Shown piece by piece: positions 1 through 64,000 of a stretch of DNA of 64,000 nt; position 1 is the first letter of the stretch, and each line of letters opens with the position of its first letter. The position numbers and the translations under genes were made by a program. The notes under the pieces are model-generated. The model was not told where the DNA came from, did not search any database, and saw nothing but the letters and a program-made list of their open reading frames with translations. Source of the stretch: a virus; the IMG/VR virus record IMGVR_UViG_3300028284_000001, one strand, 5' to 3'.

Positions 1-938
1 TATGTAAATAGTGCTCCTTGAACTCTGCTCTTTTTTGTATTAGCACTAGTAATAGAACCTACTACTTTTACTTGACGTCCATTTGAGTTATCTTGGTTGT
101 CAATAACTACAATATCACCTGATGCAATTAAAGAACCTCTGTTTTTATTATCTGCATCTCCACCATCTATTGCATTTGAGACAGAGTTTGCTAGAGACAT
201 AGTCAATGCTCCTTCTTTAGACTCTTCTTCAGTTGCTGTTTCAGCGCCTCCTGTTGAGGTGCCACTTCCACCTGTATTACCTTGTCCACTGCTAGTTTCA
301 CTAGAACCAGAGCCATTGGATTGCCCTGAACTAGTCCCTGAACTACTATTCTCGTTATTTTTATTATCAGAGCCTCCAGATTCACTATTAGAGCTACCTG
401 ATTCGTTATTAGAACTTCCAGATTCACTACCAGAACTTGAAGATTCACTACTAGAACTTGAAGATTCACCATTAGAGCTAGAACTTTGTTCTCCTGATTT
501 CTTCTTTTTCTTCTTTTTCTTTTTCTTCTTTTTATTTGCATTATCAATAGCCTCTGCTACTGGAACTCCTGATGATGAAAGTGCTTGTGGTAACATATCT
601 CCGCCTAACACATTCATTATATTTGTAATTACTGTAATAGTATTTTGAACTATTATAGCATTTGTATTATTTGTAATAGCTTGGGTTACACCTTGACATG
701 GATTCGCAGAATTAGCCTGAGTAACTAAATTCATCCATGCATCAAAAGTACCATCTGTAAAATCTGGTTGTGTAAATGTCTGAACATTGCCAAAATAGTT
801 TAGGGCAATCTCATCACTTGAACCCATTTGAATTGTTTGTTGATTTAAAGTACATGGATCTGTAAACGTATAAGACCACTGGCCATAACTGACTAGTGGT
901 GCTAAGAATAACAGAATTGTTATTATTTTATTCTTCAA
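1..938 (-). CDS. Exported protein with a 12-Lys tract and Ser/Gly-rich linker; runs off the window end
   Basis: Absent from the ORF track because there is no stop in the window. Read by hand from TTG at 938: MKNKIITILLFLAPLVSYGQ (signal peptide) ...NANKKKKKKKKKKKKSGEQSSSSNGESSS...GSLIASGDIVVID. Overlaps the stop of the upstream CsgG-like gene. Confidence 0.8.
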   Translation of the reverse strand, partial: MKNKIITILLFLAPLVSYGQWSYTFTDPCTLNQQTIQMGSSDEIALNYFGNVQTFTQPDFTDGTFDAWMNLVTQANSANPCQGVTQAITNNTNAIIVQNTITVITNIMNVLGGDMLPQALSSSGVPVAEAIDNANKKKKKKKKKKKKSGEQSSSSNGESSSSSSESSSSGSESGSSNNESGSSNSESGGSDNKNNENSSSGTSSGQSNGSGSSETSSGQGNTGGSGTSTGGAETATEEESKEGALTMSLANSVSNAIDGGDADNKNRGSLIASGDIVVIDNQDNSNGRQVKVVGSITSANTKKSRVQGALFT

Positions 939-1632
939 ATATCCCACGCTTTATCATTCTTTTTACGATACGAGCAGTTCCAGATTCTAGGGCTTTCTTA
1001 GTTGCAATACCAATTGTTGATTGATTGAATTTGACAACATTGTCTTCACCAATCTTTGATCTTTTAATCGTGACTGCTTCACCACTTCCACTGCCTGTGA
1101 AAATAGTTCCAGTTTCAGCATTAACAAATCTTACTTGCATACCAATAATAGTTTTTAGTACAGTCTTTACTCCATCAATTGTCACTTCCTCTTCCTCAGA
1201 TACTGAATAGTCATATATTTCTACATATACAAAATACTCTGCTAAGACAACATTGCCTACAACTTTAATATCATTTGCCGATATACCCTTTGCAGCTGCT
1301 TTATGTTGTTTAACCATTCTCTGTTTGATTTCTTCTTTATCTTCTGTAAATAGAAATCTATCTGTCCATTCTAAATAAGACAGAGTAATATTACTAACAC
1401 CTAAACCAACTCTATTCTCTCTCAACTCTGGATAGAATTCATATAGTTCTGGTGTAAAGCCTATATTTAATACTTGAATAGGCAATTGATAATCTAACAT
1501 ATAGTCAGATACCTCATCGATGTCTGCTTTTTGTTCAAAACTAGCTTTATAGTCTTCAGTCTCAGTTTTACCTATTTGAGCATTAACTGTAAATGTAGCT
1601 AACAAAAAGATCAGTGTAAATAATCTTACCAT
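928..1632 (-). CDS. CsgG/HfaB-family exported protein
   Basis: Signal peptide ending VNAQ; VGLGVSNIT..L..TDRF, AEYFVYVEIYDY and IGMQVRFVNAETGTIFTGSGSGEA resemble the CsgG fold. Confidence 0.65.
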   Translation of the reverse strand: MVRLFTLIFLLATFTVNAQIGKTETEDYKASFEQKADIDEVSDYMLDYQLPIQVLNIGFTPELYEFYPELRENRVGLGVSNITLSYLEWTDRFLFTEDKEEIKQRMVKQHKAAAKGISANDIKVVGNVVLAEYFVYVEIYDYSVSEEEEVTIDGVKTVLKTIIGMQVRFVNAETGTIFTGSGSGEAVTIKRSKIGEDNVVKFNQSTIGIATKKALESGTARIVKRMIKRGIFEE

Positions 1633-1895
1633 GTTATTTCGTCTTCTTTCTTTTCTACCTCTTTAATAATCACTTTTGGATTCTCCTTCTTTTCCACTAT
1701 ATTATTAATAATAATTTGTGGTTGAGCCGGAATGCTATCTTGTACTACAATTGGAGCAGGTTCAGGTTTTGGTTTAAACCACCCTTCCATGTTAGTAATA
1801 AAGATACCAAACCCAGCGGCGATGACTAAGCCAACGCCGGCAATGATTTGATTTTTAATTTCAGAAAAGAATTTGTTTTCTTTTTTATCTGACAT
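1626..1895 (-). CDS. Small single-pass membrane protein
   Basis: One hydrophobic helix (IIAGVGLVIAAGFGIFI) followed by a Pro-rich linker; overlaps the next gene. Confidence 0.75.
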   Translation of the reverse strand: MSDKKENKFFSEIKNQIIAGVGLVIAAGFGIFITNMEGWFKPKPEPAPIVVQDSIPAQPQIIINNIVEKKENPKVIIKEVEKKEDEITW

Positions 1896-1905
1896 TCTTA
1901 TTAAG

Positions 1906-2643
1906 TTATTTTTTTATGGTCTTAAATGTTTTAACAAATTGGCCATTGGTAATATGTAATAAATAAACACCTTGTGGTAATGAGGATAAATCCATTTGAA
2001 ATTGTACCCATCCTGCAAAGAATCTTTTACTTTCTTTTAAAAATTCTGAACCACCATAGTTTAATACACTGACAATATAATCGCCATTGTCTGGTACTGT
2101 CAGGTCAAATGTAATTGGACCTTTTGTTGGAACTGGATAAACAATTCCATAAATACCATCAGTTGGCTTAGTATCAAATGGCATTGATCGTTTATTCACG
2201 TAACCATCTGTGTTTTCAACATCAATGTCCCATCCTAATTCTGTGCCAGCTGTTTTTCTACCAATCGTAATTGGAATTGTGTCCCAATCTTGATTAGTAA
2301 CCCTAAATCTTACCGTAAATAATTCTGTTGTATTACTTATAGTAAAATTACCGAAGGTGACGTCATAACCGCCCCATCTAACAGTTTCACCTTCCCAGAC
2401 CATAGTATATGTTAACCACTCTTGAGCTTTAGGTGTCACAGTAATCGATACAAACTCTAAATAGTCTGGATCATAGTTCAATGCAAATTCTAAACTACCA
2501 ACATTTTCGCCTGAAGTTTCAATTTCTACAGGCAGATTAATAAACTCACTTACAGGCACATCAATCTCAGGTACGTTAAATACGACCTGAGATTGTGCAC
2601 ATGTGGTGAACAATATTAATATTATTAGTAGTATATTCCTCAT
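1906..2643 (-). CDS. Cohesin-domain protein with T9SS type A C-terminal sorting domain
   Basis: Signal peptide; cohesin-like LPVEI..GENVGSLEFALNYDPDYLEF; CTD motifs VYPVPTKG, MDLSSLPQGVYLLHI, TFKTIKK. Confidence 0.8.
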   Translation of the reverse strand: MRNILLIILILFTTCAQSQVVFNVPEIDVPVSEFINLPVEIETSGENVGSLEFALNYDPDYLEFVSITVTPKAQEWLTYTMVWEGETVRWGGYDVTFGNFTISNTTELFTVRFRVTNQDWDTIPITIGRKTAGTELGWDIDVENTDGYVNKRSMPFDTKPTDGIYGIVYPVPTKGPITFDLTVPDNGDYIVSVLNYGGSEFLKESKRFFAGWVQFQMDLSSLPQGVYLLHITNGQFVKTFKTIKK

Positions 2644-2644
2644 A

Positions 2645-3739
2645 TTAGTTTAAACCTGTACCGTTGGCATCACCTAAGATTAATAGGTAGAAGTTACCGG
2701 TAGTAGTTCCATTAATTTGTGGAGATAAAAATACTGATAGTCCTGGAATTGAACTTGATTGATCTGAACTTGAAGCATTAATAGTATTATATTGTGCTTC
2801 AGTAAAGAATAATACATCTGGATTAGAAGCGTAACTTGAGTTACCTTGTGCTAATCTAGAGAATACTAAGTAAGAATCCGATGCTGTAATTCCAGTAGCT
2901 TGATTTGTATTTGCAGTATAGAACTGAATACCAGATGCTGATTGTACTCCCGCAACAATTTGTGCGATCATATTAGCATCTGCAGTTGATAGTGCTGAAC
3001 TTGCATCTAGTCCACTTGCAATCTTAAGTCTAATTTGCCAGTAAGATTGGTCTAAGCTTTCTGAGAATGTTGCCGTTCCGTCTGCTGCCGTTGTTACTGT
3101 AGTTACATCTGTCCAAGTATTTCCATCTGATGATTTCTGTAAAATCACAGGAATAGATTCAGCTGGATTTGTTCCACTATTTAAGATAGTTGCTACATAA
3201 TCAAATGCTGGTTCTATAAAGTTACCGCCATTATCTTGTGTACCTAGAGCTCCATCTGTTCCATCAGCTTTTACATAATAAGCAGTAAGATCAGCAGTAA
3301 AATCTACGCCAGCGACTGCTCCGTTTGTGTAACCTGATAGAAAAGGTGCGTTTACTGTAAACATATTACCAGCAATCATATCGAAAGTGGTAGATGCTCC
3401 AGTATAAACCCATACTACTTTTACAATTCCGTTCGTTGAATCAACATCATACGACAAATATCCAACAGGGCCGGATGTATTGTTATACGTTAATGTTGGT
3501 TCATCAAATACTGTGTTATCATAATTAAACGAAAACTGAATACCTTTAACTGCATTACCAGACGTATTATCATAGTAAATATCAAACTCAGTGTTTGAGC
3601 TCGAACCAGTAGATTCTAAAGTGTACGTTGAATCAAAAATAACATAGGGCTTTGTTGCATCAGGCGCAGTCGTCTGCCCGAAGACAGTCATTGTACTGAT
3701 AGCTAAAGCCAGTGTTAGAAGAATGTTTTTTAATTTCAT
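2645..3739 (-). CDS. Exported cohesin + CnaB-like + dockerin-like protein
   Basis: Signal peptide; VKGIQFSFNYDNTVF cohesin motif; duplicated LSTADANMI / ANTNQATGITASDSYLV helices and terminal LGDANGT, as in Bacteroidota dockerin modules. Confidence 0.7.
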   Translation of the reverse strand: MKLKNILLTLALAISTMTVFGQTTAPDATKPYVIFDSTYTLESTGSSSNTEFDIYYDNTSGNAVKGIQFSFNYDNTVFDEPTLTYNNTSGPVGYLSYDVDSTNGIVKVVWVYTGASTTFDMIAGNMFTVNAPFLSGYTNGAVAGVDFTADLTAYYVKADGTDGALGTQDNGGNFIEPAFDYVATILNSGTNPAESIPVILQKSSDGNTWTDVTTVTTAADGTATFSESLDQSYWQIRLKIASGLDASSALSTADANMIAQIVAGVQSASGIQFYTANTNQATGITASDSYLVFSRLAQGNSSYASNPDVLFFTEAQYNTINASSSDQSSSIPGLSVFLSPQINGTTTGNFYLLILGDANGTGLN

Positions 3740-3756
3740 TTGTTTTTAATTTATTT

Positions 3757-4953
3757 TTAGTTTTTGTGACCCGCTCTTATTACATAGAAAGTTGTTTGAT
3801 TTCCATTGGCTAAATCAAAGAGGGACCATGCTCCGTAACCGGAGAGTTGTGATTTGTCGTCTGAATCCGCAGCAACTGCCGGCCAAATGGTCGGGTCTTG
3901 CCAGGAATTTGTGTTCCATATTTCTTGTCCTCCACCAGGGTAACTGGAAATGTTACCTTGTCTCTTCTGGTGCATTAGATAAATGTCAGAGGCAGAAAAT
4001 GAACCTGTATTATTTACATCAAGTCTCCAGTAATCTTTAGAACTAACTGTATCTGATAGTAATCTATCTTGAAACCAGTTAATATCTGAAGTTGTAAGTG
4101 TTCCTATTGTCGGAGCGATGTCTATTGTAAAATCGTAATCGTTGTAATTTAACGTAGTATTAAATGAATAATTGCCGTTTGAATCTGTTGTCGTAGTGGC
4201 TTGAGTTGTGTATGAGAATCCAACTTGGTTTTTATTCTGTGTCTTTAGATAAACAGTTTGTCCTACAATACCTTGTTCTTCTGCTCCTTTAATATAACCA
4301 CTCGCCGTGATAGGTACTGCGTTAGGATCTGTAGAAGTCCATTCTGCAAATGGATGATTAGGACTAAGTTGATTGTATGTATTACTACTTGGTATTTTAT
4401 ATTGAAAATTTGCAGCACCTACACCACCAAAATTCTGTATTCTATATTCAAACTCATACCATGTATTTTTATCTAGGGTTGCCGTACCATAAGCCCATGT
4501 ATTCCAACCATAATATTTAGTAACTATATCATTAGTTTTACCAATACCTTTAATCATAAACTCATGTGAGTCATCGGTGAATGTTCTGAACCCGTATGTA
4601 CCTGATTTGTTAGGTTTAAACCAACCTGTATAGATAATTGCATATCTGTCAGAACCGGCCCCACCCCATCTTGGTGGATTCCATAGTTGTTGAGGAGTAT
4701 GATTACCACCTCTTGGTCCTTCGTAACTTGTTATATCTACAGTTGTATCTAAATGAAGTGTAGTACCGGCATCAGCAAGATTAACCATTGCATCAAATTC
4801 TGTATGGTTGTTAGCATTTTGTGAATAGTTCTGACCTGATTGGCTTCCACCATAGTGAGTTTTAAGTGACCTTAAGTTTACTGTAGTAGTTTGCGCATGG
4901 ACGATAGGTGTCGCCAGGATAAAACATAAGATGAATAATTTGAAGTATCTCAT
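3757..4953 (-). CDS. Exported PA14/GLEYA lectin + CnaB-like + dockerin-like protein
   Basis: Signal peptide; YAIIYTGWFKPNKSGTYGFRTFTDDS (PA14 with DD motif); TTTDSNGNYSF; EF-hand loop DVNNTGSFSASD. Confidence 0.75.
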   Translation of the reverse strand: MRYFKLFILCFILATPIVHAQTTTVNLRSLKTHYGGSQSGQNYSQNANNHTEFDAMVNLADAGTTLHLDTTVDITSYEGPRGGNHTPQQLWNPPRWGGAGSDRYAIIYTGWFKPNKSGTYGFRTFTDDSHEFMIKGIGKTNDIVTKYYGWNTWAYGTATLDKNTWYEFEYRIQNFGGVGAANFQYKIPSSNTYNQLSPNHPFAEWTSTDPNAVPITASGYIKGAEEQGIVGQTVYLKTQNKNQVGFSYTTQATTTTDSNGNYSFNTTLNYNDYDFTIDIAPTIGTLTTSDINWFQDRLLSDTVSSKDYWRLDVNNTGSFSASDIYLMHQKRQGNISSYPGGGQEIWNTNSWQDPTIWPAVAADSDDKSQLSGYGAWSLFDLANGNQTTFYVIRAGHKN

Positions 4954-5025
4954 ATACTACATCAAGTCAGGCACAATACATTTAGGGATTAGAGGCTAGA
5001 CTAACATATTTTTTTTATTATTATA

Positions 5026-5055
5026 TTATATATCTGTAATGTCGAAGATATATAA
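5026..5055. promoter_or_regulatory. Back-to-back divergent late-promoter motifs (GATATATAA on each strand)
   Basis: ttatatatc at 5026-5034 and gatatataa at 5047-5055; the same motif precedes structural genes. Confidence 0.7.
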
Positions 5056-5122
5056 CATTAGGCCAGTCACAACGGTGATATTTAACTTCTCGGTCTAGAA
5101 CCTCAAACACTTTATTTTAAAC

Positions 5123-6796
5123 ATGATGAAACGTATATTCATCGCAATGCTCGTATTTCACGGGTTTTTGGCCACTGGCCAGTGCGATCTTGCTATTACC
5201 GACTTTAATTTTACCACTGGAGATCTAGTGGTAGAAGTTATTAACTCAGAAAACTGTGGTTGTAATGATTTTACAAACATAGAAACCACTTGCGAAGCAT
5301 CTGCAAGTGGAGCCGTACAAAATAATGAGACTATTAGTCATATTGTTTTAGGATTACACTTAGATGATTTTGATTATCAATGGACTGATTGTGTCAGTGG
5401 TAATAATCATCCTGGCTGGACTTTTAAAAACAAATCTTTTTTTGGTAATTCTGTTTTAGAAACAGGTGATATATGGAATACTAACATCTATGATTTTTGG
5501 GCACCTAACAATGAATGCTGGGCAGAAATATTAGCAAATGATGCAGAATGCATTGAGTTAGCTATTTGGCAGATTAACTTATCTCAAACTGCAACTACAG
5601 ATATGGGCGGTTGGGCTGTTAATCCTAATGTGGCTAATCAAACACAAAATTATCCAGATACTGATATTTCTAATAATAGCATAGTTTTATGTCCAATCAT
5701 ATTAGTATTTCCAGGTTGCACAGATCCATTTGCTCTAAACTATAATGATGAAGCAACTGAAGATGATGGCACTTGTGTGTACTCTATAGGACCAGATCCT
5801 ATTATTATAGACATAGTAGTTAACAATGAAGAGTGTGAGGTATTTGAAGCTGGAATTTTATCTACGTTTAATTATTCTGCAACCATTGTAAATATTGGCA
5901 CAGAAGCTGTTACTAATTTTTGCCTTAACGATTTCTTAGGTATAACATTTAATTGTTTTAATGGAGTTTCTAATCTAGCAGTTTGGATTCAACCTGGAGA
6001 TACAATTACTGTATATGGATCTATTAATGTTGATGGTACTTGGACTGCAGGGCAAGGTAATTATATGACTATCACCAGTGTACCTGGTGAAATCATTACC
6101 GCTAATAACAATTTTGTTTTTAATATGCCAAATGGCGTAGATTGTGAAGAGGTGATTGATCCTGAACCATGTGATACGGTTTATGTAGATAATTTTATTA
6201 TTGATACTCTTTACATAGAAACGATCGATACTGTTTATGTAGATAATTTTATTACTGATACACTTTATATAGAAACTATCGATACTCTTTATGTTGATGT
6301 TGAGGTTTATATTACTGACACATTATACATCACAGAAATTGAATATGTAACTGATACTCTTTTTATTACAACTATCGATACAGTTGAAGTTATCATATAT
6401 GAGTTTTTAACTGATACCATTTATGAGTATATTACTATTGACTGTGAAACTGGCCTAGAGTGTATTGATGATCCTGGTTTAGTTTGCCCTGATTGGTCTT
6501 CAGTCTATATTCCAAATACATTTACTCCAAATAACGATGGCATTAATGATGTTTGGAAAATGGTTTATGATTTAGATTGTTGGGTTGATGTGGAATTTAA
6601 GATCTTTAATAGATGGGGTAATGAAATATACCACAGTTATGGAGATTACTTTGATTCATATCCTTATTGGGATGGTAGTATAAATGGTGGCAACAATTAT
6701 GCAATAGATGGCGTTTACACTTATACATTCTATGCTAAAAAATTAAACTCAGTCGAAGTCTTTCAAAGACATGGACATATAACAATATTTAGATAA
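5123..6796 (+). CDS. Secreted protein with gliding-motility-associated (T9SS type B) C-terminal domain
   Basis: Signal peptide; GCTDPFALNYNDEATEDDGTC motif; DT(L/V)Y repeats; C-terminus YIPNTFTPNNDGINDVW..IFNRWG..WDG..GVYTY..GHITIFR. Confidence 0.85.
   Translation: MMKRIFIAMLVFHGFLATGQCDLAITDFNFTTGDLVVEVINSENCGCNDFTNIETTCEASASGAVQNNETISHIVLGLHLDDFDYQWTDCVSGNNHPGWTFKNKSFFGNSVLETGDIWNTNIYDFWAPNNECWAEILANDAECIELAIWQINLSQTATTDMGGWAVNPNVANQTQNYPDTDISNNSIVLCPIILVFPGCTDPFALNYNDEATEDDGTCVYSIGPDPIIIDIVVNNEECEVFEAGILSTFNYSATIVNIGTEAVTNFCLNDFLGITFNCFNGVSNLAVWIQPGDTITVYGSINVDGTWTAGQGNYMTITSVPGEIITANNNFVFNMPNGVDCEEVIDPEPCDTVYVDNFIIDTLYIETIDTVYVDNFITDTLYIETIDTLYVDVEVYITDTLYITEIEYVTDTLFITTIDTVEVIIYEFLTDTIYEYITIDCETGLECIDDPGLVCPDWSSVYIPNTFTPNNDGINDVWKMVYDLDCWVDVEFKIFNRWGNEIYHSYGDYFDSYPYWDGSINGGNNYAIDGVYTYTFYAKKLNSVEVFQRHGHITIFR
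6174..6299 (+). repeat. Tandem 54-bp coding repeat (DTVYVDNFIxDTLYIETI), about 2.3 copies
   Basis: gatacggtttatgtagataattttattattgatactctttacatagaaacgatc followed by a near-identical copy. Confidence 0.8.
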
Positions 6797-6797
6797 C

Positions 6798-7157
6798 ATG
6801 AAAAACTTAATTATTTCCCTACTATTTTTACTACCATTTTGCACGTCAGCACAATGTAATCAACATGTCTTTTCTTCGGTCGGTGCTGAAAAATGGACCA
6901 ACTTCCAATATCAAGATTGTGATGGATGGAATCATTATTTTGGTCTTCCCGCTGGAGGATATACCATAATTTTTTGTGCAGATATAGGCACTGCTTTCGT
7001 TTTAAATGGAGATGGATTTGTATTTCCGTTAGCAAACGAACATCCTAATTACGCATCATGCATCCAGCCTGAATGTGAAGGTGATTTTGATGGAGATGGA
7101 ATCGTAGGAGCAGAAGATCTGCTTACCTTTTTATCAAATTATGGGGAATGCGATTAA
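6798..7157 (+). CDS. Small exported protein with C-terminal EF-hand/dockerin-like motif
   Basis: Signal peptide; CEGDFDGDGIVGAEDLLTFLSNYG. Confidence 0.7.
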   Translation: MKNLIISLLFLLPFCTSAQCNQHVFSSVGAEKWTNFQYQDCDGWNHYFGLPAGGYTIIFCADIGTAFVLNGDGFVFPLANEHPNYASCIQPECEGDFDGDGIVGAEDLLTFLSNYGECD

Positions 7158-7209
7158 ACTTACGCCTCATATTATGGATCTTATATACTATCTTTATAGC
7201 TAATAATAT

Positions 7210-7905
7210 TTAATTAACTATTCTCATATATTCGTCAAAGAGATCTTCTTTAACTAGATGTTCTTTAAATATAATTAAATGATCTTTAAGTGTTGCTAGT
7301 TTAGGATATGCTTCGGCTTCAACCGTAAGTCTCTTCTTCCACTTCTTATCTAAAAAGTAAATATATCTAAATTGACCTCCTCTTACTCTATATAATGGAG
7401 TACCATAGATGCCTTCTAATGCAGTCCTCTTCGTGGTCTTGTGTTTATTAATCATACTGACTTGAGTCATCCTAGTGCCTTCTGGTGTAACCCATACGCC
7501 TCCATGTCGTGAATACCCTGTGTAGATCCAATTAGTAGCCTGGTATATTGTTCCAACTTTACCACTGGCTCCATCTGCAAATGACATTAACCATTTAATA
7601 TCTGGCCTATTGATTTTAAACCACTTAAAGATTCTACCAATAGCCTCTGATTCTGAATTCTTAGGAGCTGAATCTGCCATCCACATTCTATTAAATTCTA
7701 AGAAGTCTTTAGCAGTACTACCTTCTACCCATTTACAACTACCCTTGGGATTAATACCATATCCGAACTGTGCAATGCCTACCAGCATTTTATCTAAATA
7801 AATACCTAAACTAACTTGAGTGGCAAAACAAACAGTTCCACTATAATGGTTTGCTCTTATTATTTTATCTGCAATTGGCCTATGTATCTCTTCTACATGT
7901 ATCAT
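7210..7905 (-). CDS. mom: Mom-family DNA (adenine) modification protein
   Basis: HYSG, LEFNRMW, PKNSES, SFAD...GTIYQATNWIYTG motifs. Confidence 0.75.
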   Translation of the reverse strand: MIHVEEIHRPIADKIIRANHYSGTVCFATQVSLGIYLDKMLVGIAQFGYGINPKGSCKWVEGSTAKDFLEFNRMWMADSAPKNSESEAIGRIFKWFKINRPDIKWLMSFADGASGKVGTIYQATNWIYTGYSRHGGVWVTPEGTRMTQVSMINKHKTTKRTALEGIYGTPLYRVRGGQFRYIYFLDKKWKKRLTVEAEAYPKLATLKDHLIIFKEHLVKEDLFDEYMRIVN

Positions 7906-8057
7906 TTTAGTTAACGATTAATTAACGATTAATTAATGTCCAGGAGATAGATTTTTAGTTGTATTTTCTATAAATATTATATGAAAACTAAATTTGATAT
8001 CTCTACTATTTTATATGTTGCTATTATGGTAATTGTGTTTACATTAGCAACAGTAAA

Positions 8058-9467
8058 TTAGAGTTTACCGTTACCGCCACCGCCGATTTCACAACCGTTG
8101 TATATTCCAACATTATCTATTTGTCCTATACCACTAATTTCCCAGTATGTAAATTGTGATGTTCCATTCCATGTCATTGGAATTGGCCATACAATATAGT
8201 TCCTTCCGGCACCGTTAAATTTAGTATTTCCTGTTGAAGTAGTATATACATATTCATTTAAAGCTGTATTAATAGAATGTCCTTCTTCTACCCATACTGA
8301 GTTAGTTACCTGATATGAACTGTTACAAAATAACGCAGGAGATGATTTTCCTGTTGAGATAAAGTATTCATCTCTAGTAGGACCACCCGCAAGAACTGTA
8401 AGGTTTTGACAGCAATAAATAAATGGTACATTAGAATTATCATATCCAAGTCCCGGTTCAACTTTAACACAGTAACTATTGGTTCCTGCTATGTAGAGTT
8501 TTGGAGATACTGATAACCAAGTTCCATTTGCAACACTTCCAGTTACTATTTCCCCTTCAAAGCCTGGATTAATAATAACGCCTGCTTCTTCGCAATTGAA
8601 TTCTGATCTTCTATCAGCCGTACATCCTGAAATGGTAACTCCACTATTAGAATATCCAGTACTAGGTACAAGTATGTTTGCACTATATGTATGCGCTCCA
8701 GATCCAGATTGATAAGTTGATGGACTAATACTTTGAATAGTTCCTGCACTTACAGTACCTGTTACTACATCTCCAACGCCACCTGCGTTAATTGCAAAAT
8801 TAGCAGTACTACAGTCAAATATAGGATAGCTCAGCGCTGTATAAATATTTGTACATTCTATTTCATCGCCTGAATTTTCGTAACCTGTTGCTGGGACACT
8901 TATTGTTATAGTATATGTGTGAGATCCTGAAACGTAAACACTTGGATTAATACTTACTACCGTTCCATTTTGTGGAGTTGCTGTAGTAGCATCACCTACA
9001 TAACCAATATCTAGTATTTGAACTACACCGCCGTGTGCCTCATCACAATCAAAAACAGATAGACTTGTATCTATCAGCTTGAAGAAGACACTCATTGCAC
9101 CAGTATTTACACCGTTAGAATCTAACTGTTGGATTTTAACTTGAATGCTTTCTTGTCCTTCTGTTACATTATCTTCTATTGCAGCAATTGTAATAGTACC
9201 TACATTGTTATTCATAGTAAATACCGTGCTACTGACTGTAAAATCCACGTCAGGTGTTGCAGGATCTGAATAATCCGGAGAGGTCCAAACTGTTTGGTCA
9301 AGTGCTACTGTTGTACCATTTGGAATTCCTACTGAAGTAAGTGTTATTACTTCAGTTGTATTCTGTCCACCAGTACTGGTTTCGTAAATAGTGCCCGAAG
9401 TTCTAGTTAAGGTAAGATATCCACTACTTTGAGTTGGCTCTCCCCAAGATTTTAATCCTGTAGCCAT
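8058..9467 (-). CDS. Putative virion fibre/decoration protein with three Cys-bounded repeats
   Basis: Thr/Ser/Gly-rich; Calx-beta-like EDNVTEGQE; F(D/N)C...GY.NS...C repeats; downstream of a late motif. Confidence 0.55.
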   Translation of the reverse strand: MATGLKSWGEPTQSSGYLTLTRTSGTIYETSTGGQNTTEVITLTSVGIPNGTTVALDQTVWTSPDYSDPATPDVDFTVSSTVFTMNNNVGTITIAAIEDNVTEGQESIQVKIQQLDSNGVNTGAMSVFFKLIDTSLSVFDCDEAHGGVVQILDIGYVGDATTATPQNGTVVSINPSVYVSGSHTYTITISVPATGYENSGDEIECTNIYTALSYPIFDCSTANFAINAGGVGDVVTGTVSAGTIQSISPSTYQSGSGAHTYSANILVPSTGYSNSGVTISGCTADRRSEFNCEEAGVIINPGFEGEIVTGSVANGTWLSVSPKLYIAGTNSYCVKVEPGLGYDNSNVPFIYCCQNLTVLAGGPTRDEYFISTGKSSPALFCNSSYQVTNSVWVEEGHSINTALNEYVYTTSTGNTKFNGAGRNYIVWPIPMTWNGTSQFTYWEISGIGQIDNVGIYNGCEIGGGGNGKL

Positions 9468-9470
9468 AAT

Positions 9471-9839
9471 TTATACTGAATGATTTTTAATATAATGTAC
9501 TTCTAAAGTATCGATTGCATCTATGTCATATCCTAAAGCACCAAAGGTAGCAGTAGTTCCACTAACTGAAACATTTATAGATGCTAATGCTTTATATCCA
9601 TTTATCCATAATGATACAAAGGATACGTCATTTGACATAACACTATTTGATAGAGTTAAAGTCCAGTTTGCACTTGCAGAAGATATTGATTGGCTTGTAA
9701 ATTCTTCAATAACCATTGCAGCTTCTGGGACAAAATTGTTTTGAATATCCTTTGAATTAGGTATTTCTTTGCTATCAGCAGATGTCCAAACTACATTATC
9801 GTTGAACTCTTGTATTTGTTTTGATTTTAATTGAGCCAT
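9471..9839 (-). CDS. Putative virion protein
   Basis: Beta-rich small protein (VSLWING..D.LEVHY) directly behind the late motif at 9869-9877. Confidence 0.55.
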   Translation of the reverse strand: MAQLKSKQIQEFNDNVVWTSADSKEIPNSKDIQNNFVPEAAMVIEEFTSQSISSASANWTLTLSNSVMSNDVSFVSLWINGYKALASINVSVSGTTATFGALGYDIDAIDTLEVHYIKNHSV

Positions 9840-9868
9840 AAATTCTTAATATTTTTATTACGATTATA

Positions 9869-9877
9869 TTATATATC
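9869..9877 (-). promoter_or_regulatory. Late promoter motif GATATATAA
   Basis: ttatatatc on the + strand upstream of 9839. Confidence 0.6.
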
Positions 9878-9890
9878 TGTCTAAATTTAG

Positions 9891-10484
9891 TTATCCAATT
9901 GAAGACTGTGCTGCAACAACACTTAAAACTAAAGAATTAATAAGTATTTTCATACCAATTGCTACTAGTAGAATACCAAACACTCGTTCCATTATAGTAA
10001 TACCTACAATACCTAGCTTTTTTTGAATCCAAGGTGCTGTTTTTAAAAACACATAAATCATTATAGAATTTAAAATAATACCTAAAATAATTTCAACATT
10101 ATTCAAATCTTGTGTCAAAGACATAATAGTGGATAAAGTTCCTGGTCCAGCGATGATAGGAAATGCTATTGGAAATATTGTAGCTGACATTGGTTCAGCA
10201 GTAGATTCTGATTCGATACCTAATACCATCTTTACACCAAAATATAAAAGTAACATTGCGCCTGCTAATGCAAAGTGAAATGTTTCAATTCCTAAAAGTC
10301 TAAATAAAGTTTGCCCTACGAATAGAATTGAAATCATAATAACAGTTGCTACTATTGTAGATTTTAAAGATTCTATTTCACCATTCTCTTTTCTAAGTTT
10401 AATGATTAATGGTACATTACCTGGCATATCAATAACCGCAAACAGGGTTAGAAATACTGTCAATACATTTAATAGAAATTCCAT
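9891..10484 (-). CDS. marC: MarC-family integral membrane protein
   Basis: LFAVID.PGN, FPIAFPIIAGPG, ERVFGILL; about 6 TM helices. Confidence 0.9.
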   Translation of the reverse strand: MEFLLNVLTVFLTLFAVIDMPGNVPLIIKLRKENGEIESLKSTIVATVIMISILFVGQTLFRLLGIETFHFALAGAMLLLYFGVKMVLGIESESTAEPMSATIFPIAFPIIAGPGTLSTIMSLTQDLNNVEIILGIILNSIMIYVFLKTAPWIQKKLGIVGITIMERVFGILLVAIGMKILINSLVLSVVAAQSSIG

Positions 10485-10503
10485 GAAGTGGGTGTGTTAG
10501 TGT

Positions 10504-10644
10504 TTATACGGTTCTCCATCTACGTCTGTTAGACCATTGAACTTTCTTAGTCTGGCCTAACATTCTATAAGCGCCTACTTTCTGGTTGAAGACATTTCTT
10601 TCGGTATTAAGTTGTGTATTACCGTTTGTTTGTTCTGTACTCAT
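10504..10644 (-). CDS. Small hypothetical protein (46 aa)
   Basis: MSTEQTNGNTQLNTERN...RRRWRTV*; TAATG overlap with the upstream gene. Confidence 0.55.
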   Translation of the reverse strand: MSTEQTNGNTQLNTERNVFNQKVGAYRMLGQTKKVQWSNRRRWRTV

Positions 10645-11045
10645 TACTTAATTCTTTTTCTTAATTCACTCGAGGACCAATTATGATCTCGACTATTATA
10701 TATTATTTTAATTCCTCTTTTTAGGCATATATCTTTTGCTGTAAAATCTCTAGTTTCATATTCATCTCCAATGATTCTACAATCTAGTTTAAAAGACATG
10801 AAAATATCTTCTAAATCCTTCTCAGTTGTATAAGGTATTACTTCATCTACCCATTTACAAGCATTAACTTGGACGTATCGTTCTACTACAGATTGAATAG
10901 GTTTATTCTTCTCTGGTCGATCGATAGTAGGATCTGTTTGTAATGCAATAATTAAATAGTCGCAATGTTGTTTTGCCTCTTCAAGCATTTTAACATGACC
11001 TGCATGAAACAGATCAAAACTAGAACATGTAATTCCTATTTTCAT
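10644..11045 (-). CDS. Cytidylyltransferase (TagD/RfaE-like)
   Basis: FDLFHAGH (HxGH), RPEKNKP, RDHNWSSSELR. Confidence 0.9.
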   Translation of the reverse strand: MKIGITCSSFDLFHAGHVKMLEEAKQHCDYLIIALQTDPTIDRPEKNKPIQSVVERYVQVNACKWVDEVIPYTTEKDLEDIFMSFKLDCRIIGDEYETRDFTAKDICLKRGIKIIYNSRDHNWSSSELRKRIK

Positions 11046-11173
11046 CTCTCTTTGGTGTTAAAGGTTTCATCATAAAGACCTAACTCTTGGTCTCGTTTCA
11101 TTATTTCAGCAAGTAACCTTCCTCTTCTGCTTGGTATTAGCCAATTAAGAAATTTATTCCAATACTTTTTCAT
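11042..11173 (-). CDS. Small hypothetical protein (43 aa)
   Basis: MKKYWNKFLNWLIPSRRG...; ATGA overlaps at both ends. Confidence 0.5.
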   Translation of the reverse strand: MKKYWNKFLNWLIPSRRGRLLAEIMKRDQELGLYDETFNTKER

Positions 11174-11493
11174 TTCTTCTTTTTAAATAATGGTATTGTA
11201 AATCCAATAGTCAAGCCTCCTAATGTAGTTGCTACTACATCTCCGATTTCTACAGTTCCACCTGTTCTACTATCATATAATTCTTTAACAAGTCCAACGG
11301 CAAATGAAGAACATACTCCTGCTATAAATGCTTTCTTTTTATTTTTATGCTTATCATAAGACCATTTATATCCTAAGCCTCCAGCAATTGCTCCTGCTGT
11401 AAAATGTAGTTGTTTATCTTGTTGTTGAAAAAATGATTGGCCGGACATAGAAATTGTTGCCATAAATAAAAATAAAAATAGGTAGTTTTTCAT
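11170..11493 (-). CDS. Membrane protein, YfiM/DUF2279-like
   Basis: DKQLHF, GLVKELYD, GDVVATTLGG. Confidence 0.65.
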   Translation of the reverse strand: MKNYLFLFLFMATISMSGQSFFQQQDKQLHFTAGAIAGGLGYKWSYDKHKNKKKAFIAGVCSSFAVGLVKELYDSRTGGTVEIGDVVATTLGGLTIGFTIPLFKKKK

Positions 11494-11555
11494 CGGTTAG
11501 CTCTTTGATTTTTAGATTTATGTCATCTCTATGATTCTATCAATATCCCTTTCGG

Positions 11556-11756
11556 TTAGACCCAAATTAAATTGTATATAGCATATCCGAATAAAAATAT
11601 TACTACTGCTAATATTGAGTAACCAGATATTTTTTCATTTGTTTCAACTTGTTGTCTGCTTCTACCTTGGTAATCATTAGGATTCCATTCTTTGGTTCTT
11701 CCTTTAAAAACGTTTGGTTTTACTTTACTCATATTTTCTTTTTTATATGTTGCCAT
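11556..11756 (-). CDS. Small membrane protein
   Basis: C-terminal hydrophobic helix; operon-like overlap. Confidence 0.6.
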   Translation of the reverse strand: MATYKKENMSKVKPNVFKGRTKEWNPNDYQGRSRQQVETNEKISGYSILAVVIFLFGYAIYNLIWV

Positions 11757-12201
11757 CTTGTATATTTTGTGGTTTATGTTGTATTCTTTCTAAATGCTCA
11801 GACCTTTTTTGGTGAGAAGGCCAATAATTATGACCATAATTAGTACATATTTCTTCTCCTTCTTTAATATCTTTTATTGCTTTAAATTCAAAATGCAAAT
11901 TTAAAGTTGGATGATTAGACCATTCTGCATTATTTACATCTGCATGATTATAGATACATCCAAATCCAAGCGGTAGAACTAGTCGTGCTCCTTGTTGTAT
12001 AGTTTTACCTTTAGGGTAATTAAACACATAATCCATTAAAGATCCTGTTTGTCCAACATCATCTGCAATCACACAATAACAAGTTTCAATTATTTCACCT
12101 TTGTAAAGATCTCTATTTGCGAAAACACCGTATCCCTTGTCATCTGTAGACTTTATGTATACATTATAGTTTGGTGTTATTGTTATTATGTTATTCTCCA
12201 T
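11743..12201 (-). CDS. SET-domain protein-lysine methyltransferase
   Basis: KGYGVFA, YNHA..NA, AIKDIKEGEEICTNYG. Confidence 0.9.
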   Translation of the reverse strand: MENNIITITPNYNVYIKSTDDKGYGVFANRDLYKGEIIETCYCVIADDVGQTGSLMDYVFNYPKGKTIQQGARLVLPLGFGCIYNHADVNNAEWSNHPTLNLHFEFKAIKDIKEGEEICTNYGHNYWPSHQKRSEHLERIQHKPQNIQDGNI

Positions 12202-12206
12202 GTGTG

Positions 12207-12233
12207 TTATATACTAAAATATAATATTGTTTA
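12207..12233 (-). promoter_or_regulatory. Middle-type promoter variant TAAAC-N17-TATAA
   Basis: Matches the motif class found at about 10 sites. Confidence 0.45.
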
Positions 12234-12247
12234 TTTTATTCCGTATG

Positions 12248-12324
12248 TAGTCAAGGTGGGACTTGAACCCACGTGTGACCAGCTACTCTTTCTACAAGGT
12301 ATAAGCTTGAGGAGATACTTGACT
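12248..12324 (-). ncRNA. tRNA-like RNA, UAU (Ile) anticodon loop, no canonical D-arm
   Basis: Acceptor AGTCAAG/CTTGACT, T-arm GTGGG-TTCAAGT-CCCAC, CAAG-CTTATAC-CTTG hairpin; last element of the tRNA array. Confidence 0.7.
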
Positions 12325-12330
12325 ATATAG

Positions 12331-12403
12331 TGATCCCTCTGGGGCTCGAACCCAGGACCCTCACATTAAAAGTGTGATGCTCTTCCAGCTGAGCTAAGAG
12401 ATC
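12331..12403 (-). tRNA. tRNA-Lys(UUU)
   Basis: Cloverleaf; anticodon arm TCACA-CTTTTAA-TGTGA. Confidence 0.95.
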
Positions 12404-12407
12404 TTAG

Positions 12408-12481
12408 TACACCCGATAGGATTCGAACCTATGGCCTACGCATTAGAAGTGCGTTGCTCTATCCAGCTGAGCTACGGGTGC
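12408..12481 (-). tRNA. tRNA-Arg(UCU)
   Basis: Anticodon arm ACGCA-CTTCTAA-TGCGT. Confidence 0.95.
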
Positions 12482-12488
12482 ATATTAG

Positions 12489-12574
12489 TACCGCTGGGCG
12501 GGCTCGAACCGCCACGAGCATTACTGCTCAACAGATTTTAAGTCTGTCGTGTCTACCAATTCCACCACAGCGGC
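12489..12574 (-). tRNA. tRNA-Leu(UAA)
   Basis: Anticodon arm ACAGA-CTTAAAA-TCTGT, long variable arm. Confidence 0.95.
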
Positions 12575-12668
12575 ATTAGTACTAAATATATGATGTCAAT
12601 TTGTTCTTTGTGATCGGGCTTCGTTAAGCCGTAGAACTAGAGTTAAGTTATTTTGTTGTTAGTTACAG

Positions 12669-12713
12669 TGCTAATATACGAATAATATTTGACAATAAAA
12701 AATATGAGGGCAA
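12669..12713 (-). promoter_or_regulatory. Early-type promoter motif (TGCC..TGTCA..CGTATATTAG) upstream of the tRNA array
   Basis: One of four copies of a ~45-bp intergenic motif. Confidence 0.65.
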
Positions 12714-12724
12714 TTATTTGTATA

Positions 12725-13765
12725 TTATTTGATAAGATGTGGTTTTCCTTCTGCTAAACCTGCGTTTGTTACGACATTGTAATCAGTGTTAACATAATAA
12801 TCCGTAGCGTTATTTGCACCTGCATACGAAAACGCCGATCGAATACCATCTGTAAGTCCATTGACGATAAATTTAACTCCACCTTTAAATGGAATTGTAG
12901 TAGATTCACCTTCAACATTTCTTGTCTTTTGGCCATGTGTAACTTTAGTTTCTAAAGATGCACTTCCACGATAACGTTTGTAAAGTCCTGCTGGAGTTTC
13001 TAGGATAGCACCTGGCGATTCTTTTGTGCCGGCTAGTAAAGATCCAACCATTACACAATCAGCTCCAACTGCGAGCGCCTTTGCAATATCTCCTGATGAT
13101 TTAATACCACCATCTGCCATGATAGGAATACCGGCAGAATCTGAAATTTCAAATACAGCCTCAATAGAAGTTACATTTGGAACTCCAAATCCTGTCTTTA
13201 CTCTAGTAGTACAGAGTGAACCTCCTCCAATTCCTACTCGGAGGCCATCGGCTCCCCATGAGATCAGATCTTCCGCTGCTTCCATTGTAGCAATGTTACC
13301 TGCAACTACGTCTGTTACGTTTTCTTCTAGATTTGCTTTAAGTTCTTTTAGTGCTTTTTGCATATTTTCATGGTGTCCATGTGCCACATCAACTACCAAA
13401 ATATTACATCCTACAGCTTCTAGTTCTACCGCGCGATCAAGATAATCGCCAGTTACGCCAATTGCTGCCATAATTGGCAAATGCATTAACGAAGGATCTG
13501 AGTTTCTAAATGCATCTAATTTTCTTACTTGAGCTACTTGATCTTCTATAGACATAAACCTGTGAATACATCCAACGCCACCTAGTTCCATAAGAGTTGC
13601 TGCCATTTCATATTCAGTTACAGTGTCCATACATGAACCTACAATTGGAATATCTATTGACCAGTTCCTAGTGACTGGGACCGAAAGATTAATATTTTGC
13701 CTAGTCTTAACTGCTGACAAATTGGGGATAAGTTGAATATCGTCGTAAGTAAGTGCTTGATGCAT
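12725..13765 (-). CDS. IMP dehydrogenase/GMP reductase family protein lacking CBS domains
   Basis: LTYDDI, MDTVTE, DVAHGH, GIGGGSLCTTR (catalytic Cys), ADGGI, YRGSAS. Confidence 0.9.
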   Translation of the reverse strand: MHQALTYDDIQLIPNLSAVKTRQNINLSVPVTRNWSIDIPIVGSCMDTVTEYEMAATLMELGGVGCIHRFMSIEDQVAQVRKLDAFRNSDPSLMHLPIMAAIGVTGDYLDRAVELEAVGCNILVVDVAHGHHENMQKALKELKANLEENVTDVVAGNIATMEAAEDLISWGADGLRVGIGGGSLCTTRVKTGFGVPNVTSIEAVFEISDSAGIPIMADGGIKSSGDIAKALAVGADCVMVGSLLAGTKESPGAILETPAGLYKRYRGSASLETKVTHGQKTRNVEGESTTIPFKGGVKFIVNGLTDGIRSAFSYAGANNATDYYVNTDYNVVTNAGLAEGKPHLIK

Positions 13766-13792
13766 TGTTTAAATTATTTGTTGTTACAGTGC

Positions 13793-13820
13793 TTATACTA
13801 TAGGATGTGTGAAGAGTTTC
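13793..13820 (-). promoter_or_regulatory. Middle-type promoter GAAAC-N18-TATAA
   Basis: Upstream of the IMPDH/GMPR gene. Confidence 0.6.
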
Positions 13821-13856
13821 AGTTAATCTAATATTTTAATTTGATTAAATTGATTG

Positions 13857-13928
13857 TAGCCCGTAGGGGAATCGAACCCCTCTTACCAGGATGAAAACCT
13901 GGCGTCCTAGCCGATAGACGAACGGGCC
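13857..13928 (-). tRNA. tRNA-Glu(UUC)
   Basis: Anticodon arm CCAGG-TTTTCAT-CCTGG. Confidence 0.95.
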
Positions 13929-13982
13929 GTTACTTGACTGGCAGTCAATTATTATACTGCCAGCATTTTTATTGTTTCAATG

Positions 13983-14055
13983 TTGTCCCTCAGGGGCTCG
14001 AACCCCGACTCTTCTGTACCAAAAACAGACGTGTTGCCAGTTACACCAAAGGACA
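13983..14055 (-). tRNA. tRNA-Gln(UUG)
   Basis: Anticodon arm TCTGT-TTTTGGT-ACAGA. Confidence 0.95.
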
Positions 14056-14062
14056 TTTAAAC

Positions 14063-14665
14063 TTATTTTACGACGTTAGCCGCAATGATTGCTTTACCTC
14101 TACGAATTCTATTCTTAATTGTTTGTAAAGGTAAATCGTATTTATCAGCAATATCTTCATACTTCATATTGTTTAAAAGCCTATCTTCTAAGATGCCCTT
14201 ATACATTGGTTTTAAAGTATTGATATTATGTAAAACTGATTCGTATTGATTCATGATGTAATTATCTTCATCAATCCAATCTTGTTCTGATTTATATTCC
14301 ATCTCGATTAAAAGATCTTTAGCAGAAGTTTTAGATAAGTATCTTTCTGTATTGATACCATAATCTTTCATTGCATCAATAGATCTTTTCTTATTTCTTT
14401 GACGTATCCAACCTAAGCATTCGTTAAATGCAATTCTGTAAAGCCATGTAGTAATTTGATATTGTGGATCAAACTGATCTACCTTGGTCCATAGCTTAGT
14501 TAATGTGTTAGTTAGAATATCATCAGTTGCTTCATTGTCTTTTACTACATTATAGATATAAGACCTAAGACCTGGCTTAATTCTGATATAAAGAGCTTTG
14601 TAATCTTGCTCTGATTTAGTTGAGATGTAGTTTTCTGTTAGTTCGCGATAGGTTACTTTTGACAT
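14063..14665 (-). CDS. ECF-type sigma-70 factor
   Basis: Region 2 (DDIL..TL.KLW..VDQFD..TTWLYRIAFN) and region 4 HTH (MKYEDIA..YDLPLQTIKNRIRRG). Confidence 0.9.
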   Translation of the reverse strand: MSKVTYRELTENYISTKSEQDYKALYIRIKPGLRSYIYNVVKDNEATDDILTNTLTKLWTKVDQFDPQYQITTWLYRIAFNECLGWIRQRNKKRSIDAMKDYGINTERYLSKTSAKDLLIEMEYKSEQDWIDEDNYIMNQYESVLHNINTLKPMYKGILEDRLLNNMKYEDIADKYDLPLQTIKNRIRRGKAIIAANVVK

Positions 14666-14701
14666 TTATTTCTTTTTTTAAGGTTATTATTTTAATTACT
14701 G

Positions 14702-14745
14702 TACTAATATACGAAAATTATTTGACATAAAAAAATGTTTTGGCA
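14702..14745 (-). promoter_or_regulatory. Early-type promoter motif upstream of the ECF sigma gene
   Basis: tactaatatacgaaaattatttgacataaaaaaatgttttggca, near-identical to 37202-37245. Confidence 0.7.
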
Positions 14746-14818
14746 TTTATTTTGTAATTAGTTTGTCTGTTAGTAGTATTATTACATGCTTTCTAACAAA
14801 CTTACATTTTTTTGCCAT

Positions 14819-15043
14819 TTATCTTTCTAAGATTACAAATTCACCAAAGGCTTTATCAAATACGGATATCAGGTGTTCGTAATCGCCTTCCATCATTTCA
14901 TTAATGATATTTGCGCCCGCGTCTTTCCAACCTAATTGCTTAGCAAACCTTTTTGCGTATGCCATTAATGCGTATGCATTTCCATCAGGACCTGTAAGAT
15001 CTATAATAATTGGGCCGGTGTGTTTTTGTTTTTCTCTAATCAT
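14819..15043 (-). CDS. Hypothetical phage protein
   Basis: IDLTGPDGNAYAL...GDYEHL..FD; has its own early motif. Confidence 0.75.
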   Translation of the reverse strand: MIREKQKHTGPIIIDLTGPDGNAYALMAYAKRFAKQLGWKDAGANIINEMMEGDYEHLISVFDKAFGEFVILER

Positions 15044-15068
15044 AAGTAGTGTTTGTTTTTAATTACAG

Positions 15069-15112
15069 TACTAATATACGAAAAAAAACTGACATAAAAA
15101 AGTATTATGGCA
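15069..15112 (-). promoter_or_regulatory. Early-type promoter motif
   Basis: tactaatatacg...tgaca...tggca. Confidence 0.65.
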
Positions 15113-15138
15113 GTTTTTTTGTAAAAGTTATTAACAAT

Positions 15139-15657
15139 TTAAAAATCGTTGAATATACCTACTAGTTTTAGTAATTCTTGTGGCTTATGTGACCAGAAAT
15201 CAGTAGCACAATTAATTATTTTCTTTTTAGGATCGGATTTAAAAGTCTTTAAGGGAAATCCAATGATAGAATACCATTTTTTAGGTTTGTTAGGCCAGTA
15301 GCTAAGAGGCCAATATGACATAATTACTTCATTCTTTTCGCAAGTTTGAATACATTTTATTATATCACATCCCTTTCTAAGCATTCCCTTTGCATCTAGT
15401 AATTCAATAGCCTCATCATGTTCTCCTAAACTGAATCTAATATTACCATTTAATCTTAGCATTGCATCTTGTGCAGTTCTAGGATCCCATGCAAAGTTAC
15501 CTAAATGATATACAGTATCATCTTTAGTTACAGCTTCATTCCAGTTATTAATAAGAGTATCATCCATTTCATTTACTGAATCAAAATCCCTTCCATATTT
15601 TTTAATTGCTCCTGGTCTACCTAATTGTAGATTTGATGTTACGAAAACTTTTCCCAT
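15139..15657 (-). CDS. Calcineurin-like metallophosphoesterase homolog with degenerate metal ligands
   Basis: Scaffold EMDDTLINNWNEAVTKDDTVYHLG is typical of the family, but the ligands read SNLQLG, LGNF, GEHD. Confidence 0.7.
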   Translation of the reverse strand: MGKVFVTSNLQLGRPGAIKKYGRDFDSVNEMDDTLINNWNEAVTKDDTVYHLGNFAWDPRTAQDAMLRLNGNIRFSLGEHDEAIELLDAKGMLRKGCDIIKCIQTCEKNEVIMSYWPLSYWPNKPKKWYSIIGFPLKTFKSDPKKKIINCATDFWSHKPQELLKLVGIFNDF

Positions 15658-15658
15658 T

Positions 15659-16195
15659 TTAAGCTACTATAAATTTAATATTGTAATTATCCCAAAGTTC
15701 ACCAGTTAATGATAGTTCATTTACTCCGCCTTGGGCATTTTGTATTCTTTTGTCATCTGATATGTCTACAAAAAGATAAAGTACAAAATCATAGTGTGTA
15801 GCATAGATCAATGATTGACCAATACCAGATCTAAGATCCGATCCTCTTTTACCTTTTTTAAATTCAATGGCAATTTTAATACCATTCATTTCAACTGTCA
15901 TATCTGGTCTATTTCTAGTTCCCATGAAGAGGATGTGTGATACTGTAGTATTCACATCGCCTTCCCAGTTGATTGAAGATTTTACGATTTCTTTAGCTTT
16001 TTCTTTGTTTTCCTCACCTTCAGATACTATATAATCTGTTAAACCTCTTACAAGATGTGGATATATGAATTGCTTAATCTGATCTTCAGATTTCTTTTTG
16101 TAATTTAATGTACCAAAAATATCCTCATGCGTGATAGCTTCAGAAATTAAATCTAAAAATTCTATTCTCTTTTGAGACTTACTTGCTTGTTTCAT
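15659..16195 (-). CDS. PD-(D/E)xK nuclease-fold protein
   Basis: RPDM...IAIEFKK...GIGQSLIY. Confidence 0.6.
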   Translation of the reverse strand: MKQASKSQKRIEFLDLISEAITHEDIFGTLNYKKKSEDQIKQFIYPHLVRGLTDYIVSEGEENKEKAKEIVKSSINWEGDVNTTVSHILFMGTRNRPDMTVEMNGIKIAIEFKKGKRGSDLRSGIGQSLIYATHYDFVLYLFVDISDDKRIQNAQGGVNELSLTGELWDNYNIKFIVA

Positions 16196-16688
16196 TTGTT
16201 GCTGTTTCTAACTCAGGTTCAACCGTCTCAGCTGAACTTAATTGTTGTTCTAGTTCTGCTAACTCCTTATGAGTAGTTGAAATCTGTGAATTTAATTCTG
16301 CTAAGCTAGTCATTGCAATTGAAACTGCTTCTCCAATATTAGTTAACATAATAACGAATTTTCTAGCTGCTTCTACTCCAGTTCCTTCTACGTTTAAAAG
16401 TGCTTGATAAAGAGCATTTAATTCGTGACCTCTTAAGTTAATTACAGTTTCTTCTGCTTCTGATACTAATAATTCTTTATTCTGTAACTTTAATTGGTCA
16501 TGTAAAGATACTATTACAGCAGCATTATTTGTTTTCCATGTATATCCCTTATTAAGGTGATCCATTATAGTTTTTACCTGCTTTCTATCATCTAACTTGA
16601 CTGTATATGTTTCTGTTGCAGCCCTTGTTTGTAATTCGTCAGCTTTTGCTTGTAAAGCTTCTCTTTGAGTTTCTAGTGATTTGCCCAT
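16179..16688 (-). CDS. Hypothetical coiled-coil protein
   Basis: Long ORF in operon; heptad-like ends. Confidence 0.7.
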   Translation of the reverse strand: MGKSLETQREALQAKADELQTRAATETYTVKLDDRKQVKTIMDHLNKGYTWKTNNAAVIVSLHDQLKLQNKELLVSEAEETVINLRGHELNALYQALLNVEGTGVEAARKFVIMLTNIGEAVSIAMTSLAELNSQISTTHKELAELEQQLSSAETVEPELETATNETSK

Positions 16689-16722
16689 GTTTGTTATTTT
16701 AGTTTAATTATTTATCTTGTTT

Positions 16723-17196
16723 TTAAAAGTCCTCGTTTCTAACTCTTAAGTCGTAATCTTTGAAGTGTTTAAACTGCTCATCGTCAGTAGTCATCCTTCT
16801 CATAATGGAATCATTTACATCATTCCTGTATTCTAATCTTTCGATTCTAGTAATTCTAGGTGGATCTAAATAAATTACCATGCATTTATCTCTATATTCT
16901 TTTGGTAAAACATCTAGCCCATCTTTTGACATTATCATTACATCTGCCTGTTCAAATTCTTCTTTAGTAAGTCCATAATACCAGTTGTTGAAAATCATAA
17001 ACTCTAACATCTCACCGGACTCAATAGTTTCTTTAAATTGATCTTCTGTCATAAAATGATAATCAACGCCATCGACTTCGTTTTTTCTTGGCAATCGCGT
17101 TGTACAACTAATACCAGGTTTAAAATTCTTAGCAATAAGTCTATTCTTTAAAAAATCCTTTCCAGCTGCTGCTTTACCTACTAGTATTAATTTCAT
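16723..17196 (-). CDS. gmk: Guanylate kinase-like protein
   Basis: GKAAAGKD P-loop, TTRLPRKNEVDGVDYHF, WYYG. Confidence 0.85.
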   Translation of the reverse strand: MKLILVGKAAAGKDFLKNRLIAKNFKPGISCTTRLPRKNEVDGVDYHFMTEDQFKETIESGEMLEFMIFNNWYYGLTKEEFEQADVMIMSKDGLDVLPKEYRDKCMVIYLDPPRITRIERLEYRNDVNDSIMRRMTTDDEQFKHFKDYDLRVRNEDF

Positions 17197-17201
17197 ATTT
17201 A

Positions 17202-17837
17202 TTATACGGTTGTTTTGGTTTTTGTTTTTATTTGATCTTTCCTTAAGTCTCTTACCACGTCTTTTCGGACTGTTTCTAAATATTGCTCTCTTTTTTTATT
17301 AGACACAAATGGCACTGACCAGAATTGCTTAGTCTTAAGCCATAATGATAATCGCCACCCAAAGACAAATGTAAATACTCCCATTACTAATCTTAATTTA
17401 GGCGAGTTTAAATAGAGTGTTTTAACTGGCAATGCTGGTGCTCCGTGTGTAATATATGTTCTTACTTTTTTATCACTTAAGAATGGTTTAGGGTAAGCGT
17501 ACGGTCCTATAACTGGCACGAATTGATATGCATACCCTGGGGTTAATACCTCATCAAAAAATATCTCCATTCTTGGTGTTAATCTAAACCACCAAACCGG
17601 TGAGATAAAGTAAATACGATCTGCCCATTTGACTAGCTCTTTATATTTTTCAATAAGATCTGTTCTTGGTCTAGCAAAACTATCACTGTATAATTCAATA
17701 CATTCTACTTCGTTTAAATAACCTGGAGTATTTAAAAGAGTTTTCTTAAGAGTCCTATAAATACCGTTATAGCAGAACGATCCCTCATCTGGATGTCCAA
17801 TAACTATTAGGTTTTGCATTCTTTCCTTCTTACTCAT
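17202..17837 (-). CDS. Flavodoxin-fold NAD(P)H-dependent oxidoreductase
   Basis: GHP..SF, WADRIYFISPVWW, FFDEVLTPGYAY. Confidence 0.85.
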   Translation of the reverse strand: MSKKERMQNLIVIGHPDEGSFCYNGIYRTLKKTLLNTPGYLNEVECIELYSDSFARPRTDLIEKYKELVKWADRIYFISPVWWFRLTPRMEIFFDEVLTPGYAYQFVPVIGPYAYPKPFLSDKKVRTYITHGAPALPVKTLYLNSPKLRLVMGVFTFVFGWRLSLWLKTKQFWSVPFVSNKKREQYLETVRKDVVRDLRKDQIKTKTKTTV

Positions 17838-17888
17838 AAAAATTTCTTAAATTGTGTTTCTTCTCTCTTTCGAGCTTGTTCTAATTTT

Positions 17889-18716
17889 TTAGCTTCGATC
17901 ACCATATAAAAAATCTTTTAAATCATCTCTACTGGTTGGGACATTATCCCATTTCTTATCATACCAAAATGTTCTGCCATTTCTATCTTTTCTCTTTGAC
18001 ATTTCAGCATTGCCATAACATAACATGAAGCGCTCTTGGATAGCCTCGTCTCCAAATGGATTATCCCAATCCTTTATGTTTCCACCGCCCTTAGCATACG
18101 CCAGAAGTGGTATATCTCGGCATAAATCTAGTAGTTTAGGATATTTAGCGAATTGCATGCCAGCTGGTAAGAATGGATCTACATCTCCGGCTCTGAAAAT
18201 GATTTCAGCTCTTAGGTAATTACCAATACCATTAAAATATTTCTGATCCATTAACATTTCATAGAGTGGTTTCTTAAGCTTAGTCAAGTTAGTCATGACA
18301 TTATCCCAAAATGCTTTGTAATCTGTTGTTGGGTCTGGTCCTCTGTTTTCTGACCATGCTAAACCTTGTTTCCATTTACCAAAACGTCTGACATCTACAA
18401 ATGATAATGTAGTATCTGCATCAGAATAAAATTTAAGGTGAGAATGTTTCAACTCTTGTCCAGTATGAGTTAGCTTAAAATGACCGGACATACCCATTGT
18501 GATTCTAACTGTAACAAATTGATCTGAATAGTTATCTAAGAAATAGAGTACCATTTCTTTTCCTTTTGATTTAGCTTTAATCTTAAACTTTGTAAAAGGA
18601 ATATTTAGGTCTTCACACTTATGGACTGGATTCTTTTCTACTTTTGTAAAAGTGATCCCCTCTGATACTTGATTAACATAGTCTGATGTGAACTTGAGTT
18701 CCGCTAACTCTGGCAT
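17889..18716 (-). CDS. nei: Fpg/Nei DNA glycosylase, NEIL1-like (zincless finger)
   Basis: N-terminal MPEL, MGMSG, FVDVRRFG, H2TH DQKYFNGIGNYLRAEI, DRNGRTFW without a Zn-finger. Confidence 0.9.
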   Translation of the reverse strand: MPELAELKFTSDYVNQVSEGITFTKVEKNPVHKCEDLNIPFTKFKIKAKSKGKEMVLYFLDNYSDQFVTVRITMGMSGHFKLTHTGQELKHSHLKFYSDADTTLSFVDVRRFGKWKQGLAWSENRGPDPTTDYKAFWDNVMTNLTKLKKPLYEMLMDQKYFNGIGNYLRAEIIFRAGDVDPFLPAGMQFAKYPKLLDLCRDIPLLAYAKGGGNIKDWDNPFGDEAIQERFMLCYGNAEMSKRKDRNGRTFWYDKKWDNVPTSRDDLKDFLYGDRS

Positions 18717-18734
18717 AATGGTATGATTTAATAG

Positions 18735-18761
18735 TTATATCTTATCATGTGTAATTGTTTC
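18735..18761 (-). promoter_or_regulatory. Middle-type promoter GAAAC-N17-TATAA
   Basis: Upstream of the nei operon. Confidence 0.65.
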
Positions 18762-18834
18762 ACTATCTTTATCATCTAAATCTTCGCGAGAATAATTCCA
18801 AGATTCTTCCCAAAATATGAAGCTGGGATGTGCT

Positions 18835-19086
18835 TTATTTAACGACATAAGTTAATTCAACTTCTGGATCATTAATAACACTGATAATCTTAGGTTCTGC
18901 GGCTCCATGTGTGGCTAAGATATGTGCCAGTCGGCCAAACGCGCCTGCTCTGCATAATCCATCGACTCCTTTTGATATATCATTAGGGTCCCTTAAAATG
19001 GTCGCTAAATGCAAATGCATAAACCCTTCTTCGGATTGCCAAGAATAATCTAATATTAAAGGTTTTTTAGAGATTATATTAATCAT
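18835..19086 (-). CDS. Hypothetical protein
   Basis: ORF in gene-dense minus-strand run. Confidence 0.5.
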   Translation of the reverse strand: MINIISKKPLILDYSWQSEEGFMHLHLATILRDPNDISKGVDGLCRAGAFGRLAHILATHGAAEPKIISVINDPEVELTYVVK

Positions 19087-19231
19087 ACTCGTCTAGATCA
19101 TTTACGGATCTAATATTTTTAAAATTAATTTTAGGCTCTTTACTTCGCTCCTTACGCTTCTTAAACTGTAGTGCTTTTTTACGACTTTCGTCGGAGTCAT
19201 TAGACATCTCAGGCCTGTTAGGCATTTTCAT
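19079..19231 (-). CDS. Small basic hypothetical protein (50 aa)
   Basis: MKMPNRPEMSNDS...KKRKERSK...LDEYD*; fills the gap between ORFs. Confidence 0.5.
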   Translation of the reverse strand: MKMPNRPEMSNDSDESRKKALQFKKRKERSKEPKINFKNIRSVNDLDEYD

Positions 19232-19236
19232 TAGAA

Positions 19237-19437
19237 TTATGTTTCTGAAGTGGTATTAGTTGAACACCATACTGGAGGTGGTGTCGTATCTGGGGGAGAA
19301 TAGTAGGGGTTAGGACCCGGGGCATATATTGGATATGACGGTGGATTGTAAACATCGTCTTTAAGTAAAACTACTGCTTCTTCAGCTGTAATTTGCTTTT
19401 TGTCTAATAGTTTCTGTACGATACTTGCCTTTGTCAT
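19237..19437 (-). CDS. Small Pro-rich hypothetical protein
   Basis: LLDKKQITAEEAVVLL plus Pro-rich tail; behind a middle motif. Confidence 0.7.
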   Translation of the reverse strand: MTKASIVQKLLDKKQITAEEAVVLLKDDVYNPPSYPIYAPGPNPYYSPPDTTPPPVWCSTNTTSET

Positions 19438-19455
19438 TTTTAATGTATTTAAGAT

Positions 19456-19482
19456 TTATACCTGGTATTTAACTAAAGTTTC
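19456..19482 (-). promoter_or_regulatory. Middle-type promoter GAAAC-N17-TATAA
   Basis: Exact motif. Confidence 0.6.
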
Positions 19483-19721
19483 TTTTTATAGTTTAAAAGC
19501 CATCCACATTTTTCATATTCTTCATAGAATTCAAAATGATCAATCATACTATCAATTTGACTTGGTTCTGGAATTGCATCTGGCTCTAGAAAAAAGATTG
19601 GCATGCATATTTCATCAGTATCTTCTAATTGAAAAGTTAATGCCATACAAATAGTTTCGATGGTTGCCTGTCCCGTTAACATTTGAAACGAGTTTTCTAT
19701 TGATTGTTGATAATCTGTCAT
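19473..19721 (-). CDS. Hypothetical protein (C-terminal EEYEKC motif)
   Basis: ORF directly after tRNA-Ser. Confidence 0.7.
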   Translation of the reverse strand: MTDYQQSIENSFQMLTGQATIETICMALTFQLEDTDEICMPIFFLEPDAIPEPSQIDSMIDHFEFYEEYEKCGWLLNYKKKL

Positions 19722-19735
19722 AATTTTAGTTTTTT

Positions 19736-19821
<86 letters not shown>

Positions 19822-19826
19822 TGTCT

Positions 19827-19925
19827 TTACATTAATGGCCCTGCACTACAACTATGAATAGCAGCTTTCATTCTCTGCTCCTCTAACCATTGTAGGTATT
19901 TCCAAAATCTTTTTAATCTTTTCAT
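19827..19925 (-). CDS. Possible small protein (32 aa)
   Basis: [32 protein letters not shown]; starts 1 nt after the KTSC stop. Confidence 0.35.
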
Positions 19926-19926
19926 T

Positions 19927-20247
19927 TTAATTTCCCATTTGATAATCAGCAGGTGGCAATTCATCTAATAAACTTCCAGGTGCTGTAACATTCTTAACAA
20001 GTCCACTAAGCTCTGCTTTAATTTCCTTTACTTCATACTTAGCATATTCAAATTCACCCTTAATATATTCATTAAGTGCTTTACCTTGAGAATCTGCTGT
20101 ATTAAATTTATCCCATGTATTTTGATCTACTGCTTCATAGACGTATGTTGCCCATTTAAAAACCACTGTTAGGGTTTTATCTGTAACGTTATATGTTGCT
20201 GAATTAATAGTAGAACTCGTGTAGTGTGATGTTGTGCTAGTTATCAT
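19927..20247 (-). CDS. KTSC-domain protein
   Basis: SSTINSATYN...LTVVF...YVYEAV...ADSQGKALNEYIK. Confidence 0.8.
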   Translation of the reverse strand: MITSTTSHYTSSTINSATYNVTDKTLTVVFKWATYVYEAVDQNTWDKFNTADSQGKALNEYIKGEFEYAKYEVKEIKAELSGLVKNVTAPGSLLDELPPADYQMGN

Positions 20248-20263
20248 AAATATAATTTATCTA

Positions 20264-21298
20264 TTATATGCGTTTTCTAATAATTGTTTTCGGAATAACT
20301 TGTTTTGTAACAACTATCGGTTCATTTTTTTGTTCAGTTGTATTATATGAACTTATCACTAAATCGTAATATTTGCATGATGCAAATTTATCTGCAGGTC
20401 TAAGTTGAGCAGTAGGTGCGTTTTCTGGATTACGTGATACTGCTTTATAGAATGGTCCTATTTCAGTATCTTCTAAAGTTGCTGCTTTTAATACTCCTGC
20501 ATTATGAAATATAGCATTTTTATCCCAGTAGTATATCGTAGAAGTTCCCCATGTAAAATCAAAATCTTTTGTGATTGGAGTTTTATATCCGGCTTTCCAT
20601 AAATTCCAAAGCACAGCCCACATATCTGCACACCATATTTGTAATGTGTTCCATTCCGGATTGGATTGTTTTTTAATATTAATCAGGGGTCTCATTTCTA
20701 AATATAGAGATTCACTATCACGATATACGTTTTGCCAGTACTTTGTTGTTATACCTGGTTTAATTAAATATTGAGCTCCTCCTGCTTCGCTATCTCTAGA
20801 TTTAACTTCATTAGAATCAATATTTACAATTTCGCACATTTTAAAGAATAAATCTTCTCCTCTATCAATTATATAGTCCGAAGAAATATAACTTGCGGTA
20901 TCTGATACAAAACATGTTTTATCTAGATTTAATTTATCGTGTAAAGTTAAAGGTCTTGTTAACGCAATATCACAATCATGATAAAAGAATGTGGATTGTT
21001 CTAAATACGGATGTATGTTCCAATGCTTCTCTAGAATATGAGGTCTAATTGAAGAAATATAAGATGGGGATTTTCTAGTATCTGTATAATATGCAAAGAG
21101 AACTCCTTTTTTAGTCCACTCTTCATCTACGCTTCTATATCTTTCGTGTATCTTATTATTTTGAATAGCTCCGACTATATGTACTTTGCTTAGATCGACA
21201 TTACCATTTTTTTCAAATGATAATAACATTGCAGCAATTTGCCATGAATAATAATAATTTGCAGGTTGACATGATATGTAATATATGTCCGGTGTCAT
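20264..21298 (-). CDS. GT-A fold glycosyltransferase-like protein
   Basis: YYSWQ, SIRPH, FFYHDCD (DxD), GGAQY, WCADMWA, FHNAG. Confidence 0.6.
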   Translation of the reverse strand: MTPDIYYISCQPANYYYSWQIAAMLLSFEKNGNVDLSKVHIVGAIQNNKIHERYRSVDEEWTKKGVLFAYYTDTRKSPSYISSIRPHILEKHWNIHPYLEQSTFFYHDCDIALTRPLTLHDKLNLDKTCFVSDTASYISSDYIIDRGEDLFFKMCEIVNIDSNEVKSRDSEAGGAQYLIKPGITTKYWQNVYRDSESLYLEMRPLINIKKQSNPEWNTLQIWCADMWAVLWNLWKAGYKTPITKDFDFTWGTSTIYYWDKNAIFHNAGVLKAATLEDTEIGPFYKAVSRNPENAPTAQLRPADKFASCKYYDLVISSYNTTEQKNEPIVVTKQVIPKTIIRKRI

Positions 21299-21303
21299 GA
21301 AGT

Positions 21304-24300
21304 TTATCTACCTAAATTAGAACCAGTTTTAACTTTAATACCTTGTGTAACTATTGCGTTCTTAAGTGAATTAACAGCTGCTACAACATCATCACCTCCG
21401 CCACCTCTGCTACGTCCAGTAAGTCCATCAACAACACCGCCAACCATACCACCAACTATCTGTCCTGGTACTGCAGCAATCTTTCCTAGAATTCCTTGTT
21501 GAGCTGCACCTTGTTCTTGTACAGTACTCTTAAACTCTGCTAGCATAGTTGCTAAATTATTTAATGCCTCTTCTAATGAAGAACCCATGCTTTCTAAAAT
21601 ATCTTCTGGAGAGTCGCCACCTTCAGCTAATACTGCTAATGCTTCAAACATTGCACGAGCTTCGGTAAGTTTTTCTAACTCCATTGAATTAATACCTGCA
21701 GAAATCTGTGGGAACGCAACTGCAGTCGCAGTCATGTTTGTTCCGATAGCATTCCAAAGTTCAGTTTGAGCGTTATATCCAGCGATTGGTCTTAGTAAGC
21801 CAACTCTACCAACAAACATACCTTTAAAGCTATTTAAGTTTTCTAAGTTAGCACTATTAGTAGCACCAATAATATCTTTAGCACCTTGACCCATTTTTTC
21901 GTATGAGTTCCCGACAGCAACAAATAATTTTGTTCTGGTATGAAGAGTCTCATCTTCAACATTTATCATGCTACCACCATAAACCGATGTGAATGCTGCT
22001 AATTGTTCAGCCTGTGCGTTATTAATAGAACCTACAATCATTGGAATAGCTATTGCCATTCTTAAATATGAAAGTGTTAATCCTTGTAAGAACTTAGTTT
22101 TAGATTCAAATAATTCTGCTGGAGATTCTCCACCAAAGATAGATGCAAATGCTTTTGCTTTATCTACAGTAAATGATGCAATAGAACCTACAATTAATGG
22201 GATAGCAACTCCTAGTTTTTCATAGGTCTTTCCTATTTGATCGATTAAACGAGTTTTAAGTGTTAGTAATCCTGCATCTTCTCCACCTGCATCAGTTAGA
22301 GATTTAATCATAGCAGTTACTTTATCTTTAACTTCTGTTGCATCAGAAATTCCTGAAGTAATTTTAGATACATGACTTACTGTATCTGCTAAAGAAGAAT
22401 AAGGTTCTGCTAACGAGTTTGCAACCCATACTCCTTTTTCGAAATCGTTTGAACTAAACCATGAAGTTTTTGCAGCTTCTCCTTTTCCTACTTCTTCAAA
22501 TACTCCAGCTAAACCTATAATAAGCGCTTTTGTATTTGCAGCTATCTTTTTAATTAATCCACCAACATTACCTATTGCTTTATATCCTGTTGCGTTACCA
22601 TCCTTATCGTAACCTGTTGGGAACTTTAAGTTTGCCATGTTCTGAACACCATTTGCTAATTCATAAAGAGGTGCTCCCATTTTCTTAACAACCTTAATAC
22701 CCTTTTCATAAGAAGAACTAGTAAACCATGAACTACCTTGTGCTGCTTCAGATTCTCCAACCTCTGCAAATGCAGAACTTAAACCTGTTACTATTAATTT
22801 AGTATTGGCAATTAAGTTTGGTACTGCAGATGTAAGATTAATAGTTTCATATCCTGTTGCATTACCTTCTTTATCATATCCTGTTGGGAATTTAAGTTCA
22901 GCCATTGATTGAACACCCCTTGCGATACTAGTTAAAGCACCTCCCATACCAAGTACTGATGAAATACCATCTGCTACTGCAGATTGACTACCACCACCAA
23001 AGATAGAACTAAATAAACCTTTCTTACCACCCGGGTACATTTTACCAATTTTACCAAACGTATCAGATAGTGCAAATGTTATTGATGCAACATTGTCACC
23101 TAATGATTTAAGATCTGCTGTTTCAGCTATCTTTTGGAATTGTTTAATACCGAATGCTACACTAGTTAATGCCACCCCTGCCATAATTAATGCAGGTGCA
23201 CCAACATACATTGCTGCAAGTTGTAAAGGTCCTAATGAGAATGAATTTGCGATTGCCTCAAACATAACTTCCATGTTTGTTTTCGGTCTACCGCCACCGA
23301 TTCCCATAAACCCTTTTGTCTTTTGTCCAGAATCTCCTAATACTCCTGTTCTTTTAGTTAATTGGTCAAAGTTTAATTTCTTTAAAATTAACATTCCAGC
23401 TCCTATTAATATAAGAGCTCCACCTGCTAATATCATTGCTCCAGCACCAAGTGCTATAAATGGAGCTGCAGCGCCTGCAAGTCCAAATGCGAGAGCTAAA
23501 CCACCTACTAGAGCCATGGTCTGTCCTATAAATTCCCAGCCATTATCTCCTAATGCATTTCCTAATATTTTAATTGCCACTGCATTGATTATTAATGCAA
23601 TACCAACAAGTATCATTGCTCCAGCACCAAGTGCAATAAAAGTTGCTTGAGTTCCTGCTAAATAAAATGCTGCTCCAATTAGACCTATTAATAATAAGGC
23701 TCCTAATGATTTTACAGCTTCTTCGCCAGAAATATTGCCAATAACTTTACTAAATATTAATAATGATAATCCTAGTACTAAAATTGATAGAGATGCCCAA
23801 AGCATTGCTTGCGCTCCTTTCTTTATGAACTTATCCATAACTCCAATTAGACCAAATGTTAAGCCAACTGCACCAACAACTAATGCTATTTCAAATAGTA
23901 CCGCCATTGGAGGTGATATTATATTAAATAGAGCTAATGCAATCGCTAAACCTAAGATAGCTCCTGCTACAAATAACAGCCCTTTACCTCCGTCTTCCAT
24001 GGAGTCTACAACTCCCATTTTATCTAATAAGAAGAAAACAGCTCCTATTGCTAGAATTGCCATTCCAGCAAACATCGCTCCCTTTAATGCAAATGGTGCA
24101 ATGAAAGAAGTTAATGCTAAAGCTACCATTACTGATAGTATACCTAAACCTGTCATTACTAAAGTGTCTGCTGTTTCTTTAGCTTTGTCCCCACCTAGTG
24201 CTCCAGCTATTCTTAAAATAAGCATCATTGCTGGAACTATTATTAATACTGCAAGTAAACCTTTAAGTGCTGGCATTATGAATAATGATGTTAATGCTAA

Positions 24301-24867
24301 TGTACCAACAAGAACTAAGATACCTAATCCTACACCTTTAAGATTCTCTAGTTTATCCATAGTCTTCTTGTCTAAATTCTTAGTAGACATAGATACTGCG
24401 GTAGTAATCGCGAAAAGAGTCAATGCTATAATTGGGGATATTGCCGCTGCAATAAGTAATAATGGTGCTGCTAGTATCATATAACCAGCAAATACTAAGA
24501 TAGATTTACCTACATCGCCTAATTTAGTTAGGCCTCCTATTAAGGCTTCTGTCTTTTCTGTAACTTCTTTTCCGGTACCTTCTAGTGAATTAATAGCATC
24601 TACTACATATTGTAATCCCATACCAACTTTACCAATAGCTGGTGCAACAATAGCAAGTGCTAGTGCTTGTTTAATATCTGAAGCACCAGATTTTGATTTA
24701 CCATCTTTGATATCTACAATTGCTGTAACTAATTCATCAATTCTAGTATATAAATCACCTCCGATTGCTACGGACGCAGTATTTTGCTCTATTAAGCCTA
24801 AAGTATCATTCCCTTGACCCATACGGTCAAAAGCAGAACCCATACTTTTCATAAAATTCATTGCCAT
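21304..24867 (-). CDS. Tape-measure-like tail protein
   Basis: 1187 aa, Ala/Gly-rich helical with a long hydrophobic block; follows tube and baseplate-hub genes; late motif at 24937-24945. Confidence 0.65.
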   Translation of the reverse strand: MAMNFMKSMGSAFDRMGQGNDTLGLIEQNTASVAIGGDLYTRIDELVTAIVDIKDGKSKSGASDIKQALALAIVAPAIGKVGMGLQYVVDAINSLEGTGKEVTEKTEALIGGLTKLGDVGKSILVFAGYMILAAPLLLIAAAISPIIALTLFAITTAVSMSTKNLDKKTMDKLENLKGVGLGILVLVGTLALTSLFIMPALKGLLAVLIIVPAMMLILRIAGALGGDKAKETADTLVMTGLGILSVMVALALTSFIAPFALKGAMFAGMAILAIGAVFFLLDKMGVVDSMEDGGKGLLFVAGAILGLAIALALFNIISPPMAVLFEIALVVGAVGLTFGLIGVMDKFIKKGAQAMLWASLSILVLGLSLLIFSKVIGNISGEEAVKSLGALLLIGLIGAAFYLAGTQATFIALGAGAMILVGIALIINAVAIKILGNALGDNGWEFIGQTMALVGGLALAFGLAGAAAPFIALGAGAMILAGGALILIGAGMLILKKLNFDQLTKRTGVLGDSGQKTKGFMGIGGGRPKTNMEVMFEAIANSFSLGPLQLAAMYVGAPALIMAGVALTSVAFGIKQFQKIAETADLKSLGDNVASITFALSDTFGKIGKMYPGGKKGLFSSIFGGGSQSAVADGISSVLGMGGALTSIARGVQSMAELKFPTGYDKEGNATGYETINLTSAVPNLIANTKLIVTGLSSAFAEVGESEAAQGSSWFTSSSYEKGIKVVKKMGAPLYELANGVQNMANLKFPTGYDKDGNATGYKAIGNVGGLIKKIAANTKALIIGLAGVFEEVGKGEAAKTSWFSSNDFEKGVWVANSLAEPYSSLADTVSHVSKITSGISDATEVKDKVTAMIKSLTDAGGEDAGLLTLKTRLIDQIGKTYEKLGVAIPLIVGSIASFTVDKAKAFASIFGGESPAELFESKTKFLQGLTLSYLRMAIAIPMIVGSINNAQAEQLAAFTSVYGGSMINVEDETLHTRTKLFVAVGNSYEKMGQGAKDIIGATNSANLENLNSFKGMFVGRVGLLRPIAGYNAQTELWNAIGTNMTATAVAFPQISAGINSMELEKLTEARAMFEALAVLAEGGDSPEDILESMGSSLEEALNNLATMLAEFKSTVQEQGAAQQGILGKIAAVPGQIVGGMVGGVVDGLTGRSRGGGGDDVVAAVNSLKNAIVTQGIKVKTGSNLGR

Positions 24868-24946
24868 GGATTAACTATGAAGGTTTTTTTTAAAGTATAC
24901 AAGAACACCACAATAAGTGGTGTCCCTGTTACTATATTATATATCC

Positions 24947-25255
24947 CTATAACTTTGGCATCTTGAGAGATGGAGTTTTGAGATTAGGGGTTTTTGGCAT
25001 CTTAGGACTTGAAGCTGATCTCATAGATTGCATCTGCGAGTCCTGTTGTTCTTGTGATTCCCCTTGCTGTTTATTCTTAGCTTTGATGTATTCCGAAAGA
25101 TTCTTGACGTAGTACCAATACTCGTAGTAATACATGTTTTCAATTTCCGACGGTTGCATCCTAAGATGAATACCCAGATAGAACTTTGTCTTAAAGTAGT
25201 TCTCCAGCGAGATCTGAAATAATGAAAAGACTTTTGATGCCACCTGGGAAATCAA
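24947..25255 (-). CDS. gp51-like baseplate/tail assembly chaperone (start uncertain)
   Basis: SLENYFKTKF...SEIENM...E..YY..L motif; overlaps the upstream gene in the +1 frame. Confidence 0.6.
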   Translation of the reverse strand: MISQVASKVFSLFQISLENYFKTKFYLGIHLRMQPSEIENMYYYEYWYYVKNLSEYIKAKNKQQGESQEQQDSQMQSMRSASSPKMPKTPNLKTPSLKMPKL

Positions 25256-26192
25256 GAGGGGCTTTCGCAGTCTCTCCTTCGTAAGTGGTTTCTAATTCGG
25301 GTTGTACACCGATTTTCATTCTTTCAGCTAATCGGTAAATTACCATAAACTTTTTCTCGTCCCATCCTTTATATTCCATTTCTAATTGGAAAATCTTCTT
25401 TAAAGATAATGATCTCCAGTTTGATTGCATATAAGGTAACACTTGAATAAATGCTTTATCAAAATCTTGGTCTTTCTCTTGTTTATCTTTAAGATACGCC
25501 GTGATTTCTTGCATTACACCAATTGTAGGTGGTTTCATCATTACAGTTCCTGCAGACTTAGTTTTAATTACATAAGTTCTGTCTTTAGCAGAGTAATAAT
25601 TTTCAATTTGCTCATCAATTATTGAAGGTACTAAATTTTTAACATGTAATTCTATTTCTACTGATTTCTTTGTTTTATCAGTTTTACCTTTGAGCATTAA
25701 TTTGTTCTCAGGTTCTGGAAATGAAAGATCTCTAATAGAAAGTAATAAAATAATTCTATCTTCTTCTAATACATCTTTGTAAGACATTCTAGTTGCACCG
25801 GAATCAAACTGTGCACATGATTCTACTATTGAATTTAGTTTATCTTCCATATCGATGTAATTGTTTTCATCCATAGTAGAAAAATGTCTAATTTCAGCAG
25901 CTTTAGCAGATCTAATTTTAATAACTGTATCTTCAGGGTAAAATTTAGCCTTTGAAGGTAAAGTTTCTAGATCTAATACATGCCATCCTAAGATTTGATC
26001 TGCTGATCTAGCCTTTTCAGGAGTAAAATTATCCATATTAACTCTACCTAATCCGGAAGAGTCAACTGCCGCTGTCATTGCGTCAGCAGAGTCATCTGTA
26101 TTTACAGAGACTTTTTTTGTTTCTTTTGCATCAAGGGCGGCAGCTGCTGCAGCTTCTCTTTCTTGATTCATTTTGTTAAGTTCCTCACTCAT
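25191..26192 (-). CDS. gp26-like baseplate hub / tail assembly protein
   Basis: LPSKAKFYP, EDRIILLLSIR, MKPPTIG, GGIKSLF; lies between tube and tape measure. Confidence 0.6.
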   Translation of the reverse strand: MSEELNKMNQEREAAAAAALDAKETKKVSVNTDDSADAMTAAVDSSGLGRVNMDNFTPEKARSADQILGWHVLDLETLPSKAKFYPEDTVIKIRSAKAAEIRHFSTMDENNYIDMEDKLNSIVESCAQFDSGATRMSYKDVLEEDRIILLLSIRDLSFPEPENKLMLKGKTDKTKKSVEIELHVKNLVPSIIDEQIENYYSAKDRTYVIKTKSAGTVMMKPPTIGVMQEITAYLKDKQEKDQDFDKAFIQVLPYMQSNWRSLSLKKIFQLEMEYKGWDEKKFMVIYRLAERMKIGVQPELETTYEGETAKAPLDFPGGIKSLFIISDLAGELL

Positions 26193-26193
26193 A

Positions 26194-26412
26194 TTATTTC
26201 TTTTTAAGGTTTTTAAGATTTTGTTTAATTATTGATTTCTGTTCGACACTTTTTTTAGAAAGTTCACCTTGTATAAGGCTTCTAATGAAAGCACTAACAG
26301 AAACAGGTCTTTGTTCAGTTTCTAGAGCCTCATTTAAAATGACTCTATTAACATCGCGGACTTCGTCTTCAGTTAACAATACCTGAAGTTTTTTTGTTAG
26401 TTTATCACTCAT
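26194..26412 (-). CDS. Small ribbon-helix-helix-like protein
   Basis: KKLQVLLTEDE...SVSAFIRSLI. Confidence 0.55.
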   Translation of the reverse strand: MSDKLTKKLQVLLTEDEVRDVNRVILNEALETEQRPVSVSAFIRSLIQGELSKKSVEQKSIIKQNLKNLKKK

Positions 26413-26454
26413 AATCTGTTATTATTAGGATATTATATTATGTTTTTGTTAGTT

Positions 26455-26489
26455 AAAAAAAGAAGGAATCCATAAGAACTCCTTCTTTC
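26455..26489 (-). terminator. Intrinsic terminator after the tail tube gene
   Basis: agaagga-N12-tccttct hairpin with a U-run on the minus strand. Confidence 0.7.
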
Positions 26490-26506
26490 TATTAAGTTAA
26501 TTTAAT

Positions 26507-27064
26507 TTAATTTACTTCTTCTGCCCAAACATCTGCTCTCCAAGTAACTTCTAAAGTTTGTGGATCTGCAGATTCATAGTTTAATTCACCAGTAAATCCT
26601 AAGCCTGATGTCATGAAACAATCATCAAGAGTAACTTTTCTAAAAATGTCACCCGCTCTGTTGAATTGAACAATAACGATTGTACCTACATAGTTCTTTT
26701 TAAGACCTAATTCTCCAGTCTCTGGGTTGTACTGTTTTCTGTACCATTCCCTCATTGATTTATATATGTACGCTTCGTTAGAATCGTTTAAGTTTAATGA
26801 GAAATTAACTGTTACGTCAACTGCAGTCCCATCAGGCATACCAGCGTAAGATCTAGTTGAGAACTTATACTTTTGCTCGACAGCTGCAACTTCTCTGTGA
26901 AGACTTTCCAAACCTGCGATTGAGTTAATGTGTTGTAAAAACAATGATTGTCCTGTCACGCCATCCGGAGGTAAAATAGTTACCTCGAATAGGTTAGCCT
27001 GTACAGGTTCAAAGTTCTTGCCCTTTCTGCTTGTTTGATCTTCTGAATAATGTGGTAAAGCCAT
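26507..27064 (-). CDS. gp19: Tail tube protein
   Basis: NLFEVTI, EWY..YNPETG..G.KKNY, QFNRAG, LNYES; follows the sheath gene. Confidence 0.85.
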   Translation of the reverse strand: MALPHYSEDQTSRKGKNFEPVQANLFEVTILPPDGVTGQSLFLQHINSIAGLESLHREVAAVEQKYKFSTRSYAGMPDGTAVDVTVNFSLNLNDSNEAYIYKSMREWYRKQYNPETGELGLKKNYVGTIVIVQFNRAGDIFRKVTLDDCFMTSGLGFTGELNYESADPQTLEVTWRADVWAEEVN

Positions 27065-27102
27065 ATCGTTTATTTTATATTTTATTTATATATTCTCTTT
27101 TT

Positions 27103-30042
27103 TTATGAAAAGTTTCCTGATGCAATTTCACCTGTGTTAAGTACAGTTACTCTTGATACTAGAATTTCTAATCCTTTAACTGGTTCAACGAACGTATCTA
27201 AGATACCCATGTTGTTATCAATAACTTCTGATGAGTTGTTAGAAGAATCCATAATGTTTCTGAAATCATAAACACCTTGATCTTTCTTAACTGACTCCAT
27301 AAAGTTATCTGCTAAAGTTTTAATTTCTAATCTAGTCTGAGCAGTATTGAACTCAAATAGGTAGTTCTTAAGAATTTCTGCTAGTCCATCTTCAATGTAA
27401 ATTAATACCTCTCTTACGTGAGCTGAAGATAAAGCTGACTGAATTCCTTGCTGTGCAGTCTTGTTTCCTTTAATAGTTAAACCTACTCCTCTTTCGAATA
27501 CAATTGGATTGTAACCGAATGGCTCAAGTACGTCTCTATCATTCTTATCGAATGCATATTCTAAAGATTGTACTCCAGTTCCTCCGACAACACCTCTTCT
27601 TGGACCTGCAATGATTGACCATGGCAGAGCGTCAGAATATTTGTCGATATAGTTATTTGAAATATAAGCAGCTGGTGGAATCACCTTAGTTCTACCGTTT
27701 TCAATAACATTTAAACCAGGACCGTAATAAAATCCGTAAGTTGCTCCTTCATTTATTGAAGGTAATGTGTATAATGCGCTTGGGTTTAAGTTTAAGTTAC
27801 CACCCGTTGCAACGTTATTTACATCAAATGCTCCAGAGAATTCATTTAAGAATGATGGGTTCGTTGAACCTTTAAATTCTTTAATCATTGGTGCATTAAG
27901 TATTGCAGAAGCGTTTTGTCTTTCTTTACAAAGTTGAGTTAATTCTTCTTTGTTAAGTATTCCACTATCTTCTAATGATCCAAAAGTATCAACAACATAT
28001 CTAAATGTAATATTGTCTTTATCAGTTAAAGCATTTCCTAAACCAGTTCCTGGCTTGATTGCTGATAATAAACCTTCCATTCCACCGATTTTCTTATCAG
28101 ATTGTGAAGCTCCATCAAATGCAAACATTTTGTAAACACCTGCAGCATCTTCATATCTCTTAAGAGCATGTAGAGGACTATTAGGTACAGGTCTGTGACA
28201 TGTAAATGTATAAATAGTATCTCCGTTTTCAACAGATTTTACAATTTTCTTAATTCTAGATAATCTAGCGTTACCATCAGCTCCTACTACACCGTTTACA
28301 TACATACCTACTTTGATATGCTTAGACGCATCTATGTCAGTATTGAAATCATCAACACCAGATTTGTATATCTTAAATATACCTGCTGTCATGTCTTGGA
28401 AATTCCAACCTCCTGGGAATGCTACTGCTCTAGAATTTAATTCAATCTTCTTCATTAAGAATGGATTACTAACTGCTAATTTTTGGCCGAAAAATCCAAC
28501 CCCATTAGTTATTGTTCCGTTTCCTGCTAATGTAGAAGAGAATCCTACAGATCCTTCTGGAGATACTTTATATGCACCACCACCGAATACTGCATCAGTA
28601 ACGTTTGGAGTAATAGCGTTAATACCAACATATTCTCCAGCGTTTTCAGATAATAACCATGTGTTAGCACCAGAACCTCCAGCACCTAATAATGTATCAC
28701 CTACACCTGCTGGTGCAGTTGCAAATATTAAGTTTCCATCTTCATCGACTCTGACATCTGTATCAACAGCCCATACAGCTCCATCTAAAGAACCTGAATA
28801 AAATTCGTAATCATTTATTTGTTTACTAATGTTACCGTCAGCTGTAAGTAATACGCCAGTACCCGATGGGGCAACTGCAGTAATTCTTACATATTCTCCG
28901 TCAATTGCAGATTTTAAAAATCTTCCAACTTCAATCGGATTAGGTAAAGCTGCTAAATCTGCAACGCTAATTCCATTAACACTGTCAATTTTAAGTGTAG
29001 ATCCAGTAACTTGACATTTACCTGCAAGCGCTGTAAGATCAACGTTTAGATCAGTTACTTGTTGTTCAACTCTATGTGAAAGTACTTCGTAATCTTGGTA
29101 GATATTAAATCCATTACCTACTAAATCAATCTCTGGAAGTGCATCCTCTTGAATAGCACAGAATAAACCTGTTCTTCTTGCTTCTAGGTTGATTAAAGTT
29201 TCAATGTATAATTGTCTTCCTTCGTTATCTTGGAATTCTGGAATTAATGAACCAGAATATTGAGATAATAAAGTTACTTCTCTTAGTCCAACAAATTTAG
29301 CTAATTCAGATTTGAATAAACCTTTAGCGTTAAAAAATTCACCATAAGTTGGATCGTTGTTTAATGCTTGTGCATCAAACTTACCTTTAAATACAAATAC
29401 ATCTACCATGTAATCTGATACGTATTCATCTGCTTCTATTCCTTCTGGAATGTTAGCTTCACCATACCATTCTCTTGCTGATACCTCAAAACCTCTTACA
29501 TCGCCAGCTTGTCTAACGATAATTGTAATAGGATCTTGTTTGATATTTACAAATGAAATAGCGTGGTTTGTGTCTTGTGCCGCAGCAGTCAATAACTTTT
29601 CATCAGAAGGTACCCAGAACTTGTCAGTATCAAATACATCGCTGTACTTTTTTAATACTTTTTCTGCATCTGAGTTATCTTTAGGAATTGACTGTAAACC
29701 TTCTAGTGAAGAGTTAGTCGCTAAAGATACTAGTGATACTTTGTCATCGTCATCAACAGTTGTAAGGTTTAACGCAAGGATTGGACCTCTTGATAAACAT
29801 TCAATTGCTGATCTGTGAAAAAACATATTTTTCTTTTCTAGTGACTTGTCAACACCTCCAAATACTTGGATAAATTGCTCTACATCTTCTATTAATACTG
29901 GAGTGTTGTAAGGACCTTTGTTAGATCTACCTACAACTAGTCTAATAGTCTCCGCGGGAATGTTTACGGTTTGTGACTTGTCAAACTCTAGACGATATAC
30001 GCCTGAGCTTTTGAACTGTAATAAATTGGGACTTAATGCCAT
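27103..30042 (-). CDS. gp18: Contractile tail sheath protein
   Basis: SSGVYRLEFDKS, KGPYNTP, PWSIIAGPRRG, GNKT, LFEFN, DSSNN. Confidence 0.9.
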   Translation of the reverse strand: MALSPNLLQFKSSGVYRLEFDKSQTVNIPAETIRLVVGRSNKGPYNTPVLIEDVEQFIQVFGGVDKSLEKKNMFFHRSAIECLSRGPILALNLTTVDDDDKVSLVSLATNSSLEGLQSIPKDNSDAEKVLKKYSDVFDTDKFWVPSDEKLLTAAAQDTNHAISFVNIKQDPITIIVRQAGDVRGFEVSAREWYGEANIPEGIEADEYVSDYMVDVFVFKGKFDAQALNNDPTYGEFFNAKGLFKSELAKFVGLREVTLLSQYSGSLIPEFQDNEGRQLYIETLINLEARRTGLFCAIQEDALPEIDLVGNGFNIYQDYEVLSHRVEQQVTDLNVDLTALAGKCQVTGSTLKIDSVNGISVADLAALPNPIEVGRFLKSAIDGEYVRITAVAPSGTGVLLTADGNISKQINDYEFYSGSLDGAVWAVDTDVRVDEDGNLIFATAPAGVGDTLLGAGGSGANTWLLSENAGEYVGINAITPNVTDAVFGGGAYKVSPEGSVGFSSTLAGNGTITNGVGFFGQKLAVSNPFLMKKIELNSRAVAFPGGWNFQDMTAGIFKIYKSGVDDFNTDIDASKHIKVGMYVNGVVGADGNARLSRIKKIVKSVENGDTIYTFTCHRPVPNSPLHALKRYEDAAGVYKMFAFDGASQSDKKIGGMEGLLSAIKPGTGLGNALTDKDNITFRYVVDTFGSLEDSGILNKEELTQLCKERQNASAILNAPMIKEFKGSTNPSFLNEFSGAFDVNNVATGGNLNLNPSALYTLPSINEGATYGFYYGPGLNVIENGRTKVIPPAAYISNNYIDKYSDALPWSIIAGPRRGVVGGTGVQSLEYAFDKNDRDVLEPFGYNPIVFERGVGLTIKGNKTAQQGIQSALSSAHVREVLIYIEDGLAEILKNYLFEFNTAQTRLEIKTLADNFMESVKKDQGVYDFRNIMDSSNNSSEVIDNNMGILDTFVEPVKGLEILVSRVTVLNTGEIASGNFS

Positions 30043-30073
30043 AGTTGTTCGTTTTTATTTTTTAATTCTTTTA

Positions 30074-30082
30074 TTATATATC
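30074..30082 (-). promoter_or_regulatory. Late promoter motif GATATATAA (sheath)
   Basis: ttatatatc upstream of 30042. Confidence 0.7.
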
Positions 30083-30099
30083 CCTGCTATTTCGTAAAT

Positions 30100-31932
30100 T
30101 TATTTAAGTAGGTCATAAATATCATATTGTAAATCTCCAGCCTGATCATTGTCCTTATATAAGATGCTTTCCATCTTATCATGCACGTCTGGATCTATAA
30201 AATCTAAGAGCTCTTCTACGAAATCTGCATAGTCTGTTGTATTAAAAAACTCGGTTGCTGTAATGCAAGTCATTATTACATCATCGTTGCCCATTTGAGC
30301 CCCATAACTGCCATTTGATAGTGTACCAAATAACGATGCCTCTTTTACTGTAACCTCGTCTGTTAAATCTAATCTATTTATCTTGTAAAGTTTTGCAAAG
30401 TTCTGACAAAAGATAGCTTTATTATCAGATTTTAGTTTGATTCCTGGTTTAATAGTTCTAGCATCATGTCGATGTTTAAATTTAACTATCATCTCATCAT
30501 CAAAATCATTTCTTTGTGGAAATATACTTCTTAGGTATTGGAATAACACTGTACCATAAGTATTATACTCTACAATCATCTTTACATTCTCAGAGTTAAA
30601 TATATCTACTGATAATGTATATAGTACTTTTGCGAAATCTTCAATAACATGTTCGTTTGATCTAAATCTACATACTTGTGTAAATTTAAAGAAATCGTAC
30701 ATTGCACCTGGGCTTATTATCGCGTCAATTTCTTTTTCATTCATTGGATCTACTCTAAATACATTAATAACAGAAGCATCACCTCCATTACCTTCTGCAA
30801 TATCTACTGAGAATACCCAAAAGTTACTTTTATCTGCACATGAATCAATATCAAAATTAGGATCCCATTCTAAATGTCCCTTTGTATCAATACTAATATA
30901 ATCGAATTCATCAAAGTCATGATAGACATAGGGCTTCATTCTCTTTCTCATCTTCTTCATATCGACTGGGTCTAATAAGAGGTTGGATGAGGAAACGAAT
31001 TCATTCCCATATTGTTTATTAAAGGCTTCGATCGAACCTAGGTTAGCAAGCTCTCTATCATACCATGCCTCGTCTCTATCTGGATGTTGCCACCAATCTA
31101 TCCTCGTTGCTAAGTATTCATTATCACCTCGATCTGCCGCAGCATAGATTTGATAGAACTTATTAAATCCGTTTGGCGTAGATGTAATTGTTATTCTTGA
31201 GACTTTCGATGAGGATAATGTAGGATATACATTCTCGTAAAAAGAATCAGCAATCGATGGATGGACGTGGGCAAACTCATCTAGGTATAAGTTATGGATT
31301 GTAAAACCAATACCAGATTTTGCTGTGGTAGACTGTCCTATTAGTCGACAACCATTATCACATCTCACATTCATGACATCATATTTAATAATACCAGGTT
31401 TCATAAAGAACGGTAAGTTCTCGATTACTGTTTTGGCTTTATCAATAATTTCTTTTGTTGAATCAGATTTATTCGCAAGTAGCAAAGTATTCTTATCCAT
31501 ATTAAAGGTAACATACCATGCATTAAAAATAGATGCAGTTACTGTTTTACCCATTTGTCGAGCAGCAAGAACAATATTAAATCTATCATTCTGGAAATTC
31601 CTCAACATATCCTTCTGGTAATCTCTCAACTTTACTTGTTGAATACCTTCATCGGTCATCACTACTGCATACTTCTCTGCAAAATAGACAATGTCCTTGG
31701 CACATCTAGCTAACTCGGTAATTTCCTCATCAGTATATTCAAATACAATATTACCCTTCTTTAGAAATTGTCTACCCTCGTAGAATGGTAACTTAATCTT
31801 AGGACGATAACCCTGGTCCATAGCCACTAACAGATCATCGATCTGTCGGGTCGACCATACAATCCTATCAGCAGAGGTTGCATCACCTTCTGCTTTAGGA
31901 ATCCATTTATTATCTCCTATTCCGTCTGACAT
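30100..31932 (-). CDS. gp17: Terminase large subunit
   Basis: LRDYQ, ARQMGKT, LYLDEFA, STPNG, DIAEG, DDVIM. Confidence 0.95.
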   Translation of the reverse strand: MSDGIGDNKWIPKAEGDATSADRIVWSTRQIDDLLVAMDQGYRPKIKLPFYEGRQFLKKGNIVFEYTDEEITELARCAKDIVYFAEKYAVVMTDEGIQQVKLRDYQKDMLRNFQNDRFNIVLAARQMGKTVTASIFNAWYVTFNMDKNTLLLANKSDSTKEIIDKAKTVIENLPFFMKPGIIKYDVMNVRCDNGCRLIGQSTTAKSGIGFTIHNLYLDEFAHVHPSIADSFYENVYPTLSSSKVSRITITSTPNGFNKFYQIYAAADRGDNEYLATRIDWWQHPDRDEAWYDRELANLGSIEAFNKQYGNEFVSSSNLLLDPVDMKKMRKRMKPYVYHDFDEFDYISIDTKGHLEWDPNFDIDSCADKSNFWVFSVDIAEGNGGDASVINVFRVDPMNEKEIDAIISPGAMYDFFKFTQVCRFRSNEHVIEDFAKVLYTLSVDIFNSENVKMIVEYNTYGTVLFQYLRSIFPQRNDFDDEMIVKFKHRHDARTIKPGIKLKSDNKAIFCQNFAKLYKINRLDLTDEVTVKEASLFGTLSNGSYGAQMGNDDVIMTCITATEFFNTTDYADFVEELLDFIDPDVHDKMESILYKDNDQAGDLQYDIYDLLK

Positions 31933-31935
31933 TTA

Positions 31936-32592
31936 TTATTCTTCTGTTGGTTCTACGTCTTCAATATCTTCCTCTGAAGCTCCGTGAATACCTGCTTGTA
32001 TTGCAGCCATTAAATCTTTTGTACCTCTTTGAATATTTTTATTACTAGAGTCACCGCCTGAACTTTCAATTTCTGAGTTATTTGCTCTTTGTTGATATAT
32101 TTCTAAATCCCTTGCAATTCTTTTTGTACCCTCTTCTGCTGCCATTAAGTACATGGTTTGAGATTTAATAATATCTAACATTGATTTTTGTAGAGTTGCA
32201 AGAACCTCAAACATTCTAGGTGCTAATTCACCCGAGTCAATTGTTTCTAACAAAGTTGTTAGTGCTTTTTCACCTGCATTTAATTGATAAATTAGAGAGG
32301 ACATAGTCATCTCATCCATTCTTTTTTTTGCAGCAATATATTCATCCTTTTCAATAATATCAGCATCTAGATAGAATTTCATAAGAGCTGTAATAGTCTT
32401 TTCTGCTTTTTTAGTAGCAGAAGACTTTAATTCTTTATAGTTTGTGGCAGGAACTAAATCTGTAGGTCTTGCTTGGATAGGAAGATCCTGTGGATCTGAT
32501 TCAACATCCATTATGCCATCCCCAATTAAATCGTCTAGTTCTTTTCTTATTTCATCCGCTTGTTCGGATATAGTCTTTTTCTTCTCGCTCAT
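31936..32592 (-). CDS. Probable terminase small subunit
   Basis: Directly upstream of terL; PRMFEVLATL and RGTKDL resemble gp16-type motifs. Confidence 0.55.
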   Translation of the reverse strand: MSEKKKTISEQADEIRKELDDLIGDGIMDVESDPQDLPIQARPTDLVPATNYKELKSSATKKAEKTITALMKFYLDADIIEKDEYIAAKKRMDEMTMSSLIYQLNAGEKALTTLLETIDSGELAPRMFEVLATLQKSMLDIIKSQTMYLMAAEEGTKRIARDLEIYQQRANNSEIESSGGDSSNKNIQRGTKDLMAAIQAGIHGASEEDIEDVEPTEE

Positions 32593-32660
32593 ATTATGAT
32601 ATTATATAATATATATCTATGTAAGTTCGTGTAACAAATTTAATCTATTTTTGTTACAAA

Positions 32661-34625
32661 TTACCTAGATTGGTTATATCTTCTTAATTGAATTGATGGA
32701 ATTGCGTTATCTATAATATGTGCTAATTGATTATCTCTAACTACATATTGTTGTAATACGTTTCTATGTTGATCAGCACCGATTGTCTTTTTAAATAATC
32801 GTATGTTGGTTAACTTTAATTTACCAGGCATTAATGAATATTGTTTATCAGTTACCCATCCTTGTAATTCTGGTAAATCTTGCTTGTTATTCATAACTTC
32901 TGTTAACGTATCTGTTATTGGCATATTAGGAGATTTATTACTACCTGGATGTAATTTGTAAACATAGGTTGCAATTTGCTTAAATGCATTGTTTAAATTA
33001 AATACCATACCGTACCAATTTCCATTAATTGGTTGTACTCCAAATGGGAATTGATAAATCTGCCCGTTAATGGTTGCTTTAACTACAGTTTGATTCATTG
33101 ATAATTTTAATCCCTTATTACCTAATGAACCGTCAAATAAAACTTGGTCTGCAGTTGGACTTGTTAAGCTAGGTTGGAACCATACTGTAAATGCTAAATT
33201 ATCAGCAGTAGATAAAGTTGAATTCTTTTTGTATACCAGGGCTTCAATACCTAAATCTTTAATTGTTGAAAGATCATAATGATTTTTAGAAACGATGGTC
33301 CATTTATTTCTAATTTCCATATCTGAAATAGTCATACTATTATGAATTCTATCTCTAATACCATCTCCTACTGGACTAAATACCGTTTGATATTGTTCAG
33401 GTTTAGAAGTTTGTGCATATTCATCTTTTAACTCTTCACCAAATATTTCTTCAATACCAGTTGTTAAGCTGTCCATTTCTACTTGCATCGCCTGTCCTGC
33501 TGCATCATCACCAACAATCGTAGAAGTTCTCTCTTCGTATTTTCTTAACATTACTCTCCAATAGGTCATTTCCATATTGAATTCATCTGCAAAAGAAACC
33601 GAAGCAACTTCATACATTCTATTCATTAATGGGAAATATAAGTAATCTCTAGCTCTCGGTGGTTTGTTTGCACCAAACGCTTGTTCCATTTGTCCCTTTG
33701 TAATATGGACTTCAAAATCTTCCCATCCCATTCCAAATATATCATATTGAAATTCTTGCGATGGCATCTCATTATCTGGAACCATTATTTTAACTTGACC
33801 TTGAGCCTGTACATTATATAGAGAATACTCCATTAATACGACATCTTTAGATCTTTTATCAGGTTCTACTCTAAAGTATTTTACATCATGACCCCACATA
33901 TTTGCACCTAGTTCTGAAATCTCTTTATAGATTGAAGTAGGTTTACTTAAATTATATGGATCGTAAATAGGATCTGAACATTCAACTACAATATTAGTAC
34001 ATCCATCTACATAAGGGTCTGTACATTCTGAACAAATTTGAGGACATGATACAATTGTACCGTTTCCTGTTTGTATTTGGAATTCAACGCTCACTAGACT
34101 AATACTATGTAAATTAGATAAAGCCATAACTTCAGCTCTAATATCAATCCAAAGTGGCTTGTTAGGGTCAAATGTTAAACCTAATAAATCATTAGGTCCT
34201 AAGTTAATATTAAGTGGTCTAAATTCAGACATTTGGCCACCACTCGTAATAACATCTTCCTGAGACCATCTAAAGTCATAGGCAAAATTATTATTAGAAT
34301 CTGGTACTTTAGAAAATGAAACTGAGGCTGCAGAAAAATTAGGTATTTCTACTGTTGTAAATGTTTGAGCAGCTATGTCTATTGTAGAAACTGTAAATAT
34401 ATTAGATCCTACATAAATCATATCACCCTCTACTAGGTCTAGGTTAGTTCCTATGCCTACAATAGTATTACTATCTTGTGTGATGTTTAATTTACCAATT
34501 GTATATGGCGAATGTACTTGTGCTAGTATATTCCAAGCTAAAATCTTATCAGTATCTGAATAAGGTTCTTGGAGTCTAGCGAAAATTTGATCGCCTATTT
34601 GATTTGCAGTATAATTAGTTACCAT
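32661..34625 (-). CDS. Neck protein (gp14-like core) with N-terminal extension and C-terminal LamG-like domain
   Basis: WGHDVKYF, FGM, PRARDYLYFPLMNRMYEV; C-terminal FTVWF..NWYGMV..LTNIRLF. Confidence 0.6.
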   Translation of the reverse strand: MVTNYTANQIGDQIFARLQEPYSDTDKILAWNILAQVHSPYTIGKLNITQDSNTIVGIGTNLDLVEGDMIYVGSNIFTVSTIDIAAQTFTTVEIPNFSAASVSFSKVPDSNNNFAYDFRWSQEDVITSGGQMSEFRPLNINLGPNDLLGLTFDPNKPLWIDIRAEVMALSNLHSISLVSVEFQIQTGNGTIVSCPQICSECTDPYVDGCTNIVVECSDPIYDPYNLSKPTSIYKEISELGANMWGHDVKYFRVEPDKRSKDVVLMEYSLYNVQAQGQVKIMVPDNEMPSQEFQYDIFGMGWEDFEVHITKGQMEQAFGANKPPRARDYLYFPLMNRMYEVASVSFADEFNMEMTYWRVMLRKYEERTSTIVGDDAAGQAMQVEMDSLTTGIEEIFGEELKDEYAQTSKPEQYQTVFSPVGDGIRDRIHNSMTISDMEIRNKWTIVSKNHYDLSTIKDLGIEALVYKKNSTLSTADNLAFTVWFQPSLTSPTADQVLFDGSLGNKGLKLSMNQTVVKATINGQIYQFPFGVQPINGNWYGMVFNLNNAFKQIATYVYKLHPGSNKSPNMPITDTLTEVMNNKQDLPELQGWVTDKQYSLMPGKLKLTNIRLFKKTIGADQHRNVLQQYVVRDNQLAHIIDNAIPSIQLRRYNQSR

Positions 34626-34657
34626 TTAACTTAAAGACTATTCTAGTCTATTTTTTA

Positions 34658-35308
34658 TTATATATCTGAATCTTTATCAGTGATTAAAAGCATCTCAGGA
34701 TTATCAGCCTCATAATTTTCCAATATTGAAATAAATGCATTAGTAACGCTAAATATTTCAGCTTGATTATTTTCAGATAAATACAGATCTAATGCAGATA
34801 AAAACTCTCTAACTTTTATTAATTTAAAATGCTGGTTATTTTTCATTAAACCTGATTTTTCTAAAACCCTATTAACTAATGTAACTTCACTAGGGTGGAA
34901 TAAATCAAAGGTTCTAATAAATCCCCTAAGTACTTTTATATCATACTTAATTGTTTTAACTTGATCTACATTTACAATTCTATTATAGCTAGAATTTTTA
35001 TTTAGATTTACTTTGACATATTTTAAATTTGGCATAGTTTCAAAGATTTGCCAAATAAAATAAACAGATGTAGCTTCTTTATGGACAGTAGTATCACTAA
35101 CAGCTTTAAATCTAGAAATATCATCTGAAAAATTACGAGTGATATATGTTTTTAAAGTATCTGCTGAAATGACTCTCCAATTATCAGAATGTACTTTTGA
35201 TGTATATCCTCTAAGAATTATACCCCAAAGTTTTAAATCAATTGAGTTATACTTATATAAAGTAACATCAACTATTTCCGTAAAAGTATCGTTAATCGTT
35301 GTAGACAT
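34658..35308 (-). CDS. Hypothetical protein
   Basis: 216-aa ORF; its last codons contain the late motif (34658-34666) for the neck gene. Confidence 0.75.
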   Translation of the reverse strand: MSTTINDTFTEIVDVTLYKYNSIDLKLWGIILRGYTSKVHSDNWRVISADTLKTYITRNFSDDISRFKAVSDTTVHKEATSVYFIWQIFETMPNLKYVKVNLNKNSSYNRIVNVDQVKTIKYDIKVLRGFIRTFDLFHPSEVTLVNRVLEKSGLMKNNQHFKLIKVREFLSALDLYLSENNQAEIFSVTNAFISILENYEADNPEMLLITDKDSDI

Positions 35309-35720
35309 CTATTTGCTTTTCAATTTTTTTAAGGTCTGCATATAATTGATCTTTCGCAAATAATTTTAATTCACTCATTTCGCGCTGGCCTATTTCATTT
35401 TTATTCATGTAAAGCTCTACAGCTCTATCACTTGGGATATATTTATCCACTTCATTTTTCTTAGCCTTTTTAGTTTTAGTATAAAACCATCGTGGCACTG
35501 ATTTAAACCTGGAAGCTACCATTGACCAACTATCAACAACGCTTGCACCGTTGATACCATTGATATTAAACATCTGTGCATTTGCAGGATATTTAATAGA
35601 CATAAATCTATTAATCATGAAATGATGTCTCTTCTTATTATGTTGTTTTATTTTATTATATGTTGCTGGCTTTGTAAACATAATTTTCACAAAGTCAAAC
35701 AACTTAGTTTCGTCTAGCAT
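35292..35720 (-). CDS. Clamp loader small subunit-like (gp62)
   Basis: FMINRFMS...MFN..; basic WFYTKTKKAK; near gp44. Confidence 0.5.
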   Translation of the reverse strand: MLDETKLFDFVKIMFTKPATYNKIKQHNKKRHHFMINRFMSIKYPANAQMFNINGINGASVVDSWSMVASRFKSVPRWFYTKTKKAKKNEVDKYIPSDRAVELYMNKNEIGQREMSELKLFAKDQLYADLKKIEKQIDVYND

Positions 35721-35725
35721 ATTAA

Positions 35726-35752
35726 TTATATGTTAATAAGTTGGAAAGTTTA
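35726..35752 (-). promoter_or_regulatory. Middle-type promoter variant TAAAC-N17-TATAA
   Basis: 5 nt upstream of the ATG at 35720. Confidence 0.5.
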
Positions 35753-35911
35753 CCCAATAAGGGTATTAAATGCATGTTGATAAGAATCTACTTTTGATAG
35801 ATTATGAAGCATTTCTATTTTAGTAGCAAGTTCTATAATTTCTGGTTTTAAATTATATGCATTTGCTTCTGCTAAGATTTCTTCTATATGAATATAGTCG
35901 TTTAAAGTCAT
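35750..35911 (-). CDS. Small hypothetical protein (53 aa)
   Basis: MTLNDYIHIEEILAEANAY...; TAATG coupling to rnh. Confidence 0.55.
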   Translation of the reverse strand: MTLNDYIHIEEILAEANAYNLKPEIIELATKIEMLHNLSKVDSYQHAFNTLIG

Positions 35912-37179
35912 TAGAATAAATTTTTAGTAGAATCCTTTTTAGTAGATTTTGCAATAGTCTTTTTACCAACTAACTTCATAGGAGTTTGCTTCTCTTCTGG
36001 AATATCCATGCCTGCAAAAGGATCTGGTGCAAAATTGTTTTTCTTAGCACCTTCTAACCAATCAGTATCTTTTAAGATTTTGTCCATTTCTAACAAAGCA
36101 TCTTTATTATCAATTGCACCTTCCCAATCTTTTTCAATTGCATCGTAAATTGCTTTTTGAATTGGATCTGGAATAGTTTCATTATGCAATAGCATTAAGC
36201 CGATATTTTGTGTAAGAGTAGTTTTAATTAATGTTAATGAACTGTGTCCGACAACTCTGTAGATAATATCTGATAATGTATCTTTAGCTTCTGATGAAAA
36301 TAAGTAATCTATTTTAAAGTCATTGAATTCTTTAACGAATTGACTGAAAATCATATCTGCTGTTTTATCAGTAATAGAATAGTTTCTAAGTTTACCGTTC
36401 TTCATTTCTTTTTGCCAAGTAACTACTGACGAAATGTTATCTGATTTATCTCCTGTAAGTATTTTCTTAAATATAAATTCATCACAGTTGATTTCTGTAG
36501 TAGTAATTTTATTAGCAGTTACCCATGACATGATGTCATATTGATAATTATCACGCAACATATTCTTACCGCCCATGTTGAATAACATATCATCGCCAGT
36601 CATGTCTTTTGAGGATGATTTAGCCATGTCAGCTTCAAAGCCTTGATAACCATAGAGAGATTTTTTAGTATTGTAATACCATATAGTATGCGCGTCGTTG
36701 GTAGTGGAATAGTTAACTAATTGAATAAGATCTCTATCACCAGTCCATACGATACAAGATTTACCTCTGGCATTCAACATTGTTGACCAACCGAAGATAA
36801 CATCATCTGCTTCTGCACCTTGTATTTGATGTACAGTAACACCTTTCTTAGCAAGAATTTCTTGAAATGCTTCATATACTTCATATACTGCAGTCCAATC
36901 TACTGTTTTGTTTTGCTTTCTAGTTCCTTTATATTGTGCTTCTGGATATAGATCCTTTCTCCATGATTTAGAATCTACAGTCAAAACAACATCATCAACA
37001 AACATCTTAAGCTTACGCATTTCAGATGCAAAGTCAATTGCTAGTTTTCTCATAAACTGTGATTTTTGCTTATCATCACCCAGAAGAAGCGCGCCGCCCT
37101 TTGGCTTTGGCATAACGAATAATCTACTAAAAACAAAGTAGTTACCGTCGATTAATAATGTATGTTTTCCCACTTTCAT
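35911..37179 (-). CDS. rnh: 5'-3' exonuclease / T4 RNase H (flap endonuclease family)
   Basis: LLIDGN, SWRK..YP..YKGTR, EADD, TGDRDLIQL, GDKSDNI. Confidence 0.9.
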   Translation of the reverse strand: MKVGKHTLLIDGNYFVFSRLFVMPKPKGGALLLGDDKQKSQFMRKLAIDFASEMRKLKMFVDDVVLTVDSKSWRKDLYPEAQYKGTRKQNKTVDWTAVYEVYEAFQEILAKKGVTVHQIQGAEADDVIFGWSTMLNARGKSCIVWTGDRDLIQLVNYSTTNDAHTIWYYNTKKSLYGYQGFEADMAKSSSKDMTGDDMLFNMGGKNMLRDNYQYDIMSWVTANKITTTEINCDEFIFKKILTGDKSDNISSVVTWQKEMKNGKLRNYSITDKTADMIFSQFVKEFNDFKIDYLFSSEAKDTLSDIIYRVVGHSSLTLIKTTLTQNIGLMLLHNETIPDPIQKAIYDAIEKDWEGAIDNKDALLEMDKILKDTDWLEGAKKNNFAPDPFAGMDIPEEKQTPMKLVGKKTIAKSTKKDSTKNLF

Positions 37180-37201
37180 ATTTTGTGTGTTTTAATTCCT
37201 A

Positions 37202-37245
37202 TACTAATATACGAAAAATATTTGACATAGAAAAATGTTTTGGCA
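37202..37245 (-). promoter_or_regulatory. Early-type promoter motif upstream of rnh
   Basis: Near-identical to 14702-14745. Confidence 0.7.
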
Positions 37246-37254
37246 ATTATTTTG

Positions 37255-38211
37255 TTATTTTTTTACAATTCCTTGAATATCATATACACAGCTTAACATT
37301 GTGATTACCGGATCTATTACATGAATTCTTTGAGCTTGGTGTTTAGCAACCGAAATAACTACTTGCGGAATATGCTTTACACTTTGCAAACGTTCTTGTT
37401 TTATATATTCTACAAACTCTGCACCTAATGATTGTAAAACATCATCAACTCTATTAGAATAATTGCTTACTAGAAGCTGATAATTTTTAGCAGGATCTGA
37501 TTCGTTAAATACTAATTCAAATACATCTTTATAGACAGAGTTAAATTTCTTAACATCTTCTATTGTAATATTTGTAGTACCTTGTGTTTTATAGCCCTGT
37601 AATTTATTTAGAGTAGATCTAAGATCTGGAAAGTTACGTCTAACAAATTCTACAAGTGCATCTTTTTGAATTGTCATTTCTTCTTTTCCACATATATCAT
37701 AAACTCTTCTAATATATTTCTTTGTTAATTCGCTTTCTTCTTCTTTATCAAAGTCAAAATTAATAACTTCAAATCTTGATAGAATAGGATCTGGTAGTTT
37801 ATTGATATAGTTACATGTTGCAATAAATCTAGAATTAGATGCAAATTGTTCCATAGTAGCTCTTAACGCTTTAAAGAATTGATCAGATACTCCATCAACC
37901 TCATCTAGTATTACTACCTTAAACATCCCTGGAGCATCCATTATAGATACAGTTGAACAGAAATCTATAATCTTTGTTCTAATAACATCTACCGATGTGT
38001 CTGTGGACGCGTTGATGTACAGGTATGGCAATTGGAACTGATTTACAATGGCTTTTGCACAAGAAGTCTTACCTGTCCCTGGTGAGCCCGCAAACAGCAT
38101 ATTCTGTACTAGTCCATCTTTAAATTTGGACATCACTCTTTCAGGAAGGATTAGTTCCTCTAAATTCTTTGGTCTGTATTTCTCAGTGAATAGCTGATTT
38201 ATCGATTGCAT
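37255..38211 (-). CDS. gp44: Clamp loader large subunit
   Basis: EKYRP, GSPGTGKT, INAS, ILDEVD, SRF, FPDLR. Confidence 0.95.
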   Translation of the reverse strand: MQSINQLFTEKYRPKNLEELILPERVMSKFKDGLVQNMLFAGSPGTGKTSCAKAIVNQFQLPYLYINASTDTSVDVIRTKIIDFCSTVSIMDAPGMFKVVILDEVDGVSDQFFKALRATMEQFASNSRFIATCNYINKLPDPILSRFEVINFDFDKEEESELTKKYIRRVYDICGKEEMTIQKDALVEFVRRNFPDLRSTLNKLQGYKTQGTTNITIEDVKKFNSVYKDVFELVFNESDPAKNYQLLVSNYSNRVDDVLQSLGAEFVEYIKQERLQSVKHIPQVVISVAKHQAQRIHVIDPVITMLSCVYDIQGIVKK

Positions 38212-38228
38212 ATAGTTATGTTTGGTTA

Positions 38229-38256
38229 TTATAGTGTCAAAGTACCAAAATGTTTC
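38229..38256 (-). promoter_or_regulatory. Middle-type promoter GAAAC-N18-TATAA (gp44)
   Basis: Exact motif. Confidence 0.6.
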
Positions 38257-38271
38257 ATAGATAAATACAAT

Positions 38272-38760
38272 ATGGCAATAGTTATTAAAAAGACTGGAGG
38301 TCCATGGCCTGCTAACAGGTATGGTATCATTCTAAAGTACTTACCAAGATTTTTAAGAAAGTTTCTAATTAATCACAGAAATCTTGCAAAATGGTCAGAT
38401 GACGATCAATTCATGGAATGTGTCTTAAAAATACAAAGACCTAAATCCACCACTTCTACTAAAATATATTGGGATATGGTTAACGATAGAGCCCTAGACG
38501 AAAAGGGTCTAGAGAGATCATATAATACTATTGATTGGTATTGTGCTATTTCACTTAAACCTATTAAGGCTAAGTTTATGAACTTCGATCTTGAGAATTT
38601 TATACATCAGGAATATTATGATGTGTTAGATGCTCCAATGGTAGACAGTCGTATACTTAAATCATCAGTTGACTTTCGTAATAAATGTAAAAAACTCCTG
38701 CTCGCAGAACGAGAGGAGTTTCTTAAACTTGCTAAAAAGAACGCTAAGCGCTCTCTTTAA
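38272..38760 (+). CDS. Hypothetical protein (likely start ATG 38272)
   Basis: Only + strand gene in the block; preceded by late-like GATAAATAC at 38260-38268. Confidence 0.7.
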   Translation: MAIVIKKTGGPWPANRYGIILKYLPRFLRKFLINHRNLAKWSDDDQFMECVLKIQRPKSTTSTKIYWDMVNDRALDEKGLERSYNTIDWYCAISLKPIKAKFMNFDLENFIHQEYYDVLDAPMVDSRILKSSVDFRNKCKKLLLAEREEFLKLAKKNAKRSL

Positions 38761-38762
38761 TA

Positions 38763-40781
38763 TTACATTAACGCTTTAAATTTATCAGCAACAGACATAC
38801 CTTCATAAAGTTTAACCTTTTTAGGTAATTCTACTTTTGCTTCTTCAACAAATTCTTCAGCATTTTCTTTATCATCCTTAGAAACATCTTCTACTGGATA
38901 TTCTTCGTCTCCAACTTTAAAAGTCTTTTCGCCTTTTGCAATTGCTTCTGCTCTTGCAGCACCGAATTCATTTCCTTCTTCAATTTCTTCAATTTCTTCA
39001 GATTCTTTAATACCGAAATGATCTTTAGCCATTGCTAAAAGTTCAGCATAAGTATATTTACCAGAAAGAGCGTCATTTGCAATAGTTCCTTCAGGTTTAC
39101 CAACAGAATACATTGCTTGATCGTCAAATCCAAGACCTTCCGACCATGGTTTCTTTGGATCGAATCCTAATTCAGACGCTAATGATTGTGAAAGAGAAGT
39201 ATTTCCTCTAAATTGATCATTGTAACCTAATTTGTCATCTCCAAATGCAGATGAATCGACTGTCTTTCTTCCTTCTTCAAGATTTGTACCGCCTCCTGTT
39301 TTAGCAGATGCTGTCTCAGAGTAGCTAATTTCTTTTGCAACAGTTACTACATCGTCATCAGAACCATCTTCTTTTTTACCTGTGAAATCTTGTTCGCCTT
39401 CATATTTAGGCTTTTGTTCATCTTCTCCAGTTTGTGGATTAGCAACTGGAACCGTTTTACCTTTTTCTTCTGCTGCAATAACTTTAAAACCTTCATTACC
39501 GGCGATAAATGCATCAGCTAATTGCTTTGATGTTTTTTCAGCTTCAGATTCTACCGCATCAATTTCATCATAAGTTGATTCCATAGTATCTATTCTATCT
39601 GAGTACTCATCTTTAGCAGCAAGAACATCCGCTTCTTTAGAATCTCCTTCATATCCAAATGCTAGAGAATAATCTTTTTTACCGATAGCACCATACGCAG
39701 CTTTTAATTCAGAAAGCTTTGTTTTAGCTTCTTTAGCTAAGTCTTTATTTTGAGGGTCTGCAGCAAGTGCTCCAGTTGCAGCTCCAAATTCTGAAATACC
39801 CTTCATATAAGCCTGAATCTTTTGAAGTGCTGCTGCCTCATCACCTGTTGTATTAGCAATTTCTGCTTCTAAATCAGAAGCAGCCTTTGCAGCTTTTTCT
39901 TGGGCTTTTTTAGAAGCTTCTGCTTGGGCTTTAATATCTTTATTTGTTCTTTCTTCAGCTGCCTTATCTAATCTTTTCTGTCTATCTTCATCCTCGATAA
40001 ATTCATCTTGAACTTTTCTGGTTTTTTTCAGAAATTCATCATCAGTGTCTCTTTCGATCTTTAATTTTTTTAGATCCCATTGAGCAGCAATTGCAGGAGA
40101 ATCACTCACTTTATTATCACTAATTAATTTTGAAATTTTTGTACCAAAATCTGCAACTAATCTATCTTGCTTTGTAGCTTGATCTGCTTTTTCTCTATCT
40201 AGTTTTTTACCAGCTTGTTCTTTCATTGCAGCAAGCTTAGCATCTCTAACCAATCTAGCTTTCTTTTTTGCAGCAGGGTTATCTAATTTGTCAATAGCAT
40301 CATTAAGTTTATCTTTAATCTTATCTTCTGCTTGTGCTAATCTTTCTTCTTTATTTTGGTCAAATTTATACCCAAATATAGTTTTATCTAATTCCGCCGT
40401 CTTTTTCTTTTTATATAACTTAGGGTACATAGAATTAAGTTTTGCAGCTGCAGCACCAGCTTTAAACATCGCCATTAAAGTAGCACCTGCATTTTCGTTT
40501 AATTCTAAATTAACGTCTTCGTTAAAAACTTCTTCGATAATTGCGTCAATGCTTTCTGTAATTTGTTTTGAAAGTTGTTCTAGGTTAGTTAAGATAGTAT
40601 CGACATCTTGTACGATTTCTGCTCTTACCTCTTCTCCTGATTTAGCAGAAGTCTGTTGTGTACCTACAGTAGTAGAATCTGTCTTAACTGCAGGAGCAGT
40701 TGTTTGACCTGGTTTTGAAATCTCACCAGCAGTAAATTCTTCCTGTAATAGTAATGGTTTTTTGAATTTCTTATTTGCCAT
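38763..40781 (-). CDS. Large charged coiled-coil protein, putative internal head protein
   Basis: Follows gp23; late motif at 40822-40830; many (I/L)xE motifs. Confidence 0.6.
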   Translation of the reverse strand: MANKKFKKPLLLQEEFTAGEISKPGQTTAPAVKTDSTTVGTQQTSAKSGEEVRAEIVQDVDTILTNLEQLSKQITESIDAIIEEVFNEDVNLELNENAGATLMAMFKAGAAAAKLNSMYPKLYKKKKTAELDKTIFGYKFDQNKEERLAQAEDKIKDKLNDAIDKLDNPAAKKKARLVRDAKLAAMKEQAGKKLDREKADQATKQDRLVADFGTKISKLISDNKVSDSPAIAAQWDLKKLKIERDTDDEFLKKTRKVQDEFIEDEDRQKRLDKAAEERTNKDIKAQAEASKKAQEKAAKAASDLEAEIANTTGDEAAALQKIQAYMKGISEFGAATGALAADPQNKDLAKEAKTKLSELKAAYGAIGKKDYSLAFGYEGDSKEADVLAAKDEYSDRIDTMESTYDEIDAVESEAEKTSKQLADAFIAGNEGFKVIAAEEKGKTVPVANPQTGEDEQKPKYEGEQDFTGKKEDGSDDDVVTVAKEISYSETASAKTGGGTNLEEGRKTVDSSAFGDDKLGYNDQFRGNTSLSQSLASELGFDPKKPWSEGLGFDDQAMYSVGKPEGTIANDALSGKYTYAELLAMAKDHFGIKESEEIEEIEEGNEFGAARAEAIAKGEKTFKVGDEEYPVEDVSKDDKENAEEFVEEAKVELPKKVKLYEGMSVADKFKALM

Positions 40782-40851
40782 AATATGGTTATGTTTTGTT
40801 TTAATTAAAATGTTCGTTTAGTTATATATCTACCATATTCTGAATAAAAGA

Positions 40852-40875
40852 AAAGGCCCTCAAAAGAGGGCCTTT
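40852..40875 (-). terminator. Intrinsic terminator after the major capsid gene
   Basis: aaaggccctc-aaaa-gagggccttt with a U-rich tail on the minus strand. Confidence 0.85.
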
Positions 40876-40903
40876 AATATAAAAATTAAGATTGAACTAT
40901 AAA

Positions 40904-42286
40904 TTATAGTGCAAAGTTAGTAACAGTGAATTTCTCATACTGAGTACCAGCATGGAATCCAGCTTCTACTAATGCGTATCTAGATTTTACAGCTACTTTC
41001 GGAGCCATAGTACCTTCAACGATTGCTTGAACTGATTCAGCCATTAAGTAAGGCATGAATACTAATCCAGGACCATTACCATCACCTTTTCTACCAACTA
41101 ATACTTCATTTGACATGAAATCAATAGATGGGTCAGTGTAAACATTAATACCAGCTACAGAACCTAAAGGATAGATTGAACCTGCAACTTGATTAAATGT
41201 GTTAGCCATTGGATAAGCTACGAAACCTGCAACAGATTGTAAAGCAGATGCGATAGCACCACCAACAACTGCGAAGTTACCAGCACCTCTTCTACCTCTT
41301 TGAGCGATTAAGTTAGCCGCTGCTAAGATGTTAGTTAAGATTTTTCTTTGCTTATCAGCTTCAGTCTCACCACCTTGTAGACCACCAGCTGGAGCATAAT
41401 CAAATCCAGCGATACCAGAACCAGCCATATCTCTCATCTTTAATAAGATGTGATTGTTGATAGACTGAGTTAATTCGTTAGTTAAAACTGCTTCTACTTG
41501 AGCAACAGCATCAACACCGAATTGTTTAAGATCTTGTACTTGTTCTCTTGTTACGGCAGCAGCAACTTGGAAAGTTTGAGCTGAAACGCTTTTTGAGAAT
41601 AAAGATAGACCCATTACTTTGTCCATAGTTTGTTCACCAACTTCTCTGTTCATTGGTACACCTAAATTAGCATCAGATGCAGCACCTGAAAATTCAGGAA
41701 TGTGATCTTCTAAAGCTTTTACTAATCTTACATTAGAATTAGCTTCAAAGTATTCTGACATGTTTAAAGTATGTCCATCAGCACCATCAACAGTTGCATC
41801 AATTGCAATTGAATAGATAGTATCTCCTGAAATTCTTGAAGTACCAGCATCAACAACACCAGTAGCAGCACCTAAAGGAGCAGTTTCTGAGATTACATAA
41901 GTTGGAGAAGTAGTTCCTTTGATTTTACCACCTTCGTAAACGAAATCTAGGTAAGATAAAAGACCCATTGGTCCAGCCATTGGTACAACAGGTACTAAAT
42001 CAAGACCGATTGTTTGTGCAGCAACTTGCATTGCTAAAGGTAAAAGAGTTGGGGCTTTATCGCCTGATCCATCTGCATTACCTGCAGTAGGGAAGTTTGT
42101 TCCTCCCATACCAAAGATGTTACCTGCAGTCCCTAAAGACATGAAGTTTGCATCTTCATAAAGCTTGTGATTGTGACAGTATTCTGACATCCAAGCTAGT
42201 TTTGCGCTTTCGTTAATTCCAGTTGCTTCCGAGATAATCGGAGACCAAGTGTTTCTAACTTCAGCTTCATTAATTAAATTTGCCAT
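40904..42286 (-). CDS. gp23: Major capsid protein
   Basis: DLVPVVPMAGPMG, EQVQDLK..GVDA, RRGAGNF, GLVFMPY, PKVAVKSRY. Confidence 0.95.
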   Translation of the reverse strand: MANLINEAEVRNTWSPIISEATGINESAKLAWMSEYCHNHKLYEDANFMSLGTAGNIFGMGGTNFPTAGNADGSGDKAPTLLPLAMQVAAQTIGLDLVPVVPMAGPMGLLSYLDFVYEGGKIKGTTSPTYVISETAPLGAATGVVDAGTSRISGDTIYSIAIDATVDGADGHTLNMSEYFEANSNVRLVKALEDHIPEFSGAASDANLGVPMNREVGEQTMDKVMGLSLFSKSVSAQTFQVAAAVTREQVQDLKQFGVDAVAQVEAVLTNELTQSINNHILLKMRDMAGSGIAGFDYAPAGGLQGGETEADKQRKILTNILAAANLIAQRGRRGAGNFAVVGGAIASALQSVAGFVAYPMANTFNQVAGSIYPLGSVAGINVYTDPSIDFMSNEVLVGRKGDGNGPGLVFMPYLMAESVQAIVEGTMAPKVAVKSRYALVEAGFHAGTQYEKFTVTNFAL

Positions 42287-42401
42287 TTTGTTAAATTATA
42301 TTTTTAATGGTTTTATGCTTCTTTCTATTATTAGATTAAAGCTCGACTTGCTTGGGTTTTCTGCTTCGATACCCTGTATCGTCGATTAGTTTATATATTG
42401 T

Positions 42402-44582
42402 TTACTTTTTAAATCTTTTCTTTAAGCTTTCAGCGTAGTCAGAAACATCGTATAGTGGCTTGTTTTCTTCCTCAACAACTGTTGATTCATTAACTGCCGC
42501 TAACTTTTCTAAGTCAACTTTAACCTCTCTTAGATCTCTAGTTTCCCAGAAGTTTCTAACTTGATACTCAGTTTTTAGAGTATGATAGTTTGCTTGTGCT
42601 TTAATTTGTGTTTGTTTTGCTTCAGTTAAAGATTCAAACTTCTCTTTATATTCTGCAGGCATTGCAGTCATAAATAATGGTTCGTTATTTTTAGATTCAA
42701 CAACTAGTGTTGCACCTTCAATAATTGAGTTAATTTGAGATTCATTCATGAATGCTCTTTTTGCAACTCTATTTCTAACTTCAGTTTTAGCATCTTCGTT
42801 TAGTGCATTGTAAGCTTCTTGTATAGAACCTGAAACTACATTTAAGAATGCAGGATTTTCATTTTCTTTTACTTGAGCAGCTTCTACTAATGCATCTAAC
42901 TTAGATGAAATTTCGTTTTTGTAAGCTTCTAGTGGATCGTGTGCTCCATCTTCGCCTTCAGTTTCTTCATCACCTTCACCAGCTTCAGCTTCTTCAGTTT
43001 CACCTTCTGGCTCAACTTCAGATACGTCTTCAGTTTCATCTTCTAATTCTTCAGCAGGTTGACCAGCTCCATCTTCAGCAGCAGGATCTACATCACCTTC
43101 TTTTGAATTATCACCAACTTCTTCTCCGCCTTCAGCTTCTTCTTTTTCAGCACCAGGTGCGTCAACTTCATCTTCTTCTTCAGTTACTTCTTCAGTCTCT
43201 TCAACTTCTTCAGTTTCAGCTACTTCTTCAGCACCTTCACCAGCTTCATCTTCTTCAGCTACTTCTTCAGCACCTTCACCAGCTTCATCTTCTTCAGTTA
43301 CTTCTTCAGTTTCAGCTACTTCTTTAGCTCCATCTTCACCTTCATCTTCAGCAGGTAATTCACCAAGTTCAGCTTCTTCAGTTTCATCTTTAACTTCAGC
43401 GTCAGATTTTACTGTTTCATCTTCTAAATCTTCAGCAGGAACTCCAGCTTCATCTTCTTCAGTAACTTCTTCAGTTTCTTCAACTAAATTTTCGTTAATT
43501 TGAACTGCGATATATTCAGCATACTCAGATACTGATTGTAAGTTTTCTTTTAAATACTCAACGTAAGATAATAGAGCCTTTGCAGAGTCTGTACTTTCGT
43601 TCATACTTTCAGCTAAATAATCAGAAAAGTCTTTAACTTTACTAATACCTTCAGCTAAATGCTCAGAATATTGAATGCCTTGATCTAATTTTTCAGCAAC
43701 AGCCTCAGTATAAGATATACCTTGATCTGCTTTTTCAGCAACGTGTTCTGAATACTGGATTGATTCGTCTAATTTGCCAGCTAAATACTCAACATATTCT
43801 GAGAGAGTATTAACGCTTTCGACGATGTGGTCGTTATGAGATTTTACATCTTCTAACGTGTTGTCTTCGTTTTTTGCACCGATAGACTCTTTAATGCTTT
43901 TCATTTCATTAGCTAAGTACTCAGAATACTTATTGAAATCTTCAGCTTTTACAAATTCTGCCATGTTTTTTTCTTTTATTTCTGTATTTGTGTTTGTTAT
44001 TGTAATTTCTTTTTCTGCAACTCCAGTTTCTTCGTTCATTTCATAGATCCAAAGACCTGAGTCGTTATCAAAACCATACGATTCATTTACTCTTTTTAAT
44101 TCAGCGTTAGCAAATCCAGGATCTGCAACTAAATCATAAGTAAATAATTGTTTGATTTTAACCTTTCCATTTGATTCTACAGCACCAGCAGCTCTTGAAG
44201 AGATTTGTAAAGGTACACCAGCATCAACTAGTGCTTTAGCTTGACGTCCAGCGTCAGTATCTAATAGTCTAATTTTACCTTTTACATGCTTTGATTCTTT
44301 ATCGTAGAAAAGCTCCTCAATAATGTGTGAAACATTTTTTAGAGAAACATCAAATTGCTGAGGATGATCTAACTCGCCCAATAGCTTAGAAGATTTAATC
44401 TTCTCTTGTAACTGTTGGATTTGAGGAACATACTCAGATTCAGTATAAATTCTGTTGTTTTTGTTTTTAGTGTCAATTTCACCAAAAATACCTTCGAGGA
44501 TGTACTCTTTATTGTCAGATTCCGCTACGCGTAATTGACTAGAGGACATTTCGACGATTAGTAAATCGTTAACTTTTGCCAT
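42402..44582 (-). CDS. gp21: Prohead protease (gp21) fused to acidic scaffold (gp22-like)
   Basis: NKNNRIY, LGELDHP, VSH, ISSRAAG, YDLVADPGF, then coiled-coil Y.EY repeats and Glu-rich repeats. Confidence 0.9.
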   Translation of the reverse strand: MAKVNDLLIVEMSSSQLRVAESDNKEYILEGIFGEIDTKNKNNRIYTESEYVPQIQQLQEKIKSSKLLGELDHPQQFDVSLKNVSHIIEELFYDKESKHVKGKIRLLDTDAGRQAKALVDAGVPLQISSRAAGAVESNGKVKIKQLFTYDLVADPGFANAELKRVNESYGFDNDSGLWIYEMNEETGVAEKEITITNTNTEIKEKNMAEFVKAEDFNKYSEYLANEMKSIKESIGAKNEDNTLEDVKSHNDHIVESVNTLSEYVEYLAGKLDESIQYSEHVAEKADQGISYTEAVAEKLDQGIQYSEHLAEGISKVKDFSDYLAESMNESTDSAKALLSYVEYLKENLQSVSEYAEYIAVQINENLVEETEEVTEEDEAGVPAEDLEDETVKSDAEVKDETEEAELGELPAEDEGEDGAKEVAETEEVTEEDEAGEGAEEVAEEDEAGEGAEEVAETEEVEETEEVTEEEDEVDAPGAEKEEAEGGEEVGDNSKEGDVDPAAEDGAGQPAEELEDETEDVSEVEPEGETEEAEAGEGDEETEGEDGAHDPLEAYKNEISSKLDALVEAAQVKENENPAFLNVVSGSIQEAYNALNEDAKTEVRNRVAKRAFMNESQINSIIEGATLVVESKNNEPLFMTAMPAEYKEKFESLTEAKQTQIKAQANYHTLKTEYQVRNFWETRDLREVKVDLEKLAAVNESTVVEEENKPLYDVSDYAESLKKRFKK
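43180..43490 (-). repeat. Glu-rich low-complexity coding repeats (EEDEAGEGAEEVAE / ETEEVTEE)
   Basis: Repeated cttcagctacttcttcagcaccttcaccagcttcatctt units. Confidence 0.8.
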
Positions 44583-44643
44583 ATCTATGGTTTTTATTAT
44601 TTTTAATATATATCATCTTCTATTTTGTGAATATCTTAATATG

Positions 44644-44985
44644 TTAAATGTCAAGGTCTAGATCATCATCTCCGCCCTCTTCTTCCTTGCCAGCATCCTT
44701 CTCTTCTTCCTTCTCTCCTTCAGCATCTTCAGTCTCTTTATCTAGATAATATTTAACTAGAACATCCATTTCACCTTCAGCAAAAGCATCTTGTCCATAT
44801 TCACTATAGAAATAATCTTTAAATTCTTTTTCAGTTTTAGATGCTGTAATAGCTCCTAGAATTTCAGCTGATTTTATTTCAGATCCTGAATCTAAGGTTA
44901 CTGGTTCCACATATATGCTTGATTCTTCACCGGCCTTTAAGGCGTCTTCGGTGATAAATTCTTCAAATGTTTTGTAAATCTTCAT
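44644..44985 (-). CDS. Small acidic prohead core-like protein
   Basis: MKIYKTFEEFITE N-terminus; between portal and protease. Confidence 0.6.
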   Translation of the reverse strand: MKIYKTFEEFITEDALKAGEESSIYVEPVTLDSGSEIKSAEILGAITASKTEKEFKDYFYSEYGQDAFAEGEMDVLVKYYLDKETEDAEGEKEEEKDAGKEEEGGDDDLDLDI

Positions 44986-45027
44986 AGTTTATATATCTCT
45001 TTTTCTTAATGATCTAGGGTTTAGCTA

Positions 45028-46626
45028 TTAAAAGCCCATCCCGTCATCTTCAGGTTCTGGTTCATCAGCAGCAGCCTTTGCAGCTTTTGCTTTAAATGAT
45101 TTATTAGCATTGATTTCATCATCGGTCAATTTTAAGTATTTTGTTACTAAATATTCTTGATCGAAGTAGTATTCTTCTTCCATAGTCTCTTGATTAGTTG
45201 TCATTAAACTATCTCTCATACTTGAGATAAAGTCTAATCTTAACTGCATGATTTCTTGATTTTTTAATTCAGCAAATACATTCTCTTCATTAAATCTTAA
45301 AGATACTTGTGTTTTGAATTGTGGATCATCAGTAAATTCTGGATATTTAAGACACATTTGAATATACAATGGCTTAACTAATATCTCTTGGAATACTGAT
45401 CTTAGTCTATTAATAAACTTAGCAAACTTAATTTCATCTCTTACCATACCGTCACCAGCTAATGCATAGTCACCACCATCATCTTCATATAAGAATCTGT
45501 TGTAAGGTATTTTAGAAACTTGTTTTAGTTTATCTTGGAAATATTTAAGAGCTTCTGTATCATTTAATTCTGGTCCTTCACCACCAAGAGTTTCAATTTC
45601 TGGAGTTTCACCATCTTTAGAAGGTAACCAATACTCTTTACTAAATTGTAACATTGGTTTACCATCTGTTGTTAATGATCCTGATTCAAAATCAAAATCA
45701 ACAACTTCTTTATAGTTATTCATTAACTGAGCTAACGATTGTTTTGCTCTAGTTTTAGATTTACCACCTACAGGTATAATAAACTTCATTCTAAATGAAG
45801 CGTTAGTTACAGCCCAGATTACTCTGGTATGTTCCATAATCCTAAGTAGGTTAAATGATCTAGTTAATCTTTCAACATAAGATACTCTTGATGCTGTTGA
45901 TAAAGAAGAATATGAAAGATAAATGATTTGAGAATCATATAACACTCTTTCTTTTACTGGATCATCTTTATATTGGATCCATACTTTCTTACCGTCGTCT
46001 TTATTAAAACCAGGCATTAGTGTTACTGGATCAATCTCTTTAAAACCTATAATCTCTTTTTGGTCTGGGGAATAAATTATCTCAAATGATAAGTAACCAT
46101 CTACTAAGAACTTTCTAAAGAAGTACCAAGCTGATTGTTCACCATTAAATCCAAAGTAGTGATAGATTTGTCTAAAGTATTTGTTAAGGTCTTTGTTAAC
46201 TTCTTCAGAAACATCAAGACCTAGAATAGAAGGTTGAGCAAAGAAATTCTTTTCATCATATACAACTGCTTCATCACAAAGTATATCTAGAATATCTTCA
46301 ACCTCATCGTTCATTGAGAATCTTCTTAATTCATCTCTTTTACCAGGATAATCAATATCAAAGAACGGTACGTTCTTCTTCATATTAATATCTGCCATGG
46401 ATAGAGCAGCAAATGCTCCGTAAATATCATCGTTGTCTAATCCGAACGGGTTCATCTCTCTATAGCCAAATTGGTCCTCCATAGGGCCAATCGCTTGAGA
46501 TTGTCTAAGTACCAGGTCATCATATCGCATACCAAAAGAACTCAGCGTCTTCAAAGCACTTGAGAGGCTAAATGGTTTTGAGTTTGAACTAAATGGTCCG
46601 TTTCGTTTGTCAGTAAATCCTGCCAT
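45028..46626 (-). CDS. gp20: Portal protein
   Basis: FLVDG, LRIMEH, QLMNNYK, EYWLP..G..PEIETLGG, RDEIKFAKFI. Confidence 0.95.
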   Translation of the reverse strand: MAGFTDKRNGPFSSNSKPFSLSSALKTLSSFGMRYDDLVLRQSQAIGPMEDQFGYREMNPFGLDNDDIYGAFAALSMADINMKKNVPFFDIDYPGKRDELRRFSMNDEVEDILDILCDEAVVYDEKNFFAQPSILGLDVSEEVNKDLNKYFRQIYHYFGFNGEQSAWYFFRKFLVDGYLSFEIIYSPDQKEIIGFKEIDPVTLMPGFNKDDGKKVWIQYKDDPVKERVLYDSQIIYLSYSSLSTASRVSYVERLTRSFNLLRIMEHTRVIWAVTNASFRMKFIIPVGGKSKTRAKQSLAQLMNNYKEVVDFDFESGSLTTDGKPMLQFSKEYWLPSKDGETPEIETLGGEGPELNDTEALKYFQDKLKQVSKIPYNRFLYEDDGGDYALAGDGMVRDEIKFAKFINRLRSVFQEILVKPLYIQMCLKYPEFTDDPQFKTQVSLRFNEENVFAELKNQEIMQLRLDFISSMRDSLMTTNQETMEEEYYFDQEYLVTKYLKLTDDEINANKSFKAKAAKAAADEPEPEDDGMGF

Positions 46627-46646
46627 AATATAGTATTATTTCTGTT

Positions 46647-46655
46647 TTATATATC
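46647..46655 (-). promoter_or_regulatory. Late promoter motif GATATATAA (portal)
   Basis: ttatatatc upstream of 46626. Confidence 0.7.
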
Positions 46656-47237
46656 TCATTTATTTGGATGGTTTCTAAACATAGCTCTAATAGCTCCAAC
46701 TCCTTTACCTTCTAGATCTGTAAAGTCGCAAAGTGCTATTCTCGACCAGTGTTCAAATGATACCACTGCTTGTTGTGATTTTCGACTAGGGATATATTGT
46801 CTAATCGCGAAATCAAAGCCAAACTTAGCTAAAAAACCTTTAGCGCCATCATAGCTTAATCCTAATTGTGCTTGTGATTTTGCAGGCTTACCATCTTGTC
46901 CTTTGATAAAACCTTGGAATCTTTCATACACTACATCTAACAGTTCTTCCTTTACATTAGGAGGTAACATGTTTAAATTAATACCACAGTCATTACCGCC
47001 AGCTGGATCTAATGCTAGCACACATGGGTTCTTATCCCACCATTCTGCGTATTTTGGGTCTTCATATCTAAAAACATACAACTGTCCAGGTCTAAATCTT
47101 CTTGATGTAGTTTGTACTGCTGTTTCTCTAATAGCCTTTCTAGAATCTGTAAACCAGCTCTCTGCATCGCCTTTAGCCCTAGCTTTACCGCCAGACTCTT
47201 TAGATAATTCTCGTATGCCTTTTTTAATAGCTCCCAT
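46656..47237 (-). CDS. gp2: DNA end protector protein
   Basis: PGQLYVFRY.DPK...WD..P, GINL..LP, IRQY. Confidence 0.75.
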   Translation of the reverse strand: MGAIKKGIRELSKESGGKARAKGDAESWFTDSRKAIRETAVQTTSRRFRPGQLYVFRYEDPKYAEWWDKNPCVLALDPAGGNDCGINLNMLPPNVKEELLDVVYERFQGFIKGQDGKPAKSQAQLGLSYDGAKGFLAKFGFDFAIRQYIPSRKSQQAVVSFEHWSRIALCDFTDLEGKGVGAIRAMFRNHPNK

Positions 47238-47713
47238 TATTTAAGTGTCTTTTCAGTTAATACTACAAATCTCATATTTCTACTATCGCACCATGCTTGT
47301 GCATATTTGTACTTATCAGTATTCTTAACGTATTGTTCTGCTAAAAATTTATATGATTCCAAAGCCTTCTTTGATTTTTTAAGAGGTGGCTTTGGTTTTT
47401 TGATTTGTGCTTCTGGTTTTATTTCAACTATAAACTCTTCTTCAAATCCATCTTCAGTTTTAGTTTTCATATAGAAGTCAGGATAGTATTTATGTTCTCT
47501 ATTATCCTGTCTAGAAATATATTTAATTTCTACTGGTTCGCTTGACCACTTTAATACAGTATCTTTAGTATCGCACATAATACAGAACTTTCTTTCCCAT
47601 GAGGAACGATAAATGATCGGCGTTGGGCCGATATACTTATCTGGATTTTCAGGAGTATAATATCCCTGAACAAATCCTGAGTTACCTCTAGGTTTTAAGT
47701 TCTTTATTGACAT
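47237..47713 (-). CDS. gp4: Head completion nuclease
   Basis: QGYY.PENPDKY.G, YRSSWE, WSSE, YYPDF, VEIKP. Confidence 0.9.
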   Translation of the reverse strand: MSIKNLKPRGNSGFVQGYYTPENPDKYIGPTPIIYRSSWERKFCIMCDTKDTVLKWSSEPVEIKYISRQDNREHKYYPDFYMKTKTEDGFEEEFIVEIKPEAQIKKPKPPLKKSKKALESYKFLAEQYVKNTDKYKYAQAWCDSRNMRFVVLTEKTLK

Positions 47714-48091
47714 TTATATGTTAAACATTCCGGAATCCCCGTCACTATTAGAAGTATTTATTCTATCCATTGACATGGTATTCTTATATTTGGTTGGATG
47801 TATCTTATTCCATCCTTTAGCATATCCTCTTTTTGCTATCTCCGTAAAGTATGCAAATGCATTGGTATACTTAGGATTAAAGTTACGCCAGTATTTTAAA
47901 AGGTCTAATATAGCAAATTGTAAGCAGTCATTTCTATCATCACTACTAACATACACTAATTTTCTAATTGCCCTCTCAGCTAAAAGAATTAACATCTTTT
48001 CAGCATCTCTCGTTAACTTATCATCCTCTAAAGATTGTACAATTTGATTGTAAAGATCTTTATTATTGAGGTAATTCTTTTTTCTTGGCAC
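47714..48091 (-). CDS. gp55: Late-transcription sigma factor
   Basis: YLNNKDLY, LKYWRNFNP..TNAFAYFT; GTG start. Confidence 0.85.
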   Translation of the reverse strand: MPRKKNYLNNKDLYNQIVQSLEDDKLTRDAEKMLILLAERAIRKLVYVSSDDRNDCLQFAILDLLKYWRNFNPKYTNAFAYFTEIAKRGYAKGWNKIHPTKYKNTMSMDRINTSNSDGDSGMFNI

Positions 48092-48114
48092 GATTTGTGT
48101 TGTTTAATTTACTA

Positions 48115-48141
48115 TTATATGCAAAAAAGCCCGAATGTTTC
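48115..48141 (-). promoter_or_regulatory. Middle-type promoter GAAAC-N17-TATAA driving gp55
   Basis: Exact motif, overlapping a terminator hairpin. Confidence 0.65.
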
Positions 48142-48157
48142 GATACGGGCTTTTTTG
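48123..48157. terminator. Bidirectional-looking intrinsic terminator
   Basis: aaaaaagcccg-N12-cgggcttttttt. Confidence 0.8.
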
Positions 48158-48179
48158 TGTTATGTGGATTGCAGTATGA

Positions 48180-49367
48180 TTAAACTGCGTCTTGTGGACT
48201 TAGTGCGATCTTAAACTTTTCAATTCTAGCAGGTTCGTCTTTTATGAATACCGTAAGTATGTCATTTTTTCCTGCATTAGTATATTCAAGAGCATCTACT
48301 CTCATTTCTTGATCTTTTTGATAACCATCAGATTCTACTTTCATGGTAGCAACTACATAACCATCTTCAATATCTAAAATAGCTTCATTTTGTGTAGTAG
48401 TTAATATTTCAGAAATTCTTTTAATTTCAGATTTTAATAAGTTATCTGCAGCTTTAATATCTGGTAAGTTTCTATCAGCCTCTGCTAATCTACCAACTTG
48501 GTCATGTAAAAAAGAAATCATCTCATTGTAAAGATTAATCTTCTCATTCTTAGCTGCTCTTCTTTCAACTAAAGATTCTAATAACTCTGAGTATAATTCT
48601 GTTACATCAGCTCCTGTATGTTCTGCAACATATTCTACTGCAGCATCGGCTAATAATTTTTGGAATTTCTCAATCTTAGTATCTTCGTTTCTTCTATAAA
48701 CAAAAGCATTGTTTTCTGCTTTCATAGATACAACTGTAAGCTGGTCTTTAGTAGACGCTTCTACAAAATCTAAAACTTTATATGCTTCAAAGTTTTTAGC
48801 AGCAGTTTCAAGTAGATTAAAAATAGACTTGTCTTCATATTTAATATACGCAGCTGAAAATACAGCTTCAGATAACGGGAGACTTCCTAATGCTAATTCA
48901 ATGTTACCAGCAAAAAATGCGTTTGATTCTTTTACATAAGTAAACTGTATTGCAATTGAAGATGCTTTAGTTTCATTTAATTCAGAAGTAGTTAATTCTA
49001 TTTCTTTAGCTAATGTGATTAAGCCATTACCTTTTTTATTTGCTAATCTAAGGTTTTTAGCTGATTCGTTTAAAAACGATAATTTTTCGTTTAAGCTAGT
49101 AAGCTTATCGAAATTTTCTAAAGCATTTTCTTCAATCTTAGTTACAACATTTTTGCTGTTATAGTCATAGTAAAAAGAAATGCTATTTTCGTTTATTGTA
49201 AATAAATTATTAGCAGCAACTAGTGCATTAAACACGTCGTTAGTTTCATTAACAGTTTCTATATGAGATCCTGTTACTTTAAAATCTGTTCCAGCAACGT
49301 GGAAGATATGGCCTTGGCCATGTTCCATTATTGGTGAAATGATTTTATTGTTTTTTAAATTTGCCAT
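48180..49367 (-). CDS. Hypothetical late protein
   Basis: 395 aa; late motif variant at 49393-49401; many LNE/INE motifs. Confidence 0.7.
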   Translation of the reverse strand: MANLKNNKIISPIMEHGQGHIFHVAGTDFKVTGSHIETVNETNDVFNALVAANNLFTINENSISFYYDYNSKNVVTKIEENALENFDKLTSLNEKLSFLNESAKNLRLANKKGNGLITLAKEIELTTSELNETKASSIAIQFTYVKESNAFFAGNIELALGSLPLSEAVFSAAYIKYEDKSIFNLLETAAKNFEAYKVLDFVEASTKDQLTVVSMKAENNAFVYRRNEDTKIEKFQKLLADAAVEYVAEHTGADVTELYSELLESLVERRAAKNEKINLYNEMISFLHDQVGRLAEADRNLPDIKAADNLLKSEIKRISEILTTTQNEAILDIEDGYVVATMKVESDGYQKDQEMRVDALEYTNAGKNDILTVFIKDEPARIEKFKIALSPQDAV

Positions 49368-49411
49368 CTTGGTTGTTTTATTTTCTATATTAGTATATAT
49401 CAGTTAAATTT

Positions 49412-50485
49412 TTAATCTATTTTACCTCCGAATGGATAGTCTCTTCCTGTAACATTATATTGATCTCCAAGCATAGAATTATCATCTTCTGATTTAGCGT
49501 CTGTTGACGACGGGCCGTTCTTAATTGTAAACATTCTATTAGACTGTTTTCTTCTTTTAGAAACTCTTTTAATTTGAGATTCTGTTGTTTGTTCTTGACC
49601 TAAAGTACCTATAACATCTGGATGTGAACAATCTTTACCATCTTCTACTTTTATCCATTCAGTTCCATTAGACTCCCATTTTGAAGGATGGTAGCTATCA
49701 TAATATACATTAGGTGTCATGGCAGGATCTAAGAATCCATTAGGATTTCCATAGTCGCCACATGTAGCATTAGCATACGTAGTTCTAGTGAATTTTCTAT
49801 AAGTATCTTCTTCAAAATCAAATGAGGGTACGAATGAATTAATTTCTAAACTAAAAGTAATTTTATGATTTGCTTTATCATCAAATGAATATTCAACAGG
49901 TCTTTCTTGTGAATAATCATCAGGCATCATATACTCAGATGAAATTCTATAAGTTCCTTCTTCTAAATGACCAGCATCTATATTATAGAAATTAGCCTTA
50001 TACATTTTCTTTACAATAGATTCAGTAACTTTAAATAGATCTAATTGGCTTGATACTATTATTTCAATATCAACTCCTATTACACATGGAATCATTTCAA
50101 ATTCGGCTACATAGCCTTCCATTAAGCCATCTTCGTTCATCATCGAATATTGACCCATGTTTCTTTTATTAACTAGCTTACCAGGATCTACAGCAAACGA
50201 TGTTAGGTTTACAATACCTCTTGGTACTTTATCGTAATTACCATCTGCAAACTGACCATCAGGATCACATCCAGGGCCATTTACATTTGAAAATAGAAAA
50301 GCATCTTTTAAAAAGTTTTCATCTCCAGATACTGCATAAAAGAAGGGTACATCAACAACAACTCTCTCGTCATTGCTAATTTGTCTAAAAAAACTCAGTT
50401 TACTATTGAGGTCTGCTAAGAGTCCAACAACAATGTGTCTGATAACTGAATCGTCTTTATTAAATTTTAAATTATATGTTGCCAT
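49412..50485 (-). CDS. Tail sheath stabiliser/completion protein (gp15-like)
   Basis: IRHIVVGLL..LN, VPFFY, VPRG, D..K.VNK. Confidence 0.65.
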   Translation of the reverse strand: MATYNLKFNKDDSVIRHIVVGLLADLNSKLSFFRQISNDERVVVDVPFFYAVSGDENFLKDAFLFSNVNGPGCDPDGQFADGNYDKVPRGIVNLTSFAVDPGKLVNKRNMGQYSMMNEDGLMEGYVAEFEMIPCVIGVDIEIIVSSQLDLFKVTESIVKKMYKANFYNIDAGHLEEGTYRISSEYMMPDDYSQERPVEYSFDDKANHKITFSLEINSFVPSFDFEEDTYRKFTRTTYANATCGDYGNPNGFLDPAMTPNVYYDSYHPSKWESNGTEWIKVEDGKDCSHPDVIGTLGQEQTTESQIKRVSKRRKQSNRMFTIKNGPSSTDAKSEDDNSMLGDQYNVTGRDYPFGGKID

Positions 50486-50503
50486 AGAGTATATATCACT
50501 CTA

Positions 50504-52174
50504 TTAATCTATGTTCTCTATCGTGAATTTAGAGAATCCATTTTCTCGATATATTTCAATCTTCTTGTCAAAAATTTCATGTGGTAATACCGAGTGATTA
50601 ATTACGAATGTATTTATTTCATGTTCCTTAATTACTTGATTTAAAATCTTCAATATATTGTAAACACCATCATGGTCTACTGAAGACAATAACTCATCTA
50701 AGAACAATAAGTTTAATTGTGGGAATCTTAATTTTAAGATTTTAATGATTGCAATAATTACAATAAAGTCTGCTTTCTTACGCTCACCTGTTGAAAGTGT
50801 CATTGGATTAATATCTTCACCTAGGTGATTAATAATACAATTAAACTTCTCATCAAACCTAATATGGAATTGCAAGTGCATCGTTTGTGCCATTGCAGCT
50901 ATATTAGTATTAAGTCCTGGTAGAATAGTTTTTACTGCAAGATTCTTTACTCCATCCTCACCTAAGATATTTTCTACAACTTCCATAAAATTATAGTCTG
51001 CATTTAAGGTATCTTTACTTGTAGATTTAGCAGCCTCTTTTTCTTCAAATTCTGTAATAAGATTTCTTAAGTGGTCAAAGTCTGAACCTTCTGGAGTATC
51101 TTTTAATTTAACGAGTTCTCCTTTAAGTCCTCGCATTGTTACTTTGTTATCTGAGATCTGACCCTCTAGTTCTAGCTTAGTCTCTCTTGCTGTAATTACT
51201 TTTTCTTGTAATTCATCCATCTCAGCCTTAATTGATTTAATCTGATCTGTACTCGATTCTATCTTATCTGCAAATTCTACTTTCTGAGTTTTGTGCCAAT
51301 CTGAAGTTAACTTAGTTTCACATGTTGGGCAATGTCCACTTTCATATAACTCTAACTTCTTATTTAGATAATCAATCTCTCTTTTAATATCTCCAGCCTC
51401 TGTGCGCTTTTCGTTATATTGAGTATTGAAGGTATTCATTGCACCCTCTTCTTTTTTACGATTAGCATCAATATCTAATACCACTTCATGAAGAGCTACT
51501 AGCTCATCTTTTAATTCTTGGATCTTAGATTTATTTACATTTTTAGATTCTTCTAACAGAGTATTTAGTTTACCTCTAACAGATCCAATTGAATTCATTA
51601 TCTCATTTAACTCAGCATCAAAAGCATCAATATCAAATTTAATATCTCTACGTTCGTCTTTGATTTGCTTTTGCATATCATTAAGAATAGAGAAGCCAAA
51701 CATTCTATCAATAATTTGTTTCTTATCTGAATTGTTCATAGTTAAAAATGACTTAAAGTCATTTACCGATAGAATAATTATATTTTTAAATACGTGGTAT
51801 GGAATACCGAATACTTCATCTTCTAAATATTCTTGTACAGATTTTTTACCAGCTTTATCAAATTCAACCCCATTAATTAAGACGCTAAATCTACTTGGAG
51901 CAATGCCCCTTTCTATTTCTATCTTCATAGTACCGCATTGTAAACCAATTTTTACATGAAGTTCTTTATTAATACGATTAGGTAGATCTGCTAATTTTAC
52001 ACCTTCTACTTTTCCATATAGGCCATAAATAATAGCGTTGGCAATAGTAGTTTTACCATGACCATTTTTACCTAGAGTCAAAAATAACTCAGAAGTATCT
52101 TGCTTAAATTCTATCCTCTGTACTTGATTCCCATAAGAAGCAAAGTTCTTAAACTCAATATAGTCTATTCTCAT
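50504..52174 (-). CDS. gp46: Recombination nuclease ATPase subunit (Rad50/SbcC-like)
   Basis: FKNFASYGN, GKNGHGKT, CPTC zinc hook, LSTGE, LFLDE. Confidence 0.95.
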   Translation of the reverse strand: MRIDYIEFKNFASYGNQVQRIEFKQDTSELFLTLGKNGHGKTTIANAIIYGLYGKVEGVKLADLPNRINKELHVKIGLQCGTMKIEIERGIAPSRFSVLINGVEFDKAGKKSVQEYLEDEVFGIPYHVFKNIIILSVNDFKSFLTMNNSDKKQIIDRMFGFSILNDMQKQIKDERRDIKFDIDAFDAELNEIMNSIGSVRGKLNTLLEESKNVNKSKIQELKDELVALHEVVLDIDANRKKEEGAMNTFNTQYNEKRTEAGDIKREIDYLNKKLELYESGHCPTCETKLTSDWHKTQKVEFADKIESSTDQIKSIKAEMDELQEKVITARETKLELEGQISDNKVTMRGLKGELVKLKDTPEGSDFDHLRNLITEFEEKEAAKSTSKDTLNADYNFMEVVENILGEDGVKNLAVKTILPGLNTNIAAMAQTMHLQFHIRFDEKFNCIINHLGEDINPMTLSTGERKKADFIVIIAIIKILKLRFPQLNLLFLDELLSSVDHDGVYNILKILNQVIKEHEINTFVINHSVLPHEIFDKKIEIYRENGFSKFTIENID

Positions 52175-53289
52175 TATTTGTCGGTGTCATAATTGTACGC
52201 ACATTGGGTATACAATTGTTTTAACTTGCTCTTTAGTCTTATCGTTAAATCATCATCTTGTTTCATACTGTCAATATACATATTGCAAAGATTAAGAATA
52301 TTGTAGTTCTTATACATCTCTTCAATTTCATCTATATCATAAAAGTCTTTATCAATATATGAATCTTCTTCGTAAATATTTGGTTCTAGCTTTCTAGATA
52401 TATGTTGAATTTCATTAACCAGCTGGCTCAATGCATTAGTTGTGGCGATTTGCGACGGTACGAATAGATCTACAAAGTTATTTCTTATTTGCTCCTTAAA
52501 CTTGCCGAGAGGCATATCATATAGCGCTTTAATATTATATCTTAAGAACTTAGGAGAATCATTATTCTCAAAGAAAGTTTCTTCCATCGTTTCTAGATTA
52601 ACCATATCAAATCCTTTTGGATTATCTCGATCTGATCTAGTTAATTGGTATGGTACACCGACCATTAATAATTTACCGCGTTCTTGTCTAAAGTGAATAT
52701 GTCCACTATAAACCCTCATATACTTATCGTAGATATTAGAATCAGTACCGTGCTCATTTTTAACTTTAGCATTAAGGTAAATACCTCTAACTTCTGAGTG
52801 GCAATATACTATATCTGCTTGTGGATAATTTGCTAATGTTTCTGTTTCATGTTCTGCATCTCTTCTCCATGGCATTAGTAAAACATTTTTACCGGACCAG
52901 TTTAAAAGTTCTGGCTCTTTGTAAACTTGTACATTAGGAATCCATTTTAAACTATCAATTGATGAGATGTCATTAGATTTCTTAGCCCAAATATCATGGT
53001 TACCACATATTACATAACATGGTAGAATCTGACCTAGTCTTTCAAATAGATCTACTGCGTAGCTTAAGACTTTAATATTAATAGATTGTCTATTATCAAA
53101 AGTATCTCCTACTTGTACTAAAACATCACCAGGCTGTACCTGTGCTTTTAAGATAGGGATAAATGTGTTTTCAAAAAAGTCTTTTTGGATATTCAGCCAC
53201 TCGACTGAATTTGCTCTTACACCAAAGTGTAAGTCTCCAAGGACCCATACTCTCTTGGCTCCTTGTTTAATTACTTTGGGTTCAATCAT
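52174..53289 (-). CDS. gp47: Recombination nuclease subunit (Mre11/SbcD-like)
   Basis: GDLHFG, GDTFDNR, GNHD, SGHIH. Confidence 0.95.
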   Translation of the reverse strand: MIEPKVIKQGAKRVWVLGDLHFGVRANSVEWLNIQKDFFENTFIPILKAQVQPGDVLVQVGDTFDNRQSINIKVLSYAVDLFERLGQILPCYVICGNHDIWAKKSNDISSIDSLKWIPNVQVYKEPELLNWSGKNVLLMPWRRDAEHETETLANYPQADIVYCHSEVRGIYLNAKVKNEHGTDSNIYDKYMRVYSGHIHFRQERGKLLMVGVPYQLTRSDRDNPKGFDMVNLETMEETFFENNDSPKFLRYNIKALYDMPLGKFKEQIRNNFVDLFVPSQIATTNALSQLVNEIQHISRKLEPNIYEEDSYIDKDFYDIDEIEEMYKNYNILNLCNMYIDSMKQDDDLTIRLKSKLKQLYTQCAYNYDTDK

Positions 53290-53736
53290 TTAAAATAACT
53301 TTTTAATGTTCTTCTTTTCTAATATACCGGTTCTTAAATCTAATTCTTGGATTAGATCTTCTTTATATACATTTGATAGTGAACTATAAAATTTCACTGG
53401 TTTAATATCGAAGTAAACACACATTTCACTAAATATATCAATACGGCTAAACTTAGCTGCCATTTCATCTACGATATATCCATATACTTCATTAATATCA
53501 TTTTTTCTAAGCTTGTTACATTTACCTTGTTCATCTACTTCGTTAAATACTTTAAATCTGGATAATCCAATTAGTTTATGGATTTTCCTAGCGATCATTT
53601 CAAAGTGTATCTTATCTTCTTCGTCTTGTGTATCTTTTACACTTGGATCTAATTCAAAACTAATGCTACCTAACTCAAACTCTGGAGTATCAAAACTGTT
53701 GTTAAAAATTTTATCATTTTTCTTCTTTTTATACAT
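53290..53736 (-). CDS. Hypothetical protein
   Basis: ORF between helicase and gp47. Confidence 0.7.
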   Translation of the reverse strand: MYKKKKNDKIFNNSFDTPEFELGSISFELDPSVKDTQDEEDKIHFEMIARKIHKLIGLSRFKVFNEVDEQGKCNKLRKNDINEVYGYIVDEMAAKFSRIDIFSEMCVYFDIKPVKFYSSLSNVYKEDLIQELDLRTGILEKKNIKKLF

Positions 53737-53750
53737 ATTGTTGTGTTATT

Positions 53751-55067
53751 TTATATTGAATGAATATTTGAGTTGGACATCTCATGTGTTTCCTGTAACC
53801 TCATATAATTCCAATCAATATTTAGTTTACATTTTGTTCCCTTACCTTCACCATCTCTGATCTTTAATACCTTAAGCCAGTATTCTTGATTAGCCCTCAT
53901 TAAATCGTCTTGAATAATACCAAGCATTACATCTGCCGTATGGGAAAGTCCTGCAGATTCTGCTATGTCAGTCATAGTTATGTCCGATGCATTGTAGCCT
54001 GATCTTGTTATTTGGGTTGCGGTTACGATCAACCAGTCATTACGAATTCCCATAGCACGAAGGTCCTCTGCAATTTGCTTGATCTTCATATATGTATTCT
54101 CCGTATTTTGGTTACGATAATTAGCTAAAATGTTAATATAGTCAATTACAACGGCTCCCACTTTAATTTGTCTTTCCTCTTCAATTTGATTTACATAAGC
54201 TTCAATATCTAGTACTGTAGCCTGTGATGTAGGAAACTGTTTTACAAATAGACTTCCAGGAGGATTAAATCCATCACCGACAGTTTCTAGTCTACGTTTA
54301 ATATGTTCTTTATTCTTAGCTTTTTCTGCATATTCGTTAATGTTAACAGAAAGTAGATTAGCACCAATTCTTTTTACGAATTTATGTGCTGCCATCTCTG
54401 CAGTAACGACTACTGTATTAGTACCATTTTTTACGAAGTTTGCAGCATCGTTAGCTAAGTATATTGATTTTCCAATATTCTGTTCACCTGCATAAACAAT
54501 TAAGTTACCACCTTTATCGTAACCTCCATTTAACATATCATCTAAGAAGTTATATCCTGTAGTTACCTTTTCAGTTTCTTTTTGGTCGTGAGCTTCCCAA
54601 TCAAAGAAGTCTAGACCTAGATCTGAATTAAATGTTAGATTATTTCTATCATTAATAATACCTTTAACTTTAGCAACAATTGATTCTACATTTTCTGGAG
54701 TTACTTGTGTAGTTTTAATAAACTCAATAGTATCTGTAAAAGATGTATTAAAGGTTCTCCACTTAATCCATGATTCTGCAGTTGAAGTTAACCATTCTTC
54801 ATCATATTGGTCTAAGTCAGTTTCAAATATCATGTTAAGGATATTTTCGCTAACTCTTTCTTTAGATTTAGGATGATTTTGAACAAGAAGAACTAATTGT
54901 TCTTTACTAGGAGTCTCATTAAATTTACCGTAAAATTTATTAGCTAAAAAGCTTAACGCATCTATTTCTTCTGATGTATAAAAGCCTGATTTAATTGCCT
55001 GTAAATATTTTACCTTCTCTAATGATAGCCTAAAGAATATCTTTTCAAAATCTTGTCCGAATTGCAT
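53751..55067 (-). CDS. gp41: Replicative DNA helicase (DnaB/gp41)
   Basis: GEQNIGKS, TAEM, VIDYINI, IAEDLR, TATQ.TR, AESAG. Confidence 0.95.
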   Translation of the reverse strand: MQFGQDFEKIFFRLSLEKVKYLQAIKSGFYTSEEIDALSFLANKFYGKFNETPSKEQLVLLVQNHPKSKERVSENILNMIFETDLDQYDEEWLTSTAESWIKWRTFNTSFTDTIEFIKTTQVTPENVESIVAKVKGIINDRNNLTFNSDLGLDFFDWEAHDQKETEKVTTGYNFLDDMLNGGYDKGGNLIVYAGEQNIGKSIYLANDAANFVKNGTNTVVVTAEMAAHKFVKRIGANLLSVNINEYAEKAKNKEHIKRRLETVGDGFNPPGSLFVKQFPTSQATVLDIEAYVNQIEEERQIKVGAVVIDYINILANYRNQNTENTYMKIKQIAEDLRAMGIRNDWLIVTATQITRSGYNASDITMTDIAESAGLSHTADVMLGIIQDDLMRANQEYWLKVLKIRDGEGKGTKCKLNIDWNYMRLQETHEMSNSNIHSI

Positions 55068-55080
55068 ATTGTATGTTTAG

Positions 55081-55659
55081 TTATTCTATGGTTAAATCTC
55101 CGTTTGTTTTCGCGTATGGCTCTTGATTCCATAAGTTGATAGCGATTGCACGTCTTGTGCCGCTTAATACTCTATTAACCATGTGCTGGTCTTGTCCGGC
55201 ATTAAATATAATAAGTCTATTAGGTTTTGCTTTTACTACCTCTGGTGTAGACTCAGGGCCATCTGTAAAGATTGCAAGTTCACCACCTTCAAAGTCTTGC
55301 CCTGCTGGATAGTATACGCTACCGATTGATGGTGTAAGTATTTCTCCAGTCTTATCAAACCATGCTTCGTCCTTATCAAAGTGCATGGGTAGTTTATCAT
55401 CCCATTCTGTATCTACACTATCTGAAGTTTGAAAACCTGTCCAGTATTCAAAACCGGCAACATGTAATATACTAGATATTGGGCAACGATCTCCCCATGC
55501 ATATTTTATTATCTCTTTAACTGTATTATCAGCAGGAGAATCCCACCAGCCTCCGTACCATTTATATACGCCTGGATCTTTAAAGATCTCTGCTTTATTT
55601 AGTTCTATTTCTGCTAATAGTTTTTCGTCTTCTATAAAATTGTCAAATACTGCTATCAT
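55081..55659 (-). CDS. 2OG-Fe(II) oxygenase
   Basis: HFDKD, GGEL, NRLIIF...H.V...R.AIAIN. Confidence 0.85.
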   Translation of the reverse strand: MIAVFDNFIEDEKLLAEIELNKAEIFKDPGVYKWYGGWWDSPADNTVKEIIKYAWGDRCPISSILHVAGFEYWTGFQTSDSVDTEWDDKLPMHFDKDEAWFDKTGEILTPSIGSVYYPAGQDFEGGELAIFTDGPESTPEVVKAKPNRLIIFNAGQDQHMVNRVLSGTRRAIAINLWNQEPYAKTNGDLTIE

Positions 55660-55955
55660 TCGAATGGATTTTGTATTATTTTAAAAGCCTCTTTGCCAGG
55701 CTCGTCACTTGTTTGTTCGCATAAACCCAATGTAACTAATTCTTTTGCAGATTCTAATATTTTGTTATGATCTGATTCTGGAAATCTATAAGTTTTTAAT
55801 GCGTGGAATGTAAAGCTACCTTTATATCTGTCTGGGTTTCTATTACATAATTTTACTTCAGCTTGTAAAACATCTAATGCGGTTGGATAATCTGGTAAAT
55901 CTTTTTCTATCCCTAGGATATACTTGATTGGCAGCTTATCTTTATTCAACTTCAC
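55656..55955 (-). CDS. Hypothetical protein
   Basis: Coupled to uvsX and the oxygenase gene. Confidence 0.7.
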   Translation of the reverse strand: MKLNKDKLPIKYILGIEKDLPDYPTALDVLQAEVKLCNRNPDRYKGSFTFHALKTYRFPESDHNKILESAKELVTLGLCEQTSDEPGKEAFKIIQNPFE

Positions 55956-57057
55956 CTAGTTCTATTAGCTCGTCTATGTCAAGTTCTCTGTGTTCCGTAC
56001 TGTAATTAAATAGAGGCTGAATTTTCTTTTCAATTTTTTGTAGGATTTCTTGAGTAAAGACTTTATCTGTAAAGAATTCTGAGTTTGATACAGTTTCATC
56101 AAGGTGTTTACAAATCCAACCCCTTGCAGTAGCCTTAGGTGTTTTTGTTCCGTCCTTTTCAACTAGACCTTTTGCAATACCAATATCTTCCCAGTCAATA
56201 TATTGTTCTAGGCCGACAAATCTATTCATACCTTCTGTAAAGTGTAAATGGAATTTAATTGGATGTGGTTTTGCAAATCTGTTTTTATTTGGTTTTGCAG
56301 TTACAATAATACCAGTCTTTTCACCGCCCTCTTTAAGTTGTGCCTTACCTAAGAATAGAACAATTGATGCTGCATATTCTGGTCCAGTTCCTCCACCTGC
56401 TACTGCCTGTGAAATAAATGATTGTGTTTGGTATGTGTGATTTGTAAATAGAAATGGAATCTTTAAATCAGCCAGAGGCGTCATAATAATTCTAAAGATA
56501 GACTTTAGGATCTTAGCCCTAGTCATATCTGATTTTTCAGAACCTGTTTTAGCATCATCAATTTCTTTATTAGTTGCTAAGTTACCTGCAGAATCTAAGA
56601 TAATCATTACTTTAGGTGTTTGACCGCCAGCTCTTTTTACCTCTTGCATTTTAGCAGTAATTGTAGTTACAGATTGACGAAAGTCTTGTACTGTATTAAC
56701 TGGTTGGTAATTTACTTTAGTAGTATCAATGCCAAACTTCTTCATTAATTCTCTATCGACTGCTGCTTCTGAATCATAAAAGATAACACTATAACCCATG
56801 TCTATAGCACGAACAATGGAGTTTAATATTAAATATGTTTTTCCTGTTCCTGATGGTCCTGCGATTGAACAAGATCTGTTGTTTGGCCAACCATTAAATA
56901 AGGATCCGCTTACACATGCGTTTAAGTGGTAGTTACCCGTATCAATCCATTCTGTAACCTCACTAAAATTAGAATGTTCCATAACGGAACCTAACGGATT
57001 AAGGTCCGCTAATTCTTTATTAATGTCATCGAAACTAAATTCTTTCTTTTTTGCCAT
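55942..57057 (-). CDS. uvsX: RecA-like recombinase
   Basis: IDTG, AGPSGTGKT, YDSEAA, LDS.GNL, DMTRAK, NHTY, GGGTG. Confidence 0.95.
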   Translation of the reverse strand: MAKKKEFSFDDINKELADLNPLGSVMEHSNFSEVTEWIDTGNYHLNACVSGSLFNGWPNNRSCSIAGPSGTGKTYLILNSIVRAIDMGYSVIFYDSEAAVDRELMKKFGIDTTKVNYQPVNTVQDFRQSVTTITAKMQEVKRAGGQTPKVMIILDSAGNLATNKEIDDAKTGSEKSDMTRAKILKSIFRIIMTPLADLKIPFLFTNHTYQTQSFISQAVAGGGTGPEYAASIVLFLGKAQLKEGGEKTGIIVTAKPNKNRFAKPHPIKFHLHFTEGMNRFVGLEQYIDWEDIGIAKGLVEKDGTKTPKATARGWICKHLDETVSNSEFFTDKVFTQEILQKIEKKIQPLFNYSTEHRELDIDELIELGEVE

Positions 57058-57077
57058 TGTATTATTTTTGTTTATTA

Positions 57078-57104
57078 TTATATGGTAAGATGCTATATAG
57101 TTTC
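57078..57104 (-). promoter_or_regulatory. Middle-type promoter GAAAC-N17-TATAA (uvsX operon)
   Basis: Exact motif. Confidence 0.65.
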
Positions 57105-57314
57105 CTAGACTTTATCTAGTACATTATCATCTCCAAATTCTTCTTTTTCCTTAGCTCTAAGCTCTGTTAGTTCTTTCGTTAAAAGGGTAGCCCTTTCTGA
57201 TAGACTATCAATATTAATTTGAATATCAGCTAATCCATGTAGAATTCTCTGATATTCTCTAATATACTTTTGTTGGCCTTTAGGAAGGTCTTCTATATTA
57301 ATTGAGTTCTCCAT
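57105..57314 (-). CDS. Small coiled-coil hypothetical protein
   Basis: Coupled ORF. Confidence 0.65.
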   Translation of the reverse strand: MENSINIEDLPKGQQKYIREYQRILHGLADIQINIDSLSERATLLTKELTELRAKEKEEFGDDNVLDKV

Positions 57315-57508
57315 TAATCGTAACCTAATACTGCATCATCTCTGATATCTTCATCAAAGATATTTAATTGTCCTGGTAATTGCTCTCCTGCAATTTCTTG
57401 ACTTTGAGCCTTTTTCATTTGCCAAACAAGTGCTCTAACTTTGTTACCAAGCTCCATGTCGTTTGGGTTTTCGTTTGCTAATATGTATAATGTGTCTTTT
57501 AATTCCAT
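57314..57508 (-). CDS. Small hypothetical protein
   Basis: PNDMELGNKVR motif; coupled ORF. Confidence 0.65.
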   Translation of the reverse strand: MELKDTLYILANENPNDMELGNKVRALVWQMKKAQSQEIAGEQLPGQLNIFDEDIRDDAVLGYD

Positions 57509-57513
57509 GTTGT

Positions 57514-58722
57514 TTAAAATAATGCCGAAGCGTAAATTAAGTTTGTATCTAATGTTTGAAGGCCAATTGCTTTCAATACTCTATTGAGTGGGTCGATCAT
57601 ACACTTTTCAAATTGTGTATCATAGTCAACTTTAGGTGCTATCTCATAAGGATGATCTCCTGGAAGATATGCGTAGACTTCAGAGATTGGTGTTTTACAG
57701 TTATAGATTTTAAGCTTCTCACCGTTACCAATCAGTTTATATTTGTTTTTAAATTTAGCATTGTTATTCAATATGTAATTGTAATAACCAGCTGCCTTTA
57801 CGTTTGCAGGACATTTAAGACCTACTTGGAATTCAATTTGATCGTCAACGATATATTTTTCAATATTATTAGTTCTACGATTAAATGCAATATCATCTAT
57901 GTTTGCTAATTGAAATTCTTTTTTAGACTCTTTCATAAAACTAACTAGCTGTTGCAATTCTTCTGCATTAGGAGTTTGTTGAGATCTAAATAATATTCTA
58001 AGTGCTTCTACTAGTTTCTCTCTAGCGAACTTAGGAGTAGAAGATTGAATTGTATCAAATCCAATAGTCTTTACTTTCTTAAGAGATGGATGCCTATCAG
58101 TAGTTTCTAATTTATCATCCCATGCAATGTTTTGAATATACTTTTTCTTTGACATCCAAATACCATTATAGGCAAGTGACTCTAGTTCAAAGAATAAGAA
58201 GTTATCCGTGTTTCTATCAGCAGCATATTTTTTCATTGTTGCTGTGATATAGTCTTTAAGTCTAAATGCATAGAATGCTAAAATAAACTCATCAATAGGT
58301 AGAGCTTTTTCTTCGTCATCCCAAATAATAGATTCATAAAGATCTTGGAATTGTACGTAACAAGAATCAGTATCAATATAGATTACTGCAGGCTTTTCAA
58401 TCTTACCCTTTACTTTAATACCGAATTGCTGATGTACTTTAGTATCTTTATGCCAAAATTCATTAACGTATTTGTTAAGAATAGATTCTGAATAAAGAAT
58501 AGCATTCTTGCCTTGTTTAGTAATGGATTCTGCAATATCTATATTAAAAAAGTGAAACCACTTATTACCGAATGCACCGTAAATAGAGTTAAGAGTTAAT
58601 TTTACAGCTTGTTCATAAGCAGTATATTTAGCAGAAAGCTGCTTGTAATGTTTTACAAGCAGCCCCGCCTCTTCTTTACTTAGTTGATCAGTTGGTTTAT
58701 TTTCTAATGCAGTTATATCCAT
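57514..58722 (-). CDS. gp43B: B-family DNA polymerase, C-terminal subunit
   Basis: KLTLNSIYGAFGN (motif B), YIDTDS (motif C), KKKY, SSTP. Confidence 0.9.
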   Translation of the reverse strand: MDITALENKPTDQLSKEEAGLLVKHYKQLSAKYTAYEQAVKLTLNSIYGAFGNKWFHFFNIDIAESITKQGKNAILYSESILNKYVNEFWHKDTKVHQQFGIKVKGKIEKPAVIYIDTDSCYVQFQDLYESIIWDDEEKALPIDEFILAFYAFRLKDYITATMKKYAADRNTDNFLFFELESLAYNGIWMSKKKYIQNIAWDDKLETTDRHPSLKKVKTIGFDTIQSSTPKFAREKLVEALRILFRSQQTPNAEELQQLVSFMKESKKEFQLANIDDIAFNRRTNNIEKYIVDDQIEFQVGLKCPANVKAAGYYNYILNNNAKFKNKYKLIGNGEKLKIYNCKTPISEVYAYLPGDHPYEIAPKVDYDTQFEKCMIDPLNRVLKAIGLQTLDTNLIYASALF

Positions 58723-58725
58723 CTA

Positions 58726-59469
58726 TTACGCTGTTTGACAAGTTGATACAGTAAGCAATGTTGCTGATTCAGTAGATTCAAATACTATTTTAGAATCTGA
58801 AATATGAACTGTTTGTTCTTCTTTGTCTAACAGGTTTAAATACTTTTTGTAAACTGTTACTGCTCCACTTCCATTTGATTCTGGATTAATTGTAGCATTA
58901 AACGATTTACCGCTAACAGCAACTCCTGTGCCATTTGCTTTTACACTAAACGTTTCGTCTTTGTCAAGTCCAAATAAGTTCTTAACTTTATTAATGGTAT
59001 GTGTGTCCATTGTAAAACTAAACTTAGTGTCGTCTGTTGCGAAAATAGCTGCTTGCTGATCTTCAGTTAAGTCTTTAAATCCTAGTGAAGGCTCTGAACA
59101 AGATAGGGTAATTTCTAACTCATCGTTAAAGATTCTTAATGTGGAAGCAACAAATTCAGTTTCAGTCTCTAGAAACTCAAGTTCACCTTTAATAGCATCA
59201 TGGTCAAAGTGCTTAATAGCATCAATAACTTTTGATCCTTCAAAGAAGGCTATTTTCATTTCCTTATCAGTGTCCGGGAAGGTGCTGATTTGGAAGATTT
59301 TATCACATGGAATGTTATGTGATTTTACTGCATCTCTCTGTGGTAGGTATACCGCAGAATTTATTTGTCCATTGTTTATTTTCATATAGACAAACGAGTC
59401 GATAAGCTTTACGCGATTAATAAATGCTGTTAGCTCATGCTGGTCAATTCGATCAATTTGTAATTTCAT
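58726..59469 (-). CDS. Probable DNA sliding clamp (gp45-like)
   Basis: 247 aa, two-lobed alpha/beta pattern, next to the polymerase subunit; clamp loader present. Confidence 0.55.
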   Translation of the reverse strand: MKLQIDRIDQHELTAFINRVKLIDSFVYMKINNGQINSAVYLPQRDAVKSHNIPCDKIFQISTFPDTDKEMKIAFFEGSKVIDAIKHFDHDAIKGELEFLETETEFVASTLRIFNDELEITLSCSEPSLGFKDLTEDQQAAIFATDDTKFSFTMDTHTINKVKNLFGLDKDETFSVKANGTGVAVSGKSFNATINPESNGSGAVTVYKKYLNLLDKEEQTVHISDSKIVFESTESATLLTVSTCQTA

Positions 59470-59492
59470 CTAAATATATTTTTGTTTGATAG

Positions 59493-59519
59493 TTATACTT
59501 GTTTTTACTAGTTAGTTTC
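59493..59519 (-). promoter_or_regulatory. Middle-type promoter GAAAC-N17-TATAA (clamp-gp43B)
   Basis: Exact motif. Confidence 0.65.
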
Positions 59520-59522
59520 ATT

Positions 59523-59555
59523 AAAAAAGCCCAGAATCCTAGAAACCTGGGCTTT
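59523..59555 (-). terminator. Intrinsic terminator after the OMP gene
   Basis: aaaaaagcccag-N12-ctgggcttt. Confidence 0.8.
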
Positions 59556-59574
59556 AAACCAAATTAGATTTAGC

Positions 59575-59991
59575 TTAGAATTTTAAGCCGAACCCAATTT
59601 GAAGGTTAGTAGTTTCAGCCCCTAAATCGTAAACGATTTTTGGATCTAAAAACATTGCTCCTTTATGGAACTCAAACATTCTCCCTACACCTATTGAAGC
59701 TTGATCGAAATCAAAATCATTAAGTGCTACATATCCAAAGAATCCTTTGTGGAAATATCTTCCTTCTAGACCTAAGACCATGTCTTCAGTTGAATCTGCT
59801 TGCGATACATTCATTCCAACCATATAGTTGTCAGCGAATGCGTAGCCGATCATTGGTTGGATTGATAAATCAGTCCAAGCCGTGTTAGTAATATCGCCAG
59901 TACCTACGTACCAGTCTCCTTTTGCGTTTTGCGCGTTAGCTCCTATTGTTGTTAATACAACTAGTGCTATTGATAAAATAATATTTTTCAT
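59575..59991 (-). CDS. Small outer-membrane beta-barrel protein (Bacteroidota type)
   Basis: Signal peptide ending ANAQ, KGDWYVG, alternating strands, C-terminal IGFGLKF. Confidence 0.8.
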   Translation of the reverse strand: MKNIILSIALVVLTTIGANAQNAKGDWYVGTGDITNTAWTDLSIQPMIGYAFADNYMVGMNVSQADSTEDMVLGLEGRYFHKGFFGYVALNDFDFDQASIGVGRMFEFHKGAMFLDPKIVYDLGAETTNLQIGFGLKF

Positions 59992-60148
59992 AATAAATTA
60001 ATTTGGTTTGTAAAAAACTTCTATTCAGTCTGCAGTTTGCAGATATCTAGGATTAGATATAGAAGTAACTGCTGTTTTTATATTTAAGCAGTATGTGGTT
60101 AATATTGTTGTTAACGAGTAATCGTTCATTTCTTTTGTTTGTGGGTCT

Positions 60149-60175
60149 TTATACAGAGTATATGTGCTTTGTTCC
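60149..60175 (-). promoter_or_regulatory. Middle-type promoter variant GGAAC-N17-TATAA
   Basis: Between the nrdA terminator and the OMP gene. Confidence 0.5.
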
Positions 60176-60196
60176 AAAAATAGTTGGCAAACATGT

Positions 60197-60235
60197 AAAA
60201 AAAGTGAGGCCAGGAAGTAGCGAACCCCTGGCCTC
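60197..60235 (-). terminator. Intrinsic terminator after nrdA
   Basis: GAGGCCAGG-N12-CCTGGCCTC-ACTTTTTTT on the minus strand. Confidence 0.8.
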
Positions 60236-60285
60236 GATCCGAGAACTATCTCGGTCCTAAGAAGTGGATTTAACCACAACTAATA

Positions 60286-62112
60286 TTATCCGTCACATGC
60301 TAAGCAATCTGGATCTGTTGCTGCTTGTGCAATATCTCCTCTTAACACTGATTCTGTTCTCATATAATAAAGGGTTTTTACTCCTTCTTTAAATGCTTCT
60401 AAATGTACTTTATTAATAAACTTAGTATCTGCTTGTGTTGGGAAAGCTAAATTTAAACTTACAGCTTGGTCAACATATTGTTGTCTAATACCTGCTTGTT
60501 TAACTAGATCTAATTGGTTTATTTCTTTAAATGTTTTAAATATATCTTTAACTGGTATATAATGATCTGCATCAATTGCAAGCAAAGATTCAAATTTCTT
60601 TTTACTAATTAAGTTATCTTTATCATTAATATTTGTAGCTACCTTTACATAATAATCATCTAAGAAATCTAAACCCTGTACAGAACCACCATCTTCTAAT
60701 ATTTTATTCCATGTTGGTTTTGAATTTCTATTAATAGTTTCTAAAAAAGCTTGTAATACTGGGTTCTTTCTAATAAATGTGCCCTTTGCTGTTTGTTCTG
60801 TAAAGACGTTAGCTGCCCAAGGCTCAATACCTGCAGATACATTACCTGCTAGTTTTGAGTTGCTTACAGTTGGTGCTATAGCTCTCAGGTGAGTGTTTCT
60901 CATACCAGTACCTCTACACCATAATGGTTCTCCCATTTCTAAAGCCATATCTCTACTAGCCTTTTCAGTTTCAGTTCTTAATTGAGAGAATATCTTTCTA
61001 GTTTCAAACTGTGCAGGTAAACCTTCAAATGGAATTCCTCTTTCTTGTAAATAAGTATGCCATCCGAGTACTCCTAATCCTAATGCTCTACCTTTTTCTG
61101 CAGATCTTACTGAATTTTCAAAGCCTCTCATGAATTTTGCCTTTTGTATAAATTCATCTAAAACTCCATCAAGGAACCAAGTAGCTGTATAAACTAAGTC
61201 TGTATTTTTCCACTCATCATATTTAGCTAAGTTTACGGAAGATAAACAACAAACAAAAGAGTGGCTTTCATCTGTATGTAGCGTAATTTCAGAGCAAATA
61301 TTAGTCATATAAACCTTAAGGCCATTCTGCTTATACGCATCTGGATTTGCTCTGTTGACATTCCCCTTATACATAATATAAGGTTCGCCAGTTGCTTTTC
61401 TTTTTCTTAGTACTCCAATCCATCGTTTACGCGCTTCAGGGTCACCCTCTTGCACTTTCTGCATAAATCCATCTGGTACTACTACACATTGATGTAGGTT
61501 AAGAGATTGTCTATTAACATCTCCTTTAGGCTCTCTAATTTCTAACCATTCCCAGAAATCACCATGTTCAATATCAATATTGACACTTGCTGCTCCTCTA
61601 CGAACAGAGCCCTGATTAGTTGCCAATATGGTACTGTCATATATTTTGCAAAACGGTACCACACCATCGCTTGTTCCATTTCCTGCTATGTTACTTCCAG
61701 CGGGTCTAATTTGGTTTATACCGACACCTACTCCACCGCCATGTTTTGCGAGTAACATCATTTCTAAATTCTTTGCTCCAATATCATGTATTGAATCTGC
61801 AATATCAATACCAAAACATGAAATAGGTAACCCTCTTTCTAGTCCTGTGTTTGATAGAACTGGAGAGGCTAAGTTTAACCAACCCTTCCATATATAATCA
61901 AAGAATTTACTTGCTAATTCTGGTTTATTAAGTCGTCTTGCTACTGTAGTAGAAACTCTCCAGTATGCATCTTTAGGCTTTTCGCCTTCCATTAAATAAC
62001 CTGCTGAAATTGTCTTTACATAGACTTCTGTATTAGCCCATAAAGGAAAATCAACCCCTAATTCCCATCCCAAGCTCTCTGCCTGGTTTACTATTTTATC
62101 GTCTGTTTTCAT
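60286..62112 (-). CDS. nrdA: Ribonucleotide reductase class Ia alpha subunit (no ATP cone)
   Basis: PISCF, GGGVG, TNICSE, AIAPT, KTLYY, C-terminal CLAC. Confidence 0.95.
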   Translation of the reverse strand: MKTDDKIVNQAESLGWELGVDFPLWANTEVYVKTISAGYLMEGEKPKDAYWRVSTTVARRLNKPELASKFFDYIWKGWLNLASPVLSNTGLERGLPISCFGIDIADSIHDIGAKNLEMMLLAKHGGGVGVGINQIRPAGSNIAGNGTSDGVVPFCKIYDSTILATNQGSVRRGAASVNIDIEHGDFWEWLEIREPKGDVNRQSLNLHQCVVVPDGFMQKVQEGDPEARKRWIGVLRKRKATGEPYIMYKGNVNRANPDAYKQNGLKVYMTNICSEITLHTDESHSFVCCLSSVNLAKYDEWKNTDLVYTATWFLDGVLDEFIQKAKFMRGFENSVRSAEKGRALGLGVLGWHTYLQERGIPFEGLPAQFETRKIFSQLRTETEKASRDMALEMGEPLWCRGTGMRNTHLRAIAPTVSNSKLAGNVSAGIEPWAANVFTEQTAKGTFIRKNPVLQAFLETINRNSKPTWNKILEDGGSVQGLDFLDDYYVKVATNINDKDNLISKKKFESLLAIDADHYIPVKDIFKTFKEINQLDLVKQAGIRQQYVDQAVSLNLAFPTQADTKFINKVHLEAFKEGVKTLYYMRTESVLRGDIAQAATDPDCLACDG

Positions 62113-62121
62113 ATTAATATT

Positions 62122-63123
62122 TTAATCAAATAAATCTTCTTCGTCCCAGTTTTCACCTTCGCCAGCCTTAGCGTAGTCAGTTGGTCTAACTGCAAAGAAA
62201 TCTGTATGTGTATGTCCACCTGTTAAATGGTAGAACCAATCTAAGTTTGCTGCTTTTTCTTCATTAAACTCAAACTCAGATTCATAACCTAATTCAACTA
62301 ATTTTTCATTAGTTCTTTTGTTAATAAATTCTTTTAAATCATCAGCGGTTAAGTTATCTAAATCGCCTTGTTCAAAAATCTTGTCAATAAACTTATGCTC
62401 CATTTTGCGCATTAAGTCTGCTGCTTGTAATACGTCAGCATAAACCTCTTGTTTCAATTCAGGGTACTCGCTACACATCTGTCTAAATAACTGACATCCC
62501 ATTTTACTATGTAATGATTCATCTCTTACTGACCACTTCATTTGTTGACCAATACCTTTCAATAAGTTTCTCATTTGGAATGAGTATAAAACTGCAAAAG
62601 AACTGTAAAGGCTTACCCCTTCTGCAAACGCAGAAAAAATTGCTAAAGATCTTGCAACTTCTTTTCTTGCAGTAGCATTAGCTGCTAAATCTTCGTGTGT
62701 ATAATCTGCAGATGTTGACGTTAATAGGTCAAATTTATCAGCCATAGTAGGTTCGTGTAAGAAGGCTTCAAAGTCTTCTAAACCTAAAGTTTCATTTAAG
62801 TAAGAATATGCTGTTGCGTGAATTGTTTCTTGTGAACCGAACATCATAGCCATTTGTTTGATTTCCCATTTTGGAAACCATTTTGTAACCATGCCAGTCC
62901 AATAGTCAGATACTGCACATTCAGTTTGTGCAAAACCTAAAAGAATATTTCCGACTAAGTGTTTTTCATGTGGTAGAAGATTTTCATTCCAATCTTTTAC
63001 GTCTCCTTGCATGGAGATTTCAGTGTGCAGCCAGAATGCTTGCGCTTGTTTTAACCAACCCTCTGTGTAATATTCAGGGTATTCAAATGGTTTAAACGGA
63101 ATTCTTTCAGTAAATAATGACAT
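62122..63123 (-). CDS. nrdB: Ribonucleotide reductase class Ia beta subunit
   Basis: FW.HTE, ETIHA.AY, EGVSLYSSF, RDESLH, DFF. Confidence 0.95.
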   Translation of the reverse strand: MSLFTERIPFKPFEYPEYYTEGWLKQAQAFWLHTEISMQGDVKDWNENLLPHEKHLVGNILLGFAQTECAVSDYWTGMVTKWFPKWEIKQMAMMFGSQETIHATAYSYLNETLGLEDFEAFLHEPTMADKFDLLTSTSADYTHEDLAANATARKEVARSLAIFSAFAEGVSLYSSFAVLYSFQMRNLLKGIGQQMKWSVRDESLHSKMGCQLFRQMCSEYPELKQEVYADVLQAADLMRKMEHKFIDKIFEQGDLDNLTADDLKEFINKRTNEKLVELGYESEFEFNEEKAANLDWFYHLTGGHTHTDFFAVRPTDYAKAGEGENWDEEDLFD

Positions 63124-63300
63124 TTGCGATATTTTGTTTTTAAGTTGTATGTTAGTTTTGTTACTAGTTAATTAAATATTAAGAACTGTTAGACCAAAAA
63201 AGGTCTATACGTAGACCTAATTCAATCTCTTATTACCTAATAAGCTTGCAGTAATACTTGATGTTTTATATATCGTATTACTGCTGGCCATAGTTAAGTT

Positions 63301-64000
63301 TTAGAGCTTAAATTTTTTTGTTAATTCGTCAGCTTTTGTATAATACTCGTAAGATGTTTTCTTGTAATCTTTTCTTTGAGCATACAAATCTCCTAGAATC
63401 TTTTTAAGAACGCTTTCCTCTTTTGAATAAACAACTCCGTTTTGACAGACAATAACATCTTCGTCTTTTCTACGTTCTTTAACTTCATCTTCAGAAACTT
63501 TTTCTAAAAATGAATCCGGGGATATGTTAAATTGCATCATGATGGATGGATATAGTGACGCGAAATCAAATGCGCTAACACCACCATAATATCCAACGAT
63601 TGGCTGTTTAACAAAAGCACCTTCATACTTTGTATCTTTTTTACCGTCTTCTTTGTCCCATTCAGTACCGATACGTTTCTGTTGTTCGGCTAATTTACGA
63701 GCGATTAAAGATTCAGTAATAGCCACAGGTGACGCAGCTTTGTATAGTGGCAATTTAGTAATGGTTGCCAATGTTAATAGTACTTCCATTGATCTTAATT
63801 TCTGATCAATATAATAAACCAACACGGAGTCAATTACGTTATAGAAAACATATTTCTTAAAGTCGTTTTCATATAAATCTTGTAATGATCCACTATAATT
63901 AATTTTACTAATACCATCTAGGACTGCTCCAGAAACAAATGCAAGCGCATTTGACTCTTTTACGTGACCTGATCTATCGTATTTATCATACAATTGCATA
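63301..64000 (-). CDS. gp43A: B-family DNA polymerase, N-terminal subunit (5' partial)
   Basis: ExoIII YNVIDS, YEGAFV, motif A DFASLYPS, ends after LYAQRKDYKK with a stop. Confidence 0.9.
   Translation of the reverse strand, partial: MQLYDKYDRSGHVKESNALAFVSGAVLDGISKINYSGSLQDLYENDFKKYVFYNVIDSVLVYYIDQKLRSMEVLLTLATITKLPLYKAASPVAITESLIARKLAEQQKRIGTEWDKEDGKKDTKYEGAFVKQPIVGYYGGVSAFDFASLYPSIMMQFNISPDSFLEKVSEDEVKERRKDEDVIVCQNGVVYSKEESVLKKILGDLYAQRKDYKKTSYEYYTKADELTKKFKL

Follow-up and report, generated by a model that had tools for sequence, protein, structure and literature searches.

Promoter classes of a large marine T4-like phage suggest a relay from host sigma to a phage ECF-type sigma and a gp55-type late sigma

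It is known that the Bacillus phage SPO1 is transcribed through a cascade, in which the host sigma-A is followed by gp28 and then by gp33/gp34. ECF sigmas are typically co-transcribed with an anti-sigma and autoregulated, although this is not universal; their cognate promoters show an AAC-containing −35 element at about 16–17 nt from a −10 that usually contains CGT, a feature typical of the family but not defining it. In T4, early genes are read by sigma-70, middle genes with AsiA/MotA and late genes with gp55/gp33/gp45 at the late promoter TATAAATA (PMC2988020). In phiEco32 and in phage 7-11 a phage sigma acts on the host core at middle and late genes; the phiEco32 protein, gp36, is only distantly homologous to sigma factors, needs gp79 and reads AATGTA near −11 (PMC12276001, PMC8948821). 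The SigW −35 consensus is TGAAACxTTT (PMC6713349), while in Bacteroidota the sigma-A consensus is −33 TTTG and −7 TAnnTTTG, 19–21 nt apart, and the ECF motif mapped in Flavobacterium has a CGT −10 (PMC9723704).

The DNA analysed here, called the window, is a stretch of 64,000 nucleotides (IMG/VR record IMGVR_UViG_3300028284_000001) from a large uncultured T4-like marine phage. This is probably a large myovirus of T4-like type whose host belongs to the Bacteroidota (Flavobacteria-type), an attribution that forms part of the joint best explanation given below. The host is suggested by the presence of T9SS sorting domains, by the closest capsid relatives, which are Bacteroidota phages, by A-rich gene leaders without a Shine-Dalgarno sequence and by a middle motif that lacks the flavobacterial sigma-A TAnnTTTG. 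Three promoter types sort the phage genes in the window (Table 1), as the initial annotation had described, and their motifs, statistics, conservation and gene associations were observed directly. With T4 this phage shares the T4-type replication and morphogenesis gene set, a gp55-type late sigma and an AT-rich, −10-only late promoter before structural genes, and probably also the expression of gp55 and clamp-loading genes before the late genes. Unlike T4, it apparently has no AsiA/MotA, judging from a complete relative and two partial ones, and its middle promoters are of a bipartite ECF-type −35/−10 form with, presumably, a dedicated phage ECF sigma; its late motif is GATATATAA and not TATAAATA, with 13 gene-strand matches versus 1; and its probable host is a Bacteroidota, with −33/−7 early promoters and no Shine-Dalgarno sequences.

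Most likely, the host RNA polymerase is passed from the host sigma to the phage ECF-type sigma and then to the T4-like late sigma; which factor reads which class, and when, we infer from the promoters and proteins together. The host sigma-A holoenzyme would first read the early box, TTTT-N19/20-TAtaTT(A/T)(G/A), before a few small genes, an exonuclease gene, a tRNA cluster and the ECF-type sigma gene. The phage ECF sigma, having no anti-sigma partner and not regulating itself, would then read TGAAAC(A/T)(A/T)T-16 nt-R-TATAA, starting transcripts about 6 nt downstream of TATAA, often right at the ATG (leaderless), for replication, recombination, repair and nucleotide-metabolism genes, some tRNAs, the probable clamp, the clamp loader and gp55. 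Finally gp55, as a region-2-only sigma, would read the single-block GATATATAA before structural genes. In all three steps it would be the host core enzyme that is reprogrammed, the phage bringing no RNA polymerase.

Table 1. Sigma genes and predicted promoters of the three classes in the window (positions in the whole stretch).
Feature	Position	Strand	Remarks
Back-to-back late promoters	5026..5055	minus 5026-5034, plus 5047-5055	drive exported-protein genes
Late promoter	9869..9877	-	before 9471-9839
Middle promoter, TAAAC	12207..12233	-	before SET-domain gene (11743-12201); leaderless spacing
Early box	12671..12723	-	before tRNA-Leu/Arg/Lys cluster (12330-12574)
Middle promoter, N18	13793..13820	-	before GMP reductase (12725-13765)
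Middle promoter, absent from initial annotation	13952..13978	-	24 nt before tRNA-Glu (13856-13928)
Phage ECF-type sigma gene, 200 aa	14063..14665	-	proposed tier-2 (middle) sigma; Pfam/NCBIfam
Early box before sigma gene	14704..14756	-	TTTT-N19/20-TATATTAG, internal TATGTCA box; −7-like octamer 14704-14711; conserved in orthologues
Early box	15071..15123	-	before 74-aa gene 14819-15043
Possible middle promoter, GAAAC-N18-GATAA	16712..16739	-	before 16179-16688; one mismatch
Probable middle promoter, AAAAC variant	17202..17228	-	before guanylate kinase (16723-17196); leaderless spacing
Middle promoter	18735..18761	-	before Fpg/Nei glycosylase (17889-18716)
Middle promoter	19456..19482	-	before 66-aa gene 19237-19437
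Probable middle promoter, AAAAC variant	20264..20290	-	before 19927-20247
Late promoter	24937..24945	-	before 21304-24867
Late promoter	27086..27094	-	before tail tube 26507-27064
Late promoter	30074..30082	-	before tail sheath 27103-30042
Late promoter	32609..32617	-	before 31936-32592 and terminase 30100-31932
Late promoter	34658..34666	-	before 32661-34625
Middle promoter, TAAAC	35726..35752	-	before 35292-35720; leaderless spacing
Early box	37204..37256	-	before exonuclease gene 35911-37179; G002 orthologue also has one
Middle promoter, N18	38229..38256	-	before clamp loader gp44 (37255-38211)
Late promoter	40822..40830	-	before 38763-40781
Late promoter	44606..44614	-	before head protease 42402-44582
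Late promoter	44989..44997	-	before 44644-44985
Late promoter	46647..46655	-	before portal gene 45028-46626
gp55-type late sigma gene, 125 aa, GTG start	47714..48091	-	tier 3; PHROG 234
Middle promoter	48115..48141	-	before gp55; GAAAC inside terminator hairpin loop; in 78/78 relatives
Late promoter	49393..49401	-	before 48180-49367
Late promoter GATATATAC	50489..50497	-	before 49412-50485 (weak gp15-like match)
Middle promoter	57078..57104	-	before UvsX (55942-57057) and gp41/gp47/gp46 run
Middle promoter	59493..59519	-	before probable sliding clamp (58726-59469) + polymerase C-terminal half (57514-58722); motif also at G002 orthologue
Middle promoter, GGAAC variant (GGAAC-N17-TATAA)	60149..60175	-	before 34-aa ORF and 59575-59991

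The initial annotation had placed the ECF sigma gene behind an early-type promoter, and in the window it does lie there. Of 42 distinct upstream regions from its orthologues, 38 show the same arrangement, and within 200 nt none of the 42 has a motif of the middle or late class. Among these upstream variants the octamer reads TATATTAG in 18, TATATTTA in 12 and TATATTTG in 6, the conserved core is TTTT-N19/20-TATATT(A/T)(G/A), and the early class is kept before the orthologues of the sigma, the exonuclease and the 74-aa gene in phage genome G002. The box appears to have the −33/−7 geometry of Bacteroidota sigma-A, with a −33 of TTTT/TTTC, not TTTG, and an octamer that equals TAnnTTTG exactly (TATATTTG) in only 6 of the 42 variants. 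Since cellular ECF sigma genes usually stand behind their own target promoter, and the window box contains AAAAC and CGTAT, the assignment might be reversed, with the ECF sigma reading the box before its own gene and the host holoenzyme reading GAAAC-N17-TATAA. However, the AAAC and the CG are 23 nt apart and are not conserved in the orthologous boxes, the core that is conserved has the sigma-A geometry, the sigma gene needs some prior factor to transcribe it, and Bacteroidota sigma-A does not use a TATAAT-type −10 (PMC9723704), which makes the reversal highly improbable.

Judged by its domains, the sigma protein is an ECF (group 4) member of about 200 aa, consisting of sigma-2 and sigma-4 only, without region 1.1 or 3. 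Pfam Sigma70_r2 covers residues 25–91 (E 2e-10) and Sigma70_r4_2 residues 148–192, and the score against NCBIfam TIGR02937 (sigma70-ECF) is 62.9 bits, with a cut-off of 42.9. The protein stays below the subfamily cut-offs, with 75.2 vs 126.4 bits for TIGR02985 (Sig70_bacteroi1, Bacteroides ECF) and 65.7 vs 209 for SigW. SigW and SigE were its PDB matches, with chains aligned full-length, SigW being second-best in both PDB and NCBIfam. The recognition helix, QT[IV]KNR[IV]xRG, is invariant in 44 orthologues. As for a co-transcribed anti-sigma or autoregulation, no signs were seen: the neighbours of the gene are the tRNA-Gln that follows it and its own early box, and the 42 upstream variants are free of middle motifs over the 200 nt mentioned above.

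The middle motif had been described as (G/T)AAAC-N17/18-TATAA, with one GGAAC variant. All ten sites listed in the initial annotation are present at their exact coordinates on the minus (gene) strand, but one strict site, at 13952-13978, had been overlooked. Compared with shuffled sequence, the strict motif is over-represented, on the gene strand only and in intergenic DNA: the minus strand has 10 sites and the plus strand none, against 1.55 ± 1.17 per strand (maximum 6) in 300 dinucleotide shuffles, and all ten lie between genes, with the following start codon or tRNA 10–32 nt away. The spacing is N17 in 8 and N18 in 2, with 0–3 sites at each other spacing from 8 to 29. When one mismatch was allowed, the gene strand gave 14 sites in the non-coding 8% of the window vs 9 in the coding 92%, and the opposite strand 0 and 2, respectively; one such site, at 46653, overlaps a late promoter. 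The same picture was obtained in 60 related contigs/loci (983 kb), with 237 sites at N17, 53 at N18, 4–19 at other spacings and a single N17 site on the opposite strand. A complete 256-kb relative has 30 N17 sites on its main gene strand and 3 on the other, each of these 21–24 nt before a plus-strand gene.

The full consensus is T-G-A-A-A-C-(A/T)(A/T)T, 16 nt, R-TATAA, the −10 being R-TATAA in 173 unique sites. The logo of these sites shows a Y-A step 5–6 nt past TATAA; the ATG is exactly at this position in 38 of the 173, and start codons peak a second time 12–14 nt beyond it, which argues that the motif acts as a promoter. On these grounds we consider it a conserved promoter class, and when 5-mer pairs in non-coding DNA were enumerated without bias, only two bipartite classes emerged besides tRNA-internal pairs. 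The genes behind it are those of nucleotide metabolism, repair and replication, plus gp55, as claimed: GMP reductase, Fpg/Nei glycosylase, clamp loader gp44, gp55 and UvsX, to which a SET-domain protein and a probable sliding clamp with the polymerase C-terminal half can be added. The G002 orthologues of gp44, clamp and Fpg likewise carry the motif. The model of the probable clamp has a pLDDT of 54 (low confidence), and its top Foldseek matches are all PCNA or beta clamps.

The late sigma gene matches PHROG 234, 'late sigma transcription factor', with E 1.8e-9. The predicted structure of its product (pLDDT 76) has T4 gp55 as top Foldseek match (7d7c_F, probability 1.00, TM 0.66, but an E of only 6.4e-3), with SigE region 2 next in rank, and sequence searches of the PDB gave no match. 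Homology and model thus place it in the T4 gp55 late sigma family, as a small sigma-region-2-like protein; none of the small ORFs tested proved homologous to gp33. As had been proposed, gp55 follows a middle promoter in the window; the same arrangement recurs in 78 of 78 relatives, where a hairpin stem overlapping the promoter covaries. The identity of both sigma genes, and the place of each behind the preceding class, was observed directly. The late motif, GATATATAA, is a single block with no −35 partner; GATATATA[ACT] has 13 matches on the gene strand and a single one on the opposite strand, with 3.4 expected, always before structural/late genes. It could be argued that the middle sites are weak or variant gp55 promoters, in that TATAA ends both classes and the two overlap at 46653. 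Nevertheless, late sites need GATATATAA and show no −35 partner, while middle sites combine variable sequence before R-TATAA with a fixed GAAAC at N17, the gene sets behind the two classes differ, and gp55 itself follows a middle site in every relative; this is the least probable of the alternatives.

That the phage ECF sigma reads the middle class is well supported, and we infer it with some confidence from elimination, from a SigW-like −35 with ECF spacing, from the conserved −35-contact residues and from the co-occurrence of motif and helix. The elimination pairs one spare sigma with one unassigned promoter class. The sigmas of the complete relative are gp55 and one ECF sigma, 61% identical, so that 'one ECF sigma' is established for this relative and not for the window's own genome. 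AsiA and MotA (PF09010, PF09114) gave no match at E ≤ 1 in the complete relative and two partial relatives. A search of the complete relative for a phage RNA polymerase returned no beta-subunit homologue and no T7-type enzyme, the latter a weak negative because the T7-type control search matched nothing anywhere; the phage probably has no polymerase of its own and replaces sigmas on the host core. T4 offers the precedent of a MotA box at −30 with a sigma-70 −10, and many genes of this phage have no known function, hence an unrecognised activator might bind GAAAC at −35 in the manner of MotA, with sigma-A retained. This is very unlikely, considering that the complete relative has no AsiA/MotA homologue, that TTTG, a part of the −7 box of Bacteroidota sigma-A, is missing from the middle −10, that both the −35 sequence and the spacing of 16/17 nt match the ECF type exactly, and that there is a dedicated and conserved ECF sigma.

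The candidate target class, TGAAAC with N16 to R-TATAA, resembles the promoters of B. subtilis SigW and E. coli SigE, which have a TGAAAC(x)TT −35 about 16 nt from the −10 core (PMC6713349). The SigW −35-contact residues T168, K170, T171, R172 and R175 correspond to T, K, N, R and R in the phage sigma and are family-invariant; four of the five TGAAAC-contact residues (T168, K170, R172, R175) are identical, T171 being replaced by Asn. The phage differs from both in its −10, TATAA versus CGTA or GTC, in having neither an anti-sigma gene nor autoregulation, and in an identity as low as about 25%, with a score under the SigW equivalog cut-off. Motif counts were compared with a reversed-pattern control in ten phage genomes, four with the motif enriched and six without. 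Enrichment was observed in G001 (18 vs 1), G002 (20 vs 2), G003 (8 vs 2) and LR756500 (23 vs 3), all with the T-K-N-R-R helix, though these positives represent about two independent lineages only and LR756500 carries four or five sigma-like genes. It was not observed in PTm1 (2 vs 3), which has no sigma gene, nor in Lak-A1 (2 vs 8), LR745206 (0 vs 9), LR756502 (7 vs 5), LR756501 (8 vs 7) and LR756504 (6 vs 11), whose ECF homologues differ at the R172 and/or R175 positions.

Some points speak against the phage sigma as reader of this class: the −10 of the class, TATAA, is unusual for ECF sigmas, and the conserved sigma-4 residues are generic for ECF sigmas that read GGAAC/GAAAC, fitting the motif without being specific to the phage protein. 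Flavobacteria encode more than one ECF sigma (F. psychrophilum has seven; PMC9723704), and a host ECF sigma might read the middle motif as a true promoter class, the more so as the contact residues are shared so widely, with the phage sigma acting elsewhere, for instance at host promoters. Yet the only phage sigma other than gp55 would then be left without a phage target class, just two bipartite classes being present; PTm1, which infects a flavobacterium, has neither sigma nor motif; and the mapped flavobacterial ECF −10 is CGT, not TATAA (PMC9723704). We consider a host reader unlikely, and the phage ECF sigma remains our preferred one.

Taken as a whole, the relay would be a variation on the sigma cascades already described for phages (SPO1, phiEco32, T4 late). 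As in SPO1, sigmas would successively replace each other on the host core, each sigma gene lying under the promoters of the preceding tier, but neither the phage lineage nor the sigmas are related to those of SPO1, and the last tier is a T4-type gp55. As in phiEco32 and 7-11, an early-made phage protein of the sigma-70 family would steer the host core to a phage-specific class; unlike gp36 of phiEco32, this protein clearly belongs to the ECF family and would read a GAAAC −35, and a second sigma, gp55, would serve the late genes. Our overall reading, to which we give a joint probability of about 0.7, is that an abundant clade of uncultured marine T4-like Bacteroidota phages has swapped MotA/AsiA appropriation for a free-standing ECF sigma without anti-sigma or self-regulation. 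This sigma would read a SigW/SigE-type TGAAAC −35 with an unusual TATAA −10, produce many leaderless messages and switch on gp55, giving a three-sigma relay partly in the style of SPO1 and partly in that of T4, and the sigma-promoter pair would recur in at least one distant huge phage (LR756500).

Alignment of the upstream regions sorted the promoters of the window into three groups, namely an early box, some 45 nt long with TTCGTATATTAG at its end, whose 4 copies precede a tRNA cluster and the genes for an exonuclease, a 74-aa protein and the ECF sigma; a middle class, GAAAC-N17-TATAA; and a late motif, GATATATAA, found 13 times on the gene strand and once on the other, with 3.4 expected. The gene-strand late copies precede structural genes and the lone plus-strand copy precedes plus-strand genes; the late motif of T4 itself, TATAAATA, showed no enrichment in the window. 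A late-type GATATATAA, followed by a terminator-like hairpin, was seen between the N-terminal part of the polymerase and nrdB, with no obvious gene. The geometry of the early box, TTTT-N19/20-TAnnTTnn, matches the −33/−7 arrangement of Bacteroidota sigma-A, whose −7 consensus is TAnnTTTG (PMC9723704). When every pair of 5-mers at spacings of 10–23 was enumerated without bias in the non-coding DNA of the window and 22 relatives (131 kb), just two classes came out besides tRNA-internal pairs, the early box and GAAAC-N17-TATAA; GAAAC-N17-TATAA scored 60, versus 1.7 at other spacings and 0 on the opposite strand. No fourth bipartite class is left for a spare factor.

All ten middle sites of the initial annotation were recovered in place, read on the minus strand, and the check it had named for them, enrichment over shuffled sequence together with strand bias, gave a clear result: the gene strand of the window has 10 copies of the strict form [G/T]AAAC-N17/18-TATAA and the other strand none, the expectation from 300 dinucleotide-preserving shuffles being 1.55 ± 1.17 (maximum 6). 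Eight strict copies have the N17 spacing and two N18, any other spacing from 8 to 29 giving 0–3. The middle sites are all intergenic, with the next start codon or tRNA 10–32 nt away and, when up to one mismatch was allowed, 14 sites fell in the non-coding 8% of the window and 9 in the coding 92%. One strict site had been overlooked, and three likely variants were added (see the table of features). That the middle sites are degenerate late promoters was considered and discarded.

The same class was followed in 60 IMG/VR loci with sigma orthologues (55–89% identity, 983 kb), in which the gene strand carries 237 middle motifs at N17 and 53 at N18, other spacings giving 4–19, and the opposite strand carries 1 at N17. 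In a logo built from 173 unique N17 sites, the motif gains a T (0.59) ahead of [G/T]AAAC, A/T-rich positions behind it, an R ahead of TATAA and a pyrimidine-A step 5–6 nt past TATAA, which is the likely start site. In 38 of these 173 sites (~22%) an ATG lies exactly on the predicted start A, 10 nt downstream of the initial T of TATAA, so that about a fifth of the middle messages would be leaderless, a predicted rate far above the 5.5% of Flavobacterium mRNAs (PMC9723704); a second peak of start codons lies 12–14 nt further downstream. As a stand-in for the whole genome of the window phage we used G002, a complete 256-kb relative with terminal repeats, in which 30 N17 sites are on the main gene strand and 3 on the opposite strand, each of the latter 21–24 nt before a plus-strand gene. 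The clade is large: its sigmas form over 1,100 clusters at 90% identity, and marine viromes contain hundreds of gp55 loci.

The proposed wiring of the sigma genes also held. The gp55 gene stands behind a middle motif in the window and in 78 of 78 related loci; its promoter overlaps an intrinsic terminator, with GAAAC as the hairpin loop and, among the 39 sequence variants of the 78 loci, the stem varies by compensating substitutions, GAAAC, TATAA and the GTG start being fixed. The ECF sigma gene is preceded by the early octamer in 38 of 42 distinct upstream regions, 30–47 nt from the sigma start (TATATTAG in 18, TATATTTA in 12 and TATATTTG in 6), and in none of the 42 is a middle or a late motif present within 200 nt. 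On the G002 orthologues the early class is retained for the sigma, exonuclease and 74-aa genes, and the middle class for gp44, the probable clamp and Fpg.

The 200-aa protein consists of sigma-70 regions 2 and 4 only and passes the ECF superfamily model (62.9 bits, cut-off 42.9); its nearest subfamily models, the Bacteroides ECF subfamily and SigW, were both below their cut-offs, SigW and SigE are its best full-length matches in the PDB, and its best 120 protein homologues are all phage orthologues of at least 74% identity. The 125-aa protein matches the PHROG late-sigma-factor family; sequence and profile searches of the PDB gave no match, and T4 gp55 was recovered by fold search only, as the best match of the model (pLDDT 76), from the gp55-dependent open complex (7d7c_F), with SigE region 2 next. 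G002 encodes exactly one ECF-type sigma, its gp55 giving only a weak region-2 signal. Neither AsiA, MotA nor a multisubunit polymerase homologue was found in G002; a search for a T7-type polymerase there gave no match, a weak negative, as the control search also had no matches anywhere.

Several lines of evidence suggest that the ECF sigma reads the middle class, as the initial annotation had interpreted it, and we would put the probability of this mechanism at roughly 70%. Reading of the early class has to begin before there is any phage protein, and the late class is gp55-like; with three classes and three sigmas, the ECF sigma is thus left for the middle class. Judged by its sequence, the middle motif is of the ECF type: the −35 consensus of SigW is TGAAACxTTT (PMC6713349), and the distance from AAC to the R-TAT core, 16 nt, equals the SigW spacing, TATAA not being the usual ECF −10 element. 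In the sigma-4/−35 crystal structure, SigW contacts the −35 element through T168, K170, T171, R172 and R175; the phage sigma has T, K, N, R and R at the aligned positions, which do not vary among 44 distinct orthologues and LR756500, such contact residues being common among ECF sigmas. Motif and helix also occur together across whole records (see the table of co-occurrence), where the motif-positive genomes represent about two independent lineages and one of them, LR756500, has several sigma-like genes. In 200 kb of LR745206 (200001–400000), a phage with a different helix, no cognate bipartite promoter class emerged; a strong non-coding bipartite signal of about 30 copies, TTTG-N15-TCGAACC, was seen there, which may be tRNA-derived.

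Whole-record counts of GAAAC-N17-TATAA, of the same pattern backwards (control), and residues aligned to SigW 168, 170, 171, 172 and 175
Record	Motif	Control	Helix
G001	18	1	T-K-N-R-R
G002	20	2	T-K-N-R-R
G003	8	2	T-K-N-R-R
LR756500	23	3	T-K-N-R-R
PTm1	2	3	no sigma gene
Lak-A1	2	8	T-K-N-Y-K
LR745206	0	9	T-K-S-Q-N
LR756502	7	5	T-K-S-Q-N
LR756504	6	11	T-K-S-R-Q
LR756501	8	7	T-K-S-Q-K

The window has a G+C content of 33.8% and carries nearly all its genes on the minus strand. Family searches identified a T4-type set comprising a split family-B DNA polymerase, NrdA, NrdB, UvsX, a gp41-type helicase, gp46, gp47, the clamp loader gp44 and the gp55-type protein, besides portal, head protease, major capsid protein, terminase, tail sheath and tail tube. 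At the DNA level only tRNAs matched among cultured phages, so the window phage has no close cultured relative; nearest by capsid are LR756500, a huge uncultured phage (49% identity), Prevotella Lak phages and the Tenacibaculum phage PTm1. Since sorting domains for type IX secretion, both above Pfam cut-offs, occur in two late proteins, and the leaders are A-rich without Shine-Dalgarno sequences, the host is almost certainly a member of the Bacteroidota. Between the polymerase halves sit nrdB, nrdA, small ORFs and a 247-aa protein, for which sequence searches gave no match and a low-confidence model indicates a probable sliding clamp. A Mom-family protein suggests a DNA-modification function, the genes for the SET-domain protein and GMP reductase are auxiliary genes unusual in a T4-like phage, and a plus-strand gene divergent from gp44 is conserved, its G002 orthologue being 44% identical and in the same position.

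Coordinates of the features discussed
Position	Strand	Feature	Remark
1906-2643		late protein, Por_Secre_tail	with cohesin domain
5123-6796	+	late protein, CHU_C
7210-7905		Mom-family protein	PF25680, 196 bits
11743-13765		SET-domain protein and GMP reductase	each under a middle promoter
12211; 17206; 35730		ATG on predicted start
13952-13978		strict middle site, overlooked	before tRNA-Glu
14063-14665	-	ECF sigma gene	200 aa
16712-16739		likely middle variant	GAAAC-N18-GATAA
17202-17228; 20264-20290		likely middle variants	AAAAC
38272-38760	+	gene of no family	162 aa
47714-48091	-	gp55 gene	125 aa
48115-48165		gp55 promoter
57514-58722		polymerase, C-terminal part
58726-59469		probable sliding clamp
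63266-63274		late-type motif
63301-63999		polymerase, N-terminal part	runs off window

Taken in sequence, a T4-type phage without MotA and AsiA, infecting a Bacteroidota host, would read its bipartite middle class with a bona fide ECF sigma and, thereafter, its late genes with gp55. Cascades of phage sigmas acting on the host core polymerase are already established, as in SPO1. In phiEco32, gp36, helped by gp79, reads AATGTA for middle and late genes (PMC12276001), and T4 late transcription runs via gp55, gp33 and the clamp (PMC2988020); from these systems, as from SPO1, the window phage would differ by combining the features just named. Literature searches found no description of such a cascade: Bellas et al. 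2020 (PMC7468147) do not mention sigma or promoters, and Iyer et al. 2021 report that jumbo phages of the same group encode sigma factors and gp33, with nothing more on this point.

Bacteroidota have few genetic tools, and the pair of one sigma and one compact promoter is a candidate orthogonal switch of expression for them; it also offers a test of how TATAA can serve an ECF sigma as a −10 element. Middle-phase control in T4-like phages beyond the enterobacterial group has been obscure, because most such phages lack MotA and AsiA; this clade offers a readable answer, a phage ECF sigma with a promoter class predictable genome-wide from sequence and, as the clade is large, the three motifs make it possible to assign genes to temporal classes in many uncultured phage genomes.
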